Below, piece after piece: positions 1 through 64,000 of a stretch of 64,000 nucleotides of DNA (position 1 is the first letter of the stretch; each line of letters opens with the position of its first letter). The DNA is taken from positions 20,555 to 84,554 of the forward strand of contig CAYVQZ010000002.1 in the NCBI GenBank assembly GCA_964453435.1. Reading direction: 5' to 3'. The stretch comes from an uncultured bacterium (lineage in GTDB: Bacteria > Abyssobacteria > SURF-5). Under the pieces are notes generated by a model, which worked only from the letters and a program-made list of their open reading frames with translations, had not been told where the DNA came from and ran no database searches. A program made the position numbers and the translations under genes.

Positions 1-1165
1 TCCATGCTCCCTGCTTCTTCTTGAGATAATATGCGCTTGTGCCTGCGAACAGGACTGTGAGGAGCAACCCAACCAAGACAGCCGGCCCGTTTCTCGATGG
101 GAATATCTTCTCGGACACTTTGAACAGTCCCAGAGCGACAAGAATGGCGCCGGCAACCGAACTGAATACGACATGTCGTTCAGACGGCACAAGTCCCAGG
201 ATCAGAACCGGCGCAGACCCCACAACTATCCATACCAGGAGAAAACATATGCGCCGTTTATTTAAGACCAATGGAAGCAGGACGATGGCCAAAAAAGCAA
301 TACCGGCAGGGAGATGAAAAGGCAGACCTATTTTCGACGCCTGGCCGAACCACTGGGTCGCCACCGTCCAGTCAATTGGCGAGAGAGCCATAAGAAACGA
401 GTGCCATGCTCCGGAGACGACACTCTCCAGGCTCAAGGTAACCAACGGGGGGGGCAAGTTCACGTGGCGCATGACAGTGTGTCTCACAAAAACGAAGGAA
501 ACCGTCAATAGAACGAAAGGAGCGGTGTGCTTCACCGCCTCTTTGGCCGCAGTCCTCCAACTTGCTCTCTCTCGAAGAAGGAGTTCATAGAGTATGAGCA
601 CAACCGGCAGTGATACCGCTGATTCCTTAGTGACGAGGGCGGCTCCGAACAGGAGAAGCGCTGAGGCATAAAACGGTATCGAGCCTGTCTTTCGCCAAGC
701 GATATAGCTGATGAGCGCCGCCAAAGTGCAGATGTTTTCCACGACACCGTTCAAACTCGAAATCCAGAAAAGCGCTTCGGCGTGAACATTGGCGGTCAGG
801 AAAATGATTGCTGCGGCAAACGCGGCATGCCATTGGGCGCCCAATTGCAGGGCGATGTAATAAACCTGAAAGCAAAGCAGTCCGTAGCAGACCAGGCTTA
901 TCAGGTGGTACCCTTCCGGCGACTGATTGAAAAGCGCGACCAAGACGCCGAAAAAGAATTTGATGCCGGGCCGATAGTACAGCCCCCATGATGGTCTCAC
1001 GAACTCCTTGAGTCCATCAGAGGCTTCCGTGGCAGAGTCGCGGAGCGCATGATAAATCACAAGGTAGTCGTCAGAATTGAAACGGTGAGTCAACGTCTTC
1101 CCGAAGAGGACGAACACAAGCAGGAAGAGGACGCCAAGTGTCAGAAGGTGTCGGTATTTGCTCAC
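1..1165 (-). CDS. GT-C-like integral membrane glycosyltransferase (ArnT/PMT-like); partial, C-terminus lies beyond window start
   Basis: Manual minus-strand translation gives one unbroken frame from a GTG at 1165 (alternative TTG at 1201; upstream in-frame stop at 1232-1234) to position 1. The product is highly hydrophobic and multi-TM (VSKYRHLLTLGVLFLLVFVLFGK...NSDDYLVIYHAL...GIKFFFGVLVALF...). It is missing from the ORF track because no stop falls inside the window. It resembles the two GT-C-like proteins at 18584-20596 and 27956-30022. Confidence 0.5.
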   Translation of the reverse strand, partial: MSKYRHLLTLGVLFLLVFVLFGKTLTHRFNSDDYLVIYHALRDSATEASDGLKEFVRPSWGLYYRPGIKFFFGVLVALFNQSPEGYHLISLVCYGLLCFQVYYIALQLGAQWHAAFAAAIIFLTANVHAEALFWISSLNGVVENICTLAALISYIAWRKTGSIPFYASALLLFGAALVTKESAVSLPVVLILYELLLRERASWRTAAKEAVKHTAPFVLLTVSFVFVRHTVMRHVNLPPPLVTLSLESVVSGAWHSFLMALSPIDWTVATQWFGQASKIGLPFHLPAGIAFLAIVLLPLVLNKRRICFLLVWIVVGSAPVLILGLVPSERHVVFSSVAGAILVALGLFKVSEKIFPSRNGPAVLVGLLLTVLFAGTSAYYLKKKQGAW

Positions 1166-1184
1166 GTATAGGTCCGAAGCAAGC

Positions 1185-1916
1185 TCACCTTTTCGAGGCA
1201 AGCAGCAATATCGAGAGCCCGAACGGAAGATTCATTCTGCGAATAAGCATTTGCTCCAATCGCATGACACCGAGAAGCATCCGGTTCAGGAGACGCCAGT
1301 TCTCATGGTACTGGATACGTCGTGGCGTCGGGTCCCGTTGAAATCTCGCTTTCACAAGCCTGACGGCCGCGACGGGCGCGAAGAGAAAAGAATTGAAGGA
1401 ACTCACTCGAGTCACGAAGAAACCCGCATGTTGCGCCTTGCGGACAAGCTCCGATTTGGAATATCTCCTCTTGTGATGAAGAACGACGTCATGCGCGCTC
1501 CACAGTGTCTGGTACGCGGGCACACTTGCCAGGAGCATGCCTCCGCTTGCTGTCACTCGAAAGATTTCACGCAATACGGACTCATCATCCTCGCAGTGTT
1601 CGAGCAAATCGGCGGCCACGACCATCGCAAACGAGTTGGATTTGAAGGGCATCAAGTCGGCCGATGCCTGACACAGTTTTGAAAAACCAAGGGAACGACA
1701 GTGTGCCAACGCGCCGAGATTCAGATCGATGCCGACCACTGTGCCCGCGTTCGCGAATCTTCTCATCATGGTTCCGGAGCCGCACCCGACATCAAGGACT
1801 GGTTCTCCTCGCAGAGAATCTCGGCCGATGCTTGAGAACAGGATGTCGCGTGTTCCCAAAAACCACCAGTGTTTTTCGGCCAGTTCAAAGAGCGAAGCGT
1901 ATTCTTCCGGATTCAT
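1185..1916 (-). CDS. class I SAM-dependent methyltransferase
   Basis: 243 aa with motif I LDVGCGSG, the acidic loop after beta2 (VGIDLN), and a Methyltransf_11/23-like fold. Its start overlaps the stop of the downstream methyltransferase by 4 bp. Confidence 0.75.
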   Translation of the reverse strand: MNPEEYASLFELAEKHWWFLGTRDILFSSIGRDSLRGEPVLDVGCGSGTMMRRFANAGTVVGIDLNLGALAHCRSLGFSKLCQASADLMPFKSNSFAMVVAADLLEHCEDDESVLREIFRVTASGGMLLASVPAYQTLWSAHDVVLHHKRRYSKSELVRKAQHAGFFVTRVSSFNSFLFAPVAAVRLVKARFQRDPTPRRIQYHENWRLLNRMLLGVMRLEQMLIRRMNLPFGLSILLLASKR

Positions 1917-2812
1917 GGGACGTTTTTCATTTTCGTTGCGTAAACAAGCATTATGTCAAAGGGATTAACATAAATCACGCGATTCCTAATTCCCAGTGTT
2001 CGAGCGAGCCGTTCAAGAAGACGCTGCACCGCCGAACTGTAAATGCCTGTTCGCCTGATGAAGAATCCAACGTCAACATACTTGCCGACGTATGTGAGCC
2101 GGACAGGCTCGAAATGATATTTCGAGAGGAGGCGGGTAATCGTCGATCGCGAGAAGTAAAAGAGATGTTCGCCTTGCTTGATTCCCATCCACCGTGCGCC
2201 CGAGAACCGAGCGACAAGACTCGATATGTCGGGTGTGGTGAGCGCCAGCAATCCGCCGGCTTTGAGCAGACGATTCACCTGTTCCAGTTCCTTGGCCGGA
2301 TTCGGGCAGTGTTCGAGGTAGTCCCACATAGTGACGACGTCAAACGACTCGGGAGGAAAATCCGCTTCCTCCAACTGTCCGCAGAACACCTCGGTTCCTC
2401 GGATGTTTCGGGCGAGTTCACACGCATACTCGGAGATTTCAACTCCCTTCGTTTTCCAGCCCAACCGGTTGGCTACCTCGAGCGAAAAACCGGTGGCGCA
2501 ACCCACATCCAGGAGGCGTCCCTTGTGTTGCAGTAGCGTTTCGATTTCTTGCATCCGCCTCTGAAATGTCTTCTCGATTTTCACGCGGTCGGCCGCGTAG
2601 TCGTCATACCCCAAGGCTCCCGAGTTTGAACTCTTGAAATAGCTTTCGGAGTAGAGCCGGCGAAGTTCGTCTGCGGGGGGAATCTTTTTCGCGCGAACCA
2701 ATCCGCAGTCGACACATTTGACCAAATCCAACTCCGGGTACAGGTAGTTGAGCGATGTGCCGCCGCAGAGGATGCAGGGAGTGGTGTCAGTCGGTGGAGC
2801 GGGGCGACTCAT
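1913..2812 (-). CDS. SAM-dependent methyltransferase with N-terminal Cys4 zinc ribbon (sugar/C-methyltransferase-like)
   Basis: 299 aa. The N-terminus has CILCGG...CVDCG, followed by a Rossmann motif LLDVGCATG and a DYLEH-type motif. The ATGA overlap at 1913-1916 suggests translational coupling to the next methyltransferase. Confidence 0.75.
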   Translation of the reverse strand: MSRPAPPTDTTPCILCGGTSLNYLYPELDLVKCVDCGLVRAKKIPPADELRRLYSESYFKSSNSGALGYDDYAADRVKIEKTFQRRMQEIETLLQHKGRLLDVGCATGFSLEVANRLGWKTKGVEISEYACELARNIRGTEVFCGQLEEADFPPESFDVVTMWDYLEHCPNPAKELEQVNRLLKAGGLLALTTPDISSLVARFSGARWMGIKQGEHLFYFSRSTITRLLSKYHFEPVRLTYVGKYVDVGFFIRRTGIYSSAVQRLLERLARTLGIRNRVIYVNPFDIMLVYATKMKNVP

Positions 2813-3536
2813 AGAGTTTTTTCCAATCGTTCATCCGTATCTTCAATACTTCCCACAACATCGGCAGGGTGTCTCTGAATACGCTGACTTTCGTTGAAGG
2901 CGAATTGTTCCATAATACGCCGATTTCGCCGACACGATATCCATATTTTCGAGCGAGGAAAAGCGCTTCCACATCAAAGCCGAAGCCGTCGAGTTTGGCA
3001 GAGGCAAATATTCGCGCAGCGGAACCGCACGTGAAGAGCTTGAAGCCACATTGAGTGTCATGGATACCGGGGACAGCCGACAAGCGGACTATCGCATTGA
3101 ACACTTTTCCGCTTAGAACCCGGTACCACGGGCGCCAACCCACGATTTTGGAGTCGCTCAACGCTCGCGACCCAACAACCACTTCAAACCCATTCTCCGC
3201 AACTTTCTGAAGCTTATGTAGTTCCTCTATCGGGGTGGCCAGGTCTGCGTCGGTTAGCAGCACATTTTCCGACTCCGCTGCAATAGTTCCCGTCCGCACC
3301 GCATAACCCTTGCCCTGATTCCGGTCATAGCCGATAAGCCGAATACGGGAATCGTTTTCTGCCAAATGCCTCACGATATCAATGGTGGAATCGGTGCTCC
3401 CGTCGCTCACCACAATTATCTCGTGCGCTATACGGGATTTGTTTAAATGCTTGGAAATCTGTTGGATTGTCAAGCCGATTCTTTCGGCTTCGTTATAAGC
3501 GGGAATGACCACGGACAGTTCGGGTTTATGAGTCAT
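2787..3536 (-). CDS. family 2 glycosyltransferase (polyprenyl-phosphate sugar synthase-like, DPM1-like)
   Basis: Motifs LSVVIPAYNE, VVSDGSTDST and the DAD acidic motif are present, with C-terminal similarity to dolichol-phosphate mannosyltransferase-like GT2. The ORF-track entry 2787-3731 has a 65-aa non-homologous N-extension. ATG 3536 begins MTHKPELSVVIP, and TTGTCAT precedes it. Confidence 0.75.
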   Translation of the reverse strand: MTHKPELSVVIPAYNEAERIGLTIQQISKHLNKSRIAHEIIVVSDGSTDSTIDIVRHLAENDSRIRLIGYDRNQGKGYAVRTGTIAAESENVLLTDADLATPIEELHKLQKVAENGFEVVVGSRALSDSKIVGWRPWYRVLSGKVFNAIVRLSAVPGIHDTQCGFKLFTCGSAARIFASAKLDGFGFDVEALFLARKYGYRVGEIGVLWNNSPSTKVSVFRDTLPMLWEVLKIRMNDWKKLYESPRSTD

Positions 3537-3795
3537 AATGCAAGCTATAATTGAGAGGCAAAGTGGATAGCCTTTTTTGTCATCGGAACAAGCCGTGAAC
3601 ATTATACTTGCGGCAAAAATACGTGTCAACCCGCAATGTTTGGAATAAGTGCAGACGAGAACGATGACCCCAAAACCGCGCGTTTCGAGACCACTTCCCC
3701 CTGATGAGGAAAGCATATGAGGACATCCCACTGCCGGGTCCGGTAAACTCTATCCTGTGGCCGCTGTCTTCGCAGACTCGAAATGCCGCGTTGAT

Positions 3796-3824
3796 TTGAC
3801 ATATTTTGTGTCATATGTTATACT
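3796..3824 (+). promoter_or_regulatory. sigma70-type promoter (TTGACA-17-TGtTATACT) upstream of the HU/IHF gene
   Basis: TTGACA at 3796-3801, a 17-bp spacer, and an extended -10 TGTTATACT at 3816-3824, in the divergent region between the GT2 and HU genes. It leaves about a 125-nt leader containing the perfect palindrome ATGCAATATTGCAT (3863-3876). Confidence 0.4.
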
Positions 3825-3957
3825 TATGCCGATTTCGAGCAGTTGCGGTTGCTCGGAAGTTTTTACGCGGTTATGCAATATTGCATACCCCAAATTAAAT
3901 TCGGTTGTTGGCGACGCGTTCAAGTCTCGAAATGGCTGACGAAAGGAGTTCGTTCTC

Positions 3958-4257
3958 ATGACAAAGAGGGAATTAGTTATTGAGGTCGCCAGACAGCTTG
4001 GATTCACCCAGAACGATGTTGCAAGGGTGATCCAGACGTCATTCGACGTGATCACAGACTCTCTTGCCGAAGGGAAACGCCTCGAAATCAGGAACTTCGG
4101 CGTGTTCGAGGTCAAGAAACGCGACGCTCGAATCGGTCGTAATCCGAGGACGGGAGAGGAAGTGCCGATCCCAGAGAAGCGTGTCGCAACGTTCAAGCCG
4201 GGCAAACAGATTAAGGAGAAGGTAGAGAACTCCCGCCCTGAACCAGCCCAACCCTGA
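3958..4257 (+). CDS. HU/IHF family DNA-binding protein
   Basis: 99 aa: MTKRELVIEVARQLGFTQNDVARVIQTSFDVITDSLAEGKRLEIRNFGVFEVKKRDARIGRNPRTGEEVPIP is a bacterial histone-like (HU/IHF) signature. RBS AAAGGAG lies upstream. Confidence 0.85.
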   Translation: MTKRELVIEVARQLGFTQNDVARVIQTSFDVITDSLAEGKRLEIRNFGVFEVKKRDARIGRNPRTGEEVPIPEKRVATFKPGKQIKEKVENSRPEPAQP

Positions 4258-4301
4258 CATGCTGACCTCCGTGGCAGTCTGAAAGGCACAGGAATGTCGG
4301 T

Positions 4302-4967
4302 GTGAACGGAGAGGCCTCTCGCAAACCCCTTTACTTGCCGGAGTTATATGTCCTCATCGATGAAGGGATTCTTCTCTGTGAGGATAGCGCGCGAACAATG
4401 GAGCAAGCTATTCTTGGGGGAGCCGATGCCATCCAGTTCCGCGCAAAGAAGCTATCCAAGCGTCGCTATTACGCCAAAGCTGGGAACTTGCAAAGGATAG
4501 CTCGAACTCATCGGATACCTTTTTTCGTTAATGACCATTTGGATATCGCTATTGCTATCTCTGCCGACGGCGTACACTTGGGGCAGACCGACCTCCCCGC
4601 GTCGGCGGCGCGTCGGATCATGCCCGACGCAATGATGCTGGGTATTTCAACACATTCTTTGCGACAAGCGGAGAAGGCTGTCGAGGATGGGGCCGATTAT
4701 GTGGCTATCGGCCCTGTATTTCCCACCACCACAAAAGATAATGCCGAGCCGGTTGTTGGAACCGACGCGGTTCGGCTGGTCAAAAGCCGAACCGCAGACA
4801 TCCCTGTCCTCGCGATCGGAGGCATCACCTCTCAGAATGCAGCCGAAGTAATTCGCTCAGGGGCCGATGGCATAGCAGTCGCTTCAGCGGTTTTGCTTGC
4901 CGACCAACCGCTGCTTGCGGTGAAGGACCTCAAAGAACGGATTCAGAAAGCGAAGAGAACTCGATAA
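4302..4967 (+). CDS. thiE: thiamine-phosphate synthase
   Basis: 221 aa with LYVLIDEG, DAIQFRAK, FFVNDHLDIA, VHLGQTD and AIGPVFPTTTK, the TMP-TENI family signature motifs. Confidence 0.8.
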   Translation: MNGEASRKPLYLPELYVLIDEGILLCEDSARTMEQAILGGADAIQFRAKKLSKRRYYAKAGNLQRIARTHRIPFFVNDHLDIAIAISADGVHLGQTDLPASAARRIMPDAMMLGISTHSLRQAEKAVEDGADYVAIGPVFPTTTKDNAEPVVGTDAVRLVKSRTADIPVLAIGGITSQNAAEVIRSGADGIAVASAVLLADQPLLAVKDLKERIQKAKRTR

Positions 4968-5281
4968 TCCCCTTTCGGCGCAGGCGGAGAAAACCTCACA
5001 TCTGTTCCCTCATTCTGGTTTTCCCTGTATCGTGCTTTCTTCGCATTTTCGGTTCCCTCGTCTCCGGGATACACATCGGCCCTTTTCATCTCGGCATGCT
5101 GAGAGCGACTTTTTGCTTCACAACACGCTGTCCAAAATTCCTGGGAAGGTCATCGAGCAATTTCGATGGGTTGAGGAAAAAAACCAAGCCGGATGATTCC
5201 CTCCTGCCTGGCTCGTTCAAAGCCCGACAGGCCGTTAAGACTCAGGGGCGTGTTGCCGGAATAACTTTCCGGCGCTTTGGT

Positions 5282-5391
5282 TGTCATTCTGAGCCCTTCG
5301 AGTCCCTCAGGATAAACCCCCGTGAAGAATCTGGCGATTGATTGCGCCAAAAAAGAGAGATTCTTCGTCGCTTTTGCTCCTCAGAATGACA
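5282..5391. repeat. nested inverted repeats (12-bp IR TGTCATTCTGAG/CTCAGAATGACA enclosing 9-bp IR GAAGAATCT/AGATTCTTC) in the 5' region of the MFS gene
   Basis: 5282-5293 is the reverse complement of 5380-5391 with an 86-bp spacer, and the spacer itself holds GAAGAATCT...AGATTCTTC. It sits 130-240 bp upstream of ATG 5520. Confidence 0.5.
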
Positions 5392-5519
5392 GTATGGGAG
5401 CCTTCTGGAAGAAATAGCCTTTTCGGAAACAGGCCGTCAAAATTTGTTCTTGCAAAACCGGCTTGCCATACTGTATCGTGTTGCCGAACCGGGATGCGCA
5501 TATCGTACGGAGAATTTTC

Positions 5520-6806
5520 ATGAATGAAACACAAGAAGGACGAATCTTTTATGGCTGGTGGATAGTTCTTGCCAGTTCAATCATCATATTCTTTGGGACT
5601 GGCATAGCGTTTTACTCCTTTGGTGTTTTTATTAAACCAATAGAGGCTGAGCTTGGATGGAGCCGGGAAGTTCTGTCCCTCGGCGTTGCGGCCTGGGCTC
5701 TTGTTTTCGGTTTTTCCGGCCCGATAGTTGGCATCCTGCTGCATAAATATGGCGCTCGGGTGGTGATTGCAGGTTCAGCTTTGATTGCCGGCGTCTCGTA
5801 CATGCTCCTAATGTGGGTTGGCCATCTCTACCAGTTTTTCATCCTGATGATTATCATCGGGTTTGCCGCGGTCGGTATCACGCTCATACCGAATCAGACG
5901 CTCATCTCAAACTGGTTTCAGAGATATCGGGGCCGCGCCATGGGGCTTATGATGGCGGGCATCGGCCTGGGAGGCTTTACCATGCCCCAGGTCGCGAACT
6001 ATGTCATTGAATCGAGAGGTTGGCGAACATCTTTTTTCCTTTTGGGACTTTTTATATTAATTTTTATCGTGCCGGTCGCGCTGCTTGTTATCCGCACGAA
6101 ACCATCGGACATGGGGCTGAGACCTGATGGGGAACCAACCCGCGACCGTGAAGAAACAGAAGGCTCGTTCTTGGGAGATTCAATGGAAGCGGGTCTGCCC
6201 GTCGGACGCGCCATGAAGAGCGTATCGTTCTGGATGCTATTTGCTGCGTTTGCACTGTTGGTTTTCGGGGAATCCGGGTTCACCGTGCACTTTGTCGCCT
6301 TGGTGGACGATGCGGGGGTATCCTCTCAAATGGCGGCGTTTTTCTGGGGGCTCGTGGCGGGTGTGAGCGTTGTCGGGCGCCTTGGTTTCGGATTTCTGGC
6401 GGACCGCTGGAATCCCAGAAATCTCATAACGATGACCCATGCGTTACACGGTGTGGCGACCGTGGGGCTTCTCGTATTTTTTCTGGATATGGGTATCACA
6501 TCCGCTATCACATTGTTTCCGTTTTCAGTCGTCTACGGGCTGTCCCTGGGTGGCTCCGCAGTTTTGCTGCCGGTTCTGGTCGGTCGTTGCTTTGGTCTTT
6601 TAAATTTCAGCAAGCTTCTCGGTCTGCTGATGAGCGGGTTTGCCGTCGGAGTGTTGGGAGGCCCTTACGCAGCGGGCGCCATCGCCCACAAGACAGGCAG
6701 CTACCGTCCGGCAATCATCATTTTCGCTATTGGATTCGGCCTGGCGGCGTTTGCTGTCGCGCTTGTCCGGCCCGACAAATATAAAAGCGAATTCGTGCAG
6801 AGGTGA
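5520..6806 (+). CDS. MFS transporter
   Basis: About 12 predicted TM helices with the pattern typical of the oxalate/formate antiporter family. The track ORF starts at 5463, but ATG 5520 (MNETQEGRIFYGWW) has an ACGGAGA RBS 7 nt upstream. Confidence 0.8.
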   Translation: MNETQEGRIFYGWWIVLASSIIIFFGTGIAFYSFGVFIKPIEAELGWSREVLSLGVAAWALVFGFSGPIVGILLHKYGARVVIAGSALIAGVSYMLLMWVGHLYQFFILMIIIGFAAVGITLIPNQTLISNWFQRYRGRAMGLMMAGIGLGGFTMPQVANYVIESRGWRTSFFLLGLFILIFIVPVALLVIRTKPSDMGLRPDGEPTRDREETEGSFLGDSMEAGLPVGRAMKSVSFWMLFAAFALLVFGESGFTVHFVALVDDAGVSSQMAAFFWGLVAGVSVVGRLGFGFLADRWNPRNLITMTHALHGVATVGLLVFFLDMGITSAITLFPFSVVYGLSLGGSAVLLPVLVGRCFGLLNFSKLLGLLMSGFAVGVLGGPYAAGAIAHKTGSYRPAIIIFAIGFGLAAFAVALVRPDKYKSEFVQR

Positions 6807-7202
6807 GCAGGTGTTTGTGCCGACAAAACGTATGAAACCGACTATGAGACACTTACTTTTCTTGTCTTGAGACAGAACGAGGAAGCCCGTGCGGCTTCCT
6901 GCGAGCGGTCCCGCCATTCCACTCCTGCCGTGACATCGGAACCTCATCGGGTTCCAGCCGCAGGGAATCGGCGGAACCGAGCGGAGGTTTCGTATCAACT
7001 TTTCTCCAAACCATTTCGAAATTTCGGATTGGACGTTGAGTGCTCCGATGCGCTTTACGATGTTCTTTCGAACAGTGTCATCAGCACTCGTTTCTTTGCG
7101 GAACTCTCCGGCCTTCAGGCATCGAGTATTCGGATTCATTCGTCGGCAAGGCTGAGGATATCCCGGGGCTAAGTACACGTGGCCACAAATACCATTCCGT
7201 AT

Positions 7203-7218
7203 TGCATAGCGCTATGCA
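7203..7218. promoter_or_regulatory. perfect 16-bp palindrome TGCATAGCGCTATGCA (candidate operator)
   Basis: A perfect palindrome in the 645-bp non-coding gap between the MFS and DsrE-like genes, 15 bp upstream of a second inverted repeat. Confidence 0.35.
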
Positions 7219-7232
7219 GAAGCGGCAGGTCA

Positions 7233-7301
7233 GAAATTCCGGGGACACGGAATCACGCGGAGCGTGACCTTCGGCCGAGAAGTCCATGTCCCCGGAATTT
7301 C
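7233..7301. promoter_or_regulatory. 15-bp perfect inverted repeat GAAATTCCGGGGACA...TGTCCCCGGAATTTC with 39-bp spacer
   Basis: 7233-7247 is the exact reverse complement of 7287-7301. It lies 150 bp upstream of the DsrE-like gene start and could be a structured RNA or a dimeric regulator site. Confidence 0.4.
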
Positions 7302-7451
7302 CAATGTGATGAAATACGTGAGCGGAATTATGAACCAGTGCACGAAGGCTCCGGGCGGAAGGACAGCACCGTGGTCCGCATGTTTTCTTGCCGTGAAACG
7401 ATATCAAGAGCCTGAGAGTTCGAGCGGAGAAAGAATAAGGGAGAATGTGCG

Positions 7452-7796
7452 ATGAAAGAGAAAGGTGGAGTGGTTTTTATTACGTCGGACCGGATCGGAC
7501 GCGGGGATGACGAACTTGGGCAAGACCTCATGCTCAATTTCCTCCATCAATTGTCCGAATGTGAAACGAAGCCGGATTTCGTGATACTGATGAATGGGGG
7601 CGTCAAACTGGCAGTCGAGGGTTCGGAAGCGCTGGCCAGTCTGGAAGCCTTGGAAGCCAATGCGGTCACTATTCTCGCGTGTGGAACCTGCTTGAATTTT
7701 TTCGGAATCAAAGACAAGCAAAGGGCGGGCAAACCATCGAACATGGTCGAGATAACCGCAACGATGCTGAACGCCAAAAAAGTGGTCACGGTGTGA
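7452..7796 (+). CDS. DsrE/DsrF/TusD-like sulfur-relay family protein
   Basis: 114 aa: MKEKGGVVFITSDRIG...ILMNGGVKLA...LACGTCLNFFGI is the YchN/DsrE-fold signature with the conserved Cys. RBS AAGGGAG lies upstream. Confidence 0.65.
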   Translation: MKEKGGVVFITSDRIGRGDDELGQDLMLNFLHQLSECETKPDFVILMNGGVKLAVEGSEALASLEALEANAVTILACGTCLNFFGIKDKQRAGKPSNMVEITATMLNAKKVVTV

Positions 7797-7871
7797 GAAT
7801 TCATATCCCGCTCCGTGAATCCGCGTTTCCGAAGTTCGACGCATATCAAGCGGCGAAAAAGACTCTCCTGC

Positions 7872-8030
7872 GACTGTCCCACCATTGTCCAGCGAAGGGG
7901 ACGGTCCCAGATTTACGGGCACGAAGTGCCGTAGAATCGGGACTGTCCCCGAAGCGACCCGCGTTCCTTCGCTGAGCAAAGCGAAGTCCCGCCAAAGGCG
8001 GGATAGATTGGCGGACTGCCCCCGAAGCGT
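7872..8030. repeat. dispersed intergenic repeat, family 1 (GATTTACGG...AATCGGGACTGTCCCCGAAGCG...AGATTGGCGGACTGCCCCCGAAGCG), copy A
   Basis: Shares blocks with 22500-22693 and 40915-41045. The 25-mer AGATTGGCGGACTGCCCCCGAAGCG at 8005-8029 is identical to 40975-40999. It also holds an inverted copy of the core (CGAAGGGGACGGTCCC). Confidence 0.6.
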
Positions 8031-8074
8031 ACACTGATCAATCGTGGAATACACTCTCTGGGGTGCTTCGGAAA

Positions 8075-8503
8075 CTATGAAAGCAGGTGTCGCCGGTTGC
8101 GCCAAATATAGATAATCGTGAACGGCCCAAGAGTCAAACATGCTGTGGAGATGATAAGGTTTTCTACAAACGCGTGGGAGAATTCCGTGAAAAATCCCTG
8201 CTGAATCGCATACAGGGTGTCCATCAACCCGAGGAAAATGATTGCGCTTCCCGCCAGCAGACCGAAGAGCAGACCCCAGGGCCGTTGACGTATGATGCCG
8301 ATTGCGCCGATTATGGCGCAGAGGCTCATATACACGTCCGCGACGGTAAAGGACTGTTCATGTTCTATGTAAGCCCTGTCGTCCGAGACTGCCACCGTCC
8401 CCGACGTATAGAACTCGAGCCAGAACGCCACCGTAAGTGCGGCGAAGATGATGAGAATGACGGCCAGAACCACAAGGCCTCTCGGTCTGGGTGGACCCTG
8501 CAT
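8075..8503 (-). CDS. small integral membrane protein (4 TM), function unknown
   Basis: 142 aa with four hydrophobic helices. It is flanked by a family-1 repeat on the left and a family-2 repeat on the right. Confidence 0.5.
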   Translation of the reverse strand: MQGPPRPRGLVVLAVILIIFAALTVAFWLEFYTSGTVAVSDDRAYIEHEQSFTVADVYMSLCAIIGAIGIIRQRPWGLLFGLLAGSAIIFLGLMDTLYAIQQGFFTEFSHAFVENLIISTACLTLGPFTIIYIWRNRRHLLS

Positions 8504-8939
8504 ATTTTTGTCTCCTCCGGGTGCATGAATGCCGACCGATGCGAAATCTCAACGCTCATGTCTTGTGTTCCAATCTTGCTGTGGTGATTTTTTCAAACCG
8601 GAAGCAGGCTTCCCTCTATCCGATGTCGTTCCCGCAACGGCCTGCTCAATCAAGCTGGCGCAGACTCGCATCCGTGCTCCCTTTTCAGCATACCCAATGT
8701 CAAGATAATCATAAAAGAAGAAGTGTATGAATGCAAGTGGGCTTATGCCGATTCGATGGCTTTGTTAGCGGGACGGAGGGTAGAGATACATGCGGCAGGG
8801 AGTCCTCTGCGAAGGTTTTGTGGTGATATACTAATTTTGGGGACTGACAGACAGCGAGGCGGCAGCGAATAGCTGATGGTTGATTTTCATGTTACAATCT
8901 GATATAGAAAGTAACACAGCACGGCGGAGCCGCAACCAA

Positions 8940-8973
8940 CGGTTATTGAGCAATGCATGGCGTCCCCAATAAC
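8940..8973 (+). repeat. dispersed intergenic repeat, family 2 (GGTTATTG-N19-CAATAACC hairpin containing CATGGCGTCCCCAATAACC), copy 1
   Basis: GGTTATTGAGCAATGCATGGCGTCCCCAATAACC has an 8-bp inverted-repeat stem. Its core matches 37517-37549, 45503-45530 and, in reverse orientation, 40832-40877. Confidence 0.55.
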
Positions 8974-9056
8974 CCTGAAAATACGAGCGAAGCAGCATGG
9001 AACATCACGACAAGAATTCATGAATTTGGCGCTTGGTAATATAAGGGTGTTGGATC

Positions 9057-9953
9057 ATGAACAGGCTCCATGGTTCGCCAAAAGGGTTTACGCTTGTTGA
9101 GCTGCTCGTGGTGATTGCTATCATCGGAATCCTTGCCGCTTTCTTGCTTCCGGCCCTCAGCAAGGCGCGCGAGGCTGCGCGACGCTCCGCCTGCGCAAAT
9201 AACCTGAGGCAGCTCGGGCTTGCGCTGGGCCTGTATGCGTCTGAGAACAGAACGAAATATCCCCCCGTCGAGAACGTGAGTAATAAGTTCATGTTCGATG
9301 CGGGTGGAATGTATCCGGAATATCTCTCCGATGCGTCTATTCTCGCTTGTCCTTCCGACCCCGAATACGACCCAAAAACCAACTTTCGCTTGAAGGCGGA
9401 TGCGATAGTGAGGGAGAACGTTTACGGAGCGCAGACACGGCAATTCAAAGGCGGAACAGTACATCCGGACTGCATTGGACCCGTGAGTTACATATATCTC
9501 GGCTGGCTGGTAATGAATGACAGGGAGCTTCTCTCGGGGGCCGCGATATACACGTGGATGGACTTCGTGCTTCCGATCAGCCACTGGGCAACCGACGGAT
9601 GGCGGGACCGCGAAAGAAACATAGCGTCCTTTGGATTCGCCGGCTCCGGGAATGCCGGAGGTAACCTGCACAGGCGGCTGTCCGAGGATGTTGACAGGTT
9701 CCTTCTTTCTGACATCAATCACGTTCTCAGCAGTGCGAGTTCGGGCGCTAGCAGGGTGCCGGTTATGTGGGACCAACTGTCAACCCACATCAGCGATTTC
9801 AGCCATCTTCCCGCCAGCCAAAATGTATTGTACCTTGACGGGCACGTGGAGCACAAACGCTACGACGACGTGACAACAGAGTTCCCGATTTCTCCACTGT
9901 ATGCGGCTTTTAATGGCGGAGCGAGCTATCGAACGTCGGATTACTGTCATTGA
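9057..9953 (+). CDS. DUF1559 / H-X9-DG family protein with type IV pilin-like N-terminal cleavage/methylation domain
   Basis: N-terminus [56 protein letters not shown] is the prepilin N-methylation motif plus the conserved DUF1559 helix. The C-terminus has H...YLDGHVEH, an H-X9-DG-like motif. Confidence 0.8.
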
Positions 9954-10068
9954 AGGCGCATTGGAAAGAGGAAAAGACGCAAAGCGGTCGCGACAATGTG
10001 CGCCACGTGTCGTCGAAAAACGTTAAGGTAGAGAATCGTTCCGGAGCTACCCGATTGCCTCGGTTTTC

Positions 10069-10896
10069 TCACAGCCCTCTTTCTCTTCTTACTTTGTCCA
10101 CAGTCTTATCCAGAAACCGGTTTACGAGCGAGGGCGCAAGCCTGTTGGCCAGGTTGAACATTTTCCCCGGAAGATTCGGAATGATGATGAAACGACCTTT
10201 CTCCATTCCGTGAATGGCTTCTTTTGCCACTTCCTCCGGCTTCATTAGTTTGGCGCCTTCGGAAATCCTGAGTGTCTCAAGAGGCTTCGCCTTGTTCTCG
10301 TTTTCAAACATCGGGGTATCGACGTCCGGCGGACAGAGCACCGAAACGCCGATTTTGTAGGGACGCAGTTCGCTTCTCAGCGCTTCCGAGAAGCCGACGA
10401 CTGCAAATTTGGAGCCGGAGTAACTCGTATATCCGAAGATGCCTTTCAGACCGCCCAGGCTCGATACATTAAGAATCCACCCCGTCCGTCGTTCAATCAT
10501 TCCGTTGATGACCTGCTTTATCGTGTACACCGTGCCGAGGTAGTTGACTTTCAGCTCGGTCTCCATTGATTCGATGGAAAGGTTTTCCACGTACCCCGGA
10601 TTCACGTAGCCGGCGCAATTTACGAGCATCTGAGTCGGGCCGCAGGCGATTTCGGCCTCCCGTATCGCATTTTCCACAGCCGTAAAATCGGCGACGTCAG
10701 CGGCGCAGCATCCGAACCGTTGTCCGGAGCTTTTGGCGTTTCTTCTAACCTCATCCAAGGCTTCCTTCAAGACATCGTTTCGCCTGGCGATCAGGAAGAC
10801 GTTCGCCTGCCGTTGGGCGAATTCTTTGGCGAGGCACTTCCCGATTCCGCTTGAGCCCCCCGTCACGATGGCGCACTTGTTTGCGAGATTCATCAT
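10069..10896 (-). CDS. short-chain dehydrogenase/reductase, 3-ketodihydrosphingosine reductase (KDSR)-like subfamily
   Basis: 275 aa with TGGSSGIGK, NCAG, YSGSKFA and the segment PPDVDTPMFENENKAKPLETLRISEG, which closely resembles the KDSR motif PPDTDTPGF..ENRTKPLETRLISE. It is a tandem paralog of 11015-11839. Confidence 0.75.
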   Translation of the reverse strand: MMNLANKCAIVTGGSSGIGKCLAKEFAQRQANVFLIARRNDVLKEALDEVRRNAKSSGQRFGCCAADVADFTAVENAIREAEIACGPTQMLVNCAGYVNPGYVENLSIESMETELKVNYLGTVYTIKQVINGMIERRTGWILNVSSLGGLKGIFGYTSYSGSKFAVVGFSEALRSELRPYKIGVSVLCPPDVDTPMFENENKAKPLETLRISEGAKLMKPEEVAKEAIHGMEKGRFIIIPNLPGKMFNLANRLAPSLVNRFLDKTVDKVRRERGL

Positions 10897-11014
10897 TTTT
10901 CATGATTCCGTTGCGACAGTGTATTTTCCTCACGCTTACCCATTGTACCGAGAAATGCCAGCGTGGCGACGCGGTAGCCTATTACGGAATCCCCTCTCTG
11001 TTCACTTGACCGAA

Positions 11015-11839
11015 TCACGCGTCCCGCTCTCTTCGCACCTTGTCGACGGTCTTGTCGATGTACTTGTTGATCAGTGAGGGGGCCAGGCGATTCCCGATAT
11101 GAAGCAGCTTTCCCGCCAGGTTCGGGATGATAAAGAACGAGCCTTTTTCCAGACCCTTTATTGCGGCGCGCGCCACGTCATCCGCATGCATCAGCTTTGC
11201 CGTGTCGGAGATTCTCAGCGTTTCTGGCGGCTTTTCGCGGGTGTCGTTCCTCACCCGTTCCGTGTCGACATCGGGCGGACAAAGAACCGAAACGTGTATT
11301 CCGTGAGGGCGGAGCTCACTGCGGAGGGCTTCCGAGAACCCGATCAGGGCGAATTTCGCTCCCGAATATCCCGCGTAACCGAAAACTCCCTTCAGGCCCG
11401 CGAGACTCGAGATATTCATGATCCATCCCTCACGTCGTTGCATCATGCCCTCGATTACCTGCTTGCAGGTATACACGGTCCCGAGGTAATTCACGCGTAT
11501 CTCTGTTTCGATGTCGGAGATTGGGAGTTTCTCGATGTAGCCACCCAACGAGAAACCGGCCGAGTTGATGAGCAAGGCGGGCGGACCGCATTCTGCTTCG
11601 GCTGCCCGCATGGCCTCCTGCACGGCGGGCAGCTCCGACACGTCGCAGCGGTAATAGCCAAATCTCTGCCTGCTGCTCGAAGCCAGGTGGCGAAAATCGT
11701 CAATCGCCTTCCGGAGAGGAGCCTCTTCTCGCGCCATGATGAAGACATGCGCGCCGCGCCGGGCCAACAGGTCCGCTATGGCCTTTCCGATACCCTTGGA
11801 GCCGCCGGATACGATTGCACATTTGCCGGCTATGTTCAC
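11015..11839 (-). CDS. short-chain dehydrogenase/reductase, KDSR-like subfamily (paralog of 10069-10896)
   Basis: 274 aa, about 55-60% identical by eye to the neighbouring SDR (SGGSKGIGK...NSAG...YSGAKFA...PPDVDTERVRNDTREKPPETLRISD). Confidence 0.75.
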   Translation of the reverse strand: MNIAGKCAIVSGGSKGIGKAIADLLARRGAHVFIMAREEAPLRKAIDDFRHLASSSRQRFGYYRCDVSELPAVQEAMRAAEAECGPPALLINSAGFSLGGYIEKLPISDIETEIRVNYLGTVYTCKQVIEGMMQRREGWIMNISSLAGLKGVFGYAGYSGAKFALIGFSEALRSELRPHGIHVSVLCPPDVDTERVRNDTREKPPETLRISDTAKLMHADDVARAAIKGLEKGSFFIIPNLAGKLLHIGNRLAPSLINKYIDKTVDKVRRERDA

Positions 11840-11872
11840 TTTTCTTCTCCCGGCTGGAAATTGTGAACCACA

Positions 11873-12862
11873 CTATCTGTCCAACCATTGGCCGATGCCT
11901 GATTCGAGCGCCGAATCATAAAGCTTTTTTGCGACAGCTGCATCCTCGACAGCCAGCCCGAGATGCATTGACATAATTCGTTCGTCCGCCGTGTCTCGTC
12001 CGGTCTTCGTCGAACACACGACCTCGGATAAGTCAGCATACAATTCCGAAAACACACCGAAGTATCCCTGCTGCCGATAAAAGCGGAACTGCGGGACATC
12101 GTCAGTGAGAATTTTGTCGAATTCTTCTAATGCGCTGCGGCTCCAGTATGTGTCGAAGTCTACTGGACTCGCGAAGGCGCCTGCTTTGACCCAGCCTGCC
12201 TCTATAGCAGGCTCGGGAACCTTCTTGATCGGTCCCGCGGTGACAATGATGTCCGCCTCGACGATTGTCTCACGAGGGGAGCCGCATTTTTGAAATTGCA
12301 GTTTCGGAAACGTCTCTGACATCTCCGCAACGTATGTTTCGAGCACCTGCGGAGAAATGTCATATGCCATGACGGAATTAAGCGAGGGGAATGCTGCTGT
12401 CATCGCTTCCAGGTGTGAGCGACCCTGTACACCGCAGCCAATAATCGTCAATGTCTGCGGATTGGAATTTGCAAGGTGTTTCGCGGCAACCGCCGAAGCG
12501 GCGGCAGTCCGCATGGCCGTGATCCACGTCGCATCCATAACGGCCAGCGGCATGCCGGTTTCCGGGTCGTTCAAGATAAGAAGGCCGCTGATGTATGGCA
12601 GGGACCTCATCGGATTCTGCGGATAGCCGCTCACCCATTTGAGCGCCGCCGCCTGCAAGGAAGGCACATACGCCGGCATCGCATGAATGAAAGAATCCGG
12701 AAGGGGGTGAATTCCGGGCTTTGGCGGCATTTCAACATTGCCCGCGCCCTTCTCTCGGAAAACCTGCTCCACGACATCCATTATCCGGGTTATCCCGAGA
12801 CCCGTCCGGACAACATCATCTTTCGAAAGATAAAGGATTGGGGATAGATTCTTCTTCGACAT
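11873..12862 (-). CDS. ornithine cyclodeaminase / mu-crystallin family NAD(P)-dependent enzyme
   Basis: 329 aa with a Rossmann GxGxxG (IIGCGVQGRSHL) and OCD-family N-terminal and catalytic segments. It is co-oriented with, and 33 bp upstream of, the two KDSR-like SDRs. Confidence 0.75.
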   Translation of the reverse strand: MSKKNLSPILYLSKDDVVRTGLGITRIMDVVEQVFREKGAGNVEMPPKPGIHPLPDSFIHAMPAYVPSLQAAALKWVSGYPQNPMRSLPYISGLLILNDPETGMPLAVMDATWITAMRTAAASAVAAKHLANSNPQTLTIIGCGVQGRSHLEAMTAAFPSLNSVMAYDISPQVLETYVAEMSETFPKLQFQKCGSPRETIVEADIIVTAGPIKKVPEPAIEAGWVKAGAFASPVDFDTYWSRSALEEFDKILTDDVPQFRFYRQQGYFGVFSELYADLSEVVCSTKTGRDTADERIMSMHLGLAVEDAAVAKKLYDSALESGIGQWLDR

Positions 12863-13006
12863 TCGCTTCTCCGGGGGGTTTCTCAGTTTCGAAATGATAT
12901 CAACACCCGGAAAGGAATGTCAATCGGGCGTTGGGTTCAGCTTGTTTCTTATAGTTTCTATCAGGCACTGGGAATTATACACGGGCGACCGTGGTCAGAC
13001 GGTTCC

Positions 13007-13035
13007 TTGAACCCCCCTTCATGTCATGATATAAT
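13007..13035 (+). promoter_or_regulatory. sigma70-type promoter TTGAAC-17-TATAAT upstream of tlyA
   Basis: TTGAAC at 13007-13012, a 17-bp spacer, and TATAAT at 13030-13035, about 30 bp upstream of the tlyA start. Confidence 0.4.
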
Positions 13036-13064
13036 TTGCGAGAAAGGTCGGTTCGTCCGGAAAT

Positions 13065-13835
13065 TTGATGGAAGATATTGTCACAAAAAAGGATAGGCTG
13101 GACAGGCTTCTGGTAGAGTTGAAGCGTGTCCCCACTCGGGCCAGGGCGAAGGCCTTAATCATGTCCGGACGCGTAAAGGTTGACGGAGAGATTATCGACA
13201 AAGCGGGGTCACTGGTCAGGCCGGACAGTGACATTGAAATTACTGAGGGACCCGAGTTTGTCAGTCGGGGCGGCGAGAAACTGGAGCATGCCATTGACCA
13301 TTTCCGACCCCAACTGGAGGGTCGGGTTGCACTCGATGTGGGAGCCTCGACGGGAGGCTTTACCGATTGTCTCTTGAAACACGGAGTGCGCAAAGTATAC
13401 GCGGTTGACGTCGGTTACGGACAGCTTGCGTGGACAATACGAAAGGACCCCCGTGTCGTGGTGATGGACCGCATAAACGCGCGAAATTTGAAACGCAGCA
13501 TGCTTGAGGAGCAACCGGAGATCGCCGTGATAGATGTTTCTTTTATATCTCTCACACTCGTTCTGGCGCCTGTCGCCGATGCGCTTGTCGACAAAGGAAA
13601 AATACTTGCACTGATAAAACCCCAATTCGAGGCGGGGCGCGATAAAGTTGGCAAGGGCGGAGTCGTGCGTGACCCGAAAGTCCACAAAGAGGTTATCGGA
13701 AAGGTGACAGCCCACGCACGGCGGCTTGGCCTGCTGTCAAGAGGCACGGTCGAATCGCCCATTTTGGGTCCGGCGGGCAACAGGGAATTCTTTGTTTGTC
13801 TCGAGAAGGATGCCGGTTCCATCTCACGGGAGTAG
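13065..13835 (+). CDS. tlyA: TlyA family rRNA (cytidine-2'-O)-methyltransferase
   Basis: 256 aa with an S4-like N-terminus (RLDRLLVELK...ARAKALIMSGRV), an FtsJ-like MTase core, DVGASTGGFTD and the catalytic K. Confidence 0.8.
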   Translation: MMEDIVTKKDRLDRLLVELKRVPTRARAKALIMSGRVKVDGEIIDKAGSLVRPDSDIEITEGPEFVSRGGEKLEHAIDHFRPQLEGRVALDVGASTGGFTDCLLKHGVRKVYAVDVGYGQLAWTIRKDPRVVVMDRINARNLKRSMLEEQPEIAVIDVSFISLTLVLAPVADALVDKGKILALIKPQFEAGRDKVGKGGVVRDPKVHKEVIGKVTAHARRLGLLSRGTVESPILGPAGNREFFVCLEKDAGSISRE

Positions 13836-13842
13836 GGCCATA

Positions 13843-14382
13843 ATGTCGATAGTGCGGTGTCCGAAATGTCGAGAGCTTATGCAGCCGCGGGAAATAAGCG
13901 GGCATTACGGCGCCAGGTTCTCGCTCTTTCAGTGTCCCGAATGCTCGGGCCTCTGGTTGGACAAGGATATCGCCTTTGCGATAAGCAGAGATTCGGCCGT
14001 CGAGGTGGAATCCGATGTGGAGTTTGAGGAGGTGTCCACCGTACCTCGAGAGGCGCCGCTGTATTGTCCGCGTTGTACGGTCTATCTGATGGAGCAAAGC
14101 GGAAACGGCCTGCCGAAGGGACTCCACGTGGATTATTGCACGACATGTCACGGTTTCTGGTTCGACAAGGGCGAGCTGATGATTTACAAGAGCTACCTCG
14201 AAGAAAAAAAGAAACGGAGCCGGAAGAGGCTTGGTGATAGCGAAGCTGCAAGGAGCAGGGAGAAGCAGCGCCGTGAGCGCATACGAGAGCAGGGCCGAAC
14301 GGGGGACATCTCTTTGCATGTCCCTTACTCCGGCATGGCGGCTGCGAGACTGTTGAGCAGGGTCTTAGGATTTCTGGGATGA
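13843..14382 (+). CDS. zinc-ribbon protein with two TFIIB-type Zn-ribbon modules and a basic Lys/Arg/Glu-rich tail
   Basis: Two repeats of CPxC...M...G..CxxCxGxWxDxxE (MSIVRCPKCRELM...CPECSGLWLDKD; YCPRCTVYLME...CTTCHGFWFDKGE), then EEKKKRSRKRL...EKQRRERIREQ. The start was moved to ATG 13843 (track ORF 13726). It overlaps the nadK start by 4 bp. Confidence 0.55.
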   Translation: MSIVRCPKCRELMQPREISGHYGARFSLFQCPECSGLWLDKDIAFAISRDSAVEVESDVEFEEVSTVPREAPLYCPRCTVYLMEQSGNGLPKGLHVDYCTTCHGFWFDKGELMIYKSYLEEKKKRSRKRLGDSEAARSREKQRRERIREQGRTGDISLHVPYSGMAAARLLSRVLGFLG

Positions 14383-15266
14383 TGGATATACAAGAGAAAA
14401 GGTCTGTGACCAAAATCGGCATCATAGTGAACCCGACCAAGACCGAGGCGTTTCCTCTCATTGGAAGGGTAATTTCCTGGCTTTTGGAAAAAGGTGTGGA
14501 AATAGTTCTTGATTCTTCTGTTTCCGATGCGATAAGCATGCCTGTGGAATCGAGTCCTCCCAAAGATATACCCGGCCATGTCGATTTCATCGTGGCGTTT
14601 GGAGGAGACGGCACCATGCTGAACATGGCCAAGCATTTCAATGGAGTGGCGACACCGCTCATGGGTATCAAGGTGGGCGGCCTCGGATTTCTCACCGGCG
14701 TTACCGAAGAGGAAGTGTTCAGCACGCTCGAGGAAGTATTGGCGGGTCGGCACAGGATCGAGCGACGAATGATGCTGAGCTGCTCGGTCATACATTCGGA
14801 CGGCACAAAACACCGCGAGCAAGAGGCTCTGAACGACGTCGTTATTCAAAGGGATGCTTTGGAGCGCATTCTCACGCTTGAGACATATGTTGATGAAGAA
14901 TTTCTCGCCTCGTATGCGTGCGACGGCTTAATCATCTCGACGCCGACCGGCTCGACCGCTCATTCGCTCTCGGCGGGCGGGCCGATTGTATACCCCGAGG
15001 CCGAGGCCATTTTGATAACTCCCATATGCCCTCACATGTTAACGAACCGTCCGCTCGTGCTCACCGCGGACCAGGTGTTACGGGTGGTCGTGGTCTCACA
15101 ACAAGCCTCGCCCGGTTTGATGATTGACGGTCAGGTGGCGGTCGAACTGCATCAATGGGACCAGGTTATCGTTCGCAAGTCTCCTTTTTCGATCAATCTC
15201 GCCGCCTCGTCGAGGAAGAGCTATTTCGAACTTTTACGCACCAAGCTCAACTGGGGACGCCGCTAA
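14379..15266 (+). CDS. nadK: NAD(+) kinase
   Basis: 295 aa with the GGDGT motif (VAFGGDGTMLNMA), NDVVI and DGLIISTPTGSTAHSLSAGGPIV, the classic PpnK/NadK signature. Confidence 0.85.
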   Translation: MMDIQEKRSVTKIGIIVNPTKTEAFPLIGRVISWLLEKGVEIVLDSSVSDAISMPVESSPPKDIPGHVDFIVAFGGDGTMLNMAKHFNGVATPLMGIKVGGLGFLTGVTEEEVFSTLEEVLAGRHRIERRMMLSCSVIHSDGTKHREQEALNDVVIQRDALERILTLETYVDEEFLASYACDGLIISTPTGSTAHSLSAGGPIVYPEAEAILITPICPHMLTNRPLVLTADQVLRVVVVSQQASPGLMIDGQVAVELHQWDQVIVRKSPFSINLAASSRKSYFELLRTKLNWGRR

Positions 15267-15270
15267 TCTC

Positions 15271-16995
15271 ATGCTGGAAACGCTTCACATCAGGAATTTC
15301 GCGCTGATCGACGAACTCGTGGTCCCGTGGAGGCCGGGACTGAACGTGTTGACGGGCGAAACCGGCGCCGGTAAATCGATTATTATCGATGCCATGAGTC
15401 TCCTGTTGGGCGAAAGGGCGGCCGGAGCCTTCGTTCGCAAGGGCGCTCAGTCCGCCGACATCGAGGCCTTATTTGATATATCGTCGTATGTGCAACTCAA
15501 GGAGCTTCTGGACACCTTCGAGCTCGATGGCTCTCGCGACGAACTGCTGCTCAGACGCCTCATCACCGCCGAAGGAAGAAGCAAGTGCCTGGCGAACGGG
15601 TCGGTTGTGACGCTTGCAATGCTTTCAAAAATCGGTGACCTGCTTGTTGATATCCATGGGCAGCATGAGCATCAATCATTACTCAGTTCCGCCAAACACC
15701 TCTTCTTGCTTGACGAGTTCGCAGGACTCGGAGCAGACGTGGCTTACATCAGCCAATGCTATCAGCGACTGAAAGAGCAAGTCTCGACTCTGGAACGCGT
15801 GAAGGCTCGCGAGACGGCACAAAATCAGCGTGCGGCCGAGTTGCAGCAGGAGCTTGAACTCCTCGATAAGGCCGGTTTGAAAGAGGGGGAGGATGAAGAA
15901 ATCAAGTCGCGGAGAGATGTGATCGCGAACGCGGAGCGAATTCACCGGCTCGCCTCGGAGGCATATGACGTGCTGTCTGGTGGCGAGATGCATCCCCAGC
16001 CTCTTGTGCATATTTGGGACAACATAATGCATGCGCTGAAGGAGATAGCAGAGATTGACCAAACTCTGAGGGGACTCGTGAGCGAGTATGACGAGCTCAA
16101 GTTCAGGTTTTCCGACTTGGCTGACACTCTGCAGTCATACCTCGGACGACTGGAATACGATGCGGCGGAACTCGAGGCGCTGGAACGGAGACTCGAGGCG
16201 ATATCCAAACTCAGGCGACGCCACGGGTGCGAATCCCTGCAAGCTTTGCTCGAACTCAGAGAACAGATGCGACACGAATACGAACAACTCACTGGGACGG
16301 CCGGCGAGAAGGCCCGCCTGCAGAGCGAAATCGAAAAAGCCAGCGAGGAAGTCGGCAAGATGGCCATGGTGCTTTCTCAGAGAAGAAGGGAGGCGGCGGG
16401 CAGGCTCGAGAGAAAAGTGCAAACGCACCTTCGCGACCTTGGCATGGGCAGAGCTCGTTTTGTCGTGTCGTTGAAACAGGAACAGTCTCCGGATGGACTC
16501 GCGAGATATAAAGACAAAACTTGGAAGCTCTGGAGCACCGGAATAGATACGGCCGAGTTCTTGTTCTCTGCCAATGTCGGAGAACCGCCGAAACCGCTTA
16601 AAGCGATTGCATCCGGCGGAGAAATTTCGCGCATCATGCTCGCTATCCGCACCATACTTGCCGAGGCCGACCACGTGCCCGTAATTATTTTCGATGAAAT
16701 CGACGTCGGAGTCGGCGCCAGCATGGGGATGCCCATCGCCGAGAAATTGTCCTCCGTCGCATCTTCACGCCAGGTAATCTGCGTGACTCATCTCCCGCAC
16801 GTGGCCGCGATGGCCGATAATCATGTGGTGGTTGACAAATTGGTGCAGGGTGGACGCACTCGCACCGAGATATCCTTCGCTTCGGGGCAGGACCGCATTC
16901 GGGAAATTGCGAGAATGCTCGGAGGGGAGGCGACCGGCCAAATTTCGCTCCGGCACGCCGAGGAATTGCTTGGGCTCTCCCGAAAGGCGAAATGA
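15271..16995 (+). CDS. recN: DNA repair protein RecN
   Basis: The start was moved to ATG 15271 (MLETLHIRNFALIDELVV...). It has the Walker A GETGAGKS, a long coiled-coil, and the SMC signature region SGGEISRIMLA. The tlyA-nadK-recN order is a conserved neighbourhood in many bacteria. Confidence 0.85.
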   Translation: MLETLHIRNFALIDELVVPWRPGLNVLTGETGAGKSIIIDAMSLLLGERAAGAFVRKGAQSADIEALFDISSYVQLKELLDTFELDGSRDELLLRRLITAEGRSKCLANGSVVTLAMLSKIGDLLVDIHGQHEHQSLLSSAKHLFLLDEFAGLGADVAYISQCYQRLKEQVSTLERVKARETAQNQRAAELQQELELLDKAGLKEGEDEEIKSRRDVIANAERIHRLASEAYDVLSGGEMHPQPLVHIWDNIMHALKEIAEIDQTLRGLVSEYDELKFRFSDLADTLQSYLGRLEYDAAELEALERRLEAISKLRRRHGCESLQALLELREQMRHEYEQLTGTAGEKARLQSEIEKASEEVGKMAMVLSQRRREAAGRLERKVQTHLRDLGMGRARFVVSLKQEQSPDGLARYKDKTWKLWSTGIDTAEFLFSANVGEPPKPLKAIASGGEISRIMLAIRTILAEADHVPVIIFDEIDVGVGASMGMPIAEKLSSVASSRQVICVTHLPHVAAMADNHVVVDKLVQGGRTRTEISFASGQDRIREIARMLGGEATGQISLRHAEELLGLSRKAK

Positions 16996-18434
16996 GACGC
17001 CTGCGCTATCTTCTTTTTCTGCCCATTTTCTTGTTCATAACGAATCCGTCGGCCTCCTCTTTGCACGCGGCCGAGAGAGGCGTCGGATTCACCCCAATTG
17101 TGCTCACCGTTGCCGGTGTTATGCTTCAGGCGGATTCCGGCGACCTCGACGGCAATGGCGAACAAGACCTCGTACTTGTTTACAAGCCGTCGCGCGAATC
17201 ATATGAGAAGTGGTGCGCCGTTCACTTTCAGCAAGATGGCGCGATTAAAAACAGTGCAGACCTGCAAATCTCTCTGGGCGACAGCGTTAGCGCCATGGAA
17301 GTTGCCGACATCGATTCCGATGGAACGGACGAGTTGTATCTGTTTGACAATGACGGAGCGCTTCGGCTCCTTTTTGCTCCTTCGTTTTCCGGGGAGCCGG
17401 AGAGAGTGCTTCAGTGCAAGACAATCCTGCCCGGCATCAGCCGACACCTCAGCAAGGTCTCATGGATGAACGATATGAATTCGGACGGACGAGTGGATGT
17501 TTTGGTTCCGGTCGCCGACGGAATGAAGCTCTTTTTGAACTCCGAAAATTCGGGATTCATCGAATCCGGCGTGCTCGAGTTTCCGCTGAAGGGTTCGGTG
17601 AAAGGCGAGGGCGGGCAGAATTACGTAAGCTACCGGCTGCCCCACATAACGTTCTCCGATTTCGACGGCGACGGGCATACTGATGTGGGCGCATTTGACC
17701 TCGAACGGATGGACTTTTTCCTGACAAATGGCGGCCCCGTTCCCACGCAGCGCGTGTGGTCGCCGCTCGTCAGAAAGTTCACCAAAGATTTTGTCGCTGC
17801 GACCGGCTTCCAGGACCTGAACAACGACGGAGTTCCCGATGCGGTCATTGTTCTCATGTCACAGAAAAAGAATCTCCAAAGCGAAGTGCAAATTTATTTC
17901 GGAAGGCAGGACTTATCGTACGCAGACCAGCCGACACATGTTTATTCCGGCGACGCGAGACTCATTTTGCCTCTGTTTCTTGACGTAACGGGTGACGGAA
18001 AAATGGAGATGCTGCTCCAGGATATCGACGTTGGGTTCGGCTTCTTCCTCAACTACTTTTTAGCTAATCGCATTCGGGTCAGCACAGGATTGCACAAAAT
18101 TTTGCCGGACGGCACATACGACGCCAAGCCGTGGGTTCAACGGCCGCTTTATATACGGGTAAGCGAGGCCGGAACGGAACCCGCGCGCGGGGTGGGCGAT
18201 TTCAACGGCGACGGTCTCGATGACCTGGCCGTTGGCAGAGCCGAAGACCGGTTGTCAATTGATCTCGCCGATAAAGAGACCGGCCTGTCCGGAGAACCCG
18301 GCCACGAATATTCGGTTCCCGCATACGGAGCCATGTCGACATTGGACCTGAACTCGGATGACCGGAGCGACATCATCATTCTGTATTCGGAAGAAGAGAG
18401 GGCCGGTCAAATAACGGTGCTTCTGTCGAAGTAG
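16992..18434 (+). CDS. secreted FG-GAP/VCBS-like repeat (beta-propeller) protein
   Basis: 480 aa with an N-terminal signal peptide (LFLPIFLFITNPSASSLHA) and multiple D-x-D/N-G-D/N-G-x-x-D calcium-loop repeats (DLDGNGEQD, DIDSDGTDE, DFDGDGHTD, DLNNDGVPD, DFNGDGLDD). Its start overlaps the recN stop (ATGA). Confidence 0.6.
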   Translation: MRRLRYLLFLPIFLFITNPSASSLHAAERGVGFTPIVLTVAGVMLQADSGDLDGNGEQDLVLVYKPSRESYEKWCAVHFQQDGAIKNSADLQISLGDSVSAMEVADIDSDGTDELYLFDNDGALRLLFAPSFSGEPERVLQCKTILPGISRHLSKVSWMNDMNSDGRVDVLVPVADGMKLFLNSENSGFIESGVLEFPLKGSVKGEGGQNYVSYRLPHITFSDFDGDGHTDVGAFDLERMDFFLTNGGPVPTQRVWSPLVRKFTKDFVAATGFQDLNNDGVPDAVIVLMSQKKNLQSEVQIYFGRQDLSYADQPTHVYSGDARLILPLFLDVTGDGKMEMLLQDIDVGFGFFLNYFLANRIRVSTGLHKILPDGTYDAKPWVQRPLYIRVSEAGTEPARGVGDFNGDGLDDLAVGRAEDRLSIDLADKETGLSGEPGHEYSVPAYGAMSTLDLNSDDRSDIIILYSEEERAGQITVLLSK

Positions 18435-18583
18435 TGTGCCGCTTCCTCCCTCCAAATCGCCGCACAGTTGTGCCTCGGGTGGGGAATGTTTTTCTCCCGT
18501 CATTTCGTTCCTGCCATTCTCATGAAAGTCACGACGAGAATTGACGGCCTTCGGGTTAGCAGGACGGGGGAGGGGATTGGAAA

Positions 18584-20596
18584 TCAAGGGTAATTGTTTC
18601 GGCCTCGTTTTAACACTTGGAAGCAGCCGAAGGAGACCTCCGGCTCATAGTTATCGTCAACTATCCGGGCGATTTGCGGGTATTGCGCAGCGAACCCCTG
18701 GTAGGAGAGCGCATCGTGCGGAGACGCGGGCACTCGCGAAAGGACAACGAACTTGGGGTTGCTCGCGCGCAGTTCCTCCGCCGTCCGCTCCACCTCCTCT
18801 TGAGAGAAATATCCGGGCCACAAATAAACGAATTTCGTGGGAGCGAGCCGTTCAGTGAGAAGGTTTACGACCGCAAGCGACGGGAGTCCGGCGATGGTGT
18901 CGTCCGGCTCCGTGTGTTCCTTTAAATAGCGTATAAGCTGACCGAACATATCCGCGTATCCCGTATCGAAAATTATCCCTGCTCCATCTGCATCGAGACG
19001 CGTGACATCCCGTCTTTCCACCGACCAGCCCCACGCGACCCGCTCGGTCTTGAGGAGCAGCCGTGCCGGACCGAACGCTCTCCCAAGAAAGAAGAGAAGC
19101 AGCGCAAGGACAAAAATGGTCTCCAAGCCGCGGTTCTCGCGTGACAAGCCGGTCTTTCTTTTGAGCCACCCTGCCCCTCGATGGATAAGGAAGAAGCTCA
19201 ACACGATCCAGGGGGCGAAACCAAAACCAAAGTGGTTGAGGTCCTGATACGGAAATGTTTGCTGCAGCATGAGGGAGGCATACATAAGAACAGAGAGAGA
19301 ACGGAAAGCCTCTTCGGTGAGTCCGTTCTCACGAACATGGCTCACGAAGAAGACTGCGTACGCCGCGACGACCACCACGGGAAGATACATGTACAGCTCG
19401 GGGTTCCATTGAGCCGACAACAAGAAATTCAGAGTAGTATTCGTGCAGAACAGGTACAGCAGCGCCGCGGTCAAAAGAATACCTGCCATCTGAACGCTTC
19501 TGCGGTTTTTCTTCCGTCGAGTCCAGAGAAAGCAAGCAATCGTCGCGAAAACGACAATCGTTGCGGGGAAGATGAGAGCGGATGAAGGAAGCCGCGGGAA
19601 CGGAACGACCATTTCTCTGAGTCGCCATGTTTCACCGACCAAAAGCACTTTCTTCAGTAAGCCGAGAGTGCCGAGTTCAAAGGAAAGAGGGATAAACCAG
19701 GGAAGTATTGCGCCCAGAAACCCTGCAGCGAGAAAACATTCATAGAGCAAGAGAGTCGTCGCTGACGGATTTTCGATTGGCTTGTCTCGTGAAATCCGGA
19801 AGACCGGGCAGACCCACAGCATGAGTCCACATGCCACAAGCGCCGGTGTCGTAAGCAAAAGAAAATTGTGGACCGTCCTTTCTCTCACGTACAGCATGGG
19901 CAGGACTGCCCCGAATACCACAACGAGAACGAGAACGAGAAATTTCGACAGCAACCCTTCCGCCGGATTCTGCTTGTTCTCTCCAACTCGCCAGAACACG
20001 CCCATCAAGCCGAACGCCGCCACCGCGAACACGCCGATGCTCTGTTTGAACGAAAAAGCCATCCCGGCGGCGATGCCGGCAAGGACGACGGGGCCGATGG
20101 CGCCTCTTTCAATTGCTGCCATGACGGCATAGAGTCCGCCGAGACCGATGGGTACCGCGTACCACGAACTGTACGGAATGTTGAGAATTGGCGGACCGAA
20201 GAAGACGAAGGCGAACGCACACCACACCGACAACCAGCGCGGCATCATTTTTAAACTGATCGCAAAAAGACACAGGCTCGACAGGAACCCGACGGCGGCC
20301 AGTCCGTATTTAACAGCCATGATACGCGCGCCGAAGGTTTTGAAGAGCAATCCGTTGACATAATAAACGGCGGGTGGCCAGAACGGGTCGAAATCGACAT
20401 AAGGAGTCTTTCCGAGGGAAAGCAGATAGGACTTGTAGAGGATGAAGCCTTCATCGGCGTGGTGCCACGTAACGGGAAAGGAGAGTTCGAAGGGAGCCAG
20501 CAAAACATATGCGCATCCAATGAGCGCGAACGCGAGAACGAGCGCAATATGTTTCATGCCCATAGGATGCCAACCAGTATGCCTGTTTTTGACCAA
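18584..20596 (-). CDS. GT-C superfamily membrane glycosyltransferase (ArnT/PMT, GT39/83-like)
   Basis: 670 aa with about 12 TM helices, the first-loop acidic motif WHHADEGF, and a C-terminal soluble domain ending ...PKFVVLSRV...FGCFQVLKRG that is paralogous to the C-terminus of 27956-30022. Confidence 0.7.
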   Translation of the reverse strand: MVKNRHTGWHPMGMKHIALVLAFALIGCAYVLLAPFELSFPVTWHHADEGFILYKSYLLSLGKTPYVDFDPFWPPAVYYVNGLLFKTFGARIMAVKYGLAAVGFLSSLCLFAISLKMMPRWLSVWCAFAFVFFGPPILNIPYSSWYAVPIGLGGLYAVMAAIERGAIGPVVLAGIAAGMAFSFKQSIGVFAVAAFGLMGVFWRVGENKQNPAEGLLSKFLVLVLVVVFGAVLPMLYVRERTVHNFLLLTTPALVACGLMLWVCPVFRISRDKPIENPSATTLLLYECFLAAGFLGAILPWFIPLSFELGTLGLLKKVLLVGETWRLREMVVPFPRLPSSALIFPATIVVFATIACFLWTRRKKNRRSVQMAGILLTAALLYLFCTNTTLNFLLSAQWNPELYMYLPVVVVAAYAVFFVSHVRENGLTEEAFRSLSVLMYASLMLQQTFPYQDLNHFGFGFAPWIVLSFFLIHRGAGWLKRKTGLSRENRGLETIFVLALLLFFLGRAFGPARLLLKTERVAWGWSVERRDVTRLDADGAGIIFDTGYADMFGQLIRYLKEHTEPDDTIAGLPSLAVVNLLTERLAPTKFVYLWPGYFSQEEVERTAEELRASNPKFVVLSRVPASPHDALSYQGFAAQYPQIARIVDDNYEPEVSFGCFQVLKRGRNNYP

Positions 20597-20625
20597 CCGT
20601 GTTTGTCGGAGCCTTCAGGAGGAAA

Positions 20626-22458
20626 TCATTCAATGTAGCCAAGAGCCTTCAATTGATTCGAGAGCTCGTCGGTAAGTTCCCTTCGAATTGCGGGATGCCG
20701 ATTCATATTCTTTCGAAAATCTTCTGCCATCCCCCTGTGTTTCTCCAAAATGTCCGGCTCCTGGTTGCTCAGATTCAGGATTTCCCGTGGATCGGACGCA
20801 ATGTTATAGAGCATTTCCTTATTCCGTTCCGTGAGGTTTATATATTTATAATCTTGCGTACGGATTGTATACATGTGTCCCATGGGTTCCGCGAGCGCAT
20901 TTTCCGAAAAACTGATAATGGTCCGGTTTGTGTCAGCAGCCTCATCCAAGAGGTCTATGAACGGCCGCGCCCGCAAATGCGCGGGAACATGAACGCCGGC
21001 CCATGTCAAAATGCTGGGCATGAGGTCCGTCAGCGAAACGGGTGAGCGAACCCTTGCGCCGGCGGAGAGCGATGGGCCCGTTAGTATGAGCGGAACCCGC
21101 ACCAGTTCGTCATACAGGGAATTTCCATGGCACAAAAGCTCGTGCTCGTAGAATCCTTCGCCGTGGTCGGAGGTTAATATGACCAGCGTGTTCTTTCGGC
21201 AATTTCCATCATCAATGGCGCGGAATAGCTCATTCAGTTTCGAGTCGACTTTCTCAATCCTTTCAATATATGCGGTCCGCAGACTGTCCAGCATTGAGTC
21301 GTCCACGGGCTGTCGAAATACTTCGGTTCCCCCGAGGTCAACAAAATAGTCGTGCACCTCATACGTGTGAATGAAAAGGAAGAACTCGCGTCGCGGGTCG
21401 TGTCTCTCGATAAATCTCGTGCCGTTTTCAATGGGATCGCCGATTAGCGCGTCCTCGAGAGGAGCGCTTGTGAAGGGGTGCTTGAACATGTGAAAACCTC
21501 GGTCGAAACCATAATTCGGGCTTATATAGCCGCCCCCCGTAAATGCAACGGTGTAATAGCCGTCGCCACGGAGTAGTTCAGCCATTGTGGGCACTTCGGA
21601 ACCTAAGGCCAGGACGGTCATATTATGGGTCGGATTCACGCCGTGTTCCGAGGGGGTCAGTCCGGTGAGCATGCTCATATGTGACGGGACTGTCCAGGGA
21701 GATGTCGAATATGCGCGCTCGAACAGCAGGCCGCCTCTCGCCATGTAATCGATTGACGACGAAACACCCAGCGATGCTCCATAGCAATCCAGGAAATCAG
21801 GTCGAAGAGTGTCGATAGATATGAGCACTATATTTCTGTTCGTTGCCTTCTTGACCGCGGACAGGGCGACCGGGTAACCAGTACTGATTCCTGTTCCGGT
21901 GAGAGCTATGGCAAGAAGGACAAGCACGCGGTGTAGGAATTTTGGGTTGAGCGCGCGGCGCATCGACGTAAGGGACGCATGGCGTATTTCGGGACGAAAC
22001 GTCATGAACAGCAGAAAGACGAACAGTGCGGGGGGAATGTTCATGAGTAAAGCGGAGAGGTATGCGTGAAACGCTTCGTTTATGACAACATGCCGTTCGA
22101 GCGCCGGTTGAGTCCACCAGATGAGGGCGGGCAGACACAGCGCGTGCAGCCGTCTCAACCGGGCGTCGTCCTCATGAACTTGTAACAAGTCAATTAGAAC
22201 GTGTCGGAGAAACCATATGAGGCTGGTGAAGAAGCAGGCGACTGCCATCCAGAGCAGCGCCATCCAAATCGCTTTTTCACCGCTGCTCATATACGATTGC
22301 TGAAAATGAGACCGCAACAAAACAGCCGGCGCAGTCGCAGACGCGAGTATCGCCATGGCGGCTCGACCGTTCACTCGCCATTTTTTCGAGTCAGTCGGTG
22401 GCAAAGTCTTTTCTCCTCCTAAGCGACCCTGCTCCTGTTCACAGACTCTGTGCCCCAC
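20626..22458 (-). CDS. membrane-anchored alkaline-phosphatase-superfamily 'sulfatase-like' hydrolase/transferase (Thr at formylglycine position)
   Basis: 610 aa with N-terminal TM helices and a sulfatase-fold domain (VLISIDTLRPDFLDCYG...YSTSPWTVPSHMSMLTG...TSDHGE). The FGly motif C/S-x-P-x-R is replaced by T-V-P-S-H. The C-terminus ...LKALGYIE is shared with the paralog at 32117-34336. Confidence 0.7.
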   Translation of the reverse strand: MGHRVCEQEQGRLGGEKTLPPTDSKKWRVNGRAAMAILASATAPAVLLRSHFQQSYMSSGEKAIWMALLWMAVACFFTSLIWFLRHVLIDLLQVHEDDARLRRLHALCLPALIWWTQPALERHVVINEAFHAYLSALLMNIPPALFVFLLFMTFRPEIRHASLTSMRRALNPKFLHRVLVLLAIALTGTGISTGYPVALSAVKKATNRNIVLISIDTLRPDFLDCYGASLGVSSSIDYMARGGLLFERAYSTSPWTVPSHMSMLTGLTPSEHGVNPTHNMTVLALGSEVPTMAELLRGDGYYTVAFTGGGYISPNYGFDRGFHMFKHPFTSAPLEDALIGDPIENGTRFIERHDPRREFFLFIHTYEVHDYFVDLGGTEVFRQPVDDSMLDSLRTAYIERIEKVDSKLNELFRAIDDGNCRKNTLVILTSDHGEGFYEHELLCHGNSLYDELVRVPLILTGPSLSAGARVRSPVSLTDLMPSILTWAGVHVPAHLRARPFIDLLDEAADTNRTIISFSENALAEPMGHMYTIRTQDYKYINLTERNKEMLYNIASDPREILNLSNQEPDILEKHRGMAEDFRKNMNRHPAIRRELTDELSNQLKALGYIE

Positions 22459-22499
22459 GGGTGCACATTTAACCGAAAGATGGGCATAGGAAAACCCGC

Positions 22500-22693
22500 C
22501 CCGGATTTACGGACCAAGCTTGTCGAGGTCGTACAATCGGGACTGAGTCCGTCCGATAATTCAATACGTGGTCGTTTGGCCAGGGGACAGTCCCCTTCGG
22601 GACAGTTTCACTGTCCCCTGAACAGAGAACCTCCATACGAAATTATCGGACAGTCTCCTTGTCCCCGAAGCGCGGATTGCCCAATCGCGGGTC
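22500..22693. repeat. dispersed intergenic repeat, family 1, copy B (contains GGGACAGTttcACTGTCCC hairpin and GTCCCCGAAGCGCGGATTGCC)
   Basis: Shares GATTTACGG...AATCGGGACTG with copy A and AATTATCGGA plus the CCCCGAAGCG core with copy C. It sits in the 270-bp gap between the SGNH-like and sulfatase-like genes of the same operon. Confidence 0.55.
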
Positions 22694-22728
22694 AGATACG
22701 TTTCCGTGATCCCTCTCTGCAAACCGAT

Positions 22729-23892
22729 TCAATTTCCACTCGGCGCTTCTTGCTGTCCTGATTTGTTTTTGAGCAGCGCCGCCACCACGGGAGCGAGCTT
22801 CTCGACAACCTTTCTGCCACCTTCCGGCGTGTAATGCTCAAGCCTGTCCCGAAACTCTTCCGGCTCGAGAAGGTCAAGCAGGTCGAGGAATACGCCGCCA
22901 TTCGAGGATACGATTTCTCGCATGCGCCTGATATTGTTTTTATAGAGTTTATCATCATACAGGCCGTGTTTCTTCAGTTCTTCGATGTTAATCGGTGTGA
23001 CGTATGCCACGAACGGTATCCCGGACCTTTTGAGGCTATCCGCCAATGCTTTGAGTGTGAGCATTTCCGTGTGGTCGGTGGGAATCTCGGCAGGGCATAG
23101 GCCCGACAGAATTTCAGGAGTGAGTTCCAGCTGGCGAAGCATTACGACGACCTGGTGTCCTTTTGTCCGCCTGACCGCGCCTTGCCGCGCCCATCTGACT
23201 TCGATAGAATCATTTCTGCGAAGCAATTGGATGAAAACATCCCTGACCCGGATTTTGACTCCCCGCACATAATACGTTTCCCAGAACTCGGCTTTCAACT
23301 TCAAGCGGTCGCCAAGGCTGAAATTTTCGATCTTGGCCGGACTGTCAATCCCCTCGCTCAGGCTTTCCTTGAACGGCGCAAAAAAGATAAGCTCGCGTCC
23401 CTGGATTGCGCCGTTCTCATCGCGCATGTCTTTCTGTCCTTGCCATCCAAAACGGCGGTAGTTGATGTTGAAGATTACGAGAGCAGGCGAGTATTCCCTC
23501 GCTTTGCAGGTAAGGCAATAGTAGTGAAACAGGGAGGCCCTGCCGAAGGCCCAGTCGATTATCTTTACGGAGGTCTCGCCGTATTCGTCCGCCAGTTTCT
23601 CTTGCAGAACCATGGGTGGGGCCACATCATTACCCAATAAAGCCACTGTTGAATCACCAAAATAGAATATGCGCTTCTCGCTATCCGGCACAAGACGAGG
23701 CAACTGATGGATAGACAATAATACTTCGTTATACGGTTTGCCCAGCCCGAGGTATAGCAACGCCGTTCTCATTCCAATGCTGCACAGAAGAATCAGGTAT
23801 ATCGTGGCAATTGAAAGCAGGTAGAAGAAAAGAGTGCGCCCGGGGTTGAAGCCGACTCTTTGCATCGGGTTCGGGTTGTTCTTTGCCAACAT
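22729..23892 (-). CDS. membrane-anchored SGNH/GDSL-like hydrolase-fold protein (probable MBOAT partner, AlgJ/AlgX/PatB-like)
   Basis: 387 aa with an N-terminal TM helix, a block-I IFYFGDSTV (GDS), and a conserved FHYYC segment. It is paralogous to 30048-31133 (VIFFGDSSL...FHYYC...EHYSLEGRK) and lies 8 bp downstream of the MBOAT gene. Confidence 0.6.
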   Translation of the reverse strand: MLAKNNPNPMQRVGFNPGRTLFFYLLSIATIYLILLCSIGMRTALLYLGLGKPYNEVLLSIHQLPRLVPDSEKRIFYFGDSTVALLGNDVAPPMVLQEKLADEYGETSVKIIDWAFGRASLFHYYCLTCKAREYSPALVIFNINYRRFGWQGQKDMRDENGAIQGRELIFFAPFKESLSEGIDSPAKIENFSLGDRLKLKAEFWETYYVRGVKIRVRDVFIQLLRRNDSIEVRWARQGAVRRTKGHQVVVMLRQLELTPEILSGLCPAEIPTDHTEMLTLKALADSLKRSGIPFVAYVTPINIEELKKHGLYDDKLYKNNIRRMREIVSSNGGVFLDLLDLLEPEEFRDRLEHYTPEGGRKVVEKLAPVVAALLKNKSGQQEAPSGN

Positions 23893-23900
23893 GGCGAAAC

Positions 23901-25316
23901 CTAAAACTGGAAATAGATGAAACGCTGTTCGGTTGTGAAGAATACATAGATCGCGATAGTCACAACCGCGTAGGCAAAACCCTTGACCGGCGAGGGCAAG
24001 CTCAGGAACCGCTCTTCCACCTTAACTTTTCCCCGAATGAAATGGCTCGCCGCCGCGATGGCCAGCATAATCATCGTAGGCATAAGGGTTACCGTTGCCG
24101 CCCGTTCGAAACCAAACAGGTTCCGAATTATGGTCTCAAAATCCCCGAGCGACTGCGCCCTGAAGATGCTCCAGCCCAAGCAGACGAGATGAAAGGTGAA
24201 CACAATTTTGATAGCCGGCCACATTCTCCACGCGCGAGCCTTCTGAAGAAGAGGAATCTCGAATAATTCCAGGTGGCGTTCCACCAGCAACAGGACGCCG
24301 TGATAAAGTCCCCACAGCACGAAATTCCAGCTCGCGCCGTGCCAGAGCCCGCCTAACAGCATGGTAATCATAACATTTATATACGTCCGTGCGCGCGTGC
24401 CACGATTTCCGCCAAGGGGGATGTACAGATAGTCGCGCAACCACGTGGAGAGCGAGATATGCCAGCGTCTCCAGAATTCGCGGAAGGTTTTCGCCAAATA
24501 GGGAAGATTGAAGTTCTCCGGAATTTCAATGTTCATCACATTCGCCAGTCCGATTGCGATGTCCGAGTACCCGGAAAAATCGAAATATATTTGGAACGCA
24601 TACGCATAGATGGCGACAAGGGTCGCGACAGAACCATACTCGCTCGGACTCCCGAAGACGAGGTCGACATGCCGTCCGAGAAAATCGGCAAACACGACTT
24701 TCTTGACGTATCCCTGGGCGATGAGGAACATTCCACGCTCCATCAATTCGGGGCGTTGGCATCTCTTCATGCTCAATTGCGGAAGCAGATGCCGCGCCCT
24801 GACAATCGGGCCGGCGACAAGCTGAGGAAAAAAAGCGACAAAAAGGCTGAAATTGATGAAGTTCTTGGTTGGCTTGAACTTCTTATAATAAATATCTATC
24901 GTGTAGCTCATGGTCTGGAACGTGTAGAACGAGATGCCCACGGGCAAGACGACATCGAGTTTCCAAGTGGCGGCGCTTATCCCATAAGCAGCCATGAGGG
25001 TTTCGACATTATCAACGAAAAAATTATAGTATTTAAAAAAGCCGAGCAGGCCAAGATTCACGGCGACGCTCAGGAAAAGATAGAATTTCCGCGCTCGCGG
25101 ATTCTCCTCGCTCTCGAGGCGAAGCCCGCAATAATAGTCGACGACGGTGGAGGTGAATATCAAGGATAGAAATTTATAGTTCCACGAGCCATAGAAAAAG
25201 TAGCTGGCGGCGAGAAGCATGAAATTCTGATAGCGAAGTGGCGACTTGGCAAGCAGGAGATATAAGAGGTAGACCCCGAGAAAGAAGATAATAAATTCCA
25301 TCGAATTAAACAGCAC
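23901..25316 (-). CDS. MBOAT family membrane-bound O-acyltransferase (AlgI/DltB/PatA-like)
   Basis: 471 aa with FWRRWHISLSTWLRDYLYIPLGGNR containing the conserved catalytic His. The multi-TM sequence resembles AlgI/DltB throughout. Confidence 0.85.
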   Translation of the reverse strand: MLFNSMEFIIFFLGVYLLYLLLAKSPLRYQNFMLLAASYFFYGSWNYKFLSLIFTSTVVDYYCGLRLESEENPRARKFYLFLSVAVNLGLLGFFKYYNFFVDNVETLMAAYGISAATWKLDVVLPVGISFYTFQTMSYTIDIYYKKFKPTKNFINFSLFVAFFPQLVAGPIVRARHLLPQLSMKRCQRPELMERGMFLIAQGYVKKVVFADFLGRHVDLVFGSPSEYGSVATLVAIYAYAFQIYFDFSGYSDIAIGLANVMNIEIPENFNLPYLAKTFREFWRRWHISLSTWLRDYLYIPLGGNRGTRARTYINVMITMLLGGLWHGASWNFVLWGLYHGVLLLVERHLELFEIPLLQKARAWRMWPAIKIVFTFHLVCLGWSIFRAQSLGDFETIIRNLFGFERAATVTLMPTMIMLAIAAASHFIRGKVKVEERFLSLPSPVKGFAYAVVTIAIYVFFTTEQRFIYFQF

Positions 25317-25485
25317 TTTTATTCCTTCCGGATTGGGGGTTCAATGACACAGGTGAATAATAGGCGGGAAAATGGTAGCGCTTCGGTGCAGCATATTCTA
25401 TGACACGACGTCGAGAATAAAGTTTTCCGCTTCTATCTTCTTCAGCTCCAAAACTCTCATGGCTTGTCGCTCCCATGGTTTGTTG

Positions 25486-27858
25486 TCAAGAGCCCCTTTC
25501 CGCAAGGAAGTCGATGTCCATTATCTGAACGTCCGGACCATTACGGAAGAGCGGAAATTCGATCAAGGGCAAATCGTCACTCATAATGGGCGCGCCTTCG
25601 GCATATTCTCTCGCGTCATCTTCTTCGAGCAGAAGCAGTGACAATACCCGCGGACCATCTATTAAGGTACTCGAATACAGGGACAGGTCTTTCTTCACGG
25701 CCTCCCTTTGAAAATACTCATTGAAGGAAGCATCGTCTATTTCCAATGTCTCTTGCGTGCCGATGAGATAGGCGCCTATCCTGTTGGGTGAGTTCCATAC
25801 CGTGGTGTGCGGAAATACGTCCATAAATGTTGCGACCTGCATCTTAAATTGGTCTTCAGTGAAACAATCGAGCAAAGTTGGGAGCCATTGACAAACGATT
25901 CCCCCGGGATTCAGACGCTCTTTGCAGAGAGCATAGAATTCCCTGGTATACAGATTTACCGTTCCCGCGCTCCACGGCGGGGGTGGCGGGTCTACTGTGA
26001 TTACGTTATAGGTCTTATCCGAGAGCAGAAGATAATTTCTGCCATCGGCGATTATGGTCCTCACTCCCGGTTCATTCAGCATCTCGGGGTCCTTCTGAAA
26101 ATACGCAAACGCTTCAACCACAAACGGGCACAATTCCACCAGGTCAACCTCCAAACCTGCTCTTCTTGCCGACACGAATGTCGAACCCATCCCGAAACAG
26201 ATATTTAGGAGTGTTCTAGGTTCATCTAGCAAAGCTATGGGAAGATGCGCCATCAACTGCGTCTCGCTGCAAAGGACGGTCATGGACACGCCATTCACAG
26301 ATAGTATTTTCATTCCATTGGCGTTTTCCACAACGGCCACCGCCGCCGTGGGGTCTTCCTTGAAGGCAAGCACTCTTCCCGACTCGTTCTTCAGGCACCT
26401 GAGCGAAAGCTCTCTCATCATGTCGTTGCCAAATGCGAAACCGGCAATGGGTAGAATCAAAAAAGAAGCCGCGGCCCAGTTCCACACGGGAGCCCCTTCT
26501 CGCCTTATAGATAAAATGAGAAGCGACAATCCGACACAGAAGCTTAAAAGCACAAGAAGGAGAACGCTGTTTTTTGAGCCGAGCAACGGGATAAGCACGA
26601 ATCCTGCGACGAAAGACCCGACGATTGCTCCCAGCGTATTGACGGCATAGAGCGATCCGGTTTCTGTTCCAATCGTGTTCAGACTTTGGGTATACACCCG
26701 GACCGCGACCGGGAACGTAGCCCCCATTAACAATGTCGGGGCCAGGACCACTGCAAACGTGCTCAGGAAGTTCGTATGCAAATAATTTCCGGGTGACAAT
26801 TGCAGCGAATATTCCTGAAAGGGCATTTTTTGAAACAAAAGCAGACCTGCAAGCGCGCTCAAACCGATGGCTAGTTCGAGCCATCCGAATACTTCGAGTG
26901 GTCTCTTCAATTCGTCGGAGATTCTGGCGAAGAGCAGACTCCCTGCCGTTAATCCCAGAAGATATACCACCAGGATCATCGAGAACGAGTAGATTGAACT
27001 GCCGAGGAGAAACACCAAAATGCGCGTCCACATAACCTCATATGCGAGCGCCAGCATACCGGATAGTCCGAAGGCCACCAGCACGAACCTCAGGTTGCCA
27101 CGGGTATAGCGGGCTATGTCTGTCGGACTTTTCAACGCGTGTGATTCCTGTCCGACCTCCGGGAGATGACCATGACTGCGATGCAGCCAGAAGGCAACCA
27201 GCCCAACCAGCACATTTATCGACGCTGCCAGATGCTCCGAACGACTGATTCCTATCCAACCGAGAAGCACAAAGCCGGCAAGGAAACATCCGGCAACAGC
27301 GCCGAACGTGTTAACCGCGTAAAGCGAACCTATCCCAAATCCCGTTTTCCGGAAATGAAAAACGATAAATTTCGACAGCACCGGCAGCGTTGCGCCCATC
27401 AGTGTTGTGGGCACCAGCAGCACGGCCGTGCTGAAGAAGAATCGCACAAGGCTCAATGCGTAATTCGACGCTTCGGTAGCGTTGTAAAGGAAGCGGTATA
27501 CTGGAGTAAGCGTAGAGAGCACAAGAGGGATAAGAACGGCTGAAACGCCTATGCCGATCTCGAGCCAGCCGTACATTCGGATCGGGTCGTCTCGTTTGTC
27601 TGCGAACCGGCCGAACAACATGCTGCCCAAGGCCAGACCGCCCATGAATGCGACCAGGACCGTGCTGACAGAATATACCGTATTTCCGAAAATGAGGGTG
27701 AGCCTGCGAGTCCAGGCTATTTCGTAGATAAGAGCGCACATGCCCGAGAGAAAGAAAAGGGGGAAAAACACGCCTGTGCCAGGGCTGAGGCCGTATCCTG
27801 GGGGGAGTGGCGTCGGTGTTCGGGCGAGATCGGGCTGCGTCAATGGATTGCTTTTCAT
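25486..27858 (-). CDS. fused MFS-like membrane domain / spermidine-synthase-like aminopropyltransferase
   Basis: 790 aa. Two internal membrane repeats (ALIYEIAWTRRLTLIFGNTVYS...; ALAYEVMWTRILVFLLGSSIYS...) are followed by a C-terminal SpeE-like Rossmann domain (LNICFGMGST...DVFPHT). Confidence 0.75.
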   Translation of the reverse strand: MKSNPLTQPDLARTPTPLPPGYGLSPGTGVFFPLFFLSGMCALIYEIAWTRRLTLIFGNTVYSVSTVLVAFMGGLALGSMLFGRFADKRDDPIRMYGWLEIGIGVSAVLIPLVLSTLTPVYRFLYNATEASNYALSLVRFFFSTAVLLVPTTLMGATLPVLSKFIVFHFRKTGFGIGSLYAVNTFGAVAGCFLAGFVLLGWIGISRSEHLAASINVLVGLVAFWLHRSHGHLPEVGQESHALKSPTDIARYTRGNLRFVLVAFGLSGMLALAYEVMWTRILVFLLGSSIYSFSMILVVYLLGLTAGSLLFARISDELKRPLEVFGWLELAIGLSALAGLLLFQKMPFQEYSLQLSPGNYLHTNFLSTFAVVLAPTLLMGATFPVAVRVYTQSLNTIGTETGSLYAVNTLGAIVGSFVAGFVLIPLLGSKNSVLLLVLLSFCVGLSLLILSIRREGAPVWNWAAASFLILPIAGFAFGNDMMRELSLRCLKNESGRVLAFKEDPTAAVAVVENANGMKILSVNGVSMTVLCSETQLMAHLPIALLDEPRTLLNICFGMGSTFVSARRAGLEVDLVELCPFVVEAFAYFQKDPEMLNEPGVRTIIADGRNYLLLSDKTYNVITVDPPPPPWSAGTVNLYTREFYALCKERLNPGGIVCQWLPTLLDCFTEDQFKMQVATFMDVFPHTTVWNSPNRIGAYLIGTQETLEIDDASFNEYFQREAVKKDLSLYSSTLIDGPRVLSLLLLEEDDAREYAEGAPIMSDDLPLIEFPLFRNGPDVQIMDIDFLAERGS

Positions 27859-27955
27859 TTCTTCAGGTAGTTACAAACGAAGTTTTGAACACATCAGCCT
27901 TATGGAAAAGTTAGCTGATTCAAGACGAAATTATATTCGAGACGATTGAACAAAG

Positions 27956-30022
27956 TCAAAGAGTGGCAGGTTCGGCCGATTGGATTTCGCTTTGTCTCGA
28001 TTGAAGAATCTGAAAACGTCCGAACTGTTGGGTGGGACCATACTGAGATTTGAGAATAGCGGCGGTTTTCGGCCACGCGTTGAGAAAACTGTTCGTTTCC
28101 ACATCGTCAATCTGTTGAATCACAAATCGGGGCTTTGTGCGAATTAATCTTCGAGCCATCTCCTCATCGTCGAATCCAAGTCTTCCACTTAGGTTCAAGA
28201 AACCGAAATTGGACAGGTATGCGAAGTAATTTTCCTTTGAAAGAACGCTGTCGCGTTCGGAGAGAAAATAGATGATCTGGTCCTCGCATATTACGAATAT
28301 AGGCTGATCCGGTTCCACATGGCTACGAATAAATTCGATTGTGTCATCCAGGTCAACATACTGTTTGACCACATGGAGCTTCACACCCCGCGCCCTGGGC
28401 GATTTCAGCTCGAAAAAGGAATGAAACCGCAGTCCTTCCCCCTCCTTCTTCAAGGGAACCGGCAGACTCTGTAAATAAAACACTTTCAAGCTCCAGAGAA
28501 AGGGCAGGATAATCAAACATGCACCCGCCGCCACCCATATTGCACCCAGGCGTGTCTTTCTCTTGAAGAGGTGGCTGGCGGTCTGATTCAGCTTCCATAA
28601 CAAGAAGCCAATCAACACAAATATCACTGTGCTGTTCATCAGAAAATGCACCTCATCGCTTCGGGGAAACGCCAGAAGAAGAAAGAGCGAGGAGAATGTG
28701 CAGCAGAGAAATAGGAGGAGCTTATACCTGGCCTCCTCGGCTTCTTCGTCCCTGAGCTTGGCAAACACGGGAAACGCCGCCAGCAGGCTCAGAGTCCAAA
28801 GCGTGTGAGTGATGCGCGCGCGCCATATTACGAACGGTGTCTCGCTAAGAAATATGTATGCCGTTGGCCCCAGCAAGACCGCGAGCACCAACAAAAAAAA
28901 ACGCAATTCTCCGCCTCTGCTGCTTTTGCTTCGCCTCATTCCCGCAATGGAGAAGACGAGACCACAGAGGAAAACGACTGCTATAAGCAACGCATGAAAA
29001 CGGTGCTCGTACATAGGCCAATAGTAATTTATGGAAAATGGCAGCACGAAAGTATCATAGAACAGCTCCTCGAGTCCTCCCGCTTTCCAATAGAGCAGAA
29101 ACTCCAGTAAGAGTATAGAGGCCGGGCCCAGAGCCAGCAAGCCGATTTCCCCCATGAGACATCTGAACCCGCTATGGCGGCGCCATCCCTCTCCGGACAC
29201 GGCTCCTCCCCGAAGCGCGGCAATTTCTCCCGCCAGCATGGGGCTGAGAAAAAGAAAGAATGGAAGCAGAAATATGCCAAAGTAGTATATGTCAAGACGA
29301 TATCTCAATAAGTACAGAGCGAAACTGCCCGCCACACCTATGATGAGAGACAATTTGAGAATTCTGCCGAAAAGAAACCCGGCACCCTCGGCGTAAACCC
29401 CCTCCTTTGGGTATTCGTCGCCATCCGCGAAAAGCTGTTCTCTGTAACACAAAAACAGAACCAGTCCCACGAGGATAAAGATTCCGGCGGGTAACTTGAA
29501 AAGCAGGGCCAACCCCCCGCAAAATCCCGCCGCCAGAAGGAAGCGCTTCTTGTCGCTCTGCAGAAAAAGGATGCTGCAAAGTATCGCAAGAAGCCCCAGA
29601 AAATGAGCGCAATGACTTCCGTATAAAACATTGAAAACGCGATGTAACGCATCTCCCCAACAGAAGACAAAAAGCGCTGACGCCAAAAACGCAAACCGAT
29701 ACGGCATCAGTTCGCCTGCAATCCAGAAAATAAACACCGCCATGAGCGCTTTCATGACGATAAGAAAAATCCTTATGACTATGATTTTCTCCCCAAATAA
29801 TTTAAAAAGGCCGCCGCCCGCGAAGTAGACGCCCGGGCCGTAGATATCGTAGAAATCCCGATGCGGAAGCTGGTCGCGAGAAAACTTTTCGAAATTGTAT
29901 AGCAGGTAGCCCTCATCGAAAGTATCGAGTCCGCGATTCGCTGTAAGAGAAAAATAGCCGCTCGCAAGCACCGCAACGAGCACTGTAAGGACCACAAACT
30001 TCCAGCCCACCTTCTTGTTCAT
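27956..30022 (-). CDS. GT-C-like membrane glycosyltransferase, paralog of 18584-20596
   Basis: 688 aa, multi-TM, with a first-loop FDEGYLLYN motif and C-terminal domain KPRFVIQQ...FGRFQILQ that aligns with the C-terminus of the other GT-C-like protein. Confidence 0.6.
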   Translation of the reverse strand: MNKKVGWKFVVLTVLVAVLASGYFSLTANRGLDTFDEGYLLYNFEKFSRDQLPHRDFYDIYGPGVYFAGGGLFKLFGEKIIVIRIFLIVMKALMAVFIFWIAGELMPYRFAFLASALFVFCWGDALHRVFNVLYGSHCAHFLGLLAILCSILFLQSDKKRFLLAAGFCGGLALLFKLPAGIFILVGLVLFLCYREQLFADGDEYPKEGVYAEGAGFLFGRILKLSLIIGVAGSFALYLLRYRLDIYYFGIFLLPFFLFLSPMLAGEIAALRGGAVSGEGWRRHSGFRCLMGEIGLLALGPASILLLEFLLYWKAGGLEELFYDTFVLPFSINYYWPMYEHRFHALLIAVVFLCGLVFSIAGMRRSKSSRGGELRFFLLVLAVLLGPTAYIFLSETPFVIWRARITHTLWTLSLLAAFPVFAKLRDEEAEEARYKLLLFLCCTFSSLFLLLAFPRSDEVHFLMNSTVIFVLIGFLLWKLNQTASHLFKRKTRLGAIWVAAGACLIILPFLWSLKVFYLQSLPVPLKKEGEGLRFHSFFELKSPRARGVKLHVVKQYVDLDDTIEFIRSHVEPDQPIFVICEDQIIYFLSERDSVLSKENYFAYLSNFGFLNLSGRLGFDDEEMARRLIRTKPRFVIQQIDDVETNSFLNAWPKTAAILKSQYGPTQQFGRFQILQSRQSEIQSAEPATL

Positions 30023-30047
30023 TACTGCTTGCCCTCTCGGGGAAAGG

Positions 30048-31133
30048 TCATAATTTCCCCCCTTCTTCGAGCATTGCGATTACTTTGGTTGACAGCCTCT
30101 CCGCTATTATCTTCCGCCCTTCAAGCGAATAATGCTCCATCTCGTCAACAAAATATGGCTCGCTGAGAACGTCAGAAAGGTCGGTCCAACAGCCCCCTTG
30201 CTCTTGAATCGCCTTCAATATGCCGTCCTTCGACCTCTCGAACGAACGATGGTCCATGATGTCGAGTTCTTCGAGGAGCGTCTGGTTTATCGGATTGATA
30301 TAGAAAAGAATCCTTACTTGGTGTTTCCGGCCAACCTGGATGATGGCCCGAATATATCGGAATATCTCGTGTTCCTCCGTTATGTTCATGGGATAGGCGG
30401 CTCTGAGGAAACCGTGGTCATGGTCGCGCCTCGGGACGAAATCGAGGCTGCCGTCATCCGCCGCCTCCGATACCCGTCGCGAGGCGCGCGCAATCGCAAC
30501 GTTGGTCCCATTTATGGCCCATTCCTTGAAGCCCATCGGATAGAGGGAAAAAATTTGAATCTCATATCGCAATTGTTTCTTATGGGAAATCCCGTAGGGT
30601 CGAAGCGGATTTTCTGAATCGAGGAGGGAGAGCGCCGGAACAAGCGCGGAAAGTTCCATAAATTCGTCTTTGGCCAAAGCTTTCCAGACAGGGCTGAGCG
30701 AGTTCCAGTTGATGGGGATAATCACGAGGTCAGGCGAAAAGTCCATCGCTTTGTAAAACATACAATAATAGTGGAACATATTCGCAGAGGCAAAAGCCCA
30801 TTCTGCAACCCCGATTCGCACGTAGGGGTGTCTGGAGGAAAGAGATTCCTGCAAAAGCAGTGGAGTATGTGTGTGAGCGGCGTCTGAATCGGCTCGCCTG
30901 TCCGGAGGATAGAACAGGCTTGAGTCGCCGAAAAAGATTACCTTTATGGGGAAGCCTCTTTGCAATTCTTTTGTGGCATATCCCGTAAAAAGGATGGAAT
31001 AAGGTTTTATGTCACCCGCAAATTTGGCGAACAACTCGCATCGAATTGTCAGTGCCGTCAATAGAAAAAGGCAGACCAGATAATAAACTCCGACCCATGT
31101 CGCCTTTGACCTTGCCTGTATCCGATGCTCCAT
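30048..31133 (-). CDS. membrane-anchored SGNH/GDSL-like hydrolase-fold protein, paralog of 22729-23892
   Basis: 361 aa with an N-terminal TM, VIFFGDSSL, WAFASANMFHYYCMFYKAMDFSPDLVII and EHYSLEGRKIIAERL, all matching blocks in the paralog. Confidence 0.6.
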   Translation of the reverse strand: MEHRIQARSKATWVGVYYLVCLFLLTALTIRCELFAKFAGDIKPYSILFTGYATKELQRGFPIKVIFFGDSSLFYPPDRRADSDAAHTHTPLLLQESLSSRHPYVRIGVAEWAFASANMFHYYCMFYKAMDFSPDLVIIPINWNSLSPVWKALAKDEFMELSALVPALSLLDSENPLRPYGISHKKQLRYEIQIFSLYPMGFKEWAINGTNVAIARASRRVSEAADDGSLDFVPRRDHDHGFLRAAYPMNITEEHEIFRYIRAIIQVGRKHQVRILFYINPINQTLLEELDIMDHRSFERSKDGILKAIQEQGGCWTDLSDVLSEPYFVDEMEHYSLEGRKIIAERLSTKVIAMLEEGGKL

Positions 31134-31633
31134 TGCCGGCCCATGCCCCTCGGAAAGGGGGATTTATCGACGGGGCGAAGACTGGGGCTATGCAGGACCG
31201 AATGCATTTTCTTTTGTCTCCGAAGACGCCTTTAACGCAAAAATCCAGAAAAGAATCGGGCCTGTATTCTTTCTTGCTGTAAGTTCTCCCTGGTCCTCTT
31301 CGTCCGATTCACGCGTAAATAGATGCCTAGCCGCAAGATTCGGTCATTCTGATTCCGGAGAAAACTCTCCTCCTGCGCCTCGTGCTCCAGCTTATCCACG
31401 TATTCGTTTGCCTGCTGCCGAATTCTCTGGTGTTTCAGTTCCCCCCGAAACTAATTCCAGGCTCAACATCATGATGAAATAGCGCGGAACGCCGTTCTTA
31501 CACCTTGCCCGTTTCCCGGCAACATCGTACCATACGCTTATTGGCTAAGGCAAGGAATAACAAGAAGATTCGCAATCCATCCTGCCCTTTTACCACGGAG
31601 GACACTGCGCGGTGTAACCGCAACCAAACTACA

Positions 31634-31925
31634 CAGGGAGACCACGAATTACACAAATTACACGAATGAAAGTTCTCTTCTTTTCATTCCCGCGAAAGCA
31701 GGAGTCCAGGAAAAGATTTCTTGAGCCGCAAAGGCTTGAAGGGCGCAATGGAAGGCAGAAAGAAAATTGACCACGGGGAGGGTGGCGTGACACGGGGAAA
31801 GGCCGTGAAGATTAGCAACGGATTACACAGCGCGGCACAGCCGCACCCAAAAACCAAAGAAACTCCCGGAACACGAAAGACACAAATCGTGCGAATGTCA
31901 CGAATGAATAGTTCTTTCTTGGTGA
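31634..31925. repeat. direct repeats ACACGAATGAA(A/T)AGTTCT(C/T)TTCTT about 240 bp apart, plus TTACAC-N3-TTACAC, in a 983-bp divergent intergenic region
   Basis: CACGAATTACACAAATTACACGAATGAAAGTTCTCTTCTTTTCATTC at about 31634-31682 contains the hairpin GAATGAAAG...CTTTTCATTC. A second copy, GTCACGAATGAATAGTTCTTTCTTGG, is at about 31895-31925. Confidence 0.45.
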
Positions 31926-32116
31926 TTCTCGCTGGCTGACTCCCGAAGCAGTATTTTGATACAAATCGGCGAGTGATATATACTGGGAAGACAAGAATAT
32001 GCTTTTGCTGAATTTTCATGCCGCGAAGCCCTCTTGGGGAGAGGTCTCACATGCCCGTGCTCTTTATGGGTTATACCGACATACGCTCTTTCACGAGGGT
32101 CGCATTATGAGGCTTC

Positions 32117-34336
32117 TTGAGGCCGAAGATATGTAAAAGGCTGTTGCAGCGCAGGGGTTTTCTGATGGAGCAGACCAAGAGGGTCGTTGGCACAACCTTT
32201 CTTCGTTCTCTGGTATTGGGGTCGACAACCGCGATTGTCTATTTCGCTTTCGAGTTCTTTTTCGTCACTCTTGCAGGCGCTCATATCCGCATCGAGTACA
32301 TGCTTCTTGCTTTTGGAGCTTACCTGGGAATCGGCCTGGTTCTCGGGACCGTTATCGGGTTGGGAGTCGGCTGGCGGACAGACCGGAAAACCAGTGGAGA
32401 GGTGTCGATTTCACTGTCATTTTATCACATCTTCGGCTTCCTTGCTCTGTTTGGCTTCTATCTATTCTTCCAGCATCCCCTGGTGAGCATGCGTCTTACG
32501 TTTCTGCAGAAATCCGCCGCAAGTTTTCTCACCGCGGTTTTTTTATTTGCGCTGGCATGGTGGTTGGCAAAAAAGCCGATTCCGCGGAAAATGCCGTTCC
32601 GGGCCACATGTGCTTCATATGGGGTCGGCATCACCGTTGTTTGCGAATTGGTTGCCGGCGGAAGATATCTGAACGAAGAATATTTGCCCCTCTTTTTCGG
32701 CTCGCAATCGATTCTGATAAACATGTTCGTGCTTTGCGCCGCCGCCGCCATTTTCTTTATCGGAAACATGTATGCCACTGGTCGCATTACGCCTGCCGGC
32801 GGAAAGGATATGGGAGCCGCTCTCATACCTGCAAGCGTTGCGTTGGTCTTCCTTGTGACAACTGCATATCATCCTCTGGAGAAATATGAGATGCGGATTC
32901 GGCCAGTCAAGAGAGAGGCGGCTCCAACGGAGCGGCCGAATGTGATTCTAATCTCAATTGACACAATTCGCCGCGACCATCTTTCGGTGTATGGATATGA
33001 GCGGGAGACTTCCCCAAACCTGGATGCCTTCGCCACCGACGCGGAAATCTATGAGAATGCTATCTCCAACTCCTGCTGGACGCTGCCCTCCCATGCGTCC
33101 ATGCTGACCGGACTTCACACGAGCGCGCATGGCGCCCACGTGGTAACCGATGCTTTCGAAGGGCTGAGCAAGGCCGATTCCAGCCGGATACCCAGCTTTG
33201 TCGGCGCCGCCCCCTTACATCCCGAATTCGTTACCCTGACGGAAATTCTGAGAGAAAACGGATATGCCACCGGCGCCATTGTCGGAAATTGCACGTATCT
33301 GTACAGGGCATTCGGATTGAATCAGGGATTTGATTACTACAACGACCTCGAAGGCATGCGAATAAAGTTTCCACCGGTATTCGAACCGTTTCGGGTCAGG
33401 TTCTTCACCGAATTTCTTTCTCACCGTTTCAAATGGTATCGAGATGCAGAGGAGGTCAATGAAATCGTATTTGCTTGGATTCACGCTAATCGGCGGTGGC
33501 CGTTTTTTCTTTTCCTGAATTATAATGATCCTCATAGCCCTTACAGCGCGCCGCCGCCATACAACCGTCTCTTCCCCGGAAAAATCTCGAGTCGCGCTTT
33601 GAATGAGTCGGAAATCGTTCGGGCGTTGCGCGCGATGGAGAGAGAGCTCACAAGAGAGGAGAGAGAGCATTTTCTCTCACAGTACGACGGCGAGATTAAC
33701 TATATGGACCATCATCTTGGCCGTCTTTTCAGTTACCTCAAGGAGACGAATATTTATGAAAATTCGCTAATCATTGTGGTCGGCGACCATGGCGAGGCGT
33801 TTGGCGAGCATCTGGCGCTCGGGCACAGGCATAGTCTCTATGAGCCTGAAGTGAGAATTCCCCTCCTGGTAAAACATCCCGAAGCGGCCAGCAAAGGGCG
33901 GAGAGTTGAAGCCGCGCAACCAATAGATATTTTGCCGACAGCGCTTCATATAGTCGGTGTGCCGCTGCCGGCAGGTCTCGACGGCCGCTCGCTGGGGAGT
34001 GCGGAGGCCGATCAAACACTGCCGATGAGCGAGTATTACGTCTTTCAAGATGGTGTTGCGATGTCGCGGGCACGAGTCAACAGATGTATAAGAACCATTT
34101 ACGACGGCAGGTATAAATATATATGGAATTCCGATGCGCCGGACGAGTTGTATGACCTGAAGGCCGACCCTGAGGAAAAAAATAACCTGGCGACGCAGTT
34201 GCCCGACATTGCAGAAACGTGGAGGACTAATCTGGAAGAGCGTCTGGGCCCGCCGCGGTTTCGACCGCAACAACGAACAGGCGTGGCGGATAAAGAGGCT
34301 CTGGACCGGTTGAAGGCCGTCGGGTACATCGAATAG
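32117..34336 (+). CDS. membrane-anchored alkaline-phosphatase-superfamily 'sulfatase-like' hydrolase/transferase, paralog of 20626-22458
   Basis: 739 aa with an N-terminal multi-TM region, VILISIDTIRRDHLSVYG, NSCWTLPSHASMLTG (T-L-P-S-H in place of C-x-P-x-R), VGDHGEAFGEH and the C-terminus LKAVGYIE. The likely start is ATG 32165 (MEQTKRVVG). Confidence 0.7.
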   Translation: MRPKICKRLLQRRGFLMEQTKRVVGTTFLRSLVLGSTTAIVYFAFEFFFVTLAGAHIRIEYMLLAFGAYLGIGLVLGTVIGLGVGWRTDRKTSGEVSISLSFYHIFGFLALFGFYLFFQHPLVSMRLTFLQKSAASFLTAVFLFALAWWLAKKPIPRKMPFRATCASYGVGITVVCELVAGGRYLNEEYLPLFFGSQSILINMFVLCAAAAIFFIGNMYATGRITPAGGKDMGAALIPASVALVFLVTTAYHPLEKYEMRIRPVKREAAPTERPNVILISIDTIRRDHLSVYGYERETSPNLDAFATDAEIYENAISNSCWTLPSHASMLTGLHTSAHGAHVVTDAFEGLSKADSSRIPSFVGAAPLHPEFVTLTEILRENGYATGAIVGNCTYLYRAFGLNQGFDYYNDLEGMRIKFPPVFEPFRVRFFTEFLSHRFKWYRDAEEVNEIVFAWIHANRRWPFFLFLNYNDPHSPYSAPPPYNRLFPGKISSRALNESEIVRALRAMERELTREEREHFLSQYDGEINYMDHHLGRLFSYLKETNIYENSLIIVVGDHGEAFGEHLALGHRHSLYEPEVRIPLLVKHPEAASKGRRVEAAQPIDILPTALHIVGVPLPAGLDGRSLGSAEADQTLPMSEYYVFQDGVAMSRARVNRCIRTIYDGRYKYIWNSDAPDELYDLKADPEEKNNLATQLPDIAETWRTNLEERLGPPRFRPQQRTGVADKEALDRLKAVGYIE

Positions 34337-34652
34337 TCAAATGCCGGAATAATTATCTCCGGGTGGCTACTTCCTCAAAAAGTGCAGAGGGGTCACCCCT
34401 GAAAAGCCCCTCTGTCAGGCAGGTATAGTAGTTTCCTTCGCCAAAATGTCGTTTGTGATGCGTTTAATTTCCTTGGCGGCTTGGCGTGAGATAGCTTTTC
34501 CCGGTGTCGCCTTGTGTCCCCGTGGTTCGCTTTCCGTTCTGTCTTCGGTTGCGCCCTTTAAAAGCGCCTTGGCGTTTCAAGGATTCTTCTTGTGAATTCC
34601 TGCTTTCACAAGAATGGCGCAGGGGTCCGAGGATGAGCGGGGCCGTCCCGTT

Positions 34653-34967
34653 TTATCGTTCGCAGGGAGGCGGCGGGTTCGGCTCGCATTTGTCGCTCAG
34701 GACCCAGTCGAGGATCTGATAATTCACCCTGCATCCGAACGCAAAGAAGCCATTGATGAGTCCGGCTGGTCCGCCGCGAGAGGCGGATGGTTCGGGCGAA
34801 GCCGCCGCAGGCGCCGGACACGAAGCGGTTCGGTGCGGGCAGGGCGCCATTTCGGGCCGATCGGAAGAGATGGCCGAATCGGCTCCCGAGGCCGCGAACG
34901 GGAAAGAAGCCAGGAGTGATACGATAAGGCACGGCACTGCAATGCGGTTGAAGATTTCTTTTGTCAT
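34653..34967 (-). CDS. small secreted Cys-containing protein (hypothetical)
   Basis: 104 aa with a signal-peptide-like N-terminus (MTKEIFNRIAVPCLIVSLLASFPFAASGA) and a strong RBS GGAGGAG 7 nt upstream of the ATG on the minus strand. It lies in a high-GC region where many frames are open, so support is moderate. Confidence 0.4.
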   Translation of the reverse strand: MTKEIFNRIAVPCLIVSLLASFPFAASGADSAISSDRPEMAPCPHRTASCPAPAAASPEPSASRGGPAGLINGFFAFGCRVNYQILDWVLSDKCEPNPPPPCER

Positions 34968-35137
34968 GTTCTCTCCTCCCTTGTTTCCAATGATAATTAT
35001 AGCGTTGCCGACCCGCTCCGGTCAAAGAAAAGGGGGGCAGATGACTCGTATCTGCGGAATTTTGCGTAATGCGGTCTAGACAGAGCGATACGCGTTGATT
35101 ATAATAAATATGGTTTGGAAGGAGTCAAAATTCCATT

Positions 35138-36592
35138 ATGCGCAGATTATCCGTTCTGTTGATTTTCACATCGTGTATCCTGCTGCTTTTCTCCACATCC
35201 CCGGCGCAGACGAAATTCGTTTCCGTTATCACGATAAACGATGACATCATTAACCCGGTTGCCGCCGAGTATATCTCTCAGGCCATCCGCGACGCGAAGC
35301 AGAACGGTGCGGAATGCCTCATCCTCCAACTTGACACGCCGGGCGGGCTGCTCACCTCGACTCGTAAAATCATCAAGGAACTGCTGAATTCCGATGTGCC
35401 GGTGGTTGTCTATGTCGCCCCGAGCGGCGCGCGCGCGGCTTCGGCGGGCATGTTCATAACGCTTGCGGCAAACATCGCCGCGATGGCGCCCTCGACCAAT
35501 ATCGGGGCCGCTCACCCGGTCGATCTCGGCGGCGAGGGCGGAGAATCGTGGCGCGAAGCGATCAAAGGTCTCGAGGAAAAGATGAAGGAGATTGAGCAGC
35601 AGCAAAAGCGGAGGCGTCCGGCGGAAGAGGCCGAAGAAGACAAAGAGGGGACCGCCCCCGAAAAGGAGACCGGGGAAAGCGAGGAAGAGGAATCGTCTAC
35701 CGGTTCGACAATGGGTGACAAGGTGTTAAAGGATACGATAGCGTGGACCCGCGGTATCGCGCGCCTGCGGGGCCGAAACGAGGAATGGGCGGTCGAGGCG
35801 GTCACCAGGAGCGTCTCGATAACCGAGACGGAAGCGCTCGAGAAAAACGTCATTGACTTCATAAGCAAGGATATCGAAGAACTGCTCGAGCAGATAGACG
35901 GGACAGAGGTGACATTGCCCGATGGGCCGGTGACCCTGCGCACCGGCGAGGCTCGCATCGAATATCACGAAATGGATATGCGCCAGCGCATCCTGAACGC
36001 GATCTCGCATCCGAATATCGCGTATATCCTGATGATGCTGGGTTTCTTTGGCCTGCTCTTCGAGGTCACCCATCCCGGCATAGGCTTTCCCGGCATCGCG
36101 GGCGCCATCTGCCTCATCCTCGCCTTTTACTCCTTCCAGGCGCTGCCGGTCGATTACGCGGGAGTCGCGCTCATTGCCCTCGCCATTGTCCTCTTTATCG
36201 CGGAGGCGAAGGTGGCCAGTTACGGGTTGCTGACCGTGGGCGGACTCGTGTGCATGACGCTGGGCTCGATGATGCTGATCGATACGCCGTATGAATTTCT
36301 GAGGGTCTCGAACACGGTGATTTTCCCCGTCGTATTCACGACCGCCGCCCTTGTGGTGTTTCTCGTCACGCTCGTGGTGCGGGCGCACTCCCGCAAGAGC
36401 ATTACCGGTTTGGATGGCCTCGTCGGGGTTGTCGGAACGGCGGAAACGGACATATCGCCGGAAGGCAAAATCTTCATCCACGGCGAACTCTGGAATGCCC
36501 GCAGTGCGGATTCGATTCGGAAGGGAGAGAAAGTAAGGGTGGTTGCGGCCGACGGCATGATGCTGACTGTCGAAAGCGTTTCACAGGAGTGA
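35138..36592 (+). CDS. NfeD-like membrane-bound serine protease (ClpP-fold) with C-terminal OB-fold domain
   Basis: 484 aa with a signal/TM N-terminus and a ClpP-class protease domain (LQLDTPGGL...GARAASAGMFITLAANIAAMAP) interrupted by an acidic/Lys-rich insert of about 45 aa (EKMKEIEQQQKRRRPAEEAEEDKEG...ESEEEESS). It also has multi-TM helices and a C-terminal OB-fold (IFIHGELWNARSAD...VRVV). Confidence 0.8.
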   Translation: MRRLSVLLIFTSCILLLFSTSPAQTKFVSVITINDDIINPVAAEYISQAIRDAKQNGAECLILQLDTPGGLLTSTRKIIKELLNSDVPVVVYVAPSGARAASAGMFITLAANIAAMAPSTNIGAAHPVDLGGEGGESWREAIKGLEEKMKEIEQQQKRRRPAEEAEEDKEGTAPEKETGESEEEESSTGSTMGDKVLKDTIAWTRGIARLRGRNEEWAVEAVTRSVSITETEALEKNVIDFISKDIEELLEQIDGTEVTLPDGPVTLRTGEARIEYHEMDMRQRILNAISHPNIAYILMMLGFFGLLFEVTHPGIGFPGIAGAICLILAFYSFQALPVDYAGVALIALAIVLFIAEAKVASYGLLTVGGLVCMTLGSMMLIDTPYEFLRVSNTVIFPVVFTTAALVVFLVTLVVRAHSRKSITGLDGLVGVVGTAETDISPEGKIFIHGELWNARSADSIRKGEKVRVVAADGMMLTVESVSQE

Positions 36593-36651
36593 CACTCGAA
36601 GGATAGAGACCGAATGGCGGACACAGGAACTGACCAAGGAGGATTTAGAAA

Positions 36652-37434
36652 ATGCAAGTGCCGGTAATCGTCGTGCTCATTATCGTCCTGTACTTCATCA
36701 GTTGTGTTCGCGTGCTGAACGAATACGAGCGGGGAGTCGTGTTTAGGCTCGGGCGGGTTCTGTCGGGACCGAAGGGGCCGGGTCTGATATTGGTATTCTG
36801 GCCGATCGACCGCATGGTGCGTGTCAGCCTGCGGCTCATCGCGCTGGATGTACCCCCGCAGGACATCATCACGCGCGACAACGTCTCGGTGAAAGTGAAT
36901 GCGGTGGCGTACTTCAGGGTCATGGAGCCGAGCAAGTCCGTCATCGAGGTGGAGAATTTCCTGTTTGCGACTTCACAGATGGCCCAGACCACGTTGCGAA
37001 GCGTGCTCGGCAGGTCCGATCTCGACGAGCTTTTATCCGAACGCGACAAGATCAATCAAGAGCTTCAGGACATTCTTGACCGGCAAACCGACCCGTGGGG
37101 TATCAAGGTTTCGAACGTCGAAGTCAAACACGTGGACCTGCCGCAGGAAATGCAGCGCGCCATCGCGCGCCAGGCGGTCGCCGAACGAGAACGGCGAGCC
37201 AAGGTAATCAACGCCGAGGGCGAGTTCCAGGCGGCGGCCCGGCTTGTTGACGCCGCCAAGATGATGGAACACCATCCCATGGCGCTGCAGATGCGGTTCC
37301 TTCAGACACTGGTGGAAGTCGCATCGGAGAAGAGTTCGACGATGGTGCTTCCGCTTCCGCTCGACCTGTTCCGCCCATTCTTTGAGGCCAACCTGAGGAA
37401 AGAGCAACAGCAACAGGAGCCAAAGCAAGAGTAG
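36652..37434 (+). CDS. SPFH/band 7 (stomatin-like) protein
   Basis: 260 aa: [14 protein letters not shown]...GPGL...[34 protein letters not shown] is the canonical stomatin/PHB domain. It is the known operon partner of NfeD. Confidence 0.85.
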
Positions 37435-37440
37435 CAGACA

Positions 37441-37549
37441 GCGAATCTGTCCCGCGATTGCCCGGCGAAGGGGGCTGTCAGCGCGTCCCACGATTTATGA
37501 TTTCGGCTTAATTGGTGGACACCATGCGGCATGGTGTCCCCCAATAACC
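37441..37549 (+). repeat. dispersed intergenic repeat, family 2, copy 2 (GAATCTGTCCCGCGATTGCCCGGCGAAGGGG...GGACACCATGCgGCATGGTGTCCCCCAATAACC)
   Basis: Contains the 11-bp inverted repeat GGACACCATGC/GCATGGTGTCC and the shared core GTCCCCCAATAACC. Its 5' block GTCC(C/T)GCGATTGC..GCGAAGGGG is shared with the reverse-oriented copy at 40832-40877. Confidence 0.55.
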
Positions 37550-37866
37550 CGCATCGCCGGCCGTGGGAGAGGTTCACAGTGCCCGGCAGTTCGGTTGGTT
37601 GAATCCTGAGACATGCTCGGAATAGCGTTCGATAGCTCGTGCCTGTGTATCCCGCCCATGTTCCCACCGTTTCATCGTTTCAATATTGCCGGATTGGGGC
37701 TCGCGCATCGCGGCGGCGCAAGGCACTACTGTGGGGCGGAGCGCGTTGCGGGAGCGATTGACTTTCATTTAAGACGTTTGTTAATATTGAGGCGTAGAAC
37801 GGTTCTTGCCAGTTTCCTCTGTGTCTGCCCTCGTCAAATCGCACAATAAAGTGGGGGGAGTGTGTT

Positions 37867-39480
37867 ATGGCGGTTGAACTGAACATGATGATTCTCGGCC
37901 ACGTGATTCAAATGAAGGCGGAGAGTCAGCCCGACAAAAAATGCCTGATATTCGAGCGCAACACAAATCCCGACGTTCACTTGACCTATGCCGACCTGTG
38001 GAGAAGCTCGAATAAGGTGGCCGTCATGCTGAAGGAGCAGGGTGTTGAAAAGGGTGACAAGTTCGCGATAATGATGCGCAATCACCCCGAGTTCCTGTAT
38101 GCGATGACCGCGGGAACGCTGACCGGCGCCGTGTCGGTTCCGATCGACCCGCGCACAAAAGGGCAGAAACTCAAGTATTACCTGAATAATTCCGAGGCGA
38201 AAGTCGTTTTGATAACTTCCGACCTTCTGCCCGTAATCGAGGGAATTATGGGGGATGTGCCCATGGTGAAGGCGATATACGTGGCCTATATGCCGTGGGA
38301 GCAGAAGGGCGACAAGTATCCCTCGCTCAACGAAGTCCTGGCGGGTCCCGAGCACTACGTCGGAAACCAACTGGAGGACCCGACCCACCCGATGGAGATA
38401 ATCTACACATCCGGCACCACGGGTGACCCGAAGGGTGTGGTTCTCCCGAACAACCGCATCGCGTCGTACGGGCTTATCGGTCAGATGGTCTGGCAGTATC
38501 AGGAGGACGATATCCTGTATACCGGGCTCTCTCTCACGCATGGCAACGCGCAGGCCGTGACAGTCATGCCGGGACTCCTGCTCGAACGGCTCGTCGTTCT
38601 GAGCGAGCGCTTCACAAAGAGCCGCCTGTGGGACATCTGCCGGAAGTTCGGATGCACGACTTTCTCATTGCTCGGGGGCATGGCAACCGCGATATACAGC
38701 GAGCCGGAAAAGCCGAACGATGGCGATAACCCGGTGCGCTTCGTCATAAGCGCGGGGATGCCGCGGGCCATATGGGAGCCGTTCGAAAAGCGGTTTAACG
38801 TAAAGATACTCGAGTGGTACGCGGCAGTCGAGGGCGGTTTTGCATACAAGCCGATTGGCCAGGGACCGGTCGGCTCGTTCGGGAAGCCGTTGGCCGGAAT
38901 GCTGGAAATGAAGATTGTCGACGAAAATGACAACGAATGCCCGCCGAATGTGATCGGGGAAATCGTTTCGCGGCCCGCGACCGGTGAGAAGGCCGATGTC
39001 GAATACTACAAGAATCCCGATGCCTCCGCAAAGAAGGTTCGCGGGGGATGGCTGCGCAGCGGCGATATGGGACACGTCGATGAAGACGGGTGGTTCTTCT
39101 TCGATTACCGCAAGGGCGGCGGTATCCGACACAACGGCGACTTCGTTCATCCCGACTATGTCGAGAAGGTGGTGGCGGAACATCCGCACGTCACGGAGGT
39201 GGCCGTCTACGGCGTGCCCGCCGCAAGCGGGGCGCCGGGGGAAAAGGATGTCGTGGCGGCCATCGTCCCGGCCGACAGAGCGAAGCTTGACCTTGCTTCC
39301 GTGTACCAGAAGTGTCGCAGGGAATTGGAATCGAATTTCGTGCCCTCCTATATCCAGGTGCTCGATGAGATTCCGAAGACCATCTCCGAAAAACCGCAGG
39401 AACGATTCCTGATTGAGCTGTTCGAAAAAGATAAGAAGAGCGTTTTTACCGAGGAACAAGTGAAACAGGCGGCCAACTGA
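37867..39480 (+). CDS. AMP-dependent acyl-CoA synthetase/ligase
   Basis: 537 aa with the AMP-binding motif IIYTSGTTGDPKGVVL, the hinge and YRTGD-equivalent (WLRSGDMG), and a conserved C-terminal Lys region. Confidence 0.8.
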   Translation: MAVELNMMILGHVIQMKAESQPDKKCLIFERNTNPDVHLTYADLWRSSNKVAVMLKEQGVEKGDKFAIMMRNHPEFLYAMTAGTLTGAVSVPIDPRTKGQKLKYYLNNSEAKVVLITSDLLPVIEGIMGDVPMVKAIYVAYMPWEQKGDKYPSLNEVLAGPEHYVGNQLEDPTHPMEIIYTSGTTGDPKGVVLPNNRIASYGLIGQMVWQYQEDDILYTGLSLTHGNAQAVTVMPGLLLERLVVLSERFTKSRLWDICRKFGCTTFSLLGGMATAIYSEPEKPNDGDNPVRFVISAGMPRAIWEPFEKRFNVKILEWYAAVEGGFAYKPIGQGPVGSFGKPLAGMLEMKIVDENDNECPPNVIGEIVSRPATGEKADVEYYKNPDASAKKVRGGWLRSGDMGHVDEDGWFFFDYRKGGGIRHNGDFVHPDYVEKVVAEHPHVTEVAVYGVPAASGAPGEKDVVAAIVPADRAKLDLASVYQKCRRELESNFVPSYIQVLDEIPKTISEKPQERFLIELFEKDKKSVFTEEQVKQAAN

Positions 39481-39532
39481 AGAGGCGCCGCTTCACGTGG
39501 TCTCGGGGTGAACCGTTAGCAACGAAGGAAGG

Positions 39533-40825
39533 GTGAGCGCTCCCTCTTTGGGAGTGCGCGATAAAATGAAAGCAGCCAGTTCGCGGAAGCGTCTCGAGAT
39601 TTCGAAAGAACTCTGGAAGCTGGTTCCAAAGTATTTCGCCGAGGCCCACGCTGCGAAAGCCGAAGGCAAACTCGTCGGCTGGATGCCGCCCATGAACGGC
39701 GCGATCGAGGTGTTTCGCGCGATGGATATCATGCCGGTCATGCCGGAGAACTGGTCTCCCATTTGCGCGGCCACCGGGCTGGCGCCCGAGTGCATGGAGG
39801 CGGCGGAGCGAATGGGGTACTCACGCGACCTGTGCGGCTACCTGAGAAACGCGCTCGGCTACATTCACGAAGGAATGAAAAGGGCCGACCAGCCGCTTGG
39901 CGGGTTGCCGTCGCCCGACCTAATCATAGCGTTCGGCGGCGGGTGTATACCCGCGATGAAAATTTTCCAGGCCTTTGCCGAACACTTCCGCGTGCCGACC
40001 TATATCGCCGACGGCCCGCAGATTCCCCCCGAAGAGATAAACGACGAGACCATCTCGTTTGCCGCCGACCGGTTCCGCGACTTCATACGGTGGCTCGAGG
40101 AGCAAACCGGCAAGAAGCTGGATATGGACCGGCTGAGGGAAGTCGTGCGCCTTTCAGACCGAGCCTGCGAATTGTGGGACGAGATCATGGATTATCGGCG
40201 CTGTGTGCCGACCCCGTTCAGCGCGGCCGAAATCGGGGTGATGTTCGTCATGGTGGTTCTCCCGGGCACTCAGGACGCCGTCGATTTTCTCGAAAAATTC
40301 AAGCATGAGGTGCGGGAAAGAGCCGAGAAGGGGATTGGGTGTGTTCCCGAGGAACGGTTCCGCCTGTTTTGGGATAATATCCCGCTGTGGTACAACATGG
40401 GTATTTTCAATTACTTTGAAAAGTGGGGCGCGGTCGTCGTCGCAGAAACGTATTCCGCCGCATGGTCTATCCGGCTCGATTGGGAGAATCCCATCGAAAG
40501 CCTTGCCCGGAAAAGTATACTTTCATTTCCGCTTGTCTCCAATGTGTCCCTGAAAAAGCGTATCGATATGGTGCTCGACGCCTGCCGAAAATACAAAATT
40601 GACGGCGCCATCCTTCACTCCAACAAAAGCTGCAAGCCCATATCGCTCGGCCAAATGGACATTCGGCGCGTGCTCATGGATGAGTTGGAGGTTCCGAGCG
40701 TGATGTTCGAAGCCGACCATATGGATGTGCGAAACTGGAGCGACGCCCAGGTGAAAAATCGGCTCGATGCGTTCATGGACATGCTCGAGCAACGGAAGTT
40801 CGGCTCTCCGGCCCCCGCCCCCTGA
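39533..40825 (+). CDS. 2-hydroxyacyl-CoA dehydratase family protein (HgdB/BcrB/BadE D-component-like), orphan subunit
   Basis: 430 aa with the HGD-D-like motif DLCGYLRNALGYI and conserved Cys positions (GGGCIP, GIGCVPEE). No partner subunit or activase lies within the window. The likely start is ATG 39566. Confidence 0.6.
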   Translation: MSAPSLGVRDKMKAASSRKRLEISKELWKLVPKYFAEAHAAKAEGKLVGWMPPMNGAIEVFRAMDIMPVMPENWSPICAATGLAPECMEAAERMGYSRDLCGYLRNALGYIHEGMKRADQPLGGLPSPDLIIAFGGGCIPAMKIFQAFAEHFRVPTYIADGPQIPPEEINDETISFAADRFRDFIRWLEEQTGKKLDMDRLREVVRLSDRACELWDEIMDYRRCVPTPFSAAEIGVMFVMVVLPGTQDAVDFLEKFKHEVRERAEKGIGCVPEERFRLFWDNIPLWYNMGIFNYFEKWGAVVVAETYSAAWSIRLDWENPIESLARKSILSFPLVSNVSLKKRIDMVLDACRKYKIDGAILHSNKSCKPISLGQMDIRRVLMDELEVPSVMFEADHMDVRNWSDAQVKNRLDAFMDMLEQRKFGSPAPAP

Positions 40826-40831
40826 GAGAAT

Positions 40832-40877
40832 GAATCCTGTCCTGCGATTGCATAGCGAAGGGGTTATTGGGGGACAC
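40832..40877 (-). repeat. dispersed intergenic repeat, family 2, copy 3 (reverse orientation)
   Basis: The reverse complement gives GAGCGTGTCCCCCAATAACCCCTTCGCTATGCAATCGCAGGACAGGATTC. It directly abuts a family-1 copy at 40915-41045. Confidence 0.5.
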
Positions 40878-40914
40878 GCTCACTGTGAATCTGCCCGACA
40901 ATTATGAATGTCAG

Positions 40915-41045
40915 CGAAACGAAGCGCGGGGGCTGTACCCAATTACGGAACCCCCCGTATTTTGGGGATTCGTAGATTGGCGGACTGCCCCCGAAGCGCA
41001 GGACATGGAATTATCGGAGGGACTCACTGTTCCCGATGGGGAACT
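40915..41045. repeat. dispersed intergenic repeat, family 1, copy C
   Basis: AATTACGGAACCCCCCGTATTTTGGGGATTCGTAGATTGGCGGACTGCCCCCGAAGCGCAGG...AATTATCGGAGGGACTCACTGTTCCCGATGGGGAAC. It shares an exact 25-mer with copy A and AATTATCGGA with copy B. Confidence 0.55.
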
Positions 41046-41114
41046 CTTCTGGCGAGCCCTGAAACAGATTCATGATTCCTTACCGGTAAATGGGACCAGC
41101 TTGACCTCTTCGTT

Positions 41115-41975
41115 ATGGAGAATCAGAAGCAGCAGGAGAACGAAGCGAACCAAAAACCCTTCTCGTTTCCCATCATTGACTTTCACGTCCACTTGTTTCC
41201 CGACCGTTTCTTTGACGCCATTTGGGATTTTTTCCGCAGGGAATATCAATGGAGCGTCGAATACCGGTTATATACGCCGCAGATTATTCGATTTCTCGGG
41301 CAGCGGGGCGTCGAAAAGATAGTATTTTCGAATTACGCCCACAAGGCGGGAGTCGCGTCGGTGTTGAACGCGTGGAATCTCGCTCTGCTCGAAGGACACG
41401 AGAACCTGTATTGTTTCGCCGCTTTCCATCCCGACGACACTTTCTGTATGAGCGAAATAGGGCAACTGCTCCAGCATCCGCGCATACTCGGCTTTAAGCT
41501 GCAACTGCTGGTTCAGAGGTTCTACCCACACGACGAACGACTGTTCCCTCTGTATGAGGCCGTTATCGAAGCGGGAAAGCGCATCCTCATGCACGTCGGA
41601 ACAGGCCCCGTCGGAAACGAATTCGTGGGTATCAGACAGCTGCGAAGGCTTCTGGGCCGCTATCCCCGGCTTGCTGTGAACGTGCCGCACATGGGAGAAC
41701 TCGAGGTCCCCGACTTCCTTGAATTGCTCGGTGAATATCCGAATATCTTCTTGGACACCGCCTTTGCGTTCTATCCGCTGCCCGGCAGGTTCTACACGAT
41801 AGGGCGGGACGACCTGTTGCGACATCAGGACCGGATCGTATACGGGTCGGACTTTCCGAATCTGATTTTCAGATGGGATACCGAGATACGGGCGTTGAAA
41901 AGGTTTGAATTACCTGAGCTGGTTTATCGACGCATCTTCTATGAGAACGGGCTGAGACTTCTCGGCTCGCATTAG
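41115..41975 (+). CDS. amidohydrolase-2 (TIM-barrel metal-dependent hydrolase, ACMSD-like) family protein
   Basis: 286 aa with the N-terminal metal ligands IIDFHVHLFPD, the internal MHVGTG, and the C-terminal VYGSDFP, typical of PF04909. Confidence 0.7.
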   Translation: MENQKQQENEANQKPFSFPIIDFHVHLFPDRFFDAIWDFFRREYQWSVEYRLYTPQIIRFLGQRGVEKIVFSNYAHKAGVASVLNAWNLALLEGHENLYCFAAFHPDDTFCMSEIGQLLQHPRILGFKLQLLVQRFYPHDERLFPLYEAVIEAGKRILMHVGTGPVGNEFVGIRQLRRLLGRYPRLAVNVPHMGELEVPDFLELLGEYPNIFLDTAFAFYPLPGRFYTIGRDDLLRHQDRIVYGSDFPNLIFRWDTEIRALKRFELPELVYRRIFYENGLRLLGSH

Positions 41976-42346
41976 TTTCCGGCAAGAATTTCATTGGCCT
42001 CCCATTTTTTATCCAGCCTGGTGGCGCTGTATGTGGCGCACTCGGAACAAATTCGTAATCGGCCACGTTGTTGTAACGGCAATCACGAAACCGTATTTCG
42101 GGAAAGGCATTATTTTCCGAAGCCAAGTATATGCTAAGCCAAGTCTTATCAAATAGTTACGCGAGTCAGAACGCAGTCAATCGGCTTGCGCGTCATGGCA
42201 CACAACTTGCCCTTTGCTTATCATACAAAAGAGCATTCGCGTTTGTTGATGGAGCGCTTGTTGGGCCGGGCAGACGTTATACCGCAAGCGCCGAGCCGAC
42301 GACCGCGATTTCGGAAAACAAATCGCGGCGCGGGCACAGGAAGGTG

Positions 42347-44350
42347 ATGAACATGGGAAGAAATCTGTTAATCCTGCTCATGCTGGTCTTTTTCAATGCG
42401 GCCGCGTTCGCTGAGACAGCGACATTCCATGTGGCGGAAACAGACCTGGAAGACACCTCCGCAGGGTTGGGCCTCTATGGGAGCTCGAATGATTTCGACA
42501 ACCCGAACGGCTGGCACTTCTTTGGTTATTCGCGTTACACGTATGCTTATTACAATGCGTATTGGCGGTGGGCGCTTACCATTCCGAAGGGCTCAATAAT
42601 AAACCATGCCTATGTGCGCATTCGTTCCGATTACACGAATTCGGGAAATCTCGATGCCGCCTTCCAGGCGCTTGTCGCGGACAAGAGATGGGAGACCGGT
42701 AAGGGATTCAACCGCGAAAGCTATCCCAACGGAACGGCCCTGAAAAATATCCCGCTGCAAGGGGCTCCCGTCGTTTGGGCCATAACGGACTCATGGAACG
42801 AGGGCGGCTGGCACGTCAGCCCGGACATAGCAGACCTCGTGCAGGAGCGTCTGTGGAACGTCGGTTATGCTCCGGACGGCGAAGAAGGAAAATATTTCGG
42901 CCTCGTGCTGAAGCATGTTTCCGGCTATGCGTACAGGACCGGCACGCAACAGCCCGACGATAATTCTTTTGTGGCTGAACTCTATGTGGACTGGACTCCG
43001 AATTTTGACGGAATGCCGGAATATGAGAGCATTGTTTTTCACGTGGGCGACTCCGACATCGAGGACACATACGCAGAAGGTCGGGTGGGCGGAACCAACG
43101 GCTTCGCCGACATAAACGGTCATCAATATGTCGGATATTCTGCGCTTACCGGAGCGATTTACGATTCTTATTGGCGATGGCCCTTGACCGTCCCGAAGGG
43201 GGCCACGATAGTCGAGGCGCACGTGCGGCTGCGTTCCAACTACACCACCTCAGGTTTGGTCGACACCGCTCTTGAGGCATTGTCGCCCGATGACAAATGG
43301 GAAGAGAGCGGTGGCTTCGGCGCCGATAATTATCCGGATGGAATGTCCCTGACCGACATTCCCCGGCAGGGATTGCCGGTGGTCTGGGACTTGATGCCCG
43401 ACTGGACCGTTGGAGATTGGTATCAGAGTCCGGACATTGCAAACCTTGTGCAGGAGCGTATCGATAACGGGGATTACGACCCCTTCGATATCAATTATCG
43501 GCATTTCGGGCTGGTATTGTCCTACATCGCGGGTTCCGGCTATCGGGTGGCGACACAGGAACCCCATGACGACACTCTCACCGCACACCTGTTCGTGAAA
43601 TGGATACCGCCCGACGACGGATGCGAAGAGGTCGAAGTCTGCGGCGATGGGATAGACAACGATTGCGACGGGGAAATTGACGAGTTCTGTAACACATGTC
43701 CAATTGCCGAAGCCGGAGGAGACCAGTCGGTATACCGGGGAGACATCGTGTTGCTCGACGGCAGCGGCAGTTCGGATGCAGACGGCGACCAGCTTGCCTA
43801 TATGTGGTCGCTTGTCAGCAGGCCCGAAGGCAGCTCGGCGGCGCTTTCCGGCTCGCTGACGGCGACGCCCGCATTCGCAGCGGATGCGCCCGGCGACTAC
43901 ATAATCGAACTCGTTGTCGATGACGGCGCGTGTTCGAGTGAGCCTGATACCTGCATCGTCACGGCTTTCATCCCGGAATATCTCTGTCCCATGGGTATGG
44001 GATATTGGAAAAACCATTCCGACGAATGGCCGGTTCAGTCGATGTGGTTGGGAGCGGTGAACTATACCAGGGATGAATTGCTTGCGATCCTGAAGAGGCC
44101 CGTGAAGGGCGACGCCAGCATGCTGCTTGCTCGCCAGCTCATTTCAGCGAAACTTAACATCGCGAACGGTTCCGACCCGCGTCCGGTTGAAGAAACTGTC
44201 ATCGTGGCGGACCAATTGCTCAGTGGGTTCTCTGGCCCACTGCCTTACAAAGTGAAACCGTCCTCCGGTACCGGCCGCTCTATGCTCGAGGCCGCGAAAA
44301 TTCTCGATGCATACAACGGGGGTGAGCTGACGCCGGAGTGCGAGCCGTAA
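42347..44350 (+). CDS. large secreted protein: two tandem ~200-aa repeats of an unknown domain + PKD-like (K319L-type) domain + C-terminal domain
   Basis: The start was moved to ATG 42347 (RBS AGGAAGG; signal peptide MNMGRNLLILLMLVFFNAAAFA). Repeat 1 (FHVAETDLEDTS...ELYVDWTP) and repeat 2 (FHVGDSDIEDTY...HLFVKWIP) share YWRW(A/P)LT(I/V)PKG, SPDIA(D/N)LVQER and HFGLVLS. A Cys-rich linker (CGDGIDNDCDGEIDEFC) follows, then LLDGSGSSDADGDQLAYMWSLV (PKD-like). Confidence 0.7.
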   Translation: MNMGRNLLILLMLVFFNAAAFAETATFHVAETDLEDTSAGLGLYGSSNDFDNPNGWHFFGYSRYTYAYYNAYWRWALTIPKGSIINHAYVRIRSDYTNSGNLDAAFQALVADKRWETGKGFNRESYPNGTALKNIPLQGAPVVWAITDSWNEGGWHVSPDIADLVQERLWNVGYAPDGEEGKYFGLVLKHVSGYAYRTGTQQPDDNSFVAELYVDWTPNFDGMPEYESIVFHVGDSDIEDTYAEGRVGGTNGFADINGHQYVGYSALTGAIYDSYWRWPLTVPKGATIVEAHVRLRSNYTTSGLVDTALEALSPDDKWEESGGFGADNYPDGMSLTDIPRQGLPVVWDLMPDWTVGDWYQSPDIANLVQERIDNGDYDPFDINYRHFGLVLSYIAGSGYRVATQEPHDDTLTAHLFVKWIPPDDGCEEVEVCGDGIDNDCDGEIDEFCNTCPIAEAGGDQSVYRGDIVLLDGSGSSDADGDQLAYMWSLVSRPEGSSAALSGSLTATPAFAADAPGDYIIELVVDDGACSSEPDTCIVTAFIPEYLCPMGMGYWKNHSDEWPVQSMWLGAVNYTRDELLAILKRPVKGDASMLLARQLISAKLNIANGSDPRPVEETVIVADQLLSGFSGPLPYKVKPSSGTGRSMLEAAKILDAYNGGELTPECEP

Positions 44351-44371
44351 GATTTTCTCTTCCCCTTATAC

Positions 44372-44427
44372 CGACGAGGGCCGCAAGCGCGAGGACGGAG
44401 CGCTTTGCGGCTCTCGTCTTTGATTTC
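44372..44427 (+). terminator. candidate rho-independent terminator after the large secreted-protein gene
   Basis: An imperfect stem of about 18 bp, CGACGAGGGCCGCAAGCGC / GCGCTTTGCGGCTCTCGTC, with loop GAGGACGGA is followed by TTTGATTTC. It lies 22 nt after the TAA stop. Confidence 0.4.
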
Positions 44428-44844
44428 GAGCCCGCATTCTCAGATAAGATAGTAACATAGTCCTGTTTGAGCCAAATATTCAATCGTGCAGAGCTTTGCC
44501 CACTCCAACCGGCGCCGGCGCCATCTTCTTCGCCAGGGTATCGCTGCGGGGAAATTTTCGTGGTCTTGCGGTCGAAAGAGGTCATTTGTGAGTTTTGGCG
44601 TTGTGAGCTTGCTTACAGACCGAAATATTGTTAATGTATTTTATTGTTTTAGGAGGGCCGGACTCAGGCTTCCCGGGACAAGTACTGCGCGGAAGCGCGG
44701 AGCGCCGAATCGAGGAGCGGTCCGGGTGGCTGGAATTTTTGAATAAAACGAGTGTATGCAACGTCTATAATAATAATGGCAGTTGCTAAACTTGGCGTTG
44801 TTTTGGTGAATGGGGGAAAGTTGTCTAAGCGAAAGGAAGGGATT

Positions 44845-45387
44845 ATGAGAAGCTTGTTGTGGGTAGTGACGGTGTTAATTGCATTCGGGCTGGTCAGTTC
44901 ATCGAGTTCCGCCGAAAACGCCGAGCACAATTACGTTGGCGTGAAGGGCTGCAAAATGTGTCATATGGCGCCGGCCAAAGGCGCTCAGTATAAATCATGG
45001 GAAGAATCCAAGCACGCGAAAGCCTATGAGACCCTCGGCACAGAGGAAGCCAAGAAAATTGCCGCCGAACAAGGGATAGAGGACCCGCAGAAGAGCGCGG
45101 AATGTCTGAAGTGCCACGTGACCGGATATGGCGCTGACGCGTCGCGGTTCGAACCCACGTACACGATGGAGGAAGGTGTGGGCTGCGAAAGCTGTCACGG
45201 CGCGGGCAAAGACTACAAGAACATCAAAATAATGAAGGATGTGGAACAGGCGAAAGCCAACGGGCTCATCCTGCCGACTGAGGAGGTCTGCAGGAAATGT
45301 CACAACGAAGAGAGCCCGACCTATAAAGAGTTCGATTTTGAGGCAAGATACAAGGAAATAGCCCACCCGAGGCCCGAAAAGGAGTAG
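44845..45387 (+). CDS. tetraheme c-type cytochrome (secreted)
   Basis: Four CxxCH motifs (CKMCH, CLKCH, CESCH, CRKCH) in about 150 aa after a signal peptide (MRSLLWVVTVLIAFGLVSSSSSA). The start was moved to ATG 44845, which has the RBS AAAGGAAGG (track ORF 44752). Confidence 0.75.
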   Translation: MRSLLWVVTVLIAFGLVSSSSSAENAEHNYVGVKGCKMCHMAPAKGAQYKSWEESKHAKAYETLGTEEAKKIAAEQGIEDPQKSAECLKCHVTGYGADASRFEPTYTMEEGVGCESCHGAGKDYKNIKIMKDVEQAKANGLILPTEEVCRKCHNEESPTYKEFDFEARYKEIAHPRPEKE

Positions 45388-45486
45388 GGGAAAGCTTTTC
45401 AAAACCTTGTTGTCACACATCTCCCATGTCTTAATTGGGGGGAATTCCGACGGAGTTCCCCCCATCTGTTTTGCGGTTGGTGACGC

Positions 45487-45530
45487 GGGTTATCGGGAGG
45501 AGCCATGCCGCATGGTGTCCCCAATAAACC
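45487..45530 (+). repeat. dispersed intergenic repeat, family 2, copy 4 (GGGTTATCGGG...CCATGCCGCATGGTGTCCCCAATAAACC)
   Basis: Shares the CATGGTGTCCCCAATAA(A)CC core with the copies at 8940, 37517 and 40832. It lies between the cytochrome c and EncFtn-like genes. Confidence 0.5.
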
Positions 45531-45751
45531 CTGGCCGTGAGCGCCGATTTAACAAACCCGTCTTGCGCACTTCTTTCCCGCAATGTTATGATTCTATTGG
45601 TCTCTGGTGAAGTCTCTTTGGTTTGTACGAGCATGGAAAAGGGGCAGACATCCGCATTTTTTGATTTTCGGATTCGCTCCGTTGACGATTCCTTTGGACA
45701 ACTTGACGCCGGTTTGACCACTGGTGAAACCGAAAGCAAGGAGGACTGGCT

Positions 45752-46045
45752 ATGGCAGGGGCATATCATGAGCCGCACGAGAGACTCTCGAAAAGCACGC
45801 AGGATTTACACCGCGCCTGGATGTCGCTGAAAGAGGAAATCGAAGCAATGGACTGGTATCAGCAGCGCATCGATGCCACCGACAACAAAGAACTGAAGGA
45901 CATTCTGGCACATAACCGGGATGAAGAAAAAGAGCACGCAGCGATGCTCATGGAGTGGATACGCAGGAACGACGCCGAATTCGCGAAGGAGATGAAGGAT
46001 TATCTGTTCACCGAAAAACCGGTAACCGAAATCGAGGAATCGTAG
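45752..46045 (+). CDS. EncFtn-like (encapsulated-ferritin family) ferritin-like protein, without recognisable cargo-loading peptide
   Basis: 97 aa. The segment EEIEAMDWYQQRIDATDNKELKDILAHNRDEEKEHAAMLMEWIRRNDAEFAKEMKDYLFTEKP matches, by recall, the EncFtn ferroxidase signature (E/Y/E-x-x-H spacing 29/36/59/62; ILAHNRDEEKEHAAM). RBS AAGGAGG lies 8 nt upstream. The protein ends ...TEIEES with no GSL-type targeting tail, and no encapsulin gene is adjacent. Confidence 0.55.
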   Translation: MAGAYHEPHERLSKSTQDLHRAWMSLKEEIEAMDWYQQRIDATDNKELKDILAHNRDEEKEHAAMLMEWIRRNDAEFAKEMKDYLFTEKPVTEIEES

Positions 46046-46066
46046 CGAATCCGCCTCGCCTGTCAC

Positions 46067-47017
46067 ATGATTCATTTTCATCAGCCGCTGTCTACAGTGC
46101 CGCATTTTCACGCACGCGAGGAGGGTGAAGGTCAGCATTTTCATCGCGTGGTCGAACGCAGGCGACTTATCCTGGCAATGGCAGTGACGGGCGGCGCGAT
46201 GGTTGTGGAGGTGGTTGGCGGCCTGCTCACCGGCAGTCTCGCCCTCCTGAGCGACGCCGGCCACATGCTTACTCACTTCTTTGCGTTGCTGGTGAGCTTC
46301 ATCGCCATCAAGCTGGCGGCCCTGCCCACTCGCCCCAACCGAAGCTTTGGTTTGTACAGGGTCGAGGTGCTTGCGGCGCTGTTCAACGGTATCACCCTGT
46401 TATTCATCATTGCCTTCATTTTCCATGAAGCGGTCAACCGGCTCCTGAATCCCGCGCCGATCAAAGTATTGCCCATGCTCATGGTGGCCGTTGTCGGATT
46501 GGTCGTCAACATGGTTTCGGCGATTATCTTGCTCGACGTGGGCAAGACCGACTTGAACGTGCGCAGTGCGTTCCTGCACATGCTCGGAGATACGGCATCG
46601 TCGGGCGGCATCGTTATCGGTTCCGTGGTCATCTACTTCACGGGCTGGTATGCGATCGACCCCATGCTGAGCATGCTCATTGCCCTTGTAATCCTTGTTT
46701 GGAGCTGGAATCTTCTCAGGGATTCGGTTAACATTTTGCTCGAAACCGCTCCCCGGCATATTGACATCGATGATGTGATCAAAGCGATTCGGGTAAGTGC
46801 GCCGGAGGTCGCCGACGTGCACGACGTGCACATTTGGGAGATTACCTCGCAGATGTATTCCATGACCGCTCACATTGTCTTTCGGGACGACTGTCATGTC
46901 AGCGAATGCGCGGCCGTGTTCGAGCGTCTCCGTCGGCCATTGCTCGAGCAGTTTCGGATATCCCATGTCAATTTCAGTCCCGAGTACGACCGTTCGTCGC
47001 AAGGCCGGGGAGCTTGA
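46067..47017 (+). CDS. cation diffusion facilitator (CDF) family divalent-metal efflux transporter
   Basis: 316 aa with an N-terminal His-rich segment (HFHQP...HFHAREEGEGQHFH), six TM helices with metal-site motifs LLSDAGHML and HMLGDTASS, and a C-terminal cytoplasmic domain typical of CzcD/FieF. Confidence 0.85.
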   Translation: MIHFHQPLSTVPHFHAREEGEGQHFHRVVERRRLILAMAVTGGAMVVEVVGGLLTGSLALLSDAGHMLTHFFALLVSFIAIKLAALPTRPNRSFGLYRVEVLAALFNGITLLFIIAFIFHEAVNRLLNPAPIKVLPMLMVAVVGLVVNMVSAIILLDVGKTDLNVRSAFLHMLGDTASSGGIVIGSVVIYFTGWYAIDPMLSMLIALVILVWSWNLLRDSVNILLETAPRHIDIDDVIKAIRVSAPEVADVHDVHIWEITSQMYSMTAHIVFRDDCHVSECAAVFERLRRPLLEQFRISHVNFSPEYDRSSQGRGA

Positions 47018-47167
47018 GGAGACCCGAAATTGTCCGGAACATAGATTGAAGATACTGTTGTTTGGTCTCTTTCCAAAACACAAAGAGGCGGATATAATAG
47101 GAAGTGGCTGGTGGAGGGCGCCGGGTCGTCAGATTGCGCGCACAAAAGCGAGAAGGGGACCATCCGC

Positions 47168-47407
47168 ATGGCTATATCCGCGTATGTGTTTGTCGAATGC
47201 GCTCAGGGTAAGGCCCTGGATGTGAGCCATAAATTGTTGCAGATTGACGGTGTGCGGACATGTCATGCCGTAACGGGTCCGGTGGACGTGATTGCGTTCG
47301 TTGAAGCGGCGGATATCAACGAACTCGGAAGAGTGGTTGTCGATAAAATACAAGGCACTGACGGCGTTTTCCGCACCTCCACAAACATTGTGACCGGCGG
47401 GAGTTAA
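47168..47407 (+). CDS. stand-alone Lrp/AsnC-type RAM (ligand-binding) domain protein
   Basis: About 79 aa from ATG 47168 (MAISAYVFVECAQGKALDVSHKLLQIDGVRTCHAVTGPVDVIAFVEAADINELGRVVVDKIQGTDGVFRTST). The beta-alpha-beta-beta-alpha-beta pattern is that of the AsnC C-terminal domain, and there is no HTH. The track ORF begins at 47111. Confidence 0.5.
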   Translation: MAISAYVFVECAQGKALDVSHKLLQIDGVRTCHAVTGPVDVIAFVEAADINELGRVVVDKIQGTDGVFRTSTNIVTGGS

Positions 47408-47477
47408 CCCTCCCGCTGCGAGTCAAATCTTTCCGAAACGGTTATATGCCGGCGAACAAGCTCCGGAGGTAACCTCG

Positions 47478-47921
47478 ATGAAGATGTGTCCCGCCTGCCA
47501 TGCCGTGTTTGACGGAAGAAAATGGAACAGTCCGTCCCACGTTTCCCGCGAAAACCGGGATAGAGCCGAACAGGCGCTCTGCACCGCCTGTAAACGGATA
47601 CGGGATAAAGTGACGCTGGGGACCGTGTATCTCGACGGCGAAATAATCGTTTCGCGGACTGAGGAAATACTCAGGATGATTCGGCGCGAAGAAGAAATCG
47701 AGCACAGCAGGAATTACTGCTCTCGCATCCTTGATATTCGCACGAACGGCAAGAAAATGACGATACGGACGGTCAATTCAATTTTGGCAATCCATATAGC
47801 AAAACAGTTCAAAAAGGCATTCAAGGGCAGGATGGAGATATTCAAGGACACTCCCGGCCACAGGCCCCGAAACAAGCAAAGCGAGGGCACGGTGGCCGTG
47901 AAATGGATTCAGAGTCCCTGA
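47478..47921 (+). CDS. hypothetical zinc-ribbon protein (Cys4; possibly NMD3-N-like)
   Basis: 147 aa beginning MKMCPACHAVFDG...CTACKRIRD, then a mixed basic domain. No confident family assignment can be made from sequence alone. Confidence 0.35.
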   Translation: MKMCPACHAVFDGRKWNSPSHVSRENRDRAEQALCTACKRIRDKVTLGTVYLDGEIIVSRTEEILRMIRREEEIEHSRNYCSRILDIRTNGKKMTIRTVNSILAIHIAKQFKKAFKGRMEIFKDTPGHRPRNKQSEGTVAVKWIQSP

Positions 47922-47948
47922 AGCGCTTTCCCCGGAACGGACGAAACG

Positions 47949-48386
47949 ATGGACGGAGAAGGTTACAATTCGGCCAACGAGGACAAAAGCTTCAACCACG
48001 AACATGCCTGGTCCGCATTCTGCGAGGAGTTGCTGTGCTGCGCCGTCTGCGGGAAGCTCTATTTTTCGCGACATCCCGTAGCGTTGCTGTCATTTTCCCG
48101 AAAGAACTTCTATGTTTGTCTTGATTGCATCCGTTCGCTCAAGTGTTCCGTTTGCGGCAGGGCATCCGCGCCGGAGAACACGCTGGCGGTCGAAAACCTG
48201 CCCGAATCCTCGGTAGGCTACCTTTGTTCGCGGTGTCGCGAGAGGGTTTTGCTGGGAATACGCGGTTCTCGGTGGAAATTTTTCGGACGATTGCGATCCG
48301 GCATATCACGCGTGCTCGGCCTCCTCAAACGCCACACACTCAGAGTCGCGCGCATCAAAATATGGTCGCGAAGCCGCCGAGAGTGA
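47949..48386 (+). CDS. hypothetical Cys-rich small protein (multiple CxxC pairs)
   Basis: 145 aa with CAVCGK...CLDC...CSVCG...CSRC spaced like tandem zinc ribbons and a basic C-terminus. Coding status is uncertain. Confidence 0.3.
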   Translation: MDGEGYNSANEDKSFNHEHAWSAFCEELLCCAVCGKLYFSRHPVALLSFSRKNFYVCLDCIRSLKCSVCGRASAPENTLAVENLPESSVGYLCSRCRERVLLGIRGSRWKFFGRLRSGISRVLGLLKRHTLRVARIKIWSRSRRE

Positions 48387-48521
48387 ATTCGTGTCGGCCC
48401 CGCTTTCATGGTTCCGAAACGAGAACCCCCCGCAGACGTTTTTGGATAATGCGCCGCCTTGATATAATACTGCCGATACTATCTTGCCGTTTTTTCCCCA
48501 AATGAACAGCGAGGAGAGGTC

Positions 48522-50057
48522 ATGACGGTAGCAAAATATCTCACGGAGATGAACAGGGATTATCCTGAAAGGGACGCCATCGTTTACGGCGGTAACCGCT
48601 GGACCTATTGGGAGTATGAAAACATCGTAAATCGATTTGCCAACGCTTTGTCCGCCGCAGGTGTTCGGCTGGGCGACCGCCTGGCCATATTCAATACGAA
48701 CTGCCCCGAACATCTCTTTTTGCTTTTTGCGTCGGCGAAACTCGGAGCAATCTTCTGTCCCATGAACTGCCGTCTCAAGGGGAAGGAGCTTTCTCACGTT
48801 TTCACTGACTGCGAGCCAACCGTTGCGCTGGTTGGCAAACGATACGCCGGTGAGGTCATGGCGGTCACGAAAGACATCAAGACAACGAGGCGCACGCTTA
48901 TAATAGACGCTCTGCCGGGGGAGGATTCGTCCCTCCACGATTTCCTGGTTGACTCCGACGACATGCCCTTGCATGTCGACGTGCCCGGAGAATCGATTGC
49001 AATCATGTTGTATACCAGCGGGACGACCGGCCCGCACAAGGGTGTGATGCATTCCCACGACACCATTATCCAGCGATGTGAAGCGCGGAAGACAGCCTTT
49101 GATGACCCGTCATTGGAAAAGGTCGGTCTGCTCGCCGTGCCGGTGTTTCACGTTACCGGGGTGCAGGTCATTGTGAAGACGGCTGCCTCCGGCGGTACCC
49201 TCGTGGTACAGCCGCAGTTCAAGGTCGACGATTTTCTCCGCACCATCCAGGATGAGGGCGTCATGATGGCAATGGTTGTGCCGACCATGCTCGAACATAT
49301 GGTGGAATACCCTGATTTGGACAAATACAACCTGGACAGCCTGCGTGTTCTTGTCTATGGCGGCTCACCCGCTTCGCCCGACCTGATTCGCAGGGCTATG
49401 CGGAAGCTGCCCTGCATGTTCATTCAGGGTTACGGTCTCACAGAAGCCGGTGTGACCTGGCTTCAGCCGAACGAACATTCTCTCGAAGCGCCACAAGGAA
49501 GGCGGGACCCGTTGGAATCCGTGGGCAGAGCGGTGCCGGGTCTCGAGATTGCCATCGTCGACGACGAGGGCAGACACGCGCCGTCCGGGACGGTAGGCGA
49601 GATCAAGATTCGTGGGACCGGCATCATGCAGGGATACTGGCGCAGGGAAGAAGACACCAGGCTCTCCGTTCGCGACGGCTGGTTCTACACGGGCGACATC
49701 GGATATCTCGACGAGGATGGCTTTCTCTTCATTTCAGGTCGGAAGAAGGACATTATCATCCGGGGCGGCGAGAACATTGTGCCGGTCGAAGTGGAGAGTG
49801 TGCTCGCATCCCACCCCGCCGTGGCCGAAGCGGCCGTCTTTGGGGTTCCTGACCGCAGGTGGGGAGAAATCGTTGCGGCGGCGGTTGTGCTGAGGCCGTC
49901 TCACACGGTTACATCCGATGATTTGATCGAATATTGCAGAGAACGGATTGCGAGCTACAAGAAACCCGAACTCGTGTATTTTCTAAAAGCTCTGCCTCGA
50001 AATGCGGCCGGAAAAATCCTGAAAACCGAACTCAGGAGAACATATGGCGGCTCCTGA
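48522..50057 (+). CDS. AMP-dependent acyl-CoA synthetase/ligase (fatty-acid--CoA ligase-like)
   Basis: 511 aa with MLYTSGTTGPHKGVMHSH, YGLTEAG, WFYTGDIGYLDEDGFLFISGRKKD and a C-terminal conserved Lys, all AMP-binding superfamily signatures. Confidence 0.8.
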   Translation: MTVAKYLTEMNRDYPERDAIVYGGNRWTYWEYENIVNRFANALSAAGVRLGDRLAIFNTNCPEHLFLLFASAKLGAIFCPMNCRLKGKELSHVFTDCEPTVALVGKRYAGEVMAVTKDIKTTRRTLIIDALPGEDSSLHDFLVDSDDMPLHVDVPGESIAIMLYTSGTTGPHKGVMHSHDTIIQRCEARKTAFDDPSLEKVGLLAVPVFHVTGVQVIVKTAASGGTLVVQPQFKVDDFLRTIQDEGVMMAMVVPTMLEHMVEYPDLDKYNLDSLRVLVYGGSPASPDLIRRAMRKLPCMFIQGYGLTEAGVTWLQPNEHSLEAPQGRRDPLESVGRAVPGLEIAIVDDEGRHAPSGTVGEIKIRGTGIMQGYWRREEDTRLSVRDGWFYTGDIGYLDEDGFLFISGRKKDIIIRGGENIVPVEVESVLASHPAVAEAAVFGVPDRRWGEIVAAAVVLRPSHTVTSDDLIEYCRERIASYKKPELVYFLKALPRNAAGKILKTELRRTYGGS

Positions 50058-50064
50058 GAAATCT

Positions 50065-50826
50065 TCAGGTCAGCGACCCGCCGTCGATATTAATAATAGC
50101 TCCCGTCACATAGCTTGCGGCGTCCGACGCGAGAAATATCGCCAGTCCGACAATCTCATCCGGGGTGGCGAGCCGGCCGAGCGGTATGTCGCGAACCACT
50201 TCGGCGTACATCTCGGGACTGCTCCAAATCGCTTCGCTGAATTTGGTTTCCACCATTCCCGGCGAGATTGCGTTCACGCGGATACCCACTCCGGCGAGTT
50301 CCTTTGCGAGAGCCTTCGTCAGCATGTCCACGCCGGCTTTGCTCACGCTGTACGCCCCCAACAGGGGAGCGGCCCGTTGGCCGGCGGTTGACGAAATATT
50401 GATAATCGCGCCCCTGCCCTGGGACATCATTATACGACCGACCGCCTGACAAAAGAGGAACTGACTCTTCAAGTTCGTGGTGACGATTTTGTCCCAGCCG
50501 TCTTCCCGCAGGTTCATTAAGGGCGACATGATGTTACGGGCCACATTGTTCACGAGAATATCTATGCGACCGAACTTCTCGTGGGCCTCGGACACGAAGC
50601 GGTCGATGTCCTCCTTTTTGCTGACATCCGCCGCCAAAGCGAAAGCCTTTCTGCCCAACTTCTCGATTTCTGATGCCACCGGCTCCAAATCCTCCAGCTT
50701 TCTGCTGCAGATTGCCACATCGGCGCCCGCATCAGCGAATCCGAGAGCTATGGCTTTCCCGATCCCGCGGCTCGCTCCGGTCACGATTGTCTTTTTCCCC
50801 TTCAGGGCAAATTGCTCGATCGACAT
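50065..50826 (-). CDS. short-chain dehydrogenase/reductase (FabG-like 3-oxoacyl reductase)
   Basis: 253 aa with TGASRGIGKAIA, NNVA, the catalytic S...YSVSKAG, and PGMVETK. Confidence 0.8.
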   Translation of the reverse strand: MSIEQFALKGKKTIVTGASRGIGKAIALGFADAGADVAICSRKLEDLEPVASEIEKLGRKAFALAADVSKKEDIDRFVSEAHEKFGRIDILVNNVARNIMSPLMNLREDGWDKIVTTNLKSQFLFCQAVGRIMMSQGRGAIINISSTAGQRAAPLLGAYSVSKAGVDMLTKALAKELAGVGIRVNAISPGMVETKFSEAIWSSPEMYAEVVRDIPLGRLATPDEIVGLAIFLASDAASYVTGAIINIDGGSLT

Positions 50827-50949
50827 GAAAAACGCTCCTTCTCGCGACAGTTCCGTTTATCTACCAGCGGTTTCCAAATCATATCACCCCGCAAGTTCCT
50901 TGTCAATTGGGCGAAACCGCAGGTTGGAGAGTCAATGAAGCCCGAAAAC

Positions 50950-52290
50950 TTATGGTCTCTTCACGAACTCGCCGTGGCCTTTTTTGCCGACAACGGCTCC
51001 GTCGAGAAACACCGTTTCCCCCCGAACCATCGTACGTTGCGGAAAGCAGGCGGCCAGGCCTTTGAACGGTGTCCACTCTGAGCCAATCAGCGCGTCTTCA
51101 TCGATTGGTCGCTCATTACTCAAGTCGTAGATTGCGAAATCCGCGTCCGCTCCCACTCTGCATGCGCCTTTCCTCGGAAAGAGTCCACACAGTCGGGCAG
51201 GGCCTTCTGCGGTGACTTCGACGAGCCTCTGCAGAGTTATCCGCTTCGGTTTCACTCCGTTGCTTATCAATAACGGCACGAGTGTCTGGATTCCCGGCGC
51301 TCCCGCGGGCGTCTCCCATATGTCCGGGGTTTCTTTCTGGACCCGCTCATAGGGGCAGTGGTCGGAGGCGACATTATCGACCTCGCCTGCCGCGACCCTT
51401 TCCCATAGGGTTTCAATATTCTGCCGTGTGCGGAGCGGGGGCGCAATTTTGGCGAAACCGCCTTGGCGCTCCAATTCTTTTTCCTCGAGCACCAGGTAAT
51501 GAGGACATGTTTCAACGGTGACGCTCTGACCGGCTTTCCTCGCCGCGTCAACCATTTTTACTCCGCTCGCGAGGCTGCAATGGAAAATATGGAGCGGGAC
51601 GCCGGCATGCGCGGCAAGAAAAAGCGCGCGGTGGATCGCCTCCAGTTCCGTGATGGGAGGGTGTGATTCTATAAACGCCATTCCGTCCGTTCGCCCTTTT
51701 GTTTTCAATGATTCTTCAAGGTGCGCGATCATGTCATTGTTCTCGGCGTGGACGCCCACCGGCAAACCGGTTTCTCGCACCAGTTGAAGAGCGTCGAGAA
51801 GAAGCCCGTCATGCAGGTGCGGCAGCATCGAGACGCTTGACTGCATAAAGAACTTATAGCCGACGATTCCCGATCCCGCCAGGTCGGAAATCGTCGAGAG
51901 GTCGAACGCCAGGGCCGTTCCCCACAAAGCGAAATCGACGTATGCCTTTGGAGAAATTGATTCTAATTTTATCTGCAAGGTGTCGCGATTGAATGTTGCC
52001 GGCATTTGGAATGGCATGTCCACGATGGTAGTAACACCGCCGGCGGCAGCGGCCTGACTCGCCGTATCGAAACCGATCGTATCGGAAGGTCCGGGATCGA
52101 CTGAATGACAGTGAGTGTCAACCGCTCCGGGCAGGATAACCTTGCCTGTCGCGTCGACGGTCTCGCTTGCCTCGCCAAGGTGGCCCGGCAAACCGGCTGC
52201 CGCAATTTTCCCCTCGCTGACGCCGATATCTCGGGGCGCCACTTCTTCCGATGTGGCCAAGAGCCCGTTGATGATTTTCAATTCGAACAT
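50950..52290 (-). CDS. cyclic amidohydrolase (dihydroorotase/allantoinase/dihydropyrimidinase-like), amidohydrolase superfamily
   Basis: 446 aa with the N-terminal metal-binding DTHCH, the internal HAEN/HIFHCS histidines, and a C-terminal Asp, matching the Amidohydro_1 fold. Confidence 0.7.
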   Translation of the reverse strand: MFELKIINGLLATSEEVAPRDIGVSEGKIAAAGLPGHLGEASETVDATGKVILPGAVDTHCHSVDPGPSDTIGFDTASQAAAAGGVTTIVDMPFQMPATFNRDTLQIKLESISPKAYVDFALWGTALAFDLSTISDLAGSGIVGYKFFMQSSVSMLPHLHDGLLLDALQLVRETGLPVGVHAENNDMIAHLEESLKTKGRTDGMAFIESHPPITELEAIHRALFLAAHAGVPLHIFHCSLASGVKMVDAARKAGQSVTVETCPHYLVLEEKELERQGGFAKIAPPLRTRQNIETLWERVAAGEVDNVASDHCPYERVQKETPDIWETPAGAPGIQTLVPLLISNGVKPKRITLQRLVEVTAEGPARLCGLFPRKGACRVGADADFAIYDLSNERPIDEDALIGSEWTPFKGLAACFPQRTMVRGETVFLDGAVVGKKGHGEFVKRP

Positions 52291-52480
52291 TGTGATGCCT
52301 CCTCATGTTGATTTGAAGATTTCCGGGTTTGCGCCACGGTGAGACCGATTCACACTCCCACTGCGCGGAAAGAGGGGCGATTGCATAATTGGCTGCGCCG
52401 TTCCCGTATGCTTTCTTCGCGGAGCGGATACCCTTTCCCCGAAATGCGCGTCAATGAATTGCCGGAACGCCACGGTGTCC

Positions 52481-53902
52481 CTAATATTTTCCCTCTTGAG
52501 TCAGTCGAAACTGTGTCGTGTTTCTTTTTCGAACAAGGGCATCGGCGGCCTCGGACAACTCCTCGGCCGCTCGCTGGGCAAACGCCAGCGATTCCCGTTC
52601 GTCAAAGGTCAGAAGCGTGCCATTTTCATGTACCACCTTACCGTCGATAATCGACATCGAGACCTCTGTCCCGTTTGCCGAGAGCACGAGATTGGGCACA
52701 ATGTTTCTGACCGGCCTTCTGAGGACAGGGGTCATCGTGGGTCGGTCCAAGTCCACCAATATGATATCCGCTTTCTTGCCGGTTTCGAGGGAGCCTATTT
52801 CGTTTCCGAGTCCGATTGCCCGCGCCCCTTCAATCGTTGCCATGCGCAGAACCTTCCAGGCGGGCATCTCGGTCAAATCCCGTCTTTTCATCTTTAAGAG
52901 CAGGCAGGCCGTCTTCAGTTCAAGGAAGATGTTGGCGCCATTGTTGGTGCAGGTCTCATCTGTGCCGAGACATACGTTGCCGCCCGCCCTGCTGAAGACA
53001 TCCGCCGGAGAAGCGATGCCGTCGCACAGAACCTGGCTTGAAGGACAGAAGGCCATCGAGGCTCCCGACCGGGCAACCTCTTTTACCTCTTCCTCGGCGC
53101 ATCTGCTCATGTGAACGGCGAGCAGTCTTTCGCCGAGATAGCCGATTTCCTTCAGGAATTCCACGGGCCGCTTACGATACCGTTTCTTAATTTGGATAAG
53201 TTCCACTTCGCTCTGTGCGACATGATGATGGAGTTTCACGCCGTATCTCTCGGCACATTCGCGGATTCGCACGAGAAGTTCTTTGCTGCAGTAGTCGGGC
53301 CCCTGCGGACCGAGCATGGCCGTAATGCGACCGTTGCCCGCTCCGTTCCACTTCTCAATCAGTTCGAGGTTTTCCATGAGGCGGAATTCGCCAATGGAAG
53401 GCTCGAACGGGTAGAGCTCGTTCGGTCCGAGTTCGCTCTCGATTGGAGGAACTTCGCTGATAAGACCGCTCAGAGCCGCGCGCACCCCGATTTTTTCGTA
53501 GAAGGGAGCTACAAATGAGATGCCCGGGCCGTAATCCCCAAACGTGGTTGTGCCCGAACGCAAAGCTTCCGCTGCGACAAGTTGCGCGCCCGCATGAATG
53601 GCGTCTGCGGTAAGATTGTTGAAATAGGGGTCCACTCCCTCGTGCCACGTCGGCGCATCCTGCGCAAGGCCTCTCGACAGCGCAATCACAGTGTGCATGT
53701 GGCCGTCGATAAAACCCGGCAGAACGGCTTTCATTCGGGCATCGACCATTCGCTCCGCCGTGAATTCACGCTCCAGGGCGGCCGTGGGTCCGACAGCCTT
53801 GATGCTGGCGCCGTCGACCGCGACGGCGCCGTCCTCGATGTAACCCACTCCGTCACCGGTCATCGTGAACACATCACCGTGGACGATAAGCATGTCGATC
53901 AT
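52481..53902 (-). CDS. amidohydrolase-superfamily deaminase/chlorohydrolase-like protein (MtaD/SsnA/guanine-deaminase family)
   Basis: 473 aa with the N-terminal PGFIDGHMHT, the internal HHHVAQSE, and HMS/CP...D, typical of the aminohydrolase subgroup. Confidence 0.7.
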   Translation of the reverse strand: MIDMLIVHGDVFTMTGDGVGYIEDGAVAVDGASIKAVGPTAALEREFTAERMVDARMKAVLPGFIDGHMHTVIALSRGLAQDAPTWHEGVDPYFNNLTADAIHAGAQLVAAEALRSGTTTFGDYGPGISFVAPFYEKIGVRAALSGLISEVPPIESELGPNELYPFEPSIGEFRLMENLELIEKWNGAGNGRITAMLGPQGPDYCSKELLVRIRECAERYGVKLHHHVAQSEVELIQIKKRYRKRPVEFLKEIGYLGERLLAVHMSRCAEEEVKEVARSGASMAFCPSSQVLCDGIASPADVFSRAGGNVCLGTDETCTNNGANIFLELKTACLLLKMKRRDLTEMPAWKVLRMATIEGARAIGLGNEIGSLETGKKADIILVDLDRPTMTPVLRRPVRNIVPNLVLSANGTEVSMSIIDGKVVHENGTLLTFDERESLAFAQRAAEELSEAADALVRKRNTTQFRLTQEGKY

Positions 53903-54253
53903 GTCCCGCTTCTCCGCAGATTGTTCTGAATGGAACCACTCGTTCGGATCGGATAATTCAGCATCCTATAATAAACCCGACTCGAAATCAACGCCGAGCA
54001 TCCTACACACCGACGCATGCAGGGCAAAGCGGCGCGCATTTGGCGCCCCCGAAGCGTGGGTAGTGAGGGTAAAGCTTCATGAGGGAGAATATGAGCGCGG
54101 TTGCCGGTGATTCGTTGACACTGTCACGTGGCGACTATTATGATGATTCTCCAGTGAGAGAAGCCACGAACGAGGAGTCACGATTGTTTCTCGGAACGGG
54201 CTGAGAGACAGCTCTATAAATCCTTCAGCTCTTGGGAAAGGAGTCAGCCGAAA

Positions 54254-55018
54254 ATGGATACGATAAGGATTATGCCGTGTCTCGATATGAAAGAGGGTCG
54301 GGTCGTGAAAGGAATTCATTTCGTGGACTTGAAAGACGCCGGCGATCCCGTCGGAAACGCAAAACTGTATCAGAATGAAGGAGCGGACGAGTTGGCCATG
54401 CTCGACATCGCGGCCACCCTCGAGAACCGAAAAACCAGGCTGGAATGGATTCGGAACGTGGCATCGGTCATACGGATTCCGCTCACCGTTGGCGGCGGCA
54501 TTGCAAGCCTGGAAGACATCGAGTTGGTGCTCGATGCGGGAGCCGCTTGTGTTTCGATGAACAGCGCCGCAGTTCGAGACCCATCGATAATCGAGAGCGC
54601 AGCCCGTAAATTTGGGTCGCGCAGAATAACAGTCGCCATCGACGCCAGGAGAAACCCCGCAATGGAGTCCGGCTTCGAACTGGTTGTCTCGGGCGGCACG
54701 AAGCCGGTGGGAAAAGACGCCGTTGCCTGGGCGCGACAGTGCGAGGCGCTCGGGGCAGGTGTGATTCTACCCACCAGCATGGACGCCGATGGAACAAAGG
54801 AAGGGTACGATTTGGAATTTACACGGGCCATCTCGGATGCGGTCAATCTTCCCGTTGTGGCGTCCGGAGGAGCAGGCGCGTTGGAGCATTTCTACGATGC
54901 CGTCGTCAAAGGGGGCGCCACGATTCTGCTGGCCGCATCGGTGTTCCATTATCGAACCTTCAGCGTCCGCGAAGTCAAGGAATTTCTGCATCGGAAAGGA
55001 TTGAAGGTCAATTTGTGA
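54254..55018 (+). CDS. hisF: imidazole glycerol phosphate synthase cyclase subunit HisF (no other his genes adjacent)
   Basis: 254 aa: IMPCLDMKEGRVVKGIHFVDLKDAGDPV...ADELAMLDIAAT...IPLTVGGGI...ACVSMNSAAV...RITVAIDARR...VILPTSMDADGT...PVVASGGAG is the textbook HisF signature. Confidence 0.85.
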   Translation: MDTIRIMPCLDMKEGRVVKGIHFVDLKDAGDPVGNAKLYQNEGADELAMLDIAATLENRKTRLEWIRNVASVIRIPLTVGGGIASLEDIELVLDAGAACVSMNSAAVRDPSIIESAARKFGSRRITVAIDARRNPAMESGFELVVSGGTKPVGKDAVAWARQCEALGAGVILPTSMDADGTKEGYDLEFTRAISDAVNLPVVASGGAGALEHFYDAVVKGGATILLAASVFHYRTFSVREVKEFLHRKGLKVNL

Positions 55019-55044
55019 GGCTGGTCGCGAAAGGAAGAGGAGGC

Positions 55045-56493
55045 TTAATATTCGCGGCGGTATTTTGAGGAGAGAATGCCGAGTTCCTCCCGATATTTGG
55101 CGGCGGTGCGGCGGGCGATGTTGAGTCCCCTTTTGTTCAAGACCTCGGTAATCTTCTGATCGCTGAGCGGCTTGTGTTTGTTCTCGTTTTCGATAAGTGT
55201 TCGGATCAGTTCCTTGACGCTTGTCGATGAGGTCGCCTCGCCGTCGGAGCTTTCTATCCCGGAAGAGAAGAAGTACTTCAACTCGAAGATTCCCCGCGGC
55301 GACTCCATGTATTTATTGGTGGTCACCCGGCTCACGGTCGACTCGTGCATTCCTATGCGCTCAGCGATTTCCTTCAGAGTCAACGGCTTGAGATAGGCGA
55401 CCCCTCTATCGAAAAATTCTCTTTGGACATCCACAATATTTTCGGCCACCTTCTGAATGGTCTCTTTCCGCTGCTCGATGTTTTTGACCAGCCACTGGGC
55501 GGCCCGAAGCTTGTCGCGCACGTATTCCTTTGTCTGCGGGTTGTCGTTGTATCCTTTGAGGAGTTTCCGGTAAAACGAGCTTATGCGAAGTTTGGGAAGT
55601 CCGTCGTCGTTGATATAGACGACATAATCATTGTCGACCTTTTTGACGATGACGTCCGGCACAACATAAATAACCTCGCGGTTGCCGAAATACCGTCCCG
55701 GCATTGGTTCGAGCGATGCAATGATTGCGGCCAGGTCCTGGACTTCCTGAACCGTTGATTTGAGCGCCTGCGCTATTTTCGGATATTGCTTCTTCGCGAG
55801 TTGCTCAAGGTGGTCCTCAACGATCTTCCGCAAGAGAGGCTTGTCGGGATGCGACGCCTCGATCTGGATTAGCAGGCACTCGCGAAGATCGCGAGCACCG
55901 ATTCCGGTGGGGGTGAACGTGTGGACTATCTTCAGGACGCGCTCGATTTCCTCGGGAGGCACACCCAGCTTCTCTGCTCCGGCCTCGATAGACGAGGAGA
56001 AATAACCGCGTTCGTCGATCTCACTGATAATCCATTCGCCGATCTTGTAGTCTTTCTCGCTGTCGGTGCTCAAAGATAACTGGCTCAGCAGATTCTTGTT
56101 CATCGACTCCGGCTCGGCGGCCGTATTCTCAATGAATCCCCTTTTGCCGTCCTCGTCGCCGACGCTGAAATCGCGCCCTTCATAATAATAATCGTTATAG
56201 GACGCCATCAGGTTTTCGAGTTCTTTGTCGATATCACGCTGCTTGTCGTCGAGTTCGCGCGTTTCTCCGTCCGATGATTCGGGTTCCGCCGTCTGGTCGC
56301 CGGCCGATGGAACTTCCATTTCCTGGGTCTGGCTGGGCTCTTCCTCCAAAAGGAAATTTTCCGTAAGCTGTTGCTGGATATATTTTTCCAGTTCGAGCGT
56401 GGAAAGCTGCAATATCTCGATGGCCTGCTGCATCTTAGGGGTCAGTATCATCTGCTGTACTGTCCCCTGAATCAGTGTCTGTTGGAGCGCCAT
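55045..56493 (-). CDS. rpoN: RNA polymerase sigma-54 factor
   Basis: 482 aa with a Gln/Leu-rich N-terminal region I (MALQQTLIQGTVQQMILTPKMQQAIEILQLSTLELEKYIQQQL), an acidic region II, and the C-terminal RpoN box ARRTAAKYRE. Confidence 0.85.
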   Translation of the reverse strand: MALQQTLIQGTVQQMILTPKMQQAIEILQLSTLELEKYIQQQLTENFLLEEEPSQTQEMEVPSAGDQTAEPESSDGETRELDDKQRDIDKELENLMASYNDYYYEGRDFSVGDEDGKRGFIENTAAEPESMNKNLLSQLSLSTDSEKDYKIGEWIISEIDERGYFSSSIEAGAEKLGVPPEEIERVLKIVHTFTPTGIGARDLRECLLIQIEASHPDKPLLRKIVEDHLEQLAKKQYPKIAQALKSTVQEVQDLAAIIASLEPMPGRYFGNREVIYVVPDVIVKKVDNDYVVYINDDGLPKLRISSFYRKLLKGYNDNPQTKEYVRDKLRAAQWLVKNIEQRKETIQKVAENIVDVQREFFDRGVAYLKPLTLKEIAERIGMHESTVSRVTTNKYMESPRGIFELKYFFSSGIESSDGEATSSTSVKELIRTLIENENKHKPLSDQKITEVLNKRGLNIARRTAAKYREELGILSSKYRREY

Positions 56494-56560
56494 TTCCTTA
56501 CCTTGGTATCGGCTTTGTTCCTTTGTTCTACCGTGATAATTTTACCCCAACTTCGGTCTT

Positions 56561-56597
56561 TTGTCAATTGACAACGCGCGCCCGTCACTGGTATACT
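56561..56597 (+). promoter_or_regulatory. candidate sigma70 promoter (TTGACA-18-TATACT) whose -35 lies inside a perfect 14-bp palindrome TTGTCAATTGACAA
   Basis: The palindrome is at 56561-56574, with TTGACA at 56568-56573 and TATACT at 56592-56597. It sits in the divergent region between rpoN and the MBL-fold gene. Confidence 0.35.
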
Positions 56598-56642
56598 GCG
56601 GCAAACAAGCCTGGTTGCCTCGCTCAAGATTTTGTGTTCCAA

Positions 56643-57443
56643 ATGCCAAACACGACGCTTTCTCACAAGATTTGGGTTCGCGTGCTCGCCAGCGGAAGTC
56701 GTGGCAACTCGATTCTGGTTTCCTCCCGCAACTCCAACTTCCTTGTCGATGCGGGGCTCAGTTGCAAAGAGTTGGCGCGCCGCCTCGCCCGGGTGGGTTT
56801 AACTCCCGGTGACCTCTCGGCGGTCGTGGTCACCCACGAACATCAGGACCATATCCGCGGAATCGGAGTCCTTTCCCGCCAGTACCGGGTTCCCATATTC
56901 ATGAACGCCGCAACCCTGAGGGCTGCGACGTCGCATGTCGGAGATATACCGAGCGCGCAAACGTTTTCGACCGGTGACGTTCTGTCATTGGCCGGTCTGA
57001 CCGTTCAAACGTATCCGGTTCCGCACGATGCCGCCGATCCGGTGGGACTGAGTATCCAGAACTCTTCGCGACGCATCGGCGTGGCTCTTGACATGGGGTA
57101 TCCGACGAAACTGGTCAAACAGCGCCTTCGGGATTCAAATTTGTTGATTCTCGAGTTCAATCACGACCCGCTTATGCTTCGGGGCTGTTCCCGGCCCTGG
57201 GAGATAAAGCAGAGGATACTCAGCAAAACCGGCCACATGTCGAATGACGCCGCGCTTGCATTGCTTTGCGAGTTGATGCATAACGGACTGCGCGATGTCG
57301 TGCTGGCTCACATCAGCCGCGAGGCGAACTGCCCCCATCGCGCCTCCGCCCTGGTGTCGGAGCGGCTCGCCGGAATGGGTCGCGCCGACATTCGGATACA
57401 TGTGGGGGACCAGGATGAAGTCGGAAACCGGATAGATGCGTAA
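56643..57443 (+). CDS. MBL-fold metallo-hydrolase (YycJ/WalJ-like)
   Basis: The start was moved to ATG 56643 (MPNTTLSHKIWVRVLASGSRGNSILV...). It has the HxHxDH motif THEHQDH and downstream metal-binding residues D/H. The track ORF carries a 56-aa extension. Confidence 0.75.
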   Translation: MPNTTLSHKIWVRVLASGSRGNSILVSSRNSNFLVDAGLSCKELARRLARVGLTPGDLSAVVVTHEHQDHIRGIGVLSRQYRVPIFMNAATLRAATSHVGDIPSAQTFSTGDVLSLAGLTVQTYPVPHDAADPVGLSIQNSSRRIGVALDMGYPTKLVKQRLRDSNLLILEFNHDPLMLRGCSRPWEIKQRILSKTGHMSNDAALALLCELMHNGLRDVVLAHISREANCPHRASALVSERLAGMGRADIRIHVGDQDEVGNRIDA

Positions 57444-58785
57444 GGACACACATCCCGCCGGCTCGATACAAGACAATTCCCGGAAGAAGATTGAAACGAT
57501 GAGTTCGGCGGCAGACCTATCCCCTGCGGAGCTGCCGTGGTCTCTCTACGGCTCTTTTGCGAAGCTGGTGGGTTTCCCTCTAAAAATCTGTGGAGTCAAC
57601 GGTCATCCTCTCGAAGGCGTCCAACAATTGCCCGTCAGTGGTCCGTGCGAGGCTTTGAGAAGAGGCGGACTCTTTTCCGAGCAATGCGCCAGGAACCATG
57701 CGGAAGCCGCCGCTATGGCAATCGAGTTGCAACGTCCGTACATTTACAATTGCCATATGCGTCTGGCGGGATGGGCGATTCCCATCATTCGGGAAGGGCA
57801 AGCGCTTCCCGTCGTCATCATCTGTGGAGGGGTGCTGCTTACAGAACCCGATATGGCGCTGATCAGACATTTGGAGCGGCAAGCGATCGAGAACGGTGCG
57901 GACCCCGCTCTCCTGGCGCTCTCTCTCCGTATGGTTCCCGTAATTTCGCGCAGCAAGTTTCGCGAAGCCGCCGAATATCTTTTCGAAATGTCGGATGCCC
58001 TGCTGACATCGCGGGCCATGAAAGAGCCGGGTGGGCAGACCGCTCCACCTCCGCCGCCCGCGGCCTCTGTCGTGTTTCCCCCAGGGCAAAAGAAGGAAAG
58101 CAGACGAGCGAAGCTTCGGAATGCGGAAGAACTGACCAGGCAGAATCTGGAAATTGAAGCAATCCGATGTATGCGCGACCGGAAGCCTGACGATGCGCGC
58201 CGAATTTTGCTCGAAATACTTCATCGGGAGCTTCGGAGCGCGCCGGCATCCGGAGCGGCGGCTAATCTGATTCTGGCGGAAATATTCGCGCGTCTTTTTC
58301 GAAAGGCGGGACATGAGAAGCGAATTTCGCGGCTCGTTCACGACAAACAAAGCCGTTTTCTCAAGGAAGTCCTTTCACAAGGCGAAACCGAAGACATTTT
58401 TGATGACTTCAAACGATTATGCAAAAAGTTCGTTTCCATTGCCGAGGAAACGGCGGGCGAATCACGTTCTCGACACGTGAAGGCAATCCAAAACTATATC
58501 GAGAAGAACCTTGGGAAGAAGCTGACGCTGCAAACGGTGGGCAGGAAATTCGGCCTCACCGAGAAAGCGCTGAATGACATCATACGGAGAGCGTGCGGGA
58601 TGAGCTTTACCGATTACGTCGCTTCCCTGCGGGTGTTCGAAGCGAAACACTTGCTCTCAACGACGAACCTGGGAATCGGCGAGGTCGCGCATCGGACCGG
58701 CTTTCCCGACCAGAGCTATTTCACGAAGGTGTTCAAATCACAGCTTGGCGTCACACCCACAGAGTTCCGGCACGGGAGCGAATGA
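57436..58785 (+). CDS. AraC family transcriptional regulator with N-terminal PocR-like sensory domain
   Basis: The C-terminus has a dual HTH_AraC domain (LTLQTVGRKFGLTEKALNDIIRRACGMSFTDYV...IGEVAHRTGFPDQSYFTKVFKSQLGVTPTEFR). The N-terminal ~170 aa (C-rich: ICGVNG...GPCEAL...YNCHMRLAGWAIPI) resemble a PocR ligand-sensing domain. The likely start is ATG 57499. Confidence 0.7.
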   Translation: MRKDTHPAGSIQDNSRKKIETMSSAADLSPAELPWSLYGSFAKLVGFPLKICGVNGHPLEGVQQLPVSGPCEALRRGGLFSEQCARNHAEAAAMAIELQRPYIYNCHMRLAGWAIPIIREGQALPVVIICGGVLLTEPDMALIRHLERQAIENGADPALLALSLRMVPVISRSKFREAAEYLFEMSDALLTSRAMKEPGGQTAPPPPPAASVVFPPGQKKESRRAKLRNAEELTRQNLEIEAIRCMRDRKPDDARRILLEILHRELRSAPASGAAANLILAEIFARLFRKAGHEKRISRLVHDKQSRFLKEVLSQGETEDIFDDFKRLCKKFVSIAEETAGESRSRHVKAIQNYIEKNLGKKLTLQTVGRKFGLTEKALNDIIRRACGMSFTDYVASLRVFEAKHLLSTTNLGIGEVAHRTGFPDQSYFTKVFKSQLGVTPTEFRHGSE

Positions 58786-58830
58786 GCGAGCAATCCCACG
58801 GGCTCCGACGGAAAGAAAGGAATCGGACAG

Positions 58831-59184
58831 ATGCTCAAGGTTGTGTATTGTCTCCGGCGGAAACGGGAAATGTCGCGCGGAGAATTTCAGAAGTACTGGC
58901 TTGAAACGCATGCGGAGTTCGGAAAAAACATTCCCGGCGTGAAACGATATGTCCAAGTGCACACGCTCGACGGCGAAATGCAGGAAATGATGGCGGCCGG
59001 GCACCCCGCGGGAAGAAACGAGCCGTTTGACGGCGTGGCCGAGCTGTGGTTTGAAGAGGAAGATTTGCGAAAGCTGCCCGGAACGGAGGGAGCGCTCGCC
59101 GCCGTTCAGGACGAAGCCAACTTCATCGATTTCGAACGGTCCGTCATATTCCTGGCAAGGGAACACGTCATAGTGGGCGATTAG
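58831..59184 (+). CDS. EthD/Dabb-like (dimeric alpha+beta barrel) small protein
   Basis: 117 aa, MLKVVYCLRRKREMSRGEFQKYWLETHAEF..., with a pattern matching the EthD family ferredoxin-like fold. Confidence 0.55.
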   Translation: MLKVVYCLRRKREMSRGEFQKYWLETHAEFGKNIPGVKRYVQVHTLDGEMQEMMAAGHPAGRNEPFDGVAELWFEEEDLRKLPGTEGALAAVQDEANFIDFERSVIFLAREHVIVGD

Positions 59185-59393
59185 CGGTCGGATGGAAGTA
59201 TGGGCGTGTCCGCTCGGCTCTCAGTGTTCGCATTGGGGGCAGAAAACCTGTTTCGCGGTTGCGCATGCTGACAAAAAAACCATTGTGCCCAATTGCGGAA
59301 TCCCTTCGGAAGGCGCCAATTCCTTCGCACAATTCGAATACGACCGGACGGCCGGCTTTTTGATGTGTTGAATTTGGCCGAATGAATCCAGCC

Positions 59394-60518
59394 CTACTGT
59401 TGGATTAGTGTTCGCGCGATGATGTATCGCTGAATCTCCGATGTGCCGTCCCAGATTCGCCCCAGACGCGCATCCCGGTAAAAACGCTCGACGGGCGTTC
59501 CCTTGAGCAGACCGTTCGCTCCATGTATCTGCAGAGCCCTGTCGGCGACGCGCCACGCCATCTCCGATGCGAAGAGCTTGACCATCGAGGATTCCAGCGT
59601 TGTCCTCTCGCCTCTGTCCAGCTTTCGGGCGGCATCGTATACCATCAGCCGGGCGGCGTGCAGTTCGGTCGCCATGTCCGCAAGCATGCATTGGATTGCC
59701 TGAAACTCTCCTATCGGTTTTCCGAATTGTTTGCGTTTGCTCGCGTATTCGACCGAAAGCTCCAGAAGTTTCTGTGATGCGCCAATCGCAACGGCCCCGA
59801 TGAACTGCAACCGGCCGGCATCGAGGCCGCCCATCGCGACGAGAAATCCCTGGCCCTCCTCGCCAACGAGGTTTTCCGCCGGCGTCTCGCAGTCCTCGAA
59901 ACGAAGGCGCGCCGTCGGCATGCCCCGCAACCCCATCTTTGGCTGAACCGCGTCGACGGAAAAACCCGGGAACGCGCGTTCCACGATAAATGCGCTGATT
60001 CCGCCCCGCGCGCGTTTCTCCGGATCGGTCACCGCGAAGACGAGATGCAGGTCGTTCACGCTGCCGTTCGAGATCATGTGCTTCGTGCCATTGAGATAGT
60101 AATAATCTCCTCGGCGCTCGGCCCGTGTCTGTATGTTGGCCGCGTCGCAACCCGCCTCCGGCTCGCTCAACGCGAAATCCGCCCTCGACTCGCCGCGTGC
60201 GATTTTCGGGAAATATTTCTCCTTGAGTTTTTCCGAACCGAAATTCGCCAGCCCCGCGATGGAGCCGCCGACGAACCGTACGACCGACTGGTTCACGCGC
60301 GCCAGCTCCTCGGTGACGACGCACAGCTCGACCATGCTTAACCCCATGCCGCCATATTCCTTCGGGATGCCGATTCCGTGCAGTCCCATCTCGGCTATCT
60401 TTTTTGCAAGTGCGGGTGGAATCGAATCGGTTTCCTCGATCTCATTCGAAAACGGTTCCACCTCTGTCTCGACAAAATTCCGAATTTTCGCTCGCAAAGC
60501 TTCAAGGTTCTCGTTCAC
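59394..60518 (-). CDS. acyl-CoA dehydrogenase
   Basis: 374 aa with ACAD N-terminal, middle (FALSEPEAGCDAAN, YYLNGTKHMISNG) and C-terminal (catalytic E in YASKRKQFGKPIGEFQAIQ...) domains. Confidence 0.85.
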   Translation of the reverse strand: MNENLEALRAKIRNFVETEVEPFSNEIEETDSIPPALAKKIAEMGLHGIGIPKEYGGMGLSMVELCVVTEELARVNQSVVRFVGGSIAGLANFGSEKLKEKYFPKIARGESRADFALSEPEAGCDAANIQTRAERRGDYYYLNGTKHMISNGSVNDLHLVFAVTDPEKRARGGISAFIVERAFPGFSVDAVQPKMGLRGMPTARLRFEDCETPAENLVGEEGQGFLVAMGGLDAGRLQFIGAVAIGASQKLLELSVEYASKRKQFGKPIGEFQAIQCMLADMATELHAARLMVYDAARKLDRGERTTLESSMVKLFASEMAWRVADRALQIHGANGLLKGTPVERFYRDARLGRIWDGTSEIQRYIIARTLIQQ

Positions 60519-60673
60519 GGGACCTCTCCGGATTTCAGCGCTTGCGGGATACTAATGCACTTTCATTGTGGGCGTCATTATACCACCTAATTCCCTGCGC
60601 TGCGCATCAGCGATGTTTGTTTGCGCTCCTTACAAAGCTTTGTTATTCTTGTTGCAGGTATTATCCTTAGGTT

Positions 60674-61672
60674 ATGTTCTTGCGATACTTGCGGGAGGTG
60701 AATCCTACATTGGAGGCCGATTTGCAACTGGAACTCTATCGGAAAATGGTGCTTATACGCCGGTTCGAAGAGAAAACGAACCAAATGTATCAAAAAGGGA
60801 AAATAACGGGGTTTTGTCATCTCTACATCGGCCAGGAGGCCGTCGGGATAGGAGCGATTTCGGCGATCCGCGACACCGATTACGTTGTCACGGGTTACCG
60901 CGAGCACGGACAGGCCATTGCCAAAGGCATTGACCCGAAACTGGTGATGGCGGAACTGTACGGCAAGGAGGCGGGCATCTCGAAAGGGAAAGGCGGCTCC
61001 ATGCACATTTTCAGCCCTGAGAAGCGGTTCCTGGGAGGTGACGCGATTGTCGCCGGCAACCTTCCCATCGGGGTAGGCGCCGGCGTCGCGATAAAGTATC
61101 GGAAAAGCGATGACATCGTGCTCGCGTTCTTCGGCGATGGAGCCGTGAATGAAGGCGCGTTCCACGAAGCATTGAATCTGGCCGCCCTGTGGGACCTGCC
61201 GGTCCTGTTCTTCTGCGAAAACAACCGGTACGGAATGGGGACGCCGGTGCATCGCGCCTCTTCGATCGAGGATTTGGCAAAGCGGGCGGCGGCGTATGAC
61301 ATGGATTGGAAGATAATCGATGGAATGGACGTGATTGAGGTGTACGAAACCACGAGGAGGGCCGCCGAGCGCGTCAGAACACAGCATCGGCCGGAATTGC
61401 TCGAAGCCAAAACGTACCGCTTCAAGGGGCATTCTGTTGCTGACCCCGAGGTGTACAGGTCGAAGGAGGAAGTCGAGAAATGGAAGGAACGCGATCCCGT
61501 CATCATGTTCGAGAACAAGTTAAAGGGTGAAGCGGTTTTGAATGCCCAGCAGATTAAACAGATACGAGACGAGGCGGAAAAAATTGTGAATGAAGCGATC
61601 GAGTTTGCCGAGCAAGCCGAGTTTCCGCCGGCTTCGGCGATATGCGAACACGTCTACGCGGGGAAATTCTGA
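60674..61672 (+). CDS. pdhA: pyruvate (2-oxoacid) dehydrogenase E1 component alpha subunit
   Basis: 332 aa with the TPP-binding motif GDGAVNEGAFHEALNLAALWDLPVLFFCENNRYGMGT and the phosphorylation-loop-like region YRFKGHSVAD. Confidence 0.85.
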   Translation: MFLRYLREVNPTLEADLQLELYRKMVLIRRFEEKTNQMYQKGKITGFCHLYIGQEAVGIGAISAIRDTDYVVTGYREHGQAIAKGIDPKLVMAELYGKEAGISKGKGGSMHIFSPEKRFLGGDAIVAGNLPIGVGAGVAIKYRKSDDIVLAFFGDGAVNEGAFHEALNLAALWDLPVLFFCENNRYGMGTPVHRASSIEDLAKRAAAYDMDWKIIDGMDVIEVYETTRRAAERVRTQHRPELLEAKTYRFKGHSVADPEVYRSKEEVEKWKERDPVIMFENKLKGEAVLNAQQIKQIRDEAEKIVNEAIEFAEQAEFPPASAICEHVYAGKF

Positions 61673-62658
61673 TGGCCGAACTGAGATATCGAGAAGCATT
61701 ACGGGATGCGCATGCGGAAGAGATGCGGCGCGACGAACGAGTTTTTGTGATGGGCGAGGAGGTCGCCGTGTGGGGCGGGTCGTTCAAGGTCACCGAGGGC
61801 CTGCTCGAGGAATTCGGAGAAGAGCGCGTTCGAGACACCCCTATTTCCGAAGAGGTTATCGTCGGCGCCGGCATAGGCGCGGCGATGGTCGGCCTCAGAC
61901 CAATCGTCGAATTGATGACGGTCAATTTCTCGCTCCTCGCGATGGACCAGATCATTAACCATGCCGCGAAATACTATTACATGTCGGGCGGACAGTTCCC
62001 GATCCCGATGGTGATTCGAGCGCCGGGCGGAGCAGGGCATCAACTCGGCGCGCAGCACTCGCAGAACCTGGAGGCGCACTTTGTGCACACGCCCGGCCTG
62101 AAGGTGGTTATGCCCTCGACCCCCGCCGATGCAAAGGGCTTGTTGAAAACGAGCGTGCGCGATGACGACCCGATTGTTTTTCTCGAACACGAAGGGCTGT
62201 ATGCGATGAGGGGGGAAGTCCCCGACGACGATGATTTCACCATCCCCTTGGGAGTCGCCGACATCAAGCGGCAGGGCGACGATGTGACGGTGGTGGCGTA
62301 CTCCCGCATGGTGCACGTCGCGCTCGAAGCCGCCGCGAAGCTTCACGAAGAAGACGGAACCAGCGTTGAAGTCATTGACCCCCGCACCTTGAAACCGTTC
62401 GACATCAATGCGGTTCTTAAATCCATCGAAAAGACCAATCACCTCATAATAGTCGAGGAGGATTGTCGAACGTGCGGAGTGGGAGCGGAAATCGCGGCTT
62501 CCGTCGGCGAGCATGCGTTCTACAATCTCGACGCGCCCGTTCTGAGAATTGCCTCGGCCGACGTTCCCATACCATACTCGAAGCATCTCGAAAAAAGCAC
62601 AATCCCTCAAGTGGACGATGTGGTTCACGCAGTCAGAAAAATCTTGAACCAGAAATAG
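61672..62658 (+). CDS. pdhB: pyruvate (2-oxoacid) dehydrogenase E1 component beta subunit
   Basis: The start ATG 61672 overlaps the pdhA stop (TGATG). The protein MAELRYREALRDAHAEEMRRDERVFVMGEEV... carries transketolase-like pyrimidine-binding and C-terminal domains. Confidence 0.85.
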   Translation: MAELRYREALRDAHAEEMRRDERVFVMGEEVAVWGGSFKVTEGLLEEFGEERVRDTPISEEVIVGAGIGAAMVGLRPIVELMTVNFSLLAMDQIINHAAKYYYMSGGQFPIPMVIRAPGGAGHQLGAQHSQNLEAHFVHTPGLKVVMPSTPADAKGLLKTSVRDDDPIVFLEHEGLYAMRGEVPDDDDFTIPLGVADIKRQGDDVTVVAYSRMVHVALEAAAKLHEEDGTSVEVIDPRTLKPFDINAVLKSIEKTNHLIIVEEDCRTCGVGAEIAASVGEHAFYNLDAPVLRIASADVPIPYSKHLEKSTIPQVDDVVHAVRKILNQK

Positions 62659-62684
62659 AGCTGCGCTTCGGAAAGGGACCCCTC

Positions 62685-63113
62685 ATGTCGAACAAAGTGA
62701 CCGTCCGGTATATCGAGAATCTCCAGCATCAGGTAATTGCGTATCCGCACTCGTTTATCGTCGACGAACCCATGGGCGAGGGCGACGGGCTGGGCGCCAA
62801 TCCGTATGACCTGCTGCTCAGCGCTCTCGGCGCATGCACGGCGATGACGCTCATCATGTATGCGCAACGAAAAAAAATTCCGGTCGAAACCATCAGCGTC
62901 GAACTCGACCATAAACGGACCTACCGCGATGATTGTGAAGGGTGTTCCGAGGAAGAAAGAAGGATGGAGACGATGTCGCGGCATATCACGATTCGGGGTT
63001 CCGTAACAGAAGAGCAGAAGGGGAAATTGCTCGAAATCGCCAGGAAGTGTCCTGTTCACAGGACCATTACTTCCAAGCCGGCAGTCGAGGATACCATCGA
63101 AATATTCGATTAG
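62685..63113 (+). CDS. OsmC/Ohr family (thiol peroxidase-like) protein inserted between E1-beta and E2
   Basis: 142 aa from ATG 62685 (MSNKVTVRYIENLQ...). It has the conserved Cys pair (LGACTAMT... and ...ARKCPVHRT) characteristic of the OsmC fold. Confidence 0.7.
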   Translation: MSNKVTVRYIENLQHQVIAYPHSFIVDEPMGEGDGLGANPYDLLLSALGACTAMTLIMYAQRKKIPVETISVELDHKRTYRDDCEGCSEEERRMETMSRHITIRGSVTEEQKGKLLEIARKCPVHRTITSKPAVEDTIEIFD

Positions 63114-63131
63114 CTCAAAAAGGAGACGGTT

Positions 63132-64000
63132 CATGGCCACTGACGTTGTTATGCCAAAATTGAGCGACACGATGGAGGAAGGCCGCATTATCAAGTGGCT
63201 GAAACAAGTGGGTGACCACGTGAAAGAAGGGGAGCCGCTGCTCGAAGTTGAAACGGACAAGGCGGACATCGAGGTGGAGGCGTTTGATACCGGCTCCTTG
63301 CTCGAGATACTTGTCGATGAGGGCGAGACGATCAAGGTGGGCGAAAAGATTGCCGTCATTGGAGCCGCGGAAGAGGCAAAACCGGCCGAGGAACCGGCAG
63401 AAACGGAAGAAGAAAAAGCAGAAGAAGCCGAGCAGGAAGAAAAGGCCGAAGAAGAAGCCGAGGCGGTAGAAGAACGACCGGCGCCTGAAGCGGAGGAGAA
63501 GATCGAGAAAAAAGAGAAAGAAGAGAAAGAGGCTCCGGCAGAGAAAAAGAAAGAGGAGGAGCGCGCAAAAAAGGAAGAAGAAAAGAAGCGCGCACAGAAG
63601 GAGGAAGAGGAAAGAAAAAAGAAAGAACAGAAAAGAAAAAAGGAAGAAGAGGAAGAGCGCCAAAAAAAGAAGAAGGAAGAAGAAAAAAAGAAAGAGGAAG
63701 AGGAGAAAAAAGCCGAGGTCCCACAGAAAACCGGGAAGGAGCGCAAAGAAGAACAACAGCGTGAACGCGACGTGAAAGTCCATATGGAACAGCGGGAAGC
63801 GATCGAGAAGTTCGTCGCCCGCCCCGCACCCGGAAAAGTGAAGGCATCCCCTCTTGCCAGAGAACTCGCTCAACAGCATGATATCGATCTCTCCGAAGTG
63901 CGGGGCACCGGTCCCGGCGGAGAGATTGTGAAACGGGATATCGAAAAAGTTATCGGCGGTGAGGCGAAGGCGAAGCCGGCGGTCGAAGAAAAACCAACAG
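63132..64000 (+). CDS. dihydrolipoamide acyltransferase (E2) of 2-oxoacid dehydrogenase complex; 3' end beyond window
   Basis: The lipoyl domain MATDVVMPKLSDTMEEGRIIKWLK...ETDKADIEVEAFD contains the lipoyl-Lys. An exceptionally long Lys/Glu-rich linker of about 120 aa follows, then the peripheral subunit-binding domain SPLARELAQQHDIDLSEVRGTGPGGEIVKRDIE. There is no stop before 64000, so it is absent from the ORF track. Confidence 0.8.

Follow-up and report, generated by a model that had tools for sequence, protein, structure and literature searches.

Organization of the repeats

The window, which is the whole 64,000-nt stretch of DNA analyzed here, carries a set of short repeats in its intergenic regions. 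The host has genes for DUF1559/N-methyl proteins and for sulfatases; among named organisms, its proteins matched Ca. Abyssubacteria and Poribacteria best. An earlier note on this DNA had described two families of dispersed repeats, and every sequence block quoted there was recovered in place. The gene map of the window bore out the statement that all copies are intergenic. One copy (B) was said to lie inside an operon gap, and it was located in a 270-nt gap whose flanking genes are both on the minus strand. The reported abutting of a family-2 copy and a family-1 copy corresponded to C1 and C2, which stand in tandem at 40826–41031. Related pieces at 59221–59305 and 7222–7310 were found beyond the set noted earlier. 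The elements were as follows.

7222–7310, plus strand: additional related hairpin, arms GAAATTCCGGGGACAYGGA, inverted repeat 95% complementary
7866–8060, plus strand: element A, a 195-nt composite between convergent genes
7866–7890, plus strand: 5′ terminus of A
7891–7956, plus strand: inner hairpin of A, an inverted doublet of the REP-like unit
7966–7986 and 7987–8003, plus strand: small hairpins of A
8004–8029, plus strand: second core copy of A (26-mer)
8030–8060, plus strand: 3′ terminus of A
8936–8980, plus strand: element E, a piece of family 2 (GGTTATTG..GCATGGCGTCCCCAATAACC) within a divergent promoter region
22498–22705, plus strand: element B, a family-1 unit without the 5′ module, between two minus-strand genes
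37438–37584, plus strand: element D, with 5′ module, GATTTAYG block, palindrome and 3′ end, starting 4 nt past the Band_7 stop codon
40826–40886, plus strand: element C1, 5′ module, family-2 element and 3′ end GGGACACGCTCACTGT, directly after the HGD-D stop codon
40882–41031, plus strand: element C2, a complete family-1 copy standing in tandem with C1, with 5′ module, inverted doublet hairpin with the 26-mer core, and 3′ end
45460–45550, plus strand: element F, a degenerate 5′ module and imperfect family-2 hairpin after an intrinsic terminator (45436–45464)
54036–54058, plus strand: doubtful fragment containing GCCCCCGAAGCGT
59221–59305, strand unassigned: degenerate mosaic between convergent genes, weak matches

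The family-1 copies shared GATTTACGG (7910 and 22504), AATCGGGACTG (7935 and 22535) and ATTATCGGA (22642 and 41010, with an inverted copy at 22552), and the hairpin GGGACAGTttcACTGTCCC was located at 22599–22617. The exact 25-mer reported for copies A and C proved to be a 26-mer, TAGATTGGCGGACTGCCCCCGAAGCG, common to 8004–8029 and 40973–40998 (blastn E = 1e-9 in 7.5 kb of intergenic DNA). The family-2 core was present at 8955, 37529 and 45510, with an inverted copy at 40861. In D, this core was a near-perfect palindrome of 42 nt (37508–37549). The family-2 part of C1 displayed an internal deletion between two GGGACAC repeats. Element B contained a 114-nt palindromic insert (22546–22659) with the terminal inverted repeat AGTCCGTCCGATAATT, inserted at the bar inside a GGGACTG|TCCCC palindrome, and at the 3′ end of B (22676–22700) the 5′ module recurred in inverted form.

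The arms of the hairpin at 7222–7310 resembled the family-2 arm AATTGGTGGACAC and the sister-strain sequence at the D locus, a relatedness judged by eye only. The mosaic at 59221–59305 comprised an inverted core-like piece (59221–59242), the 5′-module-like CTGTTTCGCGGTTG and CCCAATTGCGGAATCCC, all as weak matches. The fragment at 54036–54058, also listed earlier, did contain a 13-nt match (E = 0.035), but its membership is doubtful and the motif was not kept in the sister strain.

Different intergenic regions shared 28 exact 13-mers, compared with 0.99 ± 1.2 (maximum 5) in 200 shuffles, and 35 12-mers, compared with 4.6. The sequence GTCCCCAATAACC was matched seven times with at most two mismatches, where 1.0 was expected. 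Chance as the source of the shared blocks was thereby excluded.

Shared architecture and folding

Both families belong, as subtypes, to a single set, and their building blocks are variants of a common unit, (A)ATTSG-N-GGGAC. The repeats described earlier are real; their independence as two families did not hold, because the 5′ module (ACAGCGAATCTGTCCCGCGATTG..GCGAAGGGG), the 3′ end (CAAYCGYGGGACAS..TCACWGT) and the unit variants were common to both. The 5′ module and 3′ end formed an imperfect terminal inverted repeat of ~23 nt. The 5′ end matched the reverse complement of the 3′ end at ~15–17 of 23 positions in D and C2 and at 13 of 16 in A, and the pattern CCGTGGGASASNNTCACWGT was matched four times against 0.17 expected. 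Between copies, the common blocks were 12–36 nt long and occurred in mosaic order, with no full-length homology.

The basic unit, ~26 nt in length, was CCGTAR-AWTSK-GGGACNGTCCCC followed by GAAGCG. Its copies were located on both strands at 7891–7920, 7927–7956, 8000–8029, 40925–40950 and 40969–40998 by an nhmmer profile, which was built from those same five copies and is not an independent test; the profile found no further copies below an E-value of ~0.3. The family-1 core was one arm of an inverted doublet of this REP-like unit. The variant unit TTATTGG-GGGACAC-CATGC, as an inverted doublet, made up the family-2 palindrome. The arms of the family-1 doublet were conserved and the spacer hairpin was variable. 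Three compensatory pairs were counted among three copies of the consensus hairpin, and the composite elements were all co-oriented in a window of mostly positive GC skew; with only ~8 loci, both the covariation and the orientation statistics are weak. The tetranucleotides GTAG (7930 and 40972), ATAG (8003) and GTAC (22530) were found 4–5 nt 5′ of a small palindrome.

The whole elements A, D and C2 and the insert of B were predicted to form long hairpins (z from −3.5 to −5.5), and the inner hairpins folded as single-stranded DNA with z from −4.2 to −5.5. The RNA fold of A paired its termini (z = −5.3), and its inner hairpin reached z = −5.5 as ssDNA. The termini were also paired in D (z = −3.5 for the whole element, −4.2 for the palindrome). 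C2 gave z = −4.15 as a whole and −4.4 for its inverted doublet (40925–40998) as ssDNA, and the B insert gave −5.1 as RNA and −4.5 as DNA. The values for the hairpin at 7222–7310 (ssDNA) and for E were −5.2 and −2.3, respectively. The fold of F was no better than its shuffles (z ≈ 0).

Variation between strains and assembly breaks

A sister strain, 92–98% identical, differed at several of these loci. C2 was missing there; its flanks in the window carry CTCACTGT as a direct repeat, and the sister strain has a single CTCACTGT. C1 was retained in a longer form (..CAATAACCCGTATCAACAACCGTGGGACACGCTCACTGT), and a sister contig ended at 40856, inside the 5′ module of C1. Element D marked a gene-order breakpoint: the upstream gene differed, and homology to the sister strain began at ~37545–37546, near the 3′ end of CAATAACC. 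Unrelated sequence occupied the place of the E segment. F was kept with 2–3 substitutions. No elements were found in more distant relatives.

Nine of 25 Logan contig ends fell inside elements, which make up 1.4% of the window (P ≈ 4e-11), and this points to many copies. The contigs ended at 8000 (two samples), 8011 and 8069 for A, at 37526 for D and at 40981 for C2, where another started at ~40989. Elements coincided with contig ends in four samples. Because they vary between near-identical strains, the repeats look like ordinary selfish DNA of the REP/MITE type and not like a conserved RNA or regulatory system.

Searches for RNAs, enzymes and further copies

Rfam 15 gave no matches in the window at gathering thresholds, and at E ≤ 10 there were two irrelevant weak ones away from the elements. 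Neither promoter/terminator pairs nor T-tracts were detected at the elements. Terminator-like sites, with a GC-rich hairpin ahead of a T-tract, did not coincide with the repeat cores; the nearby ones were at 45436–45464, upstream of F, and a weak one on the minus strand at 8003–7987. No RAYT or other transposase was seen among the genes of ~77 kb (window and flanks). An insertion sequence (IS) with the ends of the elements was found neither in this available DNA nor among plasmids. Two metagenome scans with specific patterns returned no matches, nor did three viral scans or one plasmid search; a genome pattern scan was dominated by chance matches.

The single candidate for a target-site duplication was the 8-bp CTCACTGT at C2, which is explained equally by tandem elements sharing 3′ ends. 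No such candidate was found around A, D or the insert in B. Integron attC sites were also considered. In attC, R″/R′ core sites (RYYYAAC ... GTTRRRY) frame an imperfect palindrome. On reading, GGTTATTG/CAATAACC did not fit GTTRRRY/RYYYAAC, and the neighboring genes were not cassette-like, so this assignment was rejected.

Comparison with known repeat systems

REP units are about 20–40 nt long. REPs and REPINs occur in tens to hundreds of copies per genome, and the gene of the RAYT, a Y1/HUH transposase, is flanked by REPs. The elements here share features with the REP/REPIN/BIME systems of Pseudomonas and E. coli, whose RAYTs are the TnpA_REP HUH transposases. Both have a short, imperfectly palindromic unit, and both arrange it as inverted doublets, with conserved arms and a less conserved spacer whose changes compensate each other, that form a long hairpin. 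Both lie outside genes, frequently in 3′ UTRs, occur in mosaic clusters of alternating orientation and differ between strains. Conserved arms around a varying spacer hairpin are the organization described for REPINs (PMC3116915). E. coli REPs carry a 5′ GTAG tetranucleotide, a guide at the hairpin foot (PMC3479197); the similar tetranucleotides here lie 4–5 nt off the palindrome, not adjacent to it, and the likeness is one of resemblance only. Unlike REP/REPIN systems, no RAYT was seen in the ~77 kb, the elements possess additional outer terminal inverted repeats, their sequence is unrelated to described REPs, and the host belongs to an uncultured lineage.

The MITEs (Correia/NEMIS, Nezha, and RUP of Streptococcus pneumoniae) are likewise non-coding, 100–200 nt long, bounded by terminal inverted repeats and able to form hairpins, with presence/absence polymorphism and nested or tandem insertion. 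Copies of a MITE are homologous throughout and share their ends with a parent IS; the copies here are mosaics of modules that are not alignable end to end. The BOX elements of Streptococcus pneumoniae (boxA-boxB-boxC) are also intergenic, with constant end modules, variable internal modules and stable secondary structure. Their sequences and host are unrelated, and their modules are longer (45–59 nt) and follow a fixed A-Bn-C order.

Origin of the repeats

This set, with its repetition, modular homology, hairpin architecture, presence and absence between strains and assembly breaks, is explained best, at about even probability, as a single superfamily, specific to this lineage, of palindromic repeats that are non-coding and non-autonomous and belong to the REP/REPIN-BIME kind. 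Two inverted ~26-nt units around a variable spacer hairpin make the REPIN-like long hairpin that is the family-1 core, and the same imperfect terminal inverted repeat frames both family-1 and family-2 bodies. The elements probably spread and were rearranged within intergenic DNA, often just past stop codons, by insertion (nested and tandem included) and by deletion between internal repeats. We infer that an HUH/RAYT-like enzyme, with its gene at another place in the genome, may mobilize them in trans as single-stranded hairpins, and that their main side effects would be mRNA 3′-end stem-loops and recombination hot spots. Several points count against this explanation: no RAYT or transposase was encoded in the ~77 kb, the scans of metagenomes, viruses and plasmids found no further copies, the statistics draw on only ~8 loci, the fold of F was at chance level, and the possible duplication CTCACTGT together with the ~23-nt inverted repeats would suit a DDE-type MITE better.

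The REP/MITE-like option of the earlier note was supported in that the elements are short, non-coding, intergenic, palindromic, mosaic, nested and strain-variable, and act as assembly breakpoints. Within that option, classical MITEs are a tentative alternative and somewhat unlikely. They would be deletion derivatives of an IS with a DDE transposase, which would recognize the ~23-nt ends ACWGYGAATCTGTCCCRCGATTG and generate a short target-site duplication. Imperfect terminal inverted repeats in A, D, C2 and the B insert agree with this, as do the sizes of 110–195 nt, the nested and tandem insertions, and the absence of C2 from the sister strain with a single CTCACTGT in place of the direct repeat. 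However, that repeat may equally come from homology between the 3′ ends of two elements in tandem. A, D and the B insert showed no target duplication, the copies share modules without full-length homology, and no IS with these ends was found in the available DNA or in plasmids. An unlikely variant of the REPIN-like explanation is that, in this little-studied lineage, the repeats are driven by an enzyme outside the known RAYTs and IS transposases, or that the host has co-opted the elements as 3′-UTR stem-loops. With such a novel enzyme, the strict co-orientation with replication direction would reflect a single-strand mechanism.

The earlier note had also offered small structured RNAs or regulatory sites. 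Small RNAs, or cis-acting 3′-UTR or attenuator elements whose hairpins are kept for RNA function, appear improbable. The predicted folds are strong, a few changes are compensatory, and A, C, D and F follow plus-strand genes in the sense orientation, two of them beginning 0–4 nt from a stop codon. However, the folds are as strong in the DNA form, B runs antisense to its operon, the elements lack promoter-terminator pairs and T-tracts, and even at E ≤ 10 Rfam gave no match to them. At orthologous sites of the 92–98% identical strain the elements are absent, replaced or rearranged, and they are missing in relatives. The regulatory proposal found no support either, given the lack of promoter/terminator pairs and of conserved sites in that strain. 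In its specific form, GGGAC-N-GTCCC palindromes would be operator arrays of a dimeric DNA-binding protein and define a regulon. We consider this the least credible possibility, although GGGACNGTCCC occurred seven times with at most one mismatch (2.1 expected) and similar doublets exist in other phyla. At A and 59.2 kb, clusters are flanked by convergent gene ends, a setting in which a promoter is unexpected. The 26-mer, although exactly conserved, carries a mutated form of the motif (GCGGACTGCCCCC), and the motif is not kept in the sister strain. A non-mobile origin, in which gene conversion or template switching has homogenized terminator-like or other hairpins across intergenic regions, is very unlikely. 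It would account for short blocks shared in a mosaic, for the C1 deletion between GGGACAC repeats and for the position of several elements at gene 3′ ends. It fits poorly with defined common termini, the presence or absence of the whole element C2 between strains, a nested insertion within the palindrome of another element, and the lack of T-tracts.

Implications

At present the repeats rank as bacterial selfish DNA of an ordinary class, and their sequence is undescribed. Repeats of this type break short-read assemblies and can alter the mRNA stability of neighboring genes, and the elements mark points of rearrangement between strains. A catalogue for the lineage would aid the finishing of MAGs and strain typing. 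If a dedicated mobilizing enzyme were found, systems of the REPIN/RAYT type would extend beyond Proteobacteria and cyanobacteria.

Genomic Setting of the Repeats

The window comes from an NCBI contig of 243,438 bp, and its genes include those for a DUF1559/N-methyl protein, sulfatases, multihaem cytochromes, sigma-54 and an acyl-CoA ligase/HGD-D operon. The best named relatives of the acyl-CoA ligase were labelled Ca. Abyssubacteria and Ca. Poribacteria. The window contained no tRNA gene and no match to Rfam, either at the gathering thresholds or at E ≤ 10, and no transposase domain was found in the ~77 kb of readable DNA (window plus flanks).

The sequence blocks quoted in the earlier note, which had described two families of intergenic repeats, were all found at the positions it gave. 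Self-blastn of all intergenic DNA of the window (37 regions, 7.5 kb) linked seven regions by blocks of 12–36 nt, and the strongest link was an exact 26-mer (8004-8029 and 40973-40998, E = 1e-9).

Intergenic regions linked by self-blastn, with the elements in them
7797-8074: element A (7866-8060), family 1
8504-9056: element E (8936-8980), family 2
22459-22728: element B (22498-22705), family 1
37435-37866: element D (37438-37584), family 2
40826-41114: C locus, elements C1 (40826-40886), family-2 type, and C2 (40882-41031), family-1 type
45388-45751: element F (45460-45550), family 2
53903-54253: weak link

Exact 13-mers common to different intergenic regions numbered 28, compared with 0.99 ± 1.2 in shuffles (n = 200), and the counts of the repeat motifs also exceeded those in shuffles. 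Two 15-kb loci of related organisms, used as a control, had repeats at chance level only. The repeats described earlier were therefore confirmed. A supposed family-1 fragment at 54036-54058 was the exception and is doubtful: it was a match of only 13 nt and was not kept in the sister strain, a close relative known from short-read (Logan) contigs.

Structure of the Elements

Both repeat types were real; their independence, however, did not hold, because a 5′ module and a 3′ end were common to both. The 5′ module, (ACAGC)GAATCTGTCCYGCGATTGnnnGCGAAGGGG, lay upstream of the family-2 core in D (37438-37474) and C1 (40832-40863), and in a diverged form upstream of the family-1 core in A (7866-7900) and C2 (40882-40930). 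The 3′ end, CAAYCGYGGGACAS..TCACWGT, was present in A, D, C1, C2 and the C locus of the sister strain, and B ended in a near-exact inverted 5′ module, CAATCGCGGGTCAGAT. Alignment of the 5′ end to the reverse complement of the element's own 3′ end gave imperfect terminal inverted repeats of ~23 nt. Read by eye, the family-1 core (AGATTGGCGGACTG, GAATCGGGACTG) and the arms that make up the family-2 palindrome (TTATTGGGGGACAC) look like versions of a single unit, ATTSG-N-GGGAC. The most fitting description of the two families is as subtypes within a single lineage-specific member of the REP/BIME/MITE kind.

An inner hairpin had the family-1 core, GGACTGYCCCC, as its 3′ arm and the 5′ module's tail (GGGGACGGTCCC in A, GGGGGCTGTACCC in C2) as its 5′ arm; thus, it was formed by a ~26-nt unit present as an inverted doublet. 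The spacer hairpin between the doublet arms varied in sequence among copies, and RNAalifold on three copies kept 20 pairs, with compensatory changes in 3 of the 20. Whole elements folded with paired termini (RNA z: A, −5.3; C2, −4.15; D, −3.5; B insert, −5.1). The ssDNA folds of the hairpins were far more stable than shuffles (z −5.5, −4.4, −4.2, and −4.5), as was a further related hairpin at 7222-7310 (z −5.2), and F was the exception (z ≈ 0). C1 and C2 were arranged in tandem, and B was a family-1 unit split within the palindrome GGGACTG/TCCCC by a 114-nt palindromic insert, the ends of which (AGTCCGTCCGATAATT) matched the 3′ end of C2.

A strong intrinsic terminator (45436-45464; a 13-bp stem followed by TCTGTTTTGC) was located 3′ of a multihaem cytochrome gene and directly before F, and its T-tract overlapped the degenerate 5′ module of F.

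Comparison with Related Strains

The Logan contigs contained the same organism in three runs and, in a fourth run, the sister strain, with DNA 92–98% identical. Downstream of the C locus, homology of the sister strain to the window started at 41023, and the preceding 31 nt, CAATAACCCGTATCAACAACCGTGGGACACGCTCACTGT, were a D-like family-2 3′ tail. The whole family-1 element C2 was thus missing there. C1 of the window was an internally deleted form of the element at this locus in the sister strain.

At the D locus, homology began at ~37545-37546, close to the 3′ end of CAATAACC. The gene upstream was not the same, a 707-aa ORF in the sister strain taking the place of Band_7. This ORF (contig L114, 185-2308) had no Pfam match and immediately preceded the acyl-CoA ligase; the window encoded NfeD and Band_7 there (35138-37434), and a more distant relative (L105) carried Band_7, then an ankyrin gene, a beta-helix gene and the ligase. 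The intergenic region upstream of the ligase is a hot spot of gene-content change.

Unrelated sequence took the place of E in the sister strain, between flanks roughly 80–95% identical, and F was kept. The sister-strain locus for B was not found because the ORF adjoining B is an orphan. This 387-aa ORF upstream of B (22729-23892, minus strand) was without a Pfam domain and had no homologue but itself at E ≤ 1e-20 in a search of 5.8 billion proteins. More distant relatives, with a ligase 82–86% identical, had none of the repeat blocks, and the region covered by another retrieved contig (L116) carried no repeats.

Contig Ends and Copy Number

Nine of the 25 Logan contig ends mapping to the window fell inside the elements, whose share of the window is 1.4% (binomial P = 4e-11); the nine lay at 8000 (twice), 8011, 8069, 37526, 40856, 40981, 40989, and ~40992. 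Assemblers break at repeated or strongly palindromic sequence, so this clustering is indirect evidence for further copies elsewhere.

The matches listed in a scan of a genome collection with GGACTGNCCCCGAAGCG were mostly chance or coding, plus an unrelated IS in a Planctomycetia MAG, the pattern being too short; the window's own genome was not among them. The 25-mer and the 5′-module pattern each had 0 matches in metagenomes, and viral scans and plasmid blastn for the repeats likewise gave 0. Nothing was found when six-frame peptides of the elements were compared with a protein database for spurious ORFs over other copies, and a literature search on the motif strings and run accessions found nothing relevant.

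Other Repeats

A long imperfect hairpin at 5275-5400 (TGTCATTCTGAG ... GAAGAATCT ... AGATTCTTC ... CTCAGAATGACA; MFE −38.9 kcal/mol) was unrelated to families 1 and 2. Logan contigs of two samples ended within it, at 5305, which suggests that it is another repeated element. A third intergenic family was found at 31590-31690, 31812-31929, and 8901-8940, with the motifs CACAGCGCGG..CCGCAACCAA..ACACGAA(T/A)..CACGAATGAA and a local alignment score of 81 vs. 29 ± 5 in shuffles. The 550-nt intergenic region that holds copies of this family also contained the contig ends 31490 (two samples) and 31865, and one copy adjoined element E. Direct repeats rich in purines (GAA/GAG/AAG) at 63250-63720, within two minus-strand ORFs that overlap (62625-63746, 63115-63879), look like low-complexity repetitive sequence, possibly coding.

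Doublets of the form GGGACTGTCCC-CGAAGC-GGGACTGTCCC were observed in MAGs of Acidobacteria, Aminicenantes and delta-proteobacteria (L026, L039, L071, L091), in L071 with a small ORF between two of them. Such doublets and related palindromes, for example GGGACGTGTCCCC, lay in non-coding DNA of unrelated phyla (L003 and L037 as well), and B carried the reverse form, GGGACAGTCCC-CTTC-GGGACAGT. The doublets were not taken as homologues since the loci had been chosen by the search pattern itself. In the Planctomycetia MAG MFD02416.bin.2.188, a sequence containing GGACTGACCCCGAAGCG was present in at least 11 near-identical copies (L031, L036, L038, L049, L053, L063, L068, L082, L092); their flanks are identical, which points to an IS or transposase gene in multiple copies, unrelated to the repeats of the window.

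Identity and Possible Mobilization

The elements were extragenic, palindromic, mosaic and turning over between strains, in agreement with the REP/MITE-like reading of the earlier note. Its other suggestions, a family of small structured RNAs or regulatory sites, were not borne out. No sigma-70-like promoter or T-tract terminator framing the elements was found, B was antisense to its operon, and the elements were not conserved between close strains, which argues against small-RNA genes, riboswitch-like leaders and operator arrays. Integron attC sites (family-2 ends do not fit the core sites), intrinsic terminators (the elements are without T-tracts) and a tRNA/tmRNA identity were also rejected.

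The favored reading, to which we give about an even chance, is that these are trans-mobilized, REPIN/BIME-like hairpin elements. They match REPINs and BIMEs (PMC3116915) in the inverted conserved arms, compensating spacer, extragenic position, mosaic clusters and strain-level turnover, and they would be mobilized in trans as hairpins. The GTAG, ATAG or GTAC located 4–5 nt upstream of their small palindrome recalls the 5′ GTAG needed by the E. coli TnpA_REP transposase (PMC3479197), a resemblance and not a test. All composite elements were co-oriented and the GC skew of the window was mostly positive, a weak statistic with only ~7 elements; co-orientation would suit a single-strand, replication-linked mechanism. 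The main rival, that they are DDE-type MITEs, draws on the outer terminal inverted repeats, and the parent IS would then end in ACWGYGAATCTGTCCC. A possible 8-bp duplication, CTCACTGT, around C2 also speaks for this rival, but it can equally be the common 3′ ends of two tandem elements. We regard a MITE origin as the less likely of the two readings.

The repeats are not a new kind of system, but they can be of use in assembly and in the analysis of strains.

Follow-up and report, generated by a model that had tools for sequence, protein, structure and literature searches.

What is the product of a locus in which GT-C glycosyltransferases, SGNH-like proteins, AP-superfamily enzymes and an MBOAT lie side by side? 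Here we address this question for eight genes within a 64,000-nucleotide stretch of DNA from an uncultured SURF-5 bacterium (the window). We put at roughly 60% the probability that the locus encodes an extracytoplasmic glycan-decoration system, acting on a cell-envelope glycan at the outer face of the cytoplasmic membrane and perhaps analogous to the tailoring of teichoic acids and of streptococcal rhamnopolysaccharide. Its enzymes are most likely active outside that membrane, adding sugars and acyl groups and, probably, phosphate-linked groups.

Gene content and layout

All eight open reading frames were confirmed at the positions given in a preliminary description of the window, whose family assignments (GT-C, SGNH-like, AP-superfamily, MBOAT and MFS/spermidine synthase) also held:

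30048..31133, minus strand, SGNH-like protein SGNH_b
27956..30022, minus strand, GT-C glycosyltransferase GTC_b
25486..27858, minus strand, MFS/spermidine-synthase-like (SpdSyn-like) fusion gene
23901..25316, minus strand, MBOAT
22729..23892, minus strand, SGNH-like protein SGNH_a
20626..22458, minus strand, AP-superfamily enzyme AP_a
18584..20596, minus strand, putative GT-C glycosyltransferase GTC_a
32117..34336, plus strand, divergently transcribed AP-superfamily enzyme AP_b
31134..32116, no strand assigned, divergent intergenic region (983 bp)
2787..3731, minus strand, GT2 outside the locus

The seven minus-strand genes are separated, in the order listed, by 25, 97, 169, 8, 270 and 29 bp. 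These gaps had been called small, which is true of the MBOAT-SGNH junction, where SGNH_a starts 8 bp downstream of the MBOAT gene; those of 169 and 270 bp could hold internal promoters, so that a single, co-transcribed operon is not established. The divergent region, presumed to be a regulatory or promoter region, contains a ~55-nt element twice (31634-31690 and 31872-31930; no Rfam match) and a promoter-like site on the plus strand (31956-31984); another promoter-like site (27959-27930) is listed with the MFS/SpdSyn-like gene. Where translation of AP_a, AP_b and GTC_a begins is uncertain, since their longest reading frames are absent from the protein collection and Logan assembly gene calls give 554 aa for AP_a and 659 aa for GTC_a. 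The true start of AP_a is probably the ATG at 22290, and that of AP_b is likely the ATG at 32165.

Recurrence in related loci

The preliminary description had named co-location as its test, to be abandoned if these genes never sit together in relatives; they were found together, in differing orders, in independent metagenomic loci (L023 and L022, and partly L024, L011, L009 and L006):

L023: GT-C, then a separator, SGNH, GT-C, AP, MBOAT, SGNH, YfhO
L022: GT-C, then a separator, AP, SGNH, MBOAT, GT2, GT-C
L024: SGNH, YfhO, AP
L011: MBOAT, SGNH, SGNH, GT-C
L009: GT-C, GT2, SGNH
L006: GT-C, then a separator, SGNH
L026 and L027: MBOAT adjoining SGNH

The recurring unit comprises one MBOAT, one or two DltD-like SGNH proteins, GT-C genes and an AP-like gene, with GT-C genes present in 6 of the 11 informative SGNH-family loci and the AP-like gene in three loci only. 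The MBOATs of related loci are 40-71% identical. The preliminary description knew of no characterised system with this arrangement, and our literature search found no paper describing the combination.

That description also saw "paralogous triplets" here. The three paralog pairs are real, and ancient (24-30% identity): BLASTP aligns SGNH_a with SGNH_b at 24% identity over 359 aa (E 5e-27), GTC_a with GTC_b at 27% (E 3e-14 for the N-terminal and 5e-9 for the C-terminal part) and AP_a with AP_b at 30% over 469 aa (E 7e-43). A duplicated three-gene module was rejected, however, as the pairs are ancient sub-families, the recurring loci vary in order, and SGNH_a is 46-47% identical to its orthologues elsewhere against only 23% to SGNH_b.

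A predicted acylation module

Acylation is the best-supported step of the model, on grounds of sequence and fold, and the MBOAT-plus-SGNH logic proposed earlier has become much firmer. The MBOAT matches Pfam PF03062 (E 7e-27), and its closest solved relative is DltB (E 1e-32). Its catalytic His lies within RRWHIS (24453-24470), and ~85 additional C-terminal residues, with two TM helices, end in FIYFQF (23904-23921), which is the FXYXXF acyl-shuttle motif known from MBOATs of the PatA/AlgI type; the same terminus closes 5 of 5 full-length MBOATs adjoining this DltD-like SGNH family. We read the protein as one of this type that brings its own acyl shuttle. For both PatA/PatB and DltX/DltD, FXYXXF has been demonstrated to carry the acyl group, as acyl-Tyr, from the MBOAT to its SGNH partner (PMC12148441).

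The SGNH-like proteins were confirmed to have the SGNH fold, and over their full length the architecture nearest to theirs is that of DltD (TM anchor, SGNH core and helical insert). Catalytic motifs are found in SGNH_a (FGDS at 23650-23661, Ser81; DRLEH at 22834-22848, His353) and in SGNH_b (FGDS at 30921-30932; DEMEH at 30132-30146), and the GDS Ser and the His are invariant across 47 family members. Neither protein was assigned a Pfam family; indeed, the whole family (~1,000 cluster representatives) lies outside every Pfam and NCBIfam model. SGNH_b matches the family profile at E 1e-121, and its closest orthologue (42% identity, in L024) adjoins a YfhO GT-C gene. Each is anchored by a single TM helix, N-terminal in SGNH_b, and such a lone N-terminal helix, with basic residues ahead of it, locates the catalytic domain to the periplasm. 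SGNH_b appears to be a membrane-anchored DltD-like acyltransferase or esterase. SGNH enzymes can act as esterases, so one of the paralogs could strip acyl groups.

The module shares with PatA/PatB, AlgI/AlgJ/AlgX and WssH/WssI the extra C-terminal MBOAT helices ending in FXYXXF, an N-terminally anchored SGNH partner encoded directly downstream, and a chemistry for which a carrier protein or ligase is unnecessary; two SGNH proteins per MBOAT recall AlgJ/AlgX. It differs from these systems in that its SGNH proteins are DltD-like in fold and their genes are coupled to those of GT-C and AP-superfamily enzymes. It likewise departs from the Dlt system: no DltA-, DltC- or DltX-like gene is present at the locus, the MBOAT itself bears the shuttle motif, which in the Dlt system is found on DltX, and scores fall short of the equivalog cutoffs for DltB and DltD (the MBOAT scores 191 bits against TIGR04091, cutoff 375), so the acyl group is probably not D-alanine. 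Of the earlier label "PatA/PatB- or AlgI/AlgJ-like", then, the MBOAT half stands and the SGNH half does not, and the module looks like a hybrid between two known classes. Mechanistically, the acyl-Tyr of the MBOAT would be handed to the catalytic Ser of the anchored SGNH protein, which would then move the acyl group, from an assumed donor, onto the glycan. The single MBOAT probably serves both SGNH paralogs as well as further SGNH copies elsewhere in such genomes.

Glycosyltransferases and a candidate donor enzyme

GTC_b has ~13 TM helices and a soluble C-terminal domain, matches PMT_2 at 34.1 bits (cutoff 26.1), as do 11 of the 14 members of its family, and carries DEGY (29906-29917) and PHRDF (29852-29866); D36, G38 and D56 are invariant in the family, whose profile found no match among solved structures by sequence. 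GTC_a (~12 TM helices, a soluble C-terminal domain and DEGF at 20444-20455) has no direct Pfam match and is taken for a GT-C enzyme by homology to its paralog GTC_b only; it matches the family profile at E 3e-182 and has an orthologue in L023 (53% identity). The pair is assigned to a PMT_2-type family.

The left edge of the window had been described as holding a third GT-C-like gene with methyltransferases and a GT2. The two methyltransferases (1185-2812) and the GT2 have solid Pfam assignments, whereas the GT-C-like fragment (2-1000) is weak, scoring 22.9 bits to PMT_2 (below cutoff), and is missed by the profile for the GT-C family of the locus. The best PDB matches of the GT2 are DPMS (5mlz), GtrB (5ekp) and ArnC (9bhc/8vxh), at E 3e-15 to 1e-13, and its orthologues adjoin the SGNH gene in L009 (43% identity) and L022 (32%). 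This makes it a candidate polyprenyl-phosphate glycosyltransferase that would supply lipid-linked sugar donors, from which the two GT-C enzymes would add sugars to the glycan.

Such a division of labour resembles that of GacI/GacL/GacH and CsbB/YfhO/LtaS, in which a GT2 makes the polyprenyl-phosphate-sugar, a GT-C enzyme transfers the sugar outside the membrane, and an anchored AP-superfamily enzyme with a Thr nucleophile attaches a phospho-headgroup; YfhO-type GT-C genes indeed occur in L023 and L024. GacL is reported to be the enzyme attaching the GlcNAc side chain (10.1101/180810). The present locus differs in its PMT_2-type GT-C enzymes, its probably diderm host and the integration of an MBOAT/SGNH module. 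No flippase of the GtcA, GtrA or GacK type was identified at the locus.

AP-superfamily enzymes and the fusion gene

Both AP proteins match Sulfatase PF00884 (AP_a, E 4e-42; AP_b, E 6e-45), and their best sequence matches are the type I sulfatases and phosphonate monoester hydrolases (PMHs) 4upi, 7oz8 and 2vqr (E 1e-27 to 4e-34). They were nonetheless rejected as sulfatases. The sulfatase motif C/S-x-P-x-R (PMC12421950) reads T-[LV]-P-S-H, with Thr at the formylglycine position (AP_a, Thr258 in WTVPSH, 21679-21696; AP_b, Thr324 in WTLPSH, 33077-33094) and His for Arg, as alignments of AP_b to 4upi and 7oz8 bear out. Formylglycine therefore cannot form, which makes phosphoryl transfer or hydrolysis the likelier chemistry. 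Both proteins keep the D...DH metal ligands of the PMH/SpAS2 type (AP_a, ISIDT 21808-21822 and SDHGE 21157-21171; AP_b, ISIDT 32951-32965 and GDHGE 33782-33796). Unlike those enzymes, both are membrane-anchored (~3 TM helices in AP_a, ~6-7 N-terminal ones in AP_b) and have a conserved L[KR]xLGY[IL][EQ] tail, here LKA(L/V)GYIE (LGYIE 20629-20643; VGYIE 34319-34333).

The polytopic N-terminal domain of AP_b resembles those of LtaS, EptA and GacH, the last of which uses Thr530 to put glycerol phosphate onto the GlcNAc side chain (10.1101/337519). By analogy, and as the weakest step of the model, AP_a and AP_b would pass through a phospho-Thr intermediate in attaching a phospho-headgroup to the glycan; the phospho-group step suggested earlier fits the Thr in place of formylglycine. 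They might instead remove such a group. Their scaffold is arylsulfatase/PMH-like (up to E 4e-34 to the soluble enzymes, against partial matches at E 1e-9 to 1e-13 to LtaS/EptA), so that a hydrolase role is equally possible.

The fusion gene (NF037959, 173 bits against a cutoff of 40) joins an MFS-like membrane domain of ~13 TM helices to a spermidine-synthase-like class I fold. Alignment to SpeE (6o64, 1inl) puts CFGMGS (26182-26199) in place of GGGDGG and VDPPPP (25978-25995) where DSSDP is expected, so two signature Asp residues are missing. As no homologue occurs in any related locus either, the aminopropyl addition proposed earlier is unsupported, and the gene is probably accessory, outside the core of the system.

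Alternative explanations

A modification of lipid A or the LPS core, with ArnT-like GT-C enzymes, EptA/CptA-like AP enzymes adding phosphoethanolamine and O-acylation by MBOAT/SGNH, is unlikely, if the likeliest of the rivals. PMT_2 also covers ArnT-like enzymes, one orthologue is labelled ArnT-like by JGI, the GT2 resembles ArnC, and a polytopic AP enzyme lies in the same genome region of a host that is PVC- or Hydrogenedentota-like and probably diderm. However, the NCBIfam matches of AP_b to EptA (E 2e-13) and CptA (E 1.5e-9), like those to MCR, are short, partial and far under cutoff, the whole AP domain is arylsulfatase/PMH-like, and the AP_b orthologue of L023 (35% identity, WTLPAH) has just one TM helix. 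Neither arnA, arnB nor arnD was found nearby, and we know of no MBOAT/DltD-type step on lipid A. Less probable still is a core devoted to peptidoglycan O-acetylation, orthologous to PatA/PatB, with functionally unrelated envelope genes as its neighbours: FIYFQF shares FIY..F with PatA of Neisseria gonorrhoeae (FIYANF), an N-terminal TM anchor is found in PatB too (PMC12148441), and L026 and L027 hold just MBOAT plus SGNH.

Lower again we rank the possibility that the AP-like enzymes, together with at least one SGNH protein, act hydrolytically (as phosphodiesterases and esterases) to trim or remodel an envelope polymer, much as the esterase Ape is paired with PatA/PatB. Against this, both SGNH paralogs are DltD-like, anchored and beside an acyl-shuttle MBOAT, and AP_b has a polytopic domain like those of LtaS, GacH and EptA, users of lipid head-groups (10.1101/337519). 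This account overlaps glycan decoration, from which it departs solely in the direction that some steps would take. That abundant membrane-protein paralogs have come together by accident, in a genome well stocked with them, is already disfavoured and strikes us as very improbable. Such a view could draw on the 169- and 270-bp gaps, on the three of 11 informative loci without partner genes nearby (L005, L007, L012), and on the closest GTC_b orthologues, whose only neighbours of this kind are further GT-C genes and a fusion of GT2 and methyltransferase, rather than SGNH or AP genes. Yet four or five of the same families surround the SGNH gene in L022, L023 and L024 despite differing order and sequence, GT-C genes recur as counted above, and the tight MBOAT-SGNH junction seen here has counterparts in L011, L023 and L026.

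Glycan decoration outside the cytoplasmic membrane is the reading we prefer. The enzyme classes involved are familiar; their combination is undescribed, and it recurs in related uncultured bacteria.

Gene content and layout of the locus

The preliminary description named eight ORFs, all of which are present, in a locus (18584-34336) with unrelated genes on either side. To its left lie the genes for RecN and an FG-GAP protein, and to its right those for NfeD and SPFH.

Genes of the locus
18584-20596, minus strand: GTC_a, GT-C-like protein
20626-22458, minus strand: AP_a, 'sulfatase-like' AP-superfamily protein
22729-23892, minus strand: SGNH_a, SGNH-like protein
23901-25316, minus strand: MBOAT
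25486-27858, minus strand: fused MFS/spermidine-synthase-like protein
27956-30022, minus strand: GTC_b, GT-C-like protein
30048-31133, minus strand: SGNH_b, SGNH-like protein
32117-34336, plus strand: AP_b, 'sulfatase-like' AP-superfamily protein

The three paralog pairs proposed there do exist, though they are distant (24-30% identity), and a Pfam and NCBIfam check bore out most of the family calls but found no Pfam family for 18584-20596, 22729-23892 or 30048-31133. The minus-strand intergenic gaps measure 25, 97, 169, 8, 270 and 29 bp; because of these sizes, the minus-strand genes may be transcribed not as one unit but as two to four. In a promoter and terminator scan, terminator-like sites were about as frequent as expected from shuffling and promoter-like sites were in excess, yet the scan did not resolve transcription units; an Rfam scan of 17500-35500 gave no match. 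The GC content of the locus is 0.516 versus 0.549 in the remaining window, with a minimum of about 0.50 at 24-32 kb; the composition of membrane proteins could account for this, as could horizontal transfer.

A ~55-nt element with the core CACGAATGAA[A/T]AGTTCT occurs twice in the 983-bp divergent intergenic region (31134-32116), at 31634-31690 and 31872-31930. The core pattern has no further match across the window and no Rfam match, and the element may be a regulatory repeat. Start codons are uncertain for AP_a (22290-22458), AP_b (32117-32167) and a family 2 glycosyltransferase outside the locus (GT2, 2787-3731, minus strand; uncertain over 3536-3731); the probable start of AP_a is the ATG at 22290, giving 554 aa, that of AP_b is the ATG at 32165, and that of GT2 lies near residue 66 of its longest ORF. 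If AP_a starts at 22290, the SGNH_a/AP_a gap contains a weak terminator-like hairpin (22327-22310).

Elsewhere in the window, the product of 9057-9953 (plus strand) belongs to DUF1559 (SBP_bac_10) and carries an N-terminal methylation motif of the prepilin kind. Planctomycetota and related PVC lineages have proteins of this type in great numbers, which gives a hint to the source organism, as do the relatives of the locus in Ca. Abyssobacteria SURF_17. At 37867-41975 and 44752-45387 (plus strand), an AMP-binding ligase, HGD-D (2-hydroxyacyl-CoA dehydratase D-component) and an amidohydrolase occur together, with a multihaem cytochrome c further on; these genes suggest that the organism is anaerobic and metabolizes acyl-CoA or aromatic compounds.

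A candidate DltD-like SGNH family beside a PatA/AlgI-type MBOAT

SGNH_a and SGNH_b share 24% identity (E 5e-27) and belong to a family that no Pfam or NCBIfam model spans. A word-indexed homology search returned a single match with SGNH_a alone (itself) and two with a 47-sequence profile; when 1.84 billion cluster representatives were searched exhaustively with the profile, 1,032 relatives reached E <= 1e-3 and 64 of these also reached E <= 1e-30. Throughout the 47-sequence alignment G79, D80, S81 and H353 are invariant and D349 nearly so, and the hallmarks of the SGNH superfamily are present, namely the SGNH alpha/beta fold, the block I GDS serine and the block V histidine. Pfam DltD (PF04914) matches neither SGNH_a nor SGNH_b; three of the 47 family members show faint DltD matches (best E 8e-6) and three match Lipase_GDSL_2. 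Against TIGR04092 (DltD) the SGNH proteins score 15.5 bits versus a cutoff of 150, and the family profile reaches three DltD structures at marginal E-values of 0.07-0.3.

Structure prediction from the two paralogs alone was unusable (pLDDT 50), whereas AlphaFold supplied with the 47-sequence alignment gave a model (pLDDT 89.4, pTM 0.86) for which the eight best Foldseek matches are all DltD. The architecture is DltD-like, with an N-terminal TM anchor, an SGNH core and a helical insert. In both proteins basic residues stand ahead of a single N-terminal TM helix, an arrangement that should put the catalytic domain in the periplasm. We conclude that SGNH_a and SGNH_b are DltD-like membrane-anchored SGNH enzymes, of a sub-family lying beyond current models.

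The neighbouring MBOAT is recognized by PF03062 (95 bits; cutoff 27). Its best curated match, DltB TIGR04091, covers residues 92-386 only and misses the equivalog cutoff (191 bits versus 375); about 85 aa lie beyond the DltB-matching region, with predicted TM helices at 406-424 and 444-462. The catalytic His of RRWH(I/M) is kept in all five full-length MBOATs adjoining the SGNH family, and all five (in the window, L011, L022, L023 and L026, the last four being related loci) terminate exactly in FIYFQF. SGNH-paired bacterial MBOATs have been found to carry a C-terminal FXYXXF on two extra helices absent from DltB; the Tyr of this motif acquires an acetyl group from acetyl-CoA by auto-acetylation, and the acetylated peptide then acts as donor for the SGNH partner (PMC12148441). 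The C-terminus of N. gonorrhoeae PatA reads FIYANF, and in the Dlt system the FXYXXF motif sits on a separate microprotein, DltX (PMC12148441). No DltA-, DltC- or DltX-like ORF occurs in or beside the locus, and the small ORFs that the gaps of 169 and 270 bp contain, checked for likeness to DltX and DltC, are hydrophilic and unconvincing; that the MBOAT carries its own FIYFQF explains a locus lacking such genes. Dlt orthology was rejected, since DltA, DltC and DltX are absent and the DltB and DltD cutoffs are missed. Judged by its catalytic His and C-terminal FXYXXF, the MBOAT is of the PatA/AlgI type with a predicted acyl shuttle, and the MBOAT-SGNH pair is therefore a hybrid of both known classes, a PatA/AlgI-type MBOAT with a DltD-type SGNH protein.

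The SGNH family is multi-copy, with four genes in Ca. Abyssobacteria SURF_17 (loci L005, L011 and L012) and four in bin co232_148 (L007, L009, L010 and L026), and only one SGNH-adjacent MBOAT was seen in each. Four SGNH genes to one adjacent MBOAT per MAG suggests that several SGNH proteins may share one MBOAT.

GT-C, AP-superfamily and spermidine-synthase-like proteins

GTC_a and GTC_b are 27% identical (E 3e-14 and 5e-9), with homologous C-terminal soluble domains, 12-13 predicted TM helices, and an N-terminal DEG motif (D36, G38) and D56 that are invariant. PMT_2 is matched by GTC_b (34.1 bits; gathering score 26.1) and by 11 of the 14 family members; a search of the family profile against solved structures by sequence gave no match. 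GTC_b is thus a predicted PMT_2-type GT-C enzyme, and GTC_a qualifies as GT-C only through its homology to GTC_b. GT2 is closest to the polyprenyl-phosphate glycosyltransferases DPMS, GtrB and ArnC, and orthologues of it lie beside an SGNH gene in L009 (43% identity) and L022. The closest GTC_b orthologues, from other metagenomes (L002, L003, L004), stand in arrays where two or three GT-C paralogs accompany a fusion of GT2 and methyltransferase. An unfused equivalent of these arrays occupies the window's left edge (2-3731, minus strand), consisting of a GT-C-like fragment, two methyltransferases and GT2. Polytopic proteins outside any Pfam family also adjoin SGNH-family genes at L010:8003-9832 (minus), L006:5725-7656 (plus) and L011:12680-14350 (plus); with 7-13 predicted TM helices in 556-643 aa, they could be further unrecognized GT-C-like enzymes.

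AP_a and AP_b match PF00884 over their full length (E 4e-42 and 6e-45), are 30% identical (E 7e-43) and share the C-terminus LKA(L/V)GYIE. Among proteins of known structure they come nearest to arylsulfatases, PMHs and choline sulfatases (4upi, 7oz8, 2vqr). The type I sulfatase signature is C/S-x-P/A-x-R (PMC12421950). Aligned to sulfatase structures, the AP proteins place Thr at the formylglycine Cys/Ser and His at the Arg, reading T-L-P-S-H in AP_b, T-V-P-S-H in AP_a and T-L-P-A-H in the L023 orthologue (WT[VL]PSH in the window proteins, WTLPAH in L023), and they keep the Asp/Asp/His metal ligands (ISIDT, (S/G)DHGE). With Thr and His in place of signature residues, they are not formylglycine sulfatases, a candidate identity rejected on that ground. 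A Thr nucleophile is the hallmark of phosphoryl-transfer enzymes of the NPP, LtaS, GacH and EptA types. In GacH the residue is T530 and in LtaS T300 (10.1101/337519). The Thr of the AP pair would stand by the metal site as in LtaS, GacH and EptA, and we infer its catalytic use from the alignment. Matches to LtaS, EptA and CptA are all short and partial and miss the membership cutoffs (34.8 bits versus 970, 49.4 versus 561 and 37 versus 404). A crude hydropathy scan predicts about 6-7 N-terminal TM helices in AP_b, about 3 in AP_a and 1 in the L023 orthologue.

The tail L[KR]xLGY[IL][EQ] ends all these AP proteins, including the Phosphodiest-type protein of L022 (window 20629-20643 and 34319-34333; L022:3668-5017; L023:5195-6622; L024:4441-5328). 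Spanning the Sulfatase and Phosphodiest Pfam families, it seems to track the system, not the catalytic sub-family. In L011 no AP-like gene was detected; an FGE-sulfatase (SUMF1-like) gene (5531-6598, minus strand) lies about 700 bp upstream of its MBOAT-SGNH-SGNH-GT-C cluster, on the opposite strand.

The product of 25486-27858 passes the NF037959 subfamily model only and misses every speE equivalog cutoff. In spermidine synthases (SpeE), the Asp residues of GGGDG and D-S-x-D-P bind dcSAM and the amine substrate and form the aminopropyltransferase signature. Alignment of the C-terminal domain to 6o64 and 1inl shows GGGDGG replaced by CFGMGS and DSSDP/DSTDP by DPPPP, and no related locus contains a homologue of the fusion. 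A true spermidine synthase was rejected on both counts, and the aminopropylation step raised in the preliminary description is likewise unsupported. The gene looks accessory; a literature search on such fusions found nothing relevant.

Conservation of the neighbourhood

A related-locus search with a 13-sequence SGNH subset yielded eight genome loci and eight short metagenome loci.

Gene neighbourhoods of SGNH-family loci (gene order; identities to the window)
L023, JGI 3300041084: GTC_a-like (53%); SGNH, GT-C, AP (35%, to AP_b), MBOAT (71%), SGNH_a-like (46%), small ORF, YfhO
L022, JGI 3300062802: GT-C; AP (Phosphodiest), SGNH, MBOAT (40%), GT2, GT-C
L024, metagenome: SGNH_b-like (42%), YfhO, further on AP-like
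L011, Ca. Abyssobacteria SURF_17: MBOAT, SGNH, SGNH, GT-C
L009, uncultured bin: GT-C, GT2, SGNH
L006, uncultured bin: GT-C; SGNH
L026 and L027, uncultured: MBOAT adjoining SGNH

Beyond the window, the flanks of 11 loci are informative. Six of these loci carry GT-C genes (L010 adds a 13-TM neighbour outside any family), four carry MBOAT genes, plus L027, and three carry AP-like genes; an MBOAT fragment was seen on one of three short contigs. In L005, L007 and L012 neither a GT-C, an MBOAT nor an AP-like gene lies near the SGNH gene. The same gene families are thus co-located in other loci, in varying order. The preliminary description named neighbourhoods where they are never together as a refutation, and this condition does not hold; its 'paralogous triplets' give way to a recurring set of gene families with no repeated triplet. 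Each window paralog has closer orthologues elsewhere than its own partner in the window. The duplications must therefore be old, and the idea that a triplet was recently copied in tandem was rejected.

Discussion

We read the locus as an extracytoplasmic glycan-decoration system, with a probability of about 0.6. Acyl groups would pass from acyl-CoA to Tyr468 of the MBOAT, on to the SGNH Ser and thence to the glycan, a predicted route that is well supported by motif and modelled fold. GT-C enzymes would add sugars from polyprenyl-phosphate-sugar donors, and the Thr-type AP enzymes may add or remove phospho-groups, the weakest step of the scheme.

Modification of lipid A or LPS, of the ArnT/EptA kind, is an unlikely account of these genes; ArnC is among the closest relatives of GT2, and the EptA match of the AP pair is partial and far below its cutoff. 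Plain peptidoglycan O-acetylation of the PatA/PatB type, with the neighbouring genes as bystanders, would use the same kind of MBOAT; it seems rather improbable. A mainly hydrolytic or remodelling role of the locus is improbable as well. Chance clustering of the genes we consider highly improbable, the co-location recurring in other genomes and metagenomes, even if it is lacking around the SGNH genes of three loci.

The proposed glycan-decoration system uses the enzyme classes that modify teichoic acids in Gram-positive bacteria and rhamnopolysaccharides in streptococci. Counterparts are DltB/DltD; LtaS and GacH (10.1101/337519); and, as reported, CsbB/YfhO (PMC5836110, PMC8035078) and GacI/GacL (10.1101/180810). 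Membership in DltB, DltD, LtaS/EptA, type I sulfatase or SpeE nevertheless fails on curated cutoffs or defining residues, and a full-text literature search found no paper combining MBOAT, SGNH, GT-C and sulfatase components.

More tentatively, and on balance against the odds, the parts may form a hub and spokes, in which a diderm-type lineage (Hydrogenedentota/Abyssobacteria-like) makes a teichoic-acid-like decorated glycopolymer or glycolipid. The product would bear sugar side chains, phospho-headgroups and acyl esters; a single FIYFQF acyl-shuttle MBOAT would supply several DltD-like SGNH transferases. Since every SGNH would have a GT-C of its own as genetic partner, it would also have an acceptor of its own. 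A formylglycine-to-Thr switch would have turned an arylsulfatase/PMH scaffold into a phosphotransferase, and its conserved C-terminal LGY(I/L)(E/Q) tail would serve for docking or as a shuttle, by analogy with FXYXXF.

The mechanism of MBOAT-SGNH envelope acylation (PatA/PatB, DltB/X/D) is now understood, though only for a few pathogens and a few polymers. What is new here is an SGNH family of considerable size, with about 1,000 cluster representatives, outside Pfam and NCBIfam coverage, which joins a DltD-like architecture to a PatA-type MBOAT bearing its own shuttle motif and is repeatedly linked to GT-C enzymes, polyprenyl-phosphate GT2s and AP-superfamily enzymes. The 'sulfatase' annotations in the locus are misleading, because Thr replaces the formylglycine motif. 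Given the recurrent linkage of the SGNH family to GT-C, GT2 and AP genes, uncultured and probably diderm phyla may possess an equivalent of the modification with sugars, phosphate and acyl groups that is known from Gram-positive teichoic acids and rhamnopolysaccharides.

Follow-up and report, generated by a model that had tools for sequence, protein, structure and literature searches.

The gene at positions 42347-44350 of the window, the whole 64-kb stretch of DNA analysed here, encodes a protein with two similar domains in tandem. An earlier note on this DNA could not place these repeats in a known family, and proposed a surface lectin or adhesin of a new family. The locus hence raises two questions: to which fold the repeats belong, and what a protein built in this way may do. 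The reading that we favor, with a probability of about 0.6, is that of an exported, non-catalytic, modular polymer-binding (lectin-like) protein under sigma-54 control.

Organization and transcription of the gene

The features of the locus are the following:

42196-42210, + strand: sigma-54 (-24/-12) promoter core TGGCACacaacTTGC, a perfect TGGCAC-N5-TTGC, intergenic, 143-157 nt upstream of the start codons
42338-42344, + strand: Shine-Dalgarno sequence AGGAAGG, 8 nt before ATG 42353 and 2 nt before ATG 42347; read from the sequence
42347-44350, + strand: coding sequence, 667 aa from 42347; stop codon TAA at 44348-44350
42347-42412, + strand: Sec signal peptide (aa 1-22), cleavage after AFA; read from the sequence
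42413-43003, + strand: repeat 1 (R1, aa 23-219), assigned as a divergent DNRLRE/CBM96-type beta-sandwich
43025-43612, + strand: repeat 2 (R2, aa 227-422), same domain type as R1
43622-43699, + strand: acidic Cys-rich knot (aa 426-451) with five Cys, CEEVEVCGDGIDNDCDGEIDEFCNTC
43691-43963, + strand: K319L-like PKD domain (aa 449-539), above the Pfam cut-off
43976-44347, + strand: C-terminal helical domain (about 123 aa, aa 544-667), with Cys547 and Cys665 at its two ends
44373-44418, + strand: terminator hairpin (dG -35.4 kcal/mol, z -3.63), followed by CTTTGATTT

The outline given in the earlier note is largely borne out, with a secreted protein encoded by about 2 kb, an internal tandem duplication, a Cys- and Asp-rich linker, a PKD/K319L-type module, a distinct C-terminal domain and, after the stop codon, a terminator of the gene's own. 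The parts follow one another as signal peptide, R1, R2, knot, a single PKD domain and C-terminal domain. The longest open reading frame of the gene begins at 42131 (+); because the promoter sits within this extension, the extension is considered non-coding. Translation probably starts at the second ATG, 42353 (MGRNLL...), giving 665 rather than 667 residues, since the Shine-Dalgarno sequence fits better there and homologues start with MKRKL or MRRFL.

The signal peptide, MNMGRNLLILLMLVFFNAAAFA followed by E, shows typical n-, h-, and c-regions and an A-x-A site, with neither lipobox nor Cys as read from the sequence. A signal peptide in first position is common to all homologues; full-length ones, 49-53% identical, are found in Ca. 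Abyssobacteria SURF_5 and SURF_17, in one Hydrogenedentota genome and in metagenomes. With a pI of 4.24, the mature protein is strongly acidic; it ends in ...YNGGELTPECEP, with no hydrophobic segment and no anchor. Searches of NCBIfam and Pfam, with T9SS CTD, LPXTG, PEP/PGF-CTERM, and lipobox considered, gave no match to a sorting domain. In a diderm host, export by the Sec signal alone would end in the periplasm.

With a promoter core upstream and a terminator downstream, the gene appears to form a transcription unit by itself. The TGGCAC-N5-TTGC motif has this single match in both strands of the window, where 0.11 is expected. The homologues P0010, P0022, and P0006 are preceded, at 63-104 nt, by similar sigma-54 elements, and the homologue P0005 is located directly downstream of an NtrC-type sigma-54 activator gene. 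Expression would depend on sigma-54 and on an enhancer-binding protein; the window contains no gene of the NtrC family or for another enhancer-binding protein, and no inverted repeat that could be an activator site is found upstream of the promoter core. Rfam returns nothing between 41800 and 45000 at E<=1, which argues against a riboswitch in the leader of about 130 nt. Finally, the gene had been described as flanked by dispersed repeats, which is not the case: the intergenic regions 41976-42346 and 44351-44851 have no second copy in the window. The nearest dispersed element, a palindrome at 45474-45520 that pairs with 37517-37563, is located 1.1 kb downstream, past the next gene.

Placement of the twin repeats

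R1 and R2, each of about 197 residues, share 48% identity in a 203-aa alignment that needs a single gap (BLASTP, E 2e-68), a similarity far beyond chance. Invariant positions of the repeats include D14, R52, W93, Y104, Y152, and R175. Judged from the protein sequences, the duplication is real and old; it is no longer visible as a repeat at the DNA level. Within the orthologue subgroups P0002/P0003/P0006 and P0004/P0005/P0007, R1 clusters with R1 and R2 with R2, and the R1 and R2 of the window protein sit on long branches outside both subgroups. The repeat motifs quoted in the earlier note were all found, with two slips: R2 has GHQYVGYS and not a motif in GW, and R1 has YFGLVLK and not HFGLVL. 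A twin cassette of the same type is also present in a paralogue (P0121) whose C-terminal half is unrelated.

Sub-threshold DNRLRE_dom matches, transitive and profile-profile homology, and a predicted structure together argue that R1 and R2 are divergent members of the DNRLRE/CBM96 polymer-binding superfamily. Searched against the whole protein, DNRLRE_dom (NF033679) matches R2 alone (aa 259-322, E 1.1e-4, 22.3 bits, below the 34-bit cut-off); it matches 6 of the 16 family repeats, at best with E 1.2e-5. Pfam CBM96 (PF24517) has no match at E<=1 in the protein or in any of the 16 repeats, and the PDB, searched with two repeat profiles (A1 and A2), gives no chain even at E<=10. Because these direct PDB searches are empty, the link to CBM96 comes from structure and from transitive profiles.

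The profile of the 16 repeats retrieves 1384 cluster representatives at E<=1e-3. Among 75 wider relatives, 27 are matched by DNRLRE_dom and three by Pfam CBM96 (best E 6.6e-5). Five sequences (P0195, P0198, P0213, P0214, and P0266) bridge the two groups: the repeat profile matches them at E 1e-11 to 1e-16, DNRLRE_dom spans the same residues, and with 42.4 bits P0195 exceeds the 34-bit cut-off of this model. Alignment of the repeats with these bridging regions by hhalign gives 99.6% (E 3.6e-24), for sequences that had themselves been retrieved with the repeat profile.

The AlphaFold model of R1 (pLDDT 89.5, pTM 0.88) has the two-sheet beta-sandwich fold of the solved DNRLRE/CBM96 members, and Foldseek places the two solved CBM96 modules among its top matches, interleaved with BMP9 prodomains. 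Its secondary fold neighbors, BMP and activin prodomains, PNGase F, and BcsB, are those also reported for CBM96 itself (PMC9971899). Thus, the idea of a new family fails at the superfamily level. The earlier note had taken assignment to a known carbohydrate-binding family as decisive against novelty; this assignment is now reached through structure and transitive homology, and not by a direct above-threshold match. What survives of the novelty is a divergent subfamily missed by current Pfam and NCBIfam models.

Could the repeats be catalytic? The invariant Glu-Asp pair of the EDT motif, E13/D14, together with conserved Arg, Gln, and Tyr, might form the active site of a cryptic glycan- or peptide-cleaving jelly-roll enzyme. 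We regard this as highly unlikely. The solved CBM96 modules among the top structural matches are non-catalytic binding modules, and no known catalytic family is matched by sequence, a Pfam scan of the 16 repeats yielding only noise. Furthermore, in wider relatives the domain is appended to GH16 enzymes, M12 peptidases, and NosD-like beta-helices, as is typical for ancillary modules. Elsewhere in the protein, too, sequence searches of Pfam, NCBIfam, and the PDB detect no enzyme domain. The lectin or adhesin part of the earlier proposal fits this CBM-type fold and the absence of a catalytic domain.

The definition of DNRLRE repeats goes back to proteins of the cell surface in Methanosarcina and other organisms (PMC2447325; PMC9971899). 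This first description in archaeal and bacterial surface proteins, the tandem copies, the PKD domain, and the docking-like terminal domain would also fit an S-layer-like or sheath component, in which the modules are building blocks rather than ligand binders. Such a structural role is very doubtful here: the window carries a single copy of the gene, the family, clustered at 90%, has only about 10 members, which come from one narrow lineage, the C-terminus has neither anchor nor sorting signal, and a sigma-54-dependent promoter points to expression under certain conditions rather than at a constitutively high level.

The acidic knot, the PKD domain and the C-terminal domain

The knot that follows R2, described as calcium-binding-like in the earlier note, resembles MopE-type motifs by a C-x-DG-x-DNDCDG-x-x-DE pattern at aa 432-446. 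It scores 20.7 bits against PF11617 (Cu-binding_MopE), below the cut-off of 27, and E 0.031 against NF033662 (acidic double-disulfide repeat). It differs from both in being present as a single copy and in being absent from three of eight homologues (P0004, P0005, and P0007). Another homologue, P0010, carries an NCBI name derived from "putative metal-binding motif".

These features suggest another reading, in which the acidic modules and the MopE-like knot bind cations and the protein serves in the periplasm or envelope against metal or envelope stress, within a sigma-54 stress regulon. In E. coli, zraP is sigma-54 dependent, and a sigma-54 promoter core lies upstream of the present gene. The low pI of the mature protein and the MopE-type motif, even below threshold, would agree with this reading, as would a CDF cation-efflux transporter and an EncFtn-like protein encoded in the window (other neighbors being an HGD-D protein, an amidohydrolase, and a cytochrome c) and, downstream of P0002 and P0003, genes of the LTXXQ/Metal_resist (Spy/ZraP-like) type. 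However, the knot is dispensable, as its absence from three homologues indicates, and the neighbors vary: gene context is not conserved between loci, where an MFS transporter is also found, and no glycan-utilization gene is seen among the neighbors. Moreover, the metal-related neighbors are separately spaced, with a terminator between them and the gene in the window, and the dominant conserved part of the protein is its CBM-type fold. A dedicated metal or stress function is consequently unlikely, and we retain polymer binding.

The PKD domain is above the Pfam cut-off of 27 bits with both PF22352 (38.9 bits, aa 456-539) and PF18911 (31.9 bits), and PDB 6NZ0 (KIAA0319L) matches the region by sequence (E 4e-5). 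The window protein has one copy of this K319L-like domain vs. three in each of the relatives P0002 and P0003. The match permits no inference of a specific function.

The C-terminal domain is predicted to be a bundle of several helices with a beta-hairpin (pLDDT 94.8). Its pattern is CP.GQG[FY]WKNH..WP ... GDAS.ILA.QLIAAKLN ... LPY.V ... YN.G.LTP.C, with a conserved Cys at each end, and no relative was found in Pfam, NCBIfam, or the PDB. At least 853 protein clusters and at least 358 genome loci contain it, from many bacterial phyla as well as archaea; identity is 45-60% across Verrucomicrobiota, Planctomycetota, Acidobacteriota, Chloroflexota, Myxococcota, Abyssobacteria/Hydrogenedentota, and, among archaea, Thermoplasmata. 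One cultivable carrier is Solirubrum puertoriconensis. The domain is joined to extracellular modules of dozens of kinds, among them BNR/sortilin propellers, SdrD_B, PKD, Ig-like, and cadherin-like modules. It is usually the last domain of diverse secreted multidomain proteins, with several copies per genome, and in Thermoplasmata and Planctomycetota proteins it directly precedes TM or CTERM-like anchors. Anaerolineae proteins have it at the N-terminus, some proteins have it duplicated, and in giant ones it is internal; these placements rule out a strict sorting signal. Tentatively, it may represent an undescribed family that serves as a shared docking or base module, through which surface proteins would be tethered to a conserved partner or to a component of the envelope.

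An operon partner of this domain was also considered. Clustering all open reading frames of 79 loci supports no conserved partner gene: the clusters correspond to antisense shadow frames and to lineage-specific Udaeobacter synteny, which also accounts for most of the Ser/Thr-kinase frames found in 18 loci. NtrC-type regulators are located near the domain in 9 of the 79 loci, which is within chance.

Proposed function and comparison with known systems

In the polymer-binding reading, the two CBM96-like modules would bind, after export, a polymer outside the cell or in the envelope, most likely a glycan, and their presence in two copies would provide avidity. The disulfide-knotted acidic segment and the PKD domain may together form a rigid spacer. 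A disulfide between Cys547 and Cys665 probably closes the C-terminal helical domain, which might be the docking or base module; this role is suggested by domain order, because relatives having a membrane anchor or a CTERM signal carry the domain immediately before it.

As for the ligand, the two modules are acidic (pI 4.3-4.8, and 4.0-4.8 in all 16 family repeats) with 13-16% of W+Y+F, and their first 40 residues contain no Lys or Arg in R1 and one Arg in R2. Because they are acidic, rich in aromatics and without a Lys/Arg groove, a polyanionic uronate bound by charge is probably not the ligand; a neutral polymer or cation-bridged binding appears more likely.

Given the placement of its repeats in a known fold, the protein is mostly ordinary, and for the host, an uncultured relative of Abyssobacteria/Hydrogenedentota, it would be one more conditionally expressed secreted binding protein, with no pathway picture changed. 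The interest is broader for the families concerned. Ten sampled among the 1384 representatives are nearly devoid of Pfam annotation, which is wholly absent from the repeat region, and the DNRLRE/CBM96 placement offers a testable polymer-binding role for such "hypothetical proteins" of the repeat subfamily. Known CBM96 surfaces are basic and bind uronates; an acidic, aromatic-rich branch suggests that the ligand range of the superfamily is probably wider than the two solved cases. Highly conserved, phylogenetically very widespread and without a match in the libraries searched, the C-terminal domain is a candidate for a domain-family entry.

The solved CBM96/DNRLRE examples are TM6-N4 of the alginate lyase Dp0100 (PDB 7VBO) and a chondroitin-sulfate-binding module (PDB 8WAB). 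TM6-N4 binds acidic polysaccharide in a shallow basic groove formed by Lys10, 22, 25, 27, and 31, Arg36, and Tyr159 (PMC9971899). Judged from composition, this alginate-binding groove is not conserved in R1 and R2; the window modules are also about 30 residues longer, with an extra conserved segment D.[KR]W[EN]..GF...NY..G..L..I..QG, and are attached to no lyase or other enzyme. DNRLRE domains do not always bind carbohydrates; in a PHB depolymerase, one of them is presumed to bind the substrate (PMC12278694). The arm domain of TGF-beta prodomains (BMP9, BMP10, and activin A), which are eukaryotic latency domains, has no detected sequence relationship to the repeats, and the match is treated as a fold resemblance only.

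Finally, the C-terminal domain may be likened to T9SS CTD, PEP-CTERM/PGF-CTERM, and dockerins by its usual last position and its several copies per genome. It differs from these sorting and docking modules in being helical, of about 120 aa and devoid of a TM segment, with no match in sequence or structure, and it may be N-terminal or duplicated. Its occurrence in diderm bacteria, monoderm bacteria, and archaea speaks against its being tied to a single secretion system.

Export, transcription signals and neighbours of the gene

The 667-codon open reading frame at 42347-44350 (+), which ends with TAA, is a real and conserved gene, and its product is exported by the Sec pathway and has no detectable enzyme domain. 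The signals that surround it are as follows.

Signals of the studied gene (positions in the window)
42196-42210, +: sigma-54-type promoter, intergenic, 143 nt upstream of the first ATG
42338-42344: Shine-Dalgarno sequence AGGAAGG, 8 nt from the ATG at 42353 and 2 nt from the ATG at 42347
44373-44418: terminator hairpin (dG -35.4 kcal/mol, z -3.6), starting 22 nt past the stop codon and followed by CTTTGATTT

Because of the Shine-Dalgarno spacing and because the homologues begin with M-[KR]-R-x-L, the true start is probably 42353. A start at 42131, giving the longest possible frame, was rejected since the extension holds the promoter and is absent from every homologue. Residues 1-22 form a typical Sec signal peptide (cleavage site AFA↓E) in which no lipobox was found, and the mature protein has 645 residues and a pI of 4.24. 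A 255-aa antisense frame at 43250-44017 (-) was set aside as not a gene, since it only shadows the conserved coding frame; an antisense frame opposite the conserved C-terminal domain is also present in 40 related loci. The hairpin downstream of the stop codon bears out the earlier note, which had given the gene its own terminator.

The promoter motif TGGCAC-N5-TTGC has a single match on both strands of the 64-kb window, for 0.11 expected by chance. Similar elements precede the genes of four homologues, the background for at least 9/10 position matches being 0.014 per 450 nt.

Sigma-54-like elements upstream of homologous genes
P0010: TGGTACggataTTGC, 104 nt upstream of the ATG
P0022: TGGTATagaagTTGC, 95 nt upstream of the ATG
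P0006: AGGAACaatttTTGC, 63 nt upstream of the ATG
P0005: TGGCAAgaatcTTGA (weaker), 79 nt upstream of the ATG

P0005 lies directly downstream of the gene of an NtrC-type sigma-54 activator; no such activator gene was found in the 64-kb window. No inverted repeat was found upstream of the promoter of the studied gene. A direct repeat, GTGGCGC-N5-GTGGCGC, is located at 42021-42041, about 170 nt upstream of this promoter, and could be an activator binding site. The leader gave no match in Rfam.

Neighbouring genes differ across the family, with no conservation. In the window, genes for an AMP-dependent ligase, an HGD-D family protein and an amidohydrolase lie upstream, and the following lie downstream.

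Genes downstream of the studied gene (positions in the window)
44845-45387: multihaem cytochrome c554-like gene
45752-46045: EncFtn-like (encapsulated-ferritin-type) gene
46067-47017: cation-diffusion-facilitator (CDF) gene, 21 nt after the EncFtn-like gene

Beside the EncFtn-like and CDF genes, no gene for an encapsulin shell was noticed. Among the homologues, P0002, P0003 and P0006 have an MFS transporter gene upstream, with LTXXQ/Metal_resist genes downstream of P0002 and P0003, and HGD-D genes follow P0010. Metal-related neighbours, the sigma-54 promoter, the acidity of the protein and a MopE-like motif would all suit a metal or envelope-stress protein; this reading has less support than that of a binding module.

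The gene had been described as flanked by dispersed repeats, and this did not hold, as the intergenic region on either side has no other copy within the window. The only dispersed element near the gene is a 47-nt sequence in two inverted copies, at 37517-37563 and 45474-45520, which are 81% complementary, contain the palindrome GGACACCATGCGGCATGGTGTCC and are both intergenic, the second being past the gene next to the studied one. At the window's end (63250-63700), purine-rich imperfect direct repeats apparently correspond to Lys/Glu-rich low-complexity coding sequence.

The duplicated repeats and their superfamily

The protein is made up of two CBM96-superfamily sandwiches (R1, aa 23-219; R2, aa 227-422), an optional Cys/Asp knot (aa 426-451), a PKD domain and, at the C-terminus, a helical domain that is widespread but unannotated. 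The motifs quoted in the earlier note are all there, apart from two minor slips, and so is the internal duplication: an alignment of R1 and R2 spans 203 residues, with a single gap and 48% identity (E 2e-68). No DNA-level trace of this duplication is left in the window. Neither repeat contains any of the nine cysteines. The PKD-like module was also correctly recognized, PF22352 (38.9 bits) and PF18911 (31.9 bits) both exceeding their Pfam cut-off of 27 bits.

A search with the full-length protein retrieved P0001 (98% identical), full-length homologues at 49-53% identity from Candidatus Abyssobacteria SURF_5 (P0003) and SURF_17 (P0005) and from metagenome contigs (P0002, P0004, P0006, P0007), and shorter homologues with a single repeat, P0010 (from a Hydrogenedentota genome) and P0022. 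A signal peptide and the same C-terminal domain occur in all of them, together with one or two repeats and one to three PKD domains; the knot is missing in three. Judged by these homologues, the host is probably an uncultured relative of Abyssobacteria/Hydrogenedentota. Within the subgroups P0002/P0003/P0006 and P0004/P0005/P0007, R1s cluster with R1s and R2s with R2s, and the duplication is therefore older than the divergence inside these subgroups. R1 and R2 of the studied protein form long branches outside both. In SURF_5, a tandem paralogue directly upstream of P0003 (P0121, L083:1660-3774) joins the same twin cassette to an unrelated C-terminal half of ~270 aa without any Pfam match, so that the repeat pair acts as a transferable unit. 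An MFS transporter gene precedes the P0121-P0003 pair, and LTXXQ/Metal_resist genes follow it.

Pfam finds nothing on R1 or R2, and the NCBIfam model DNRLRE_dom (NF033679) matches R2 below threshold (E 1.1e-4, 22.3 bits for a cut-off of 34) and 6 of the 16 family repeats (best E 1.2e-5). Among 1.84 billion cluster representatives, a profile of these 16 repeats retrieved 1384 proteins at E<=1e-3, 185 of them at E<=1e-10. In ten sampled relatives, Pfam annotation was almost nil, and the repeat region had none. DNRLRE_dom matches 27 of 75 sampled relatives (best E 1.3e-14) and Pfam CBM96 three. Five bridging proteins are matched by both the repeat profile and DNRLRE_dom on the same residues, for example 39-168 and 43-166 in P0195, where DNRLRE_dom exceeds its cut-off (42.4 bits). 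With hhalign, the repeat alignment matches these DNRLRE-positive regions over 165 columns (99.6% probability, E 3.6e-24), with common blocks R[FW]..[LV].IP.G[SA].I..A, V.W....W....Y.SPD...LVQ and R....[YQ][DE]......L.[VI].[WY]. This link is transitive and not independent, because the bridging sequences came from the repeat-profile search.

Structure points the same way. Foldseek placed the two solved CBM96 modules, TM6-N4 (7VBO) and 8WAB, among the top matches, mixed with BMP9 prodomains; repeat profiles gave no sequence match to either module. In the structural comparison, TGF-beta-family prodomains came at 9.5 or below, after a clear drop, and the next tier, at about 7, held many CBM32, CBM35 and CBM6 modules. 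Second-tier neighbours of the repeat include BMP9/10 and activin prodomains, PNGase F and BcsB, the same as those reported for CBM96 itself (PMC9971899). Thus, the repeats belong to the DNRLRE/CBM96 superfamily, as a divergent branch missed by current curated models. The earlier proposal of a lectin or adhesin was a reasonable functional guess; its placement in a new family cannot be kept. What is new is that a known class of module occurs here in a sub-threshold variant; the modular secreted protein that carries it is in other respects ordinary.

The wider relatives have the domain attached to GH16 domains, M12 peptidases or NosD-like beta-helices, or are small single-domain secreted proteins of ~230 aa. 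In alignment A2, the latter (P0122, P0127, P0130, P0134, P0138 and others) have conserved tails of two types, either a hydrophobic strand with RR after it (..QVIIIRR) or a tail with an aromatic end (..Y.GY), and these could be sorting or assembly signals.

The C-terminal helical domain

The really unannotated part of the protein is its C-terminal domain. Residues 544-667, which form this GYWKNH helical domain, have no match in Pfam or NCBIfam, a profile search of PDB sequences gave nothing significant, and its motifs were found in no paper. A profile built from eight family sequences retrieves 853 protein clusters at E<=1e-3, and scanning a single genome from each species yields 358 loci, with several copies per genome. 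Hosts of the best 80 of these loci (41-60% identity to the query) include Abyssobacteria, Verrucomicrobiota (Udaeobacter, Chthoniobacterales), Planctomycetota, Acidobacteriota, Chloroflexota, Myxococcota, Rokubacteria, Acidimicrobiia, the cultured Bacteroidota species Solirubrum puertoriconensis and, in archaea, Thermoplasmata and Methanomassiliicoccales.

Pfam leaves the domain uncovered in all of 81 full ORFs. Its partners are BNR/sortilin propellers, SdrD_B, PKD, CarboxypepD_reg, SBBP, He_PIG, cadherin-like and other extracellular modules. The domain is last in most proteins and duplicated in some; in Anaerolineae (L032, L033, L041, L042, L046, L050, L054, L058), it directly follows the signal peptide. 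In L017, L026, L011 and L012 (Thermoplasmata, other archaeal MAGs and a Planctomycetota MAG), it precedes a short linker, a transmembrane helix and a basic tail (e.g. SGLPGWLWILVPVVALAAIVALIRFKPWK) that resemble PGF/PEP-CTERM-type sorting signals. Because its position varies in this way, the domain itself was rejected as a sorting signal and is a mobile extracellular module, membrane-adjacent where an anchor exists. No conserved gene neighbour was found. As the domain is so widespread and conserved, it deserves attention as a candidate new domain family.

In the same Anaerolineae ORFs, a Thr/Pro/Glu-rich linker and a conserved, unannotated beta-rich region of ~110 aa (IIVIEGPV.AININIITIYNI.I.LD.NDP ... 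VWRDDG.C.NPPPPWAPANGWRRRC) come after the domain.

Proposed role and comparison with CBM96 modules

A binding module is better supported than each of the three rival readings. The two sandwiches would bind an extracellular or envelope polymer, their duplication giving avidity; the PKD domain and the knot may serve as a spacer, and the terminal helical domain would dock the protein onto a partner or the envelope. The repeats might instead be a cryptic enzyme, as E13-D14, R175 and Q179 are invariant and R52 nearly so, or the protein a structural component of a surface layer; both have less support than a binding module.

As for the ligand of such a module, it is probably not a polyanion held by charge. 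In TM6-N4, the founder of CBM96, Lys/Arg residues within the first 36 residues form the alginate-binding groove (PMC9971899). These are absent from the repeats, whose first 40 residues hold no Lys/Arg in R1 and one in R2. PL8 lyases and a PHB depolymerase carry DNRLRE domains as well, there with a neutral surface (PMC13260240, PMC12278694); ligand specificity evidently varies within the superfamily. Compared with characterised CBM96/DNRLRE modules, the repeats are acidic (pI 4.0-4.8 in 16/16), rich in aromatic residues (13-17% W+Y+F) and ~30 residues longer, with an extra conserved segment, D.[KR]W[EN]..GF...NY..G..L..I..QG.
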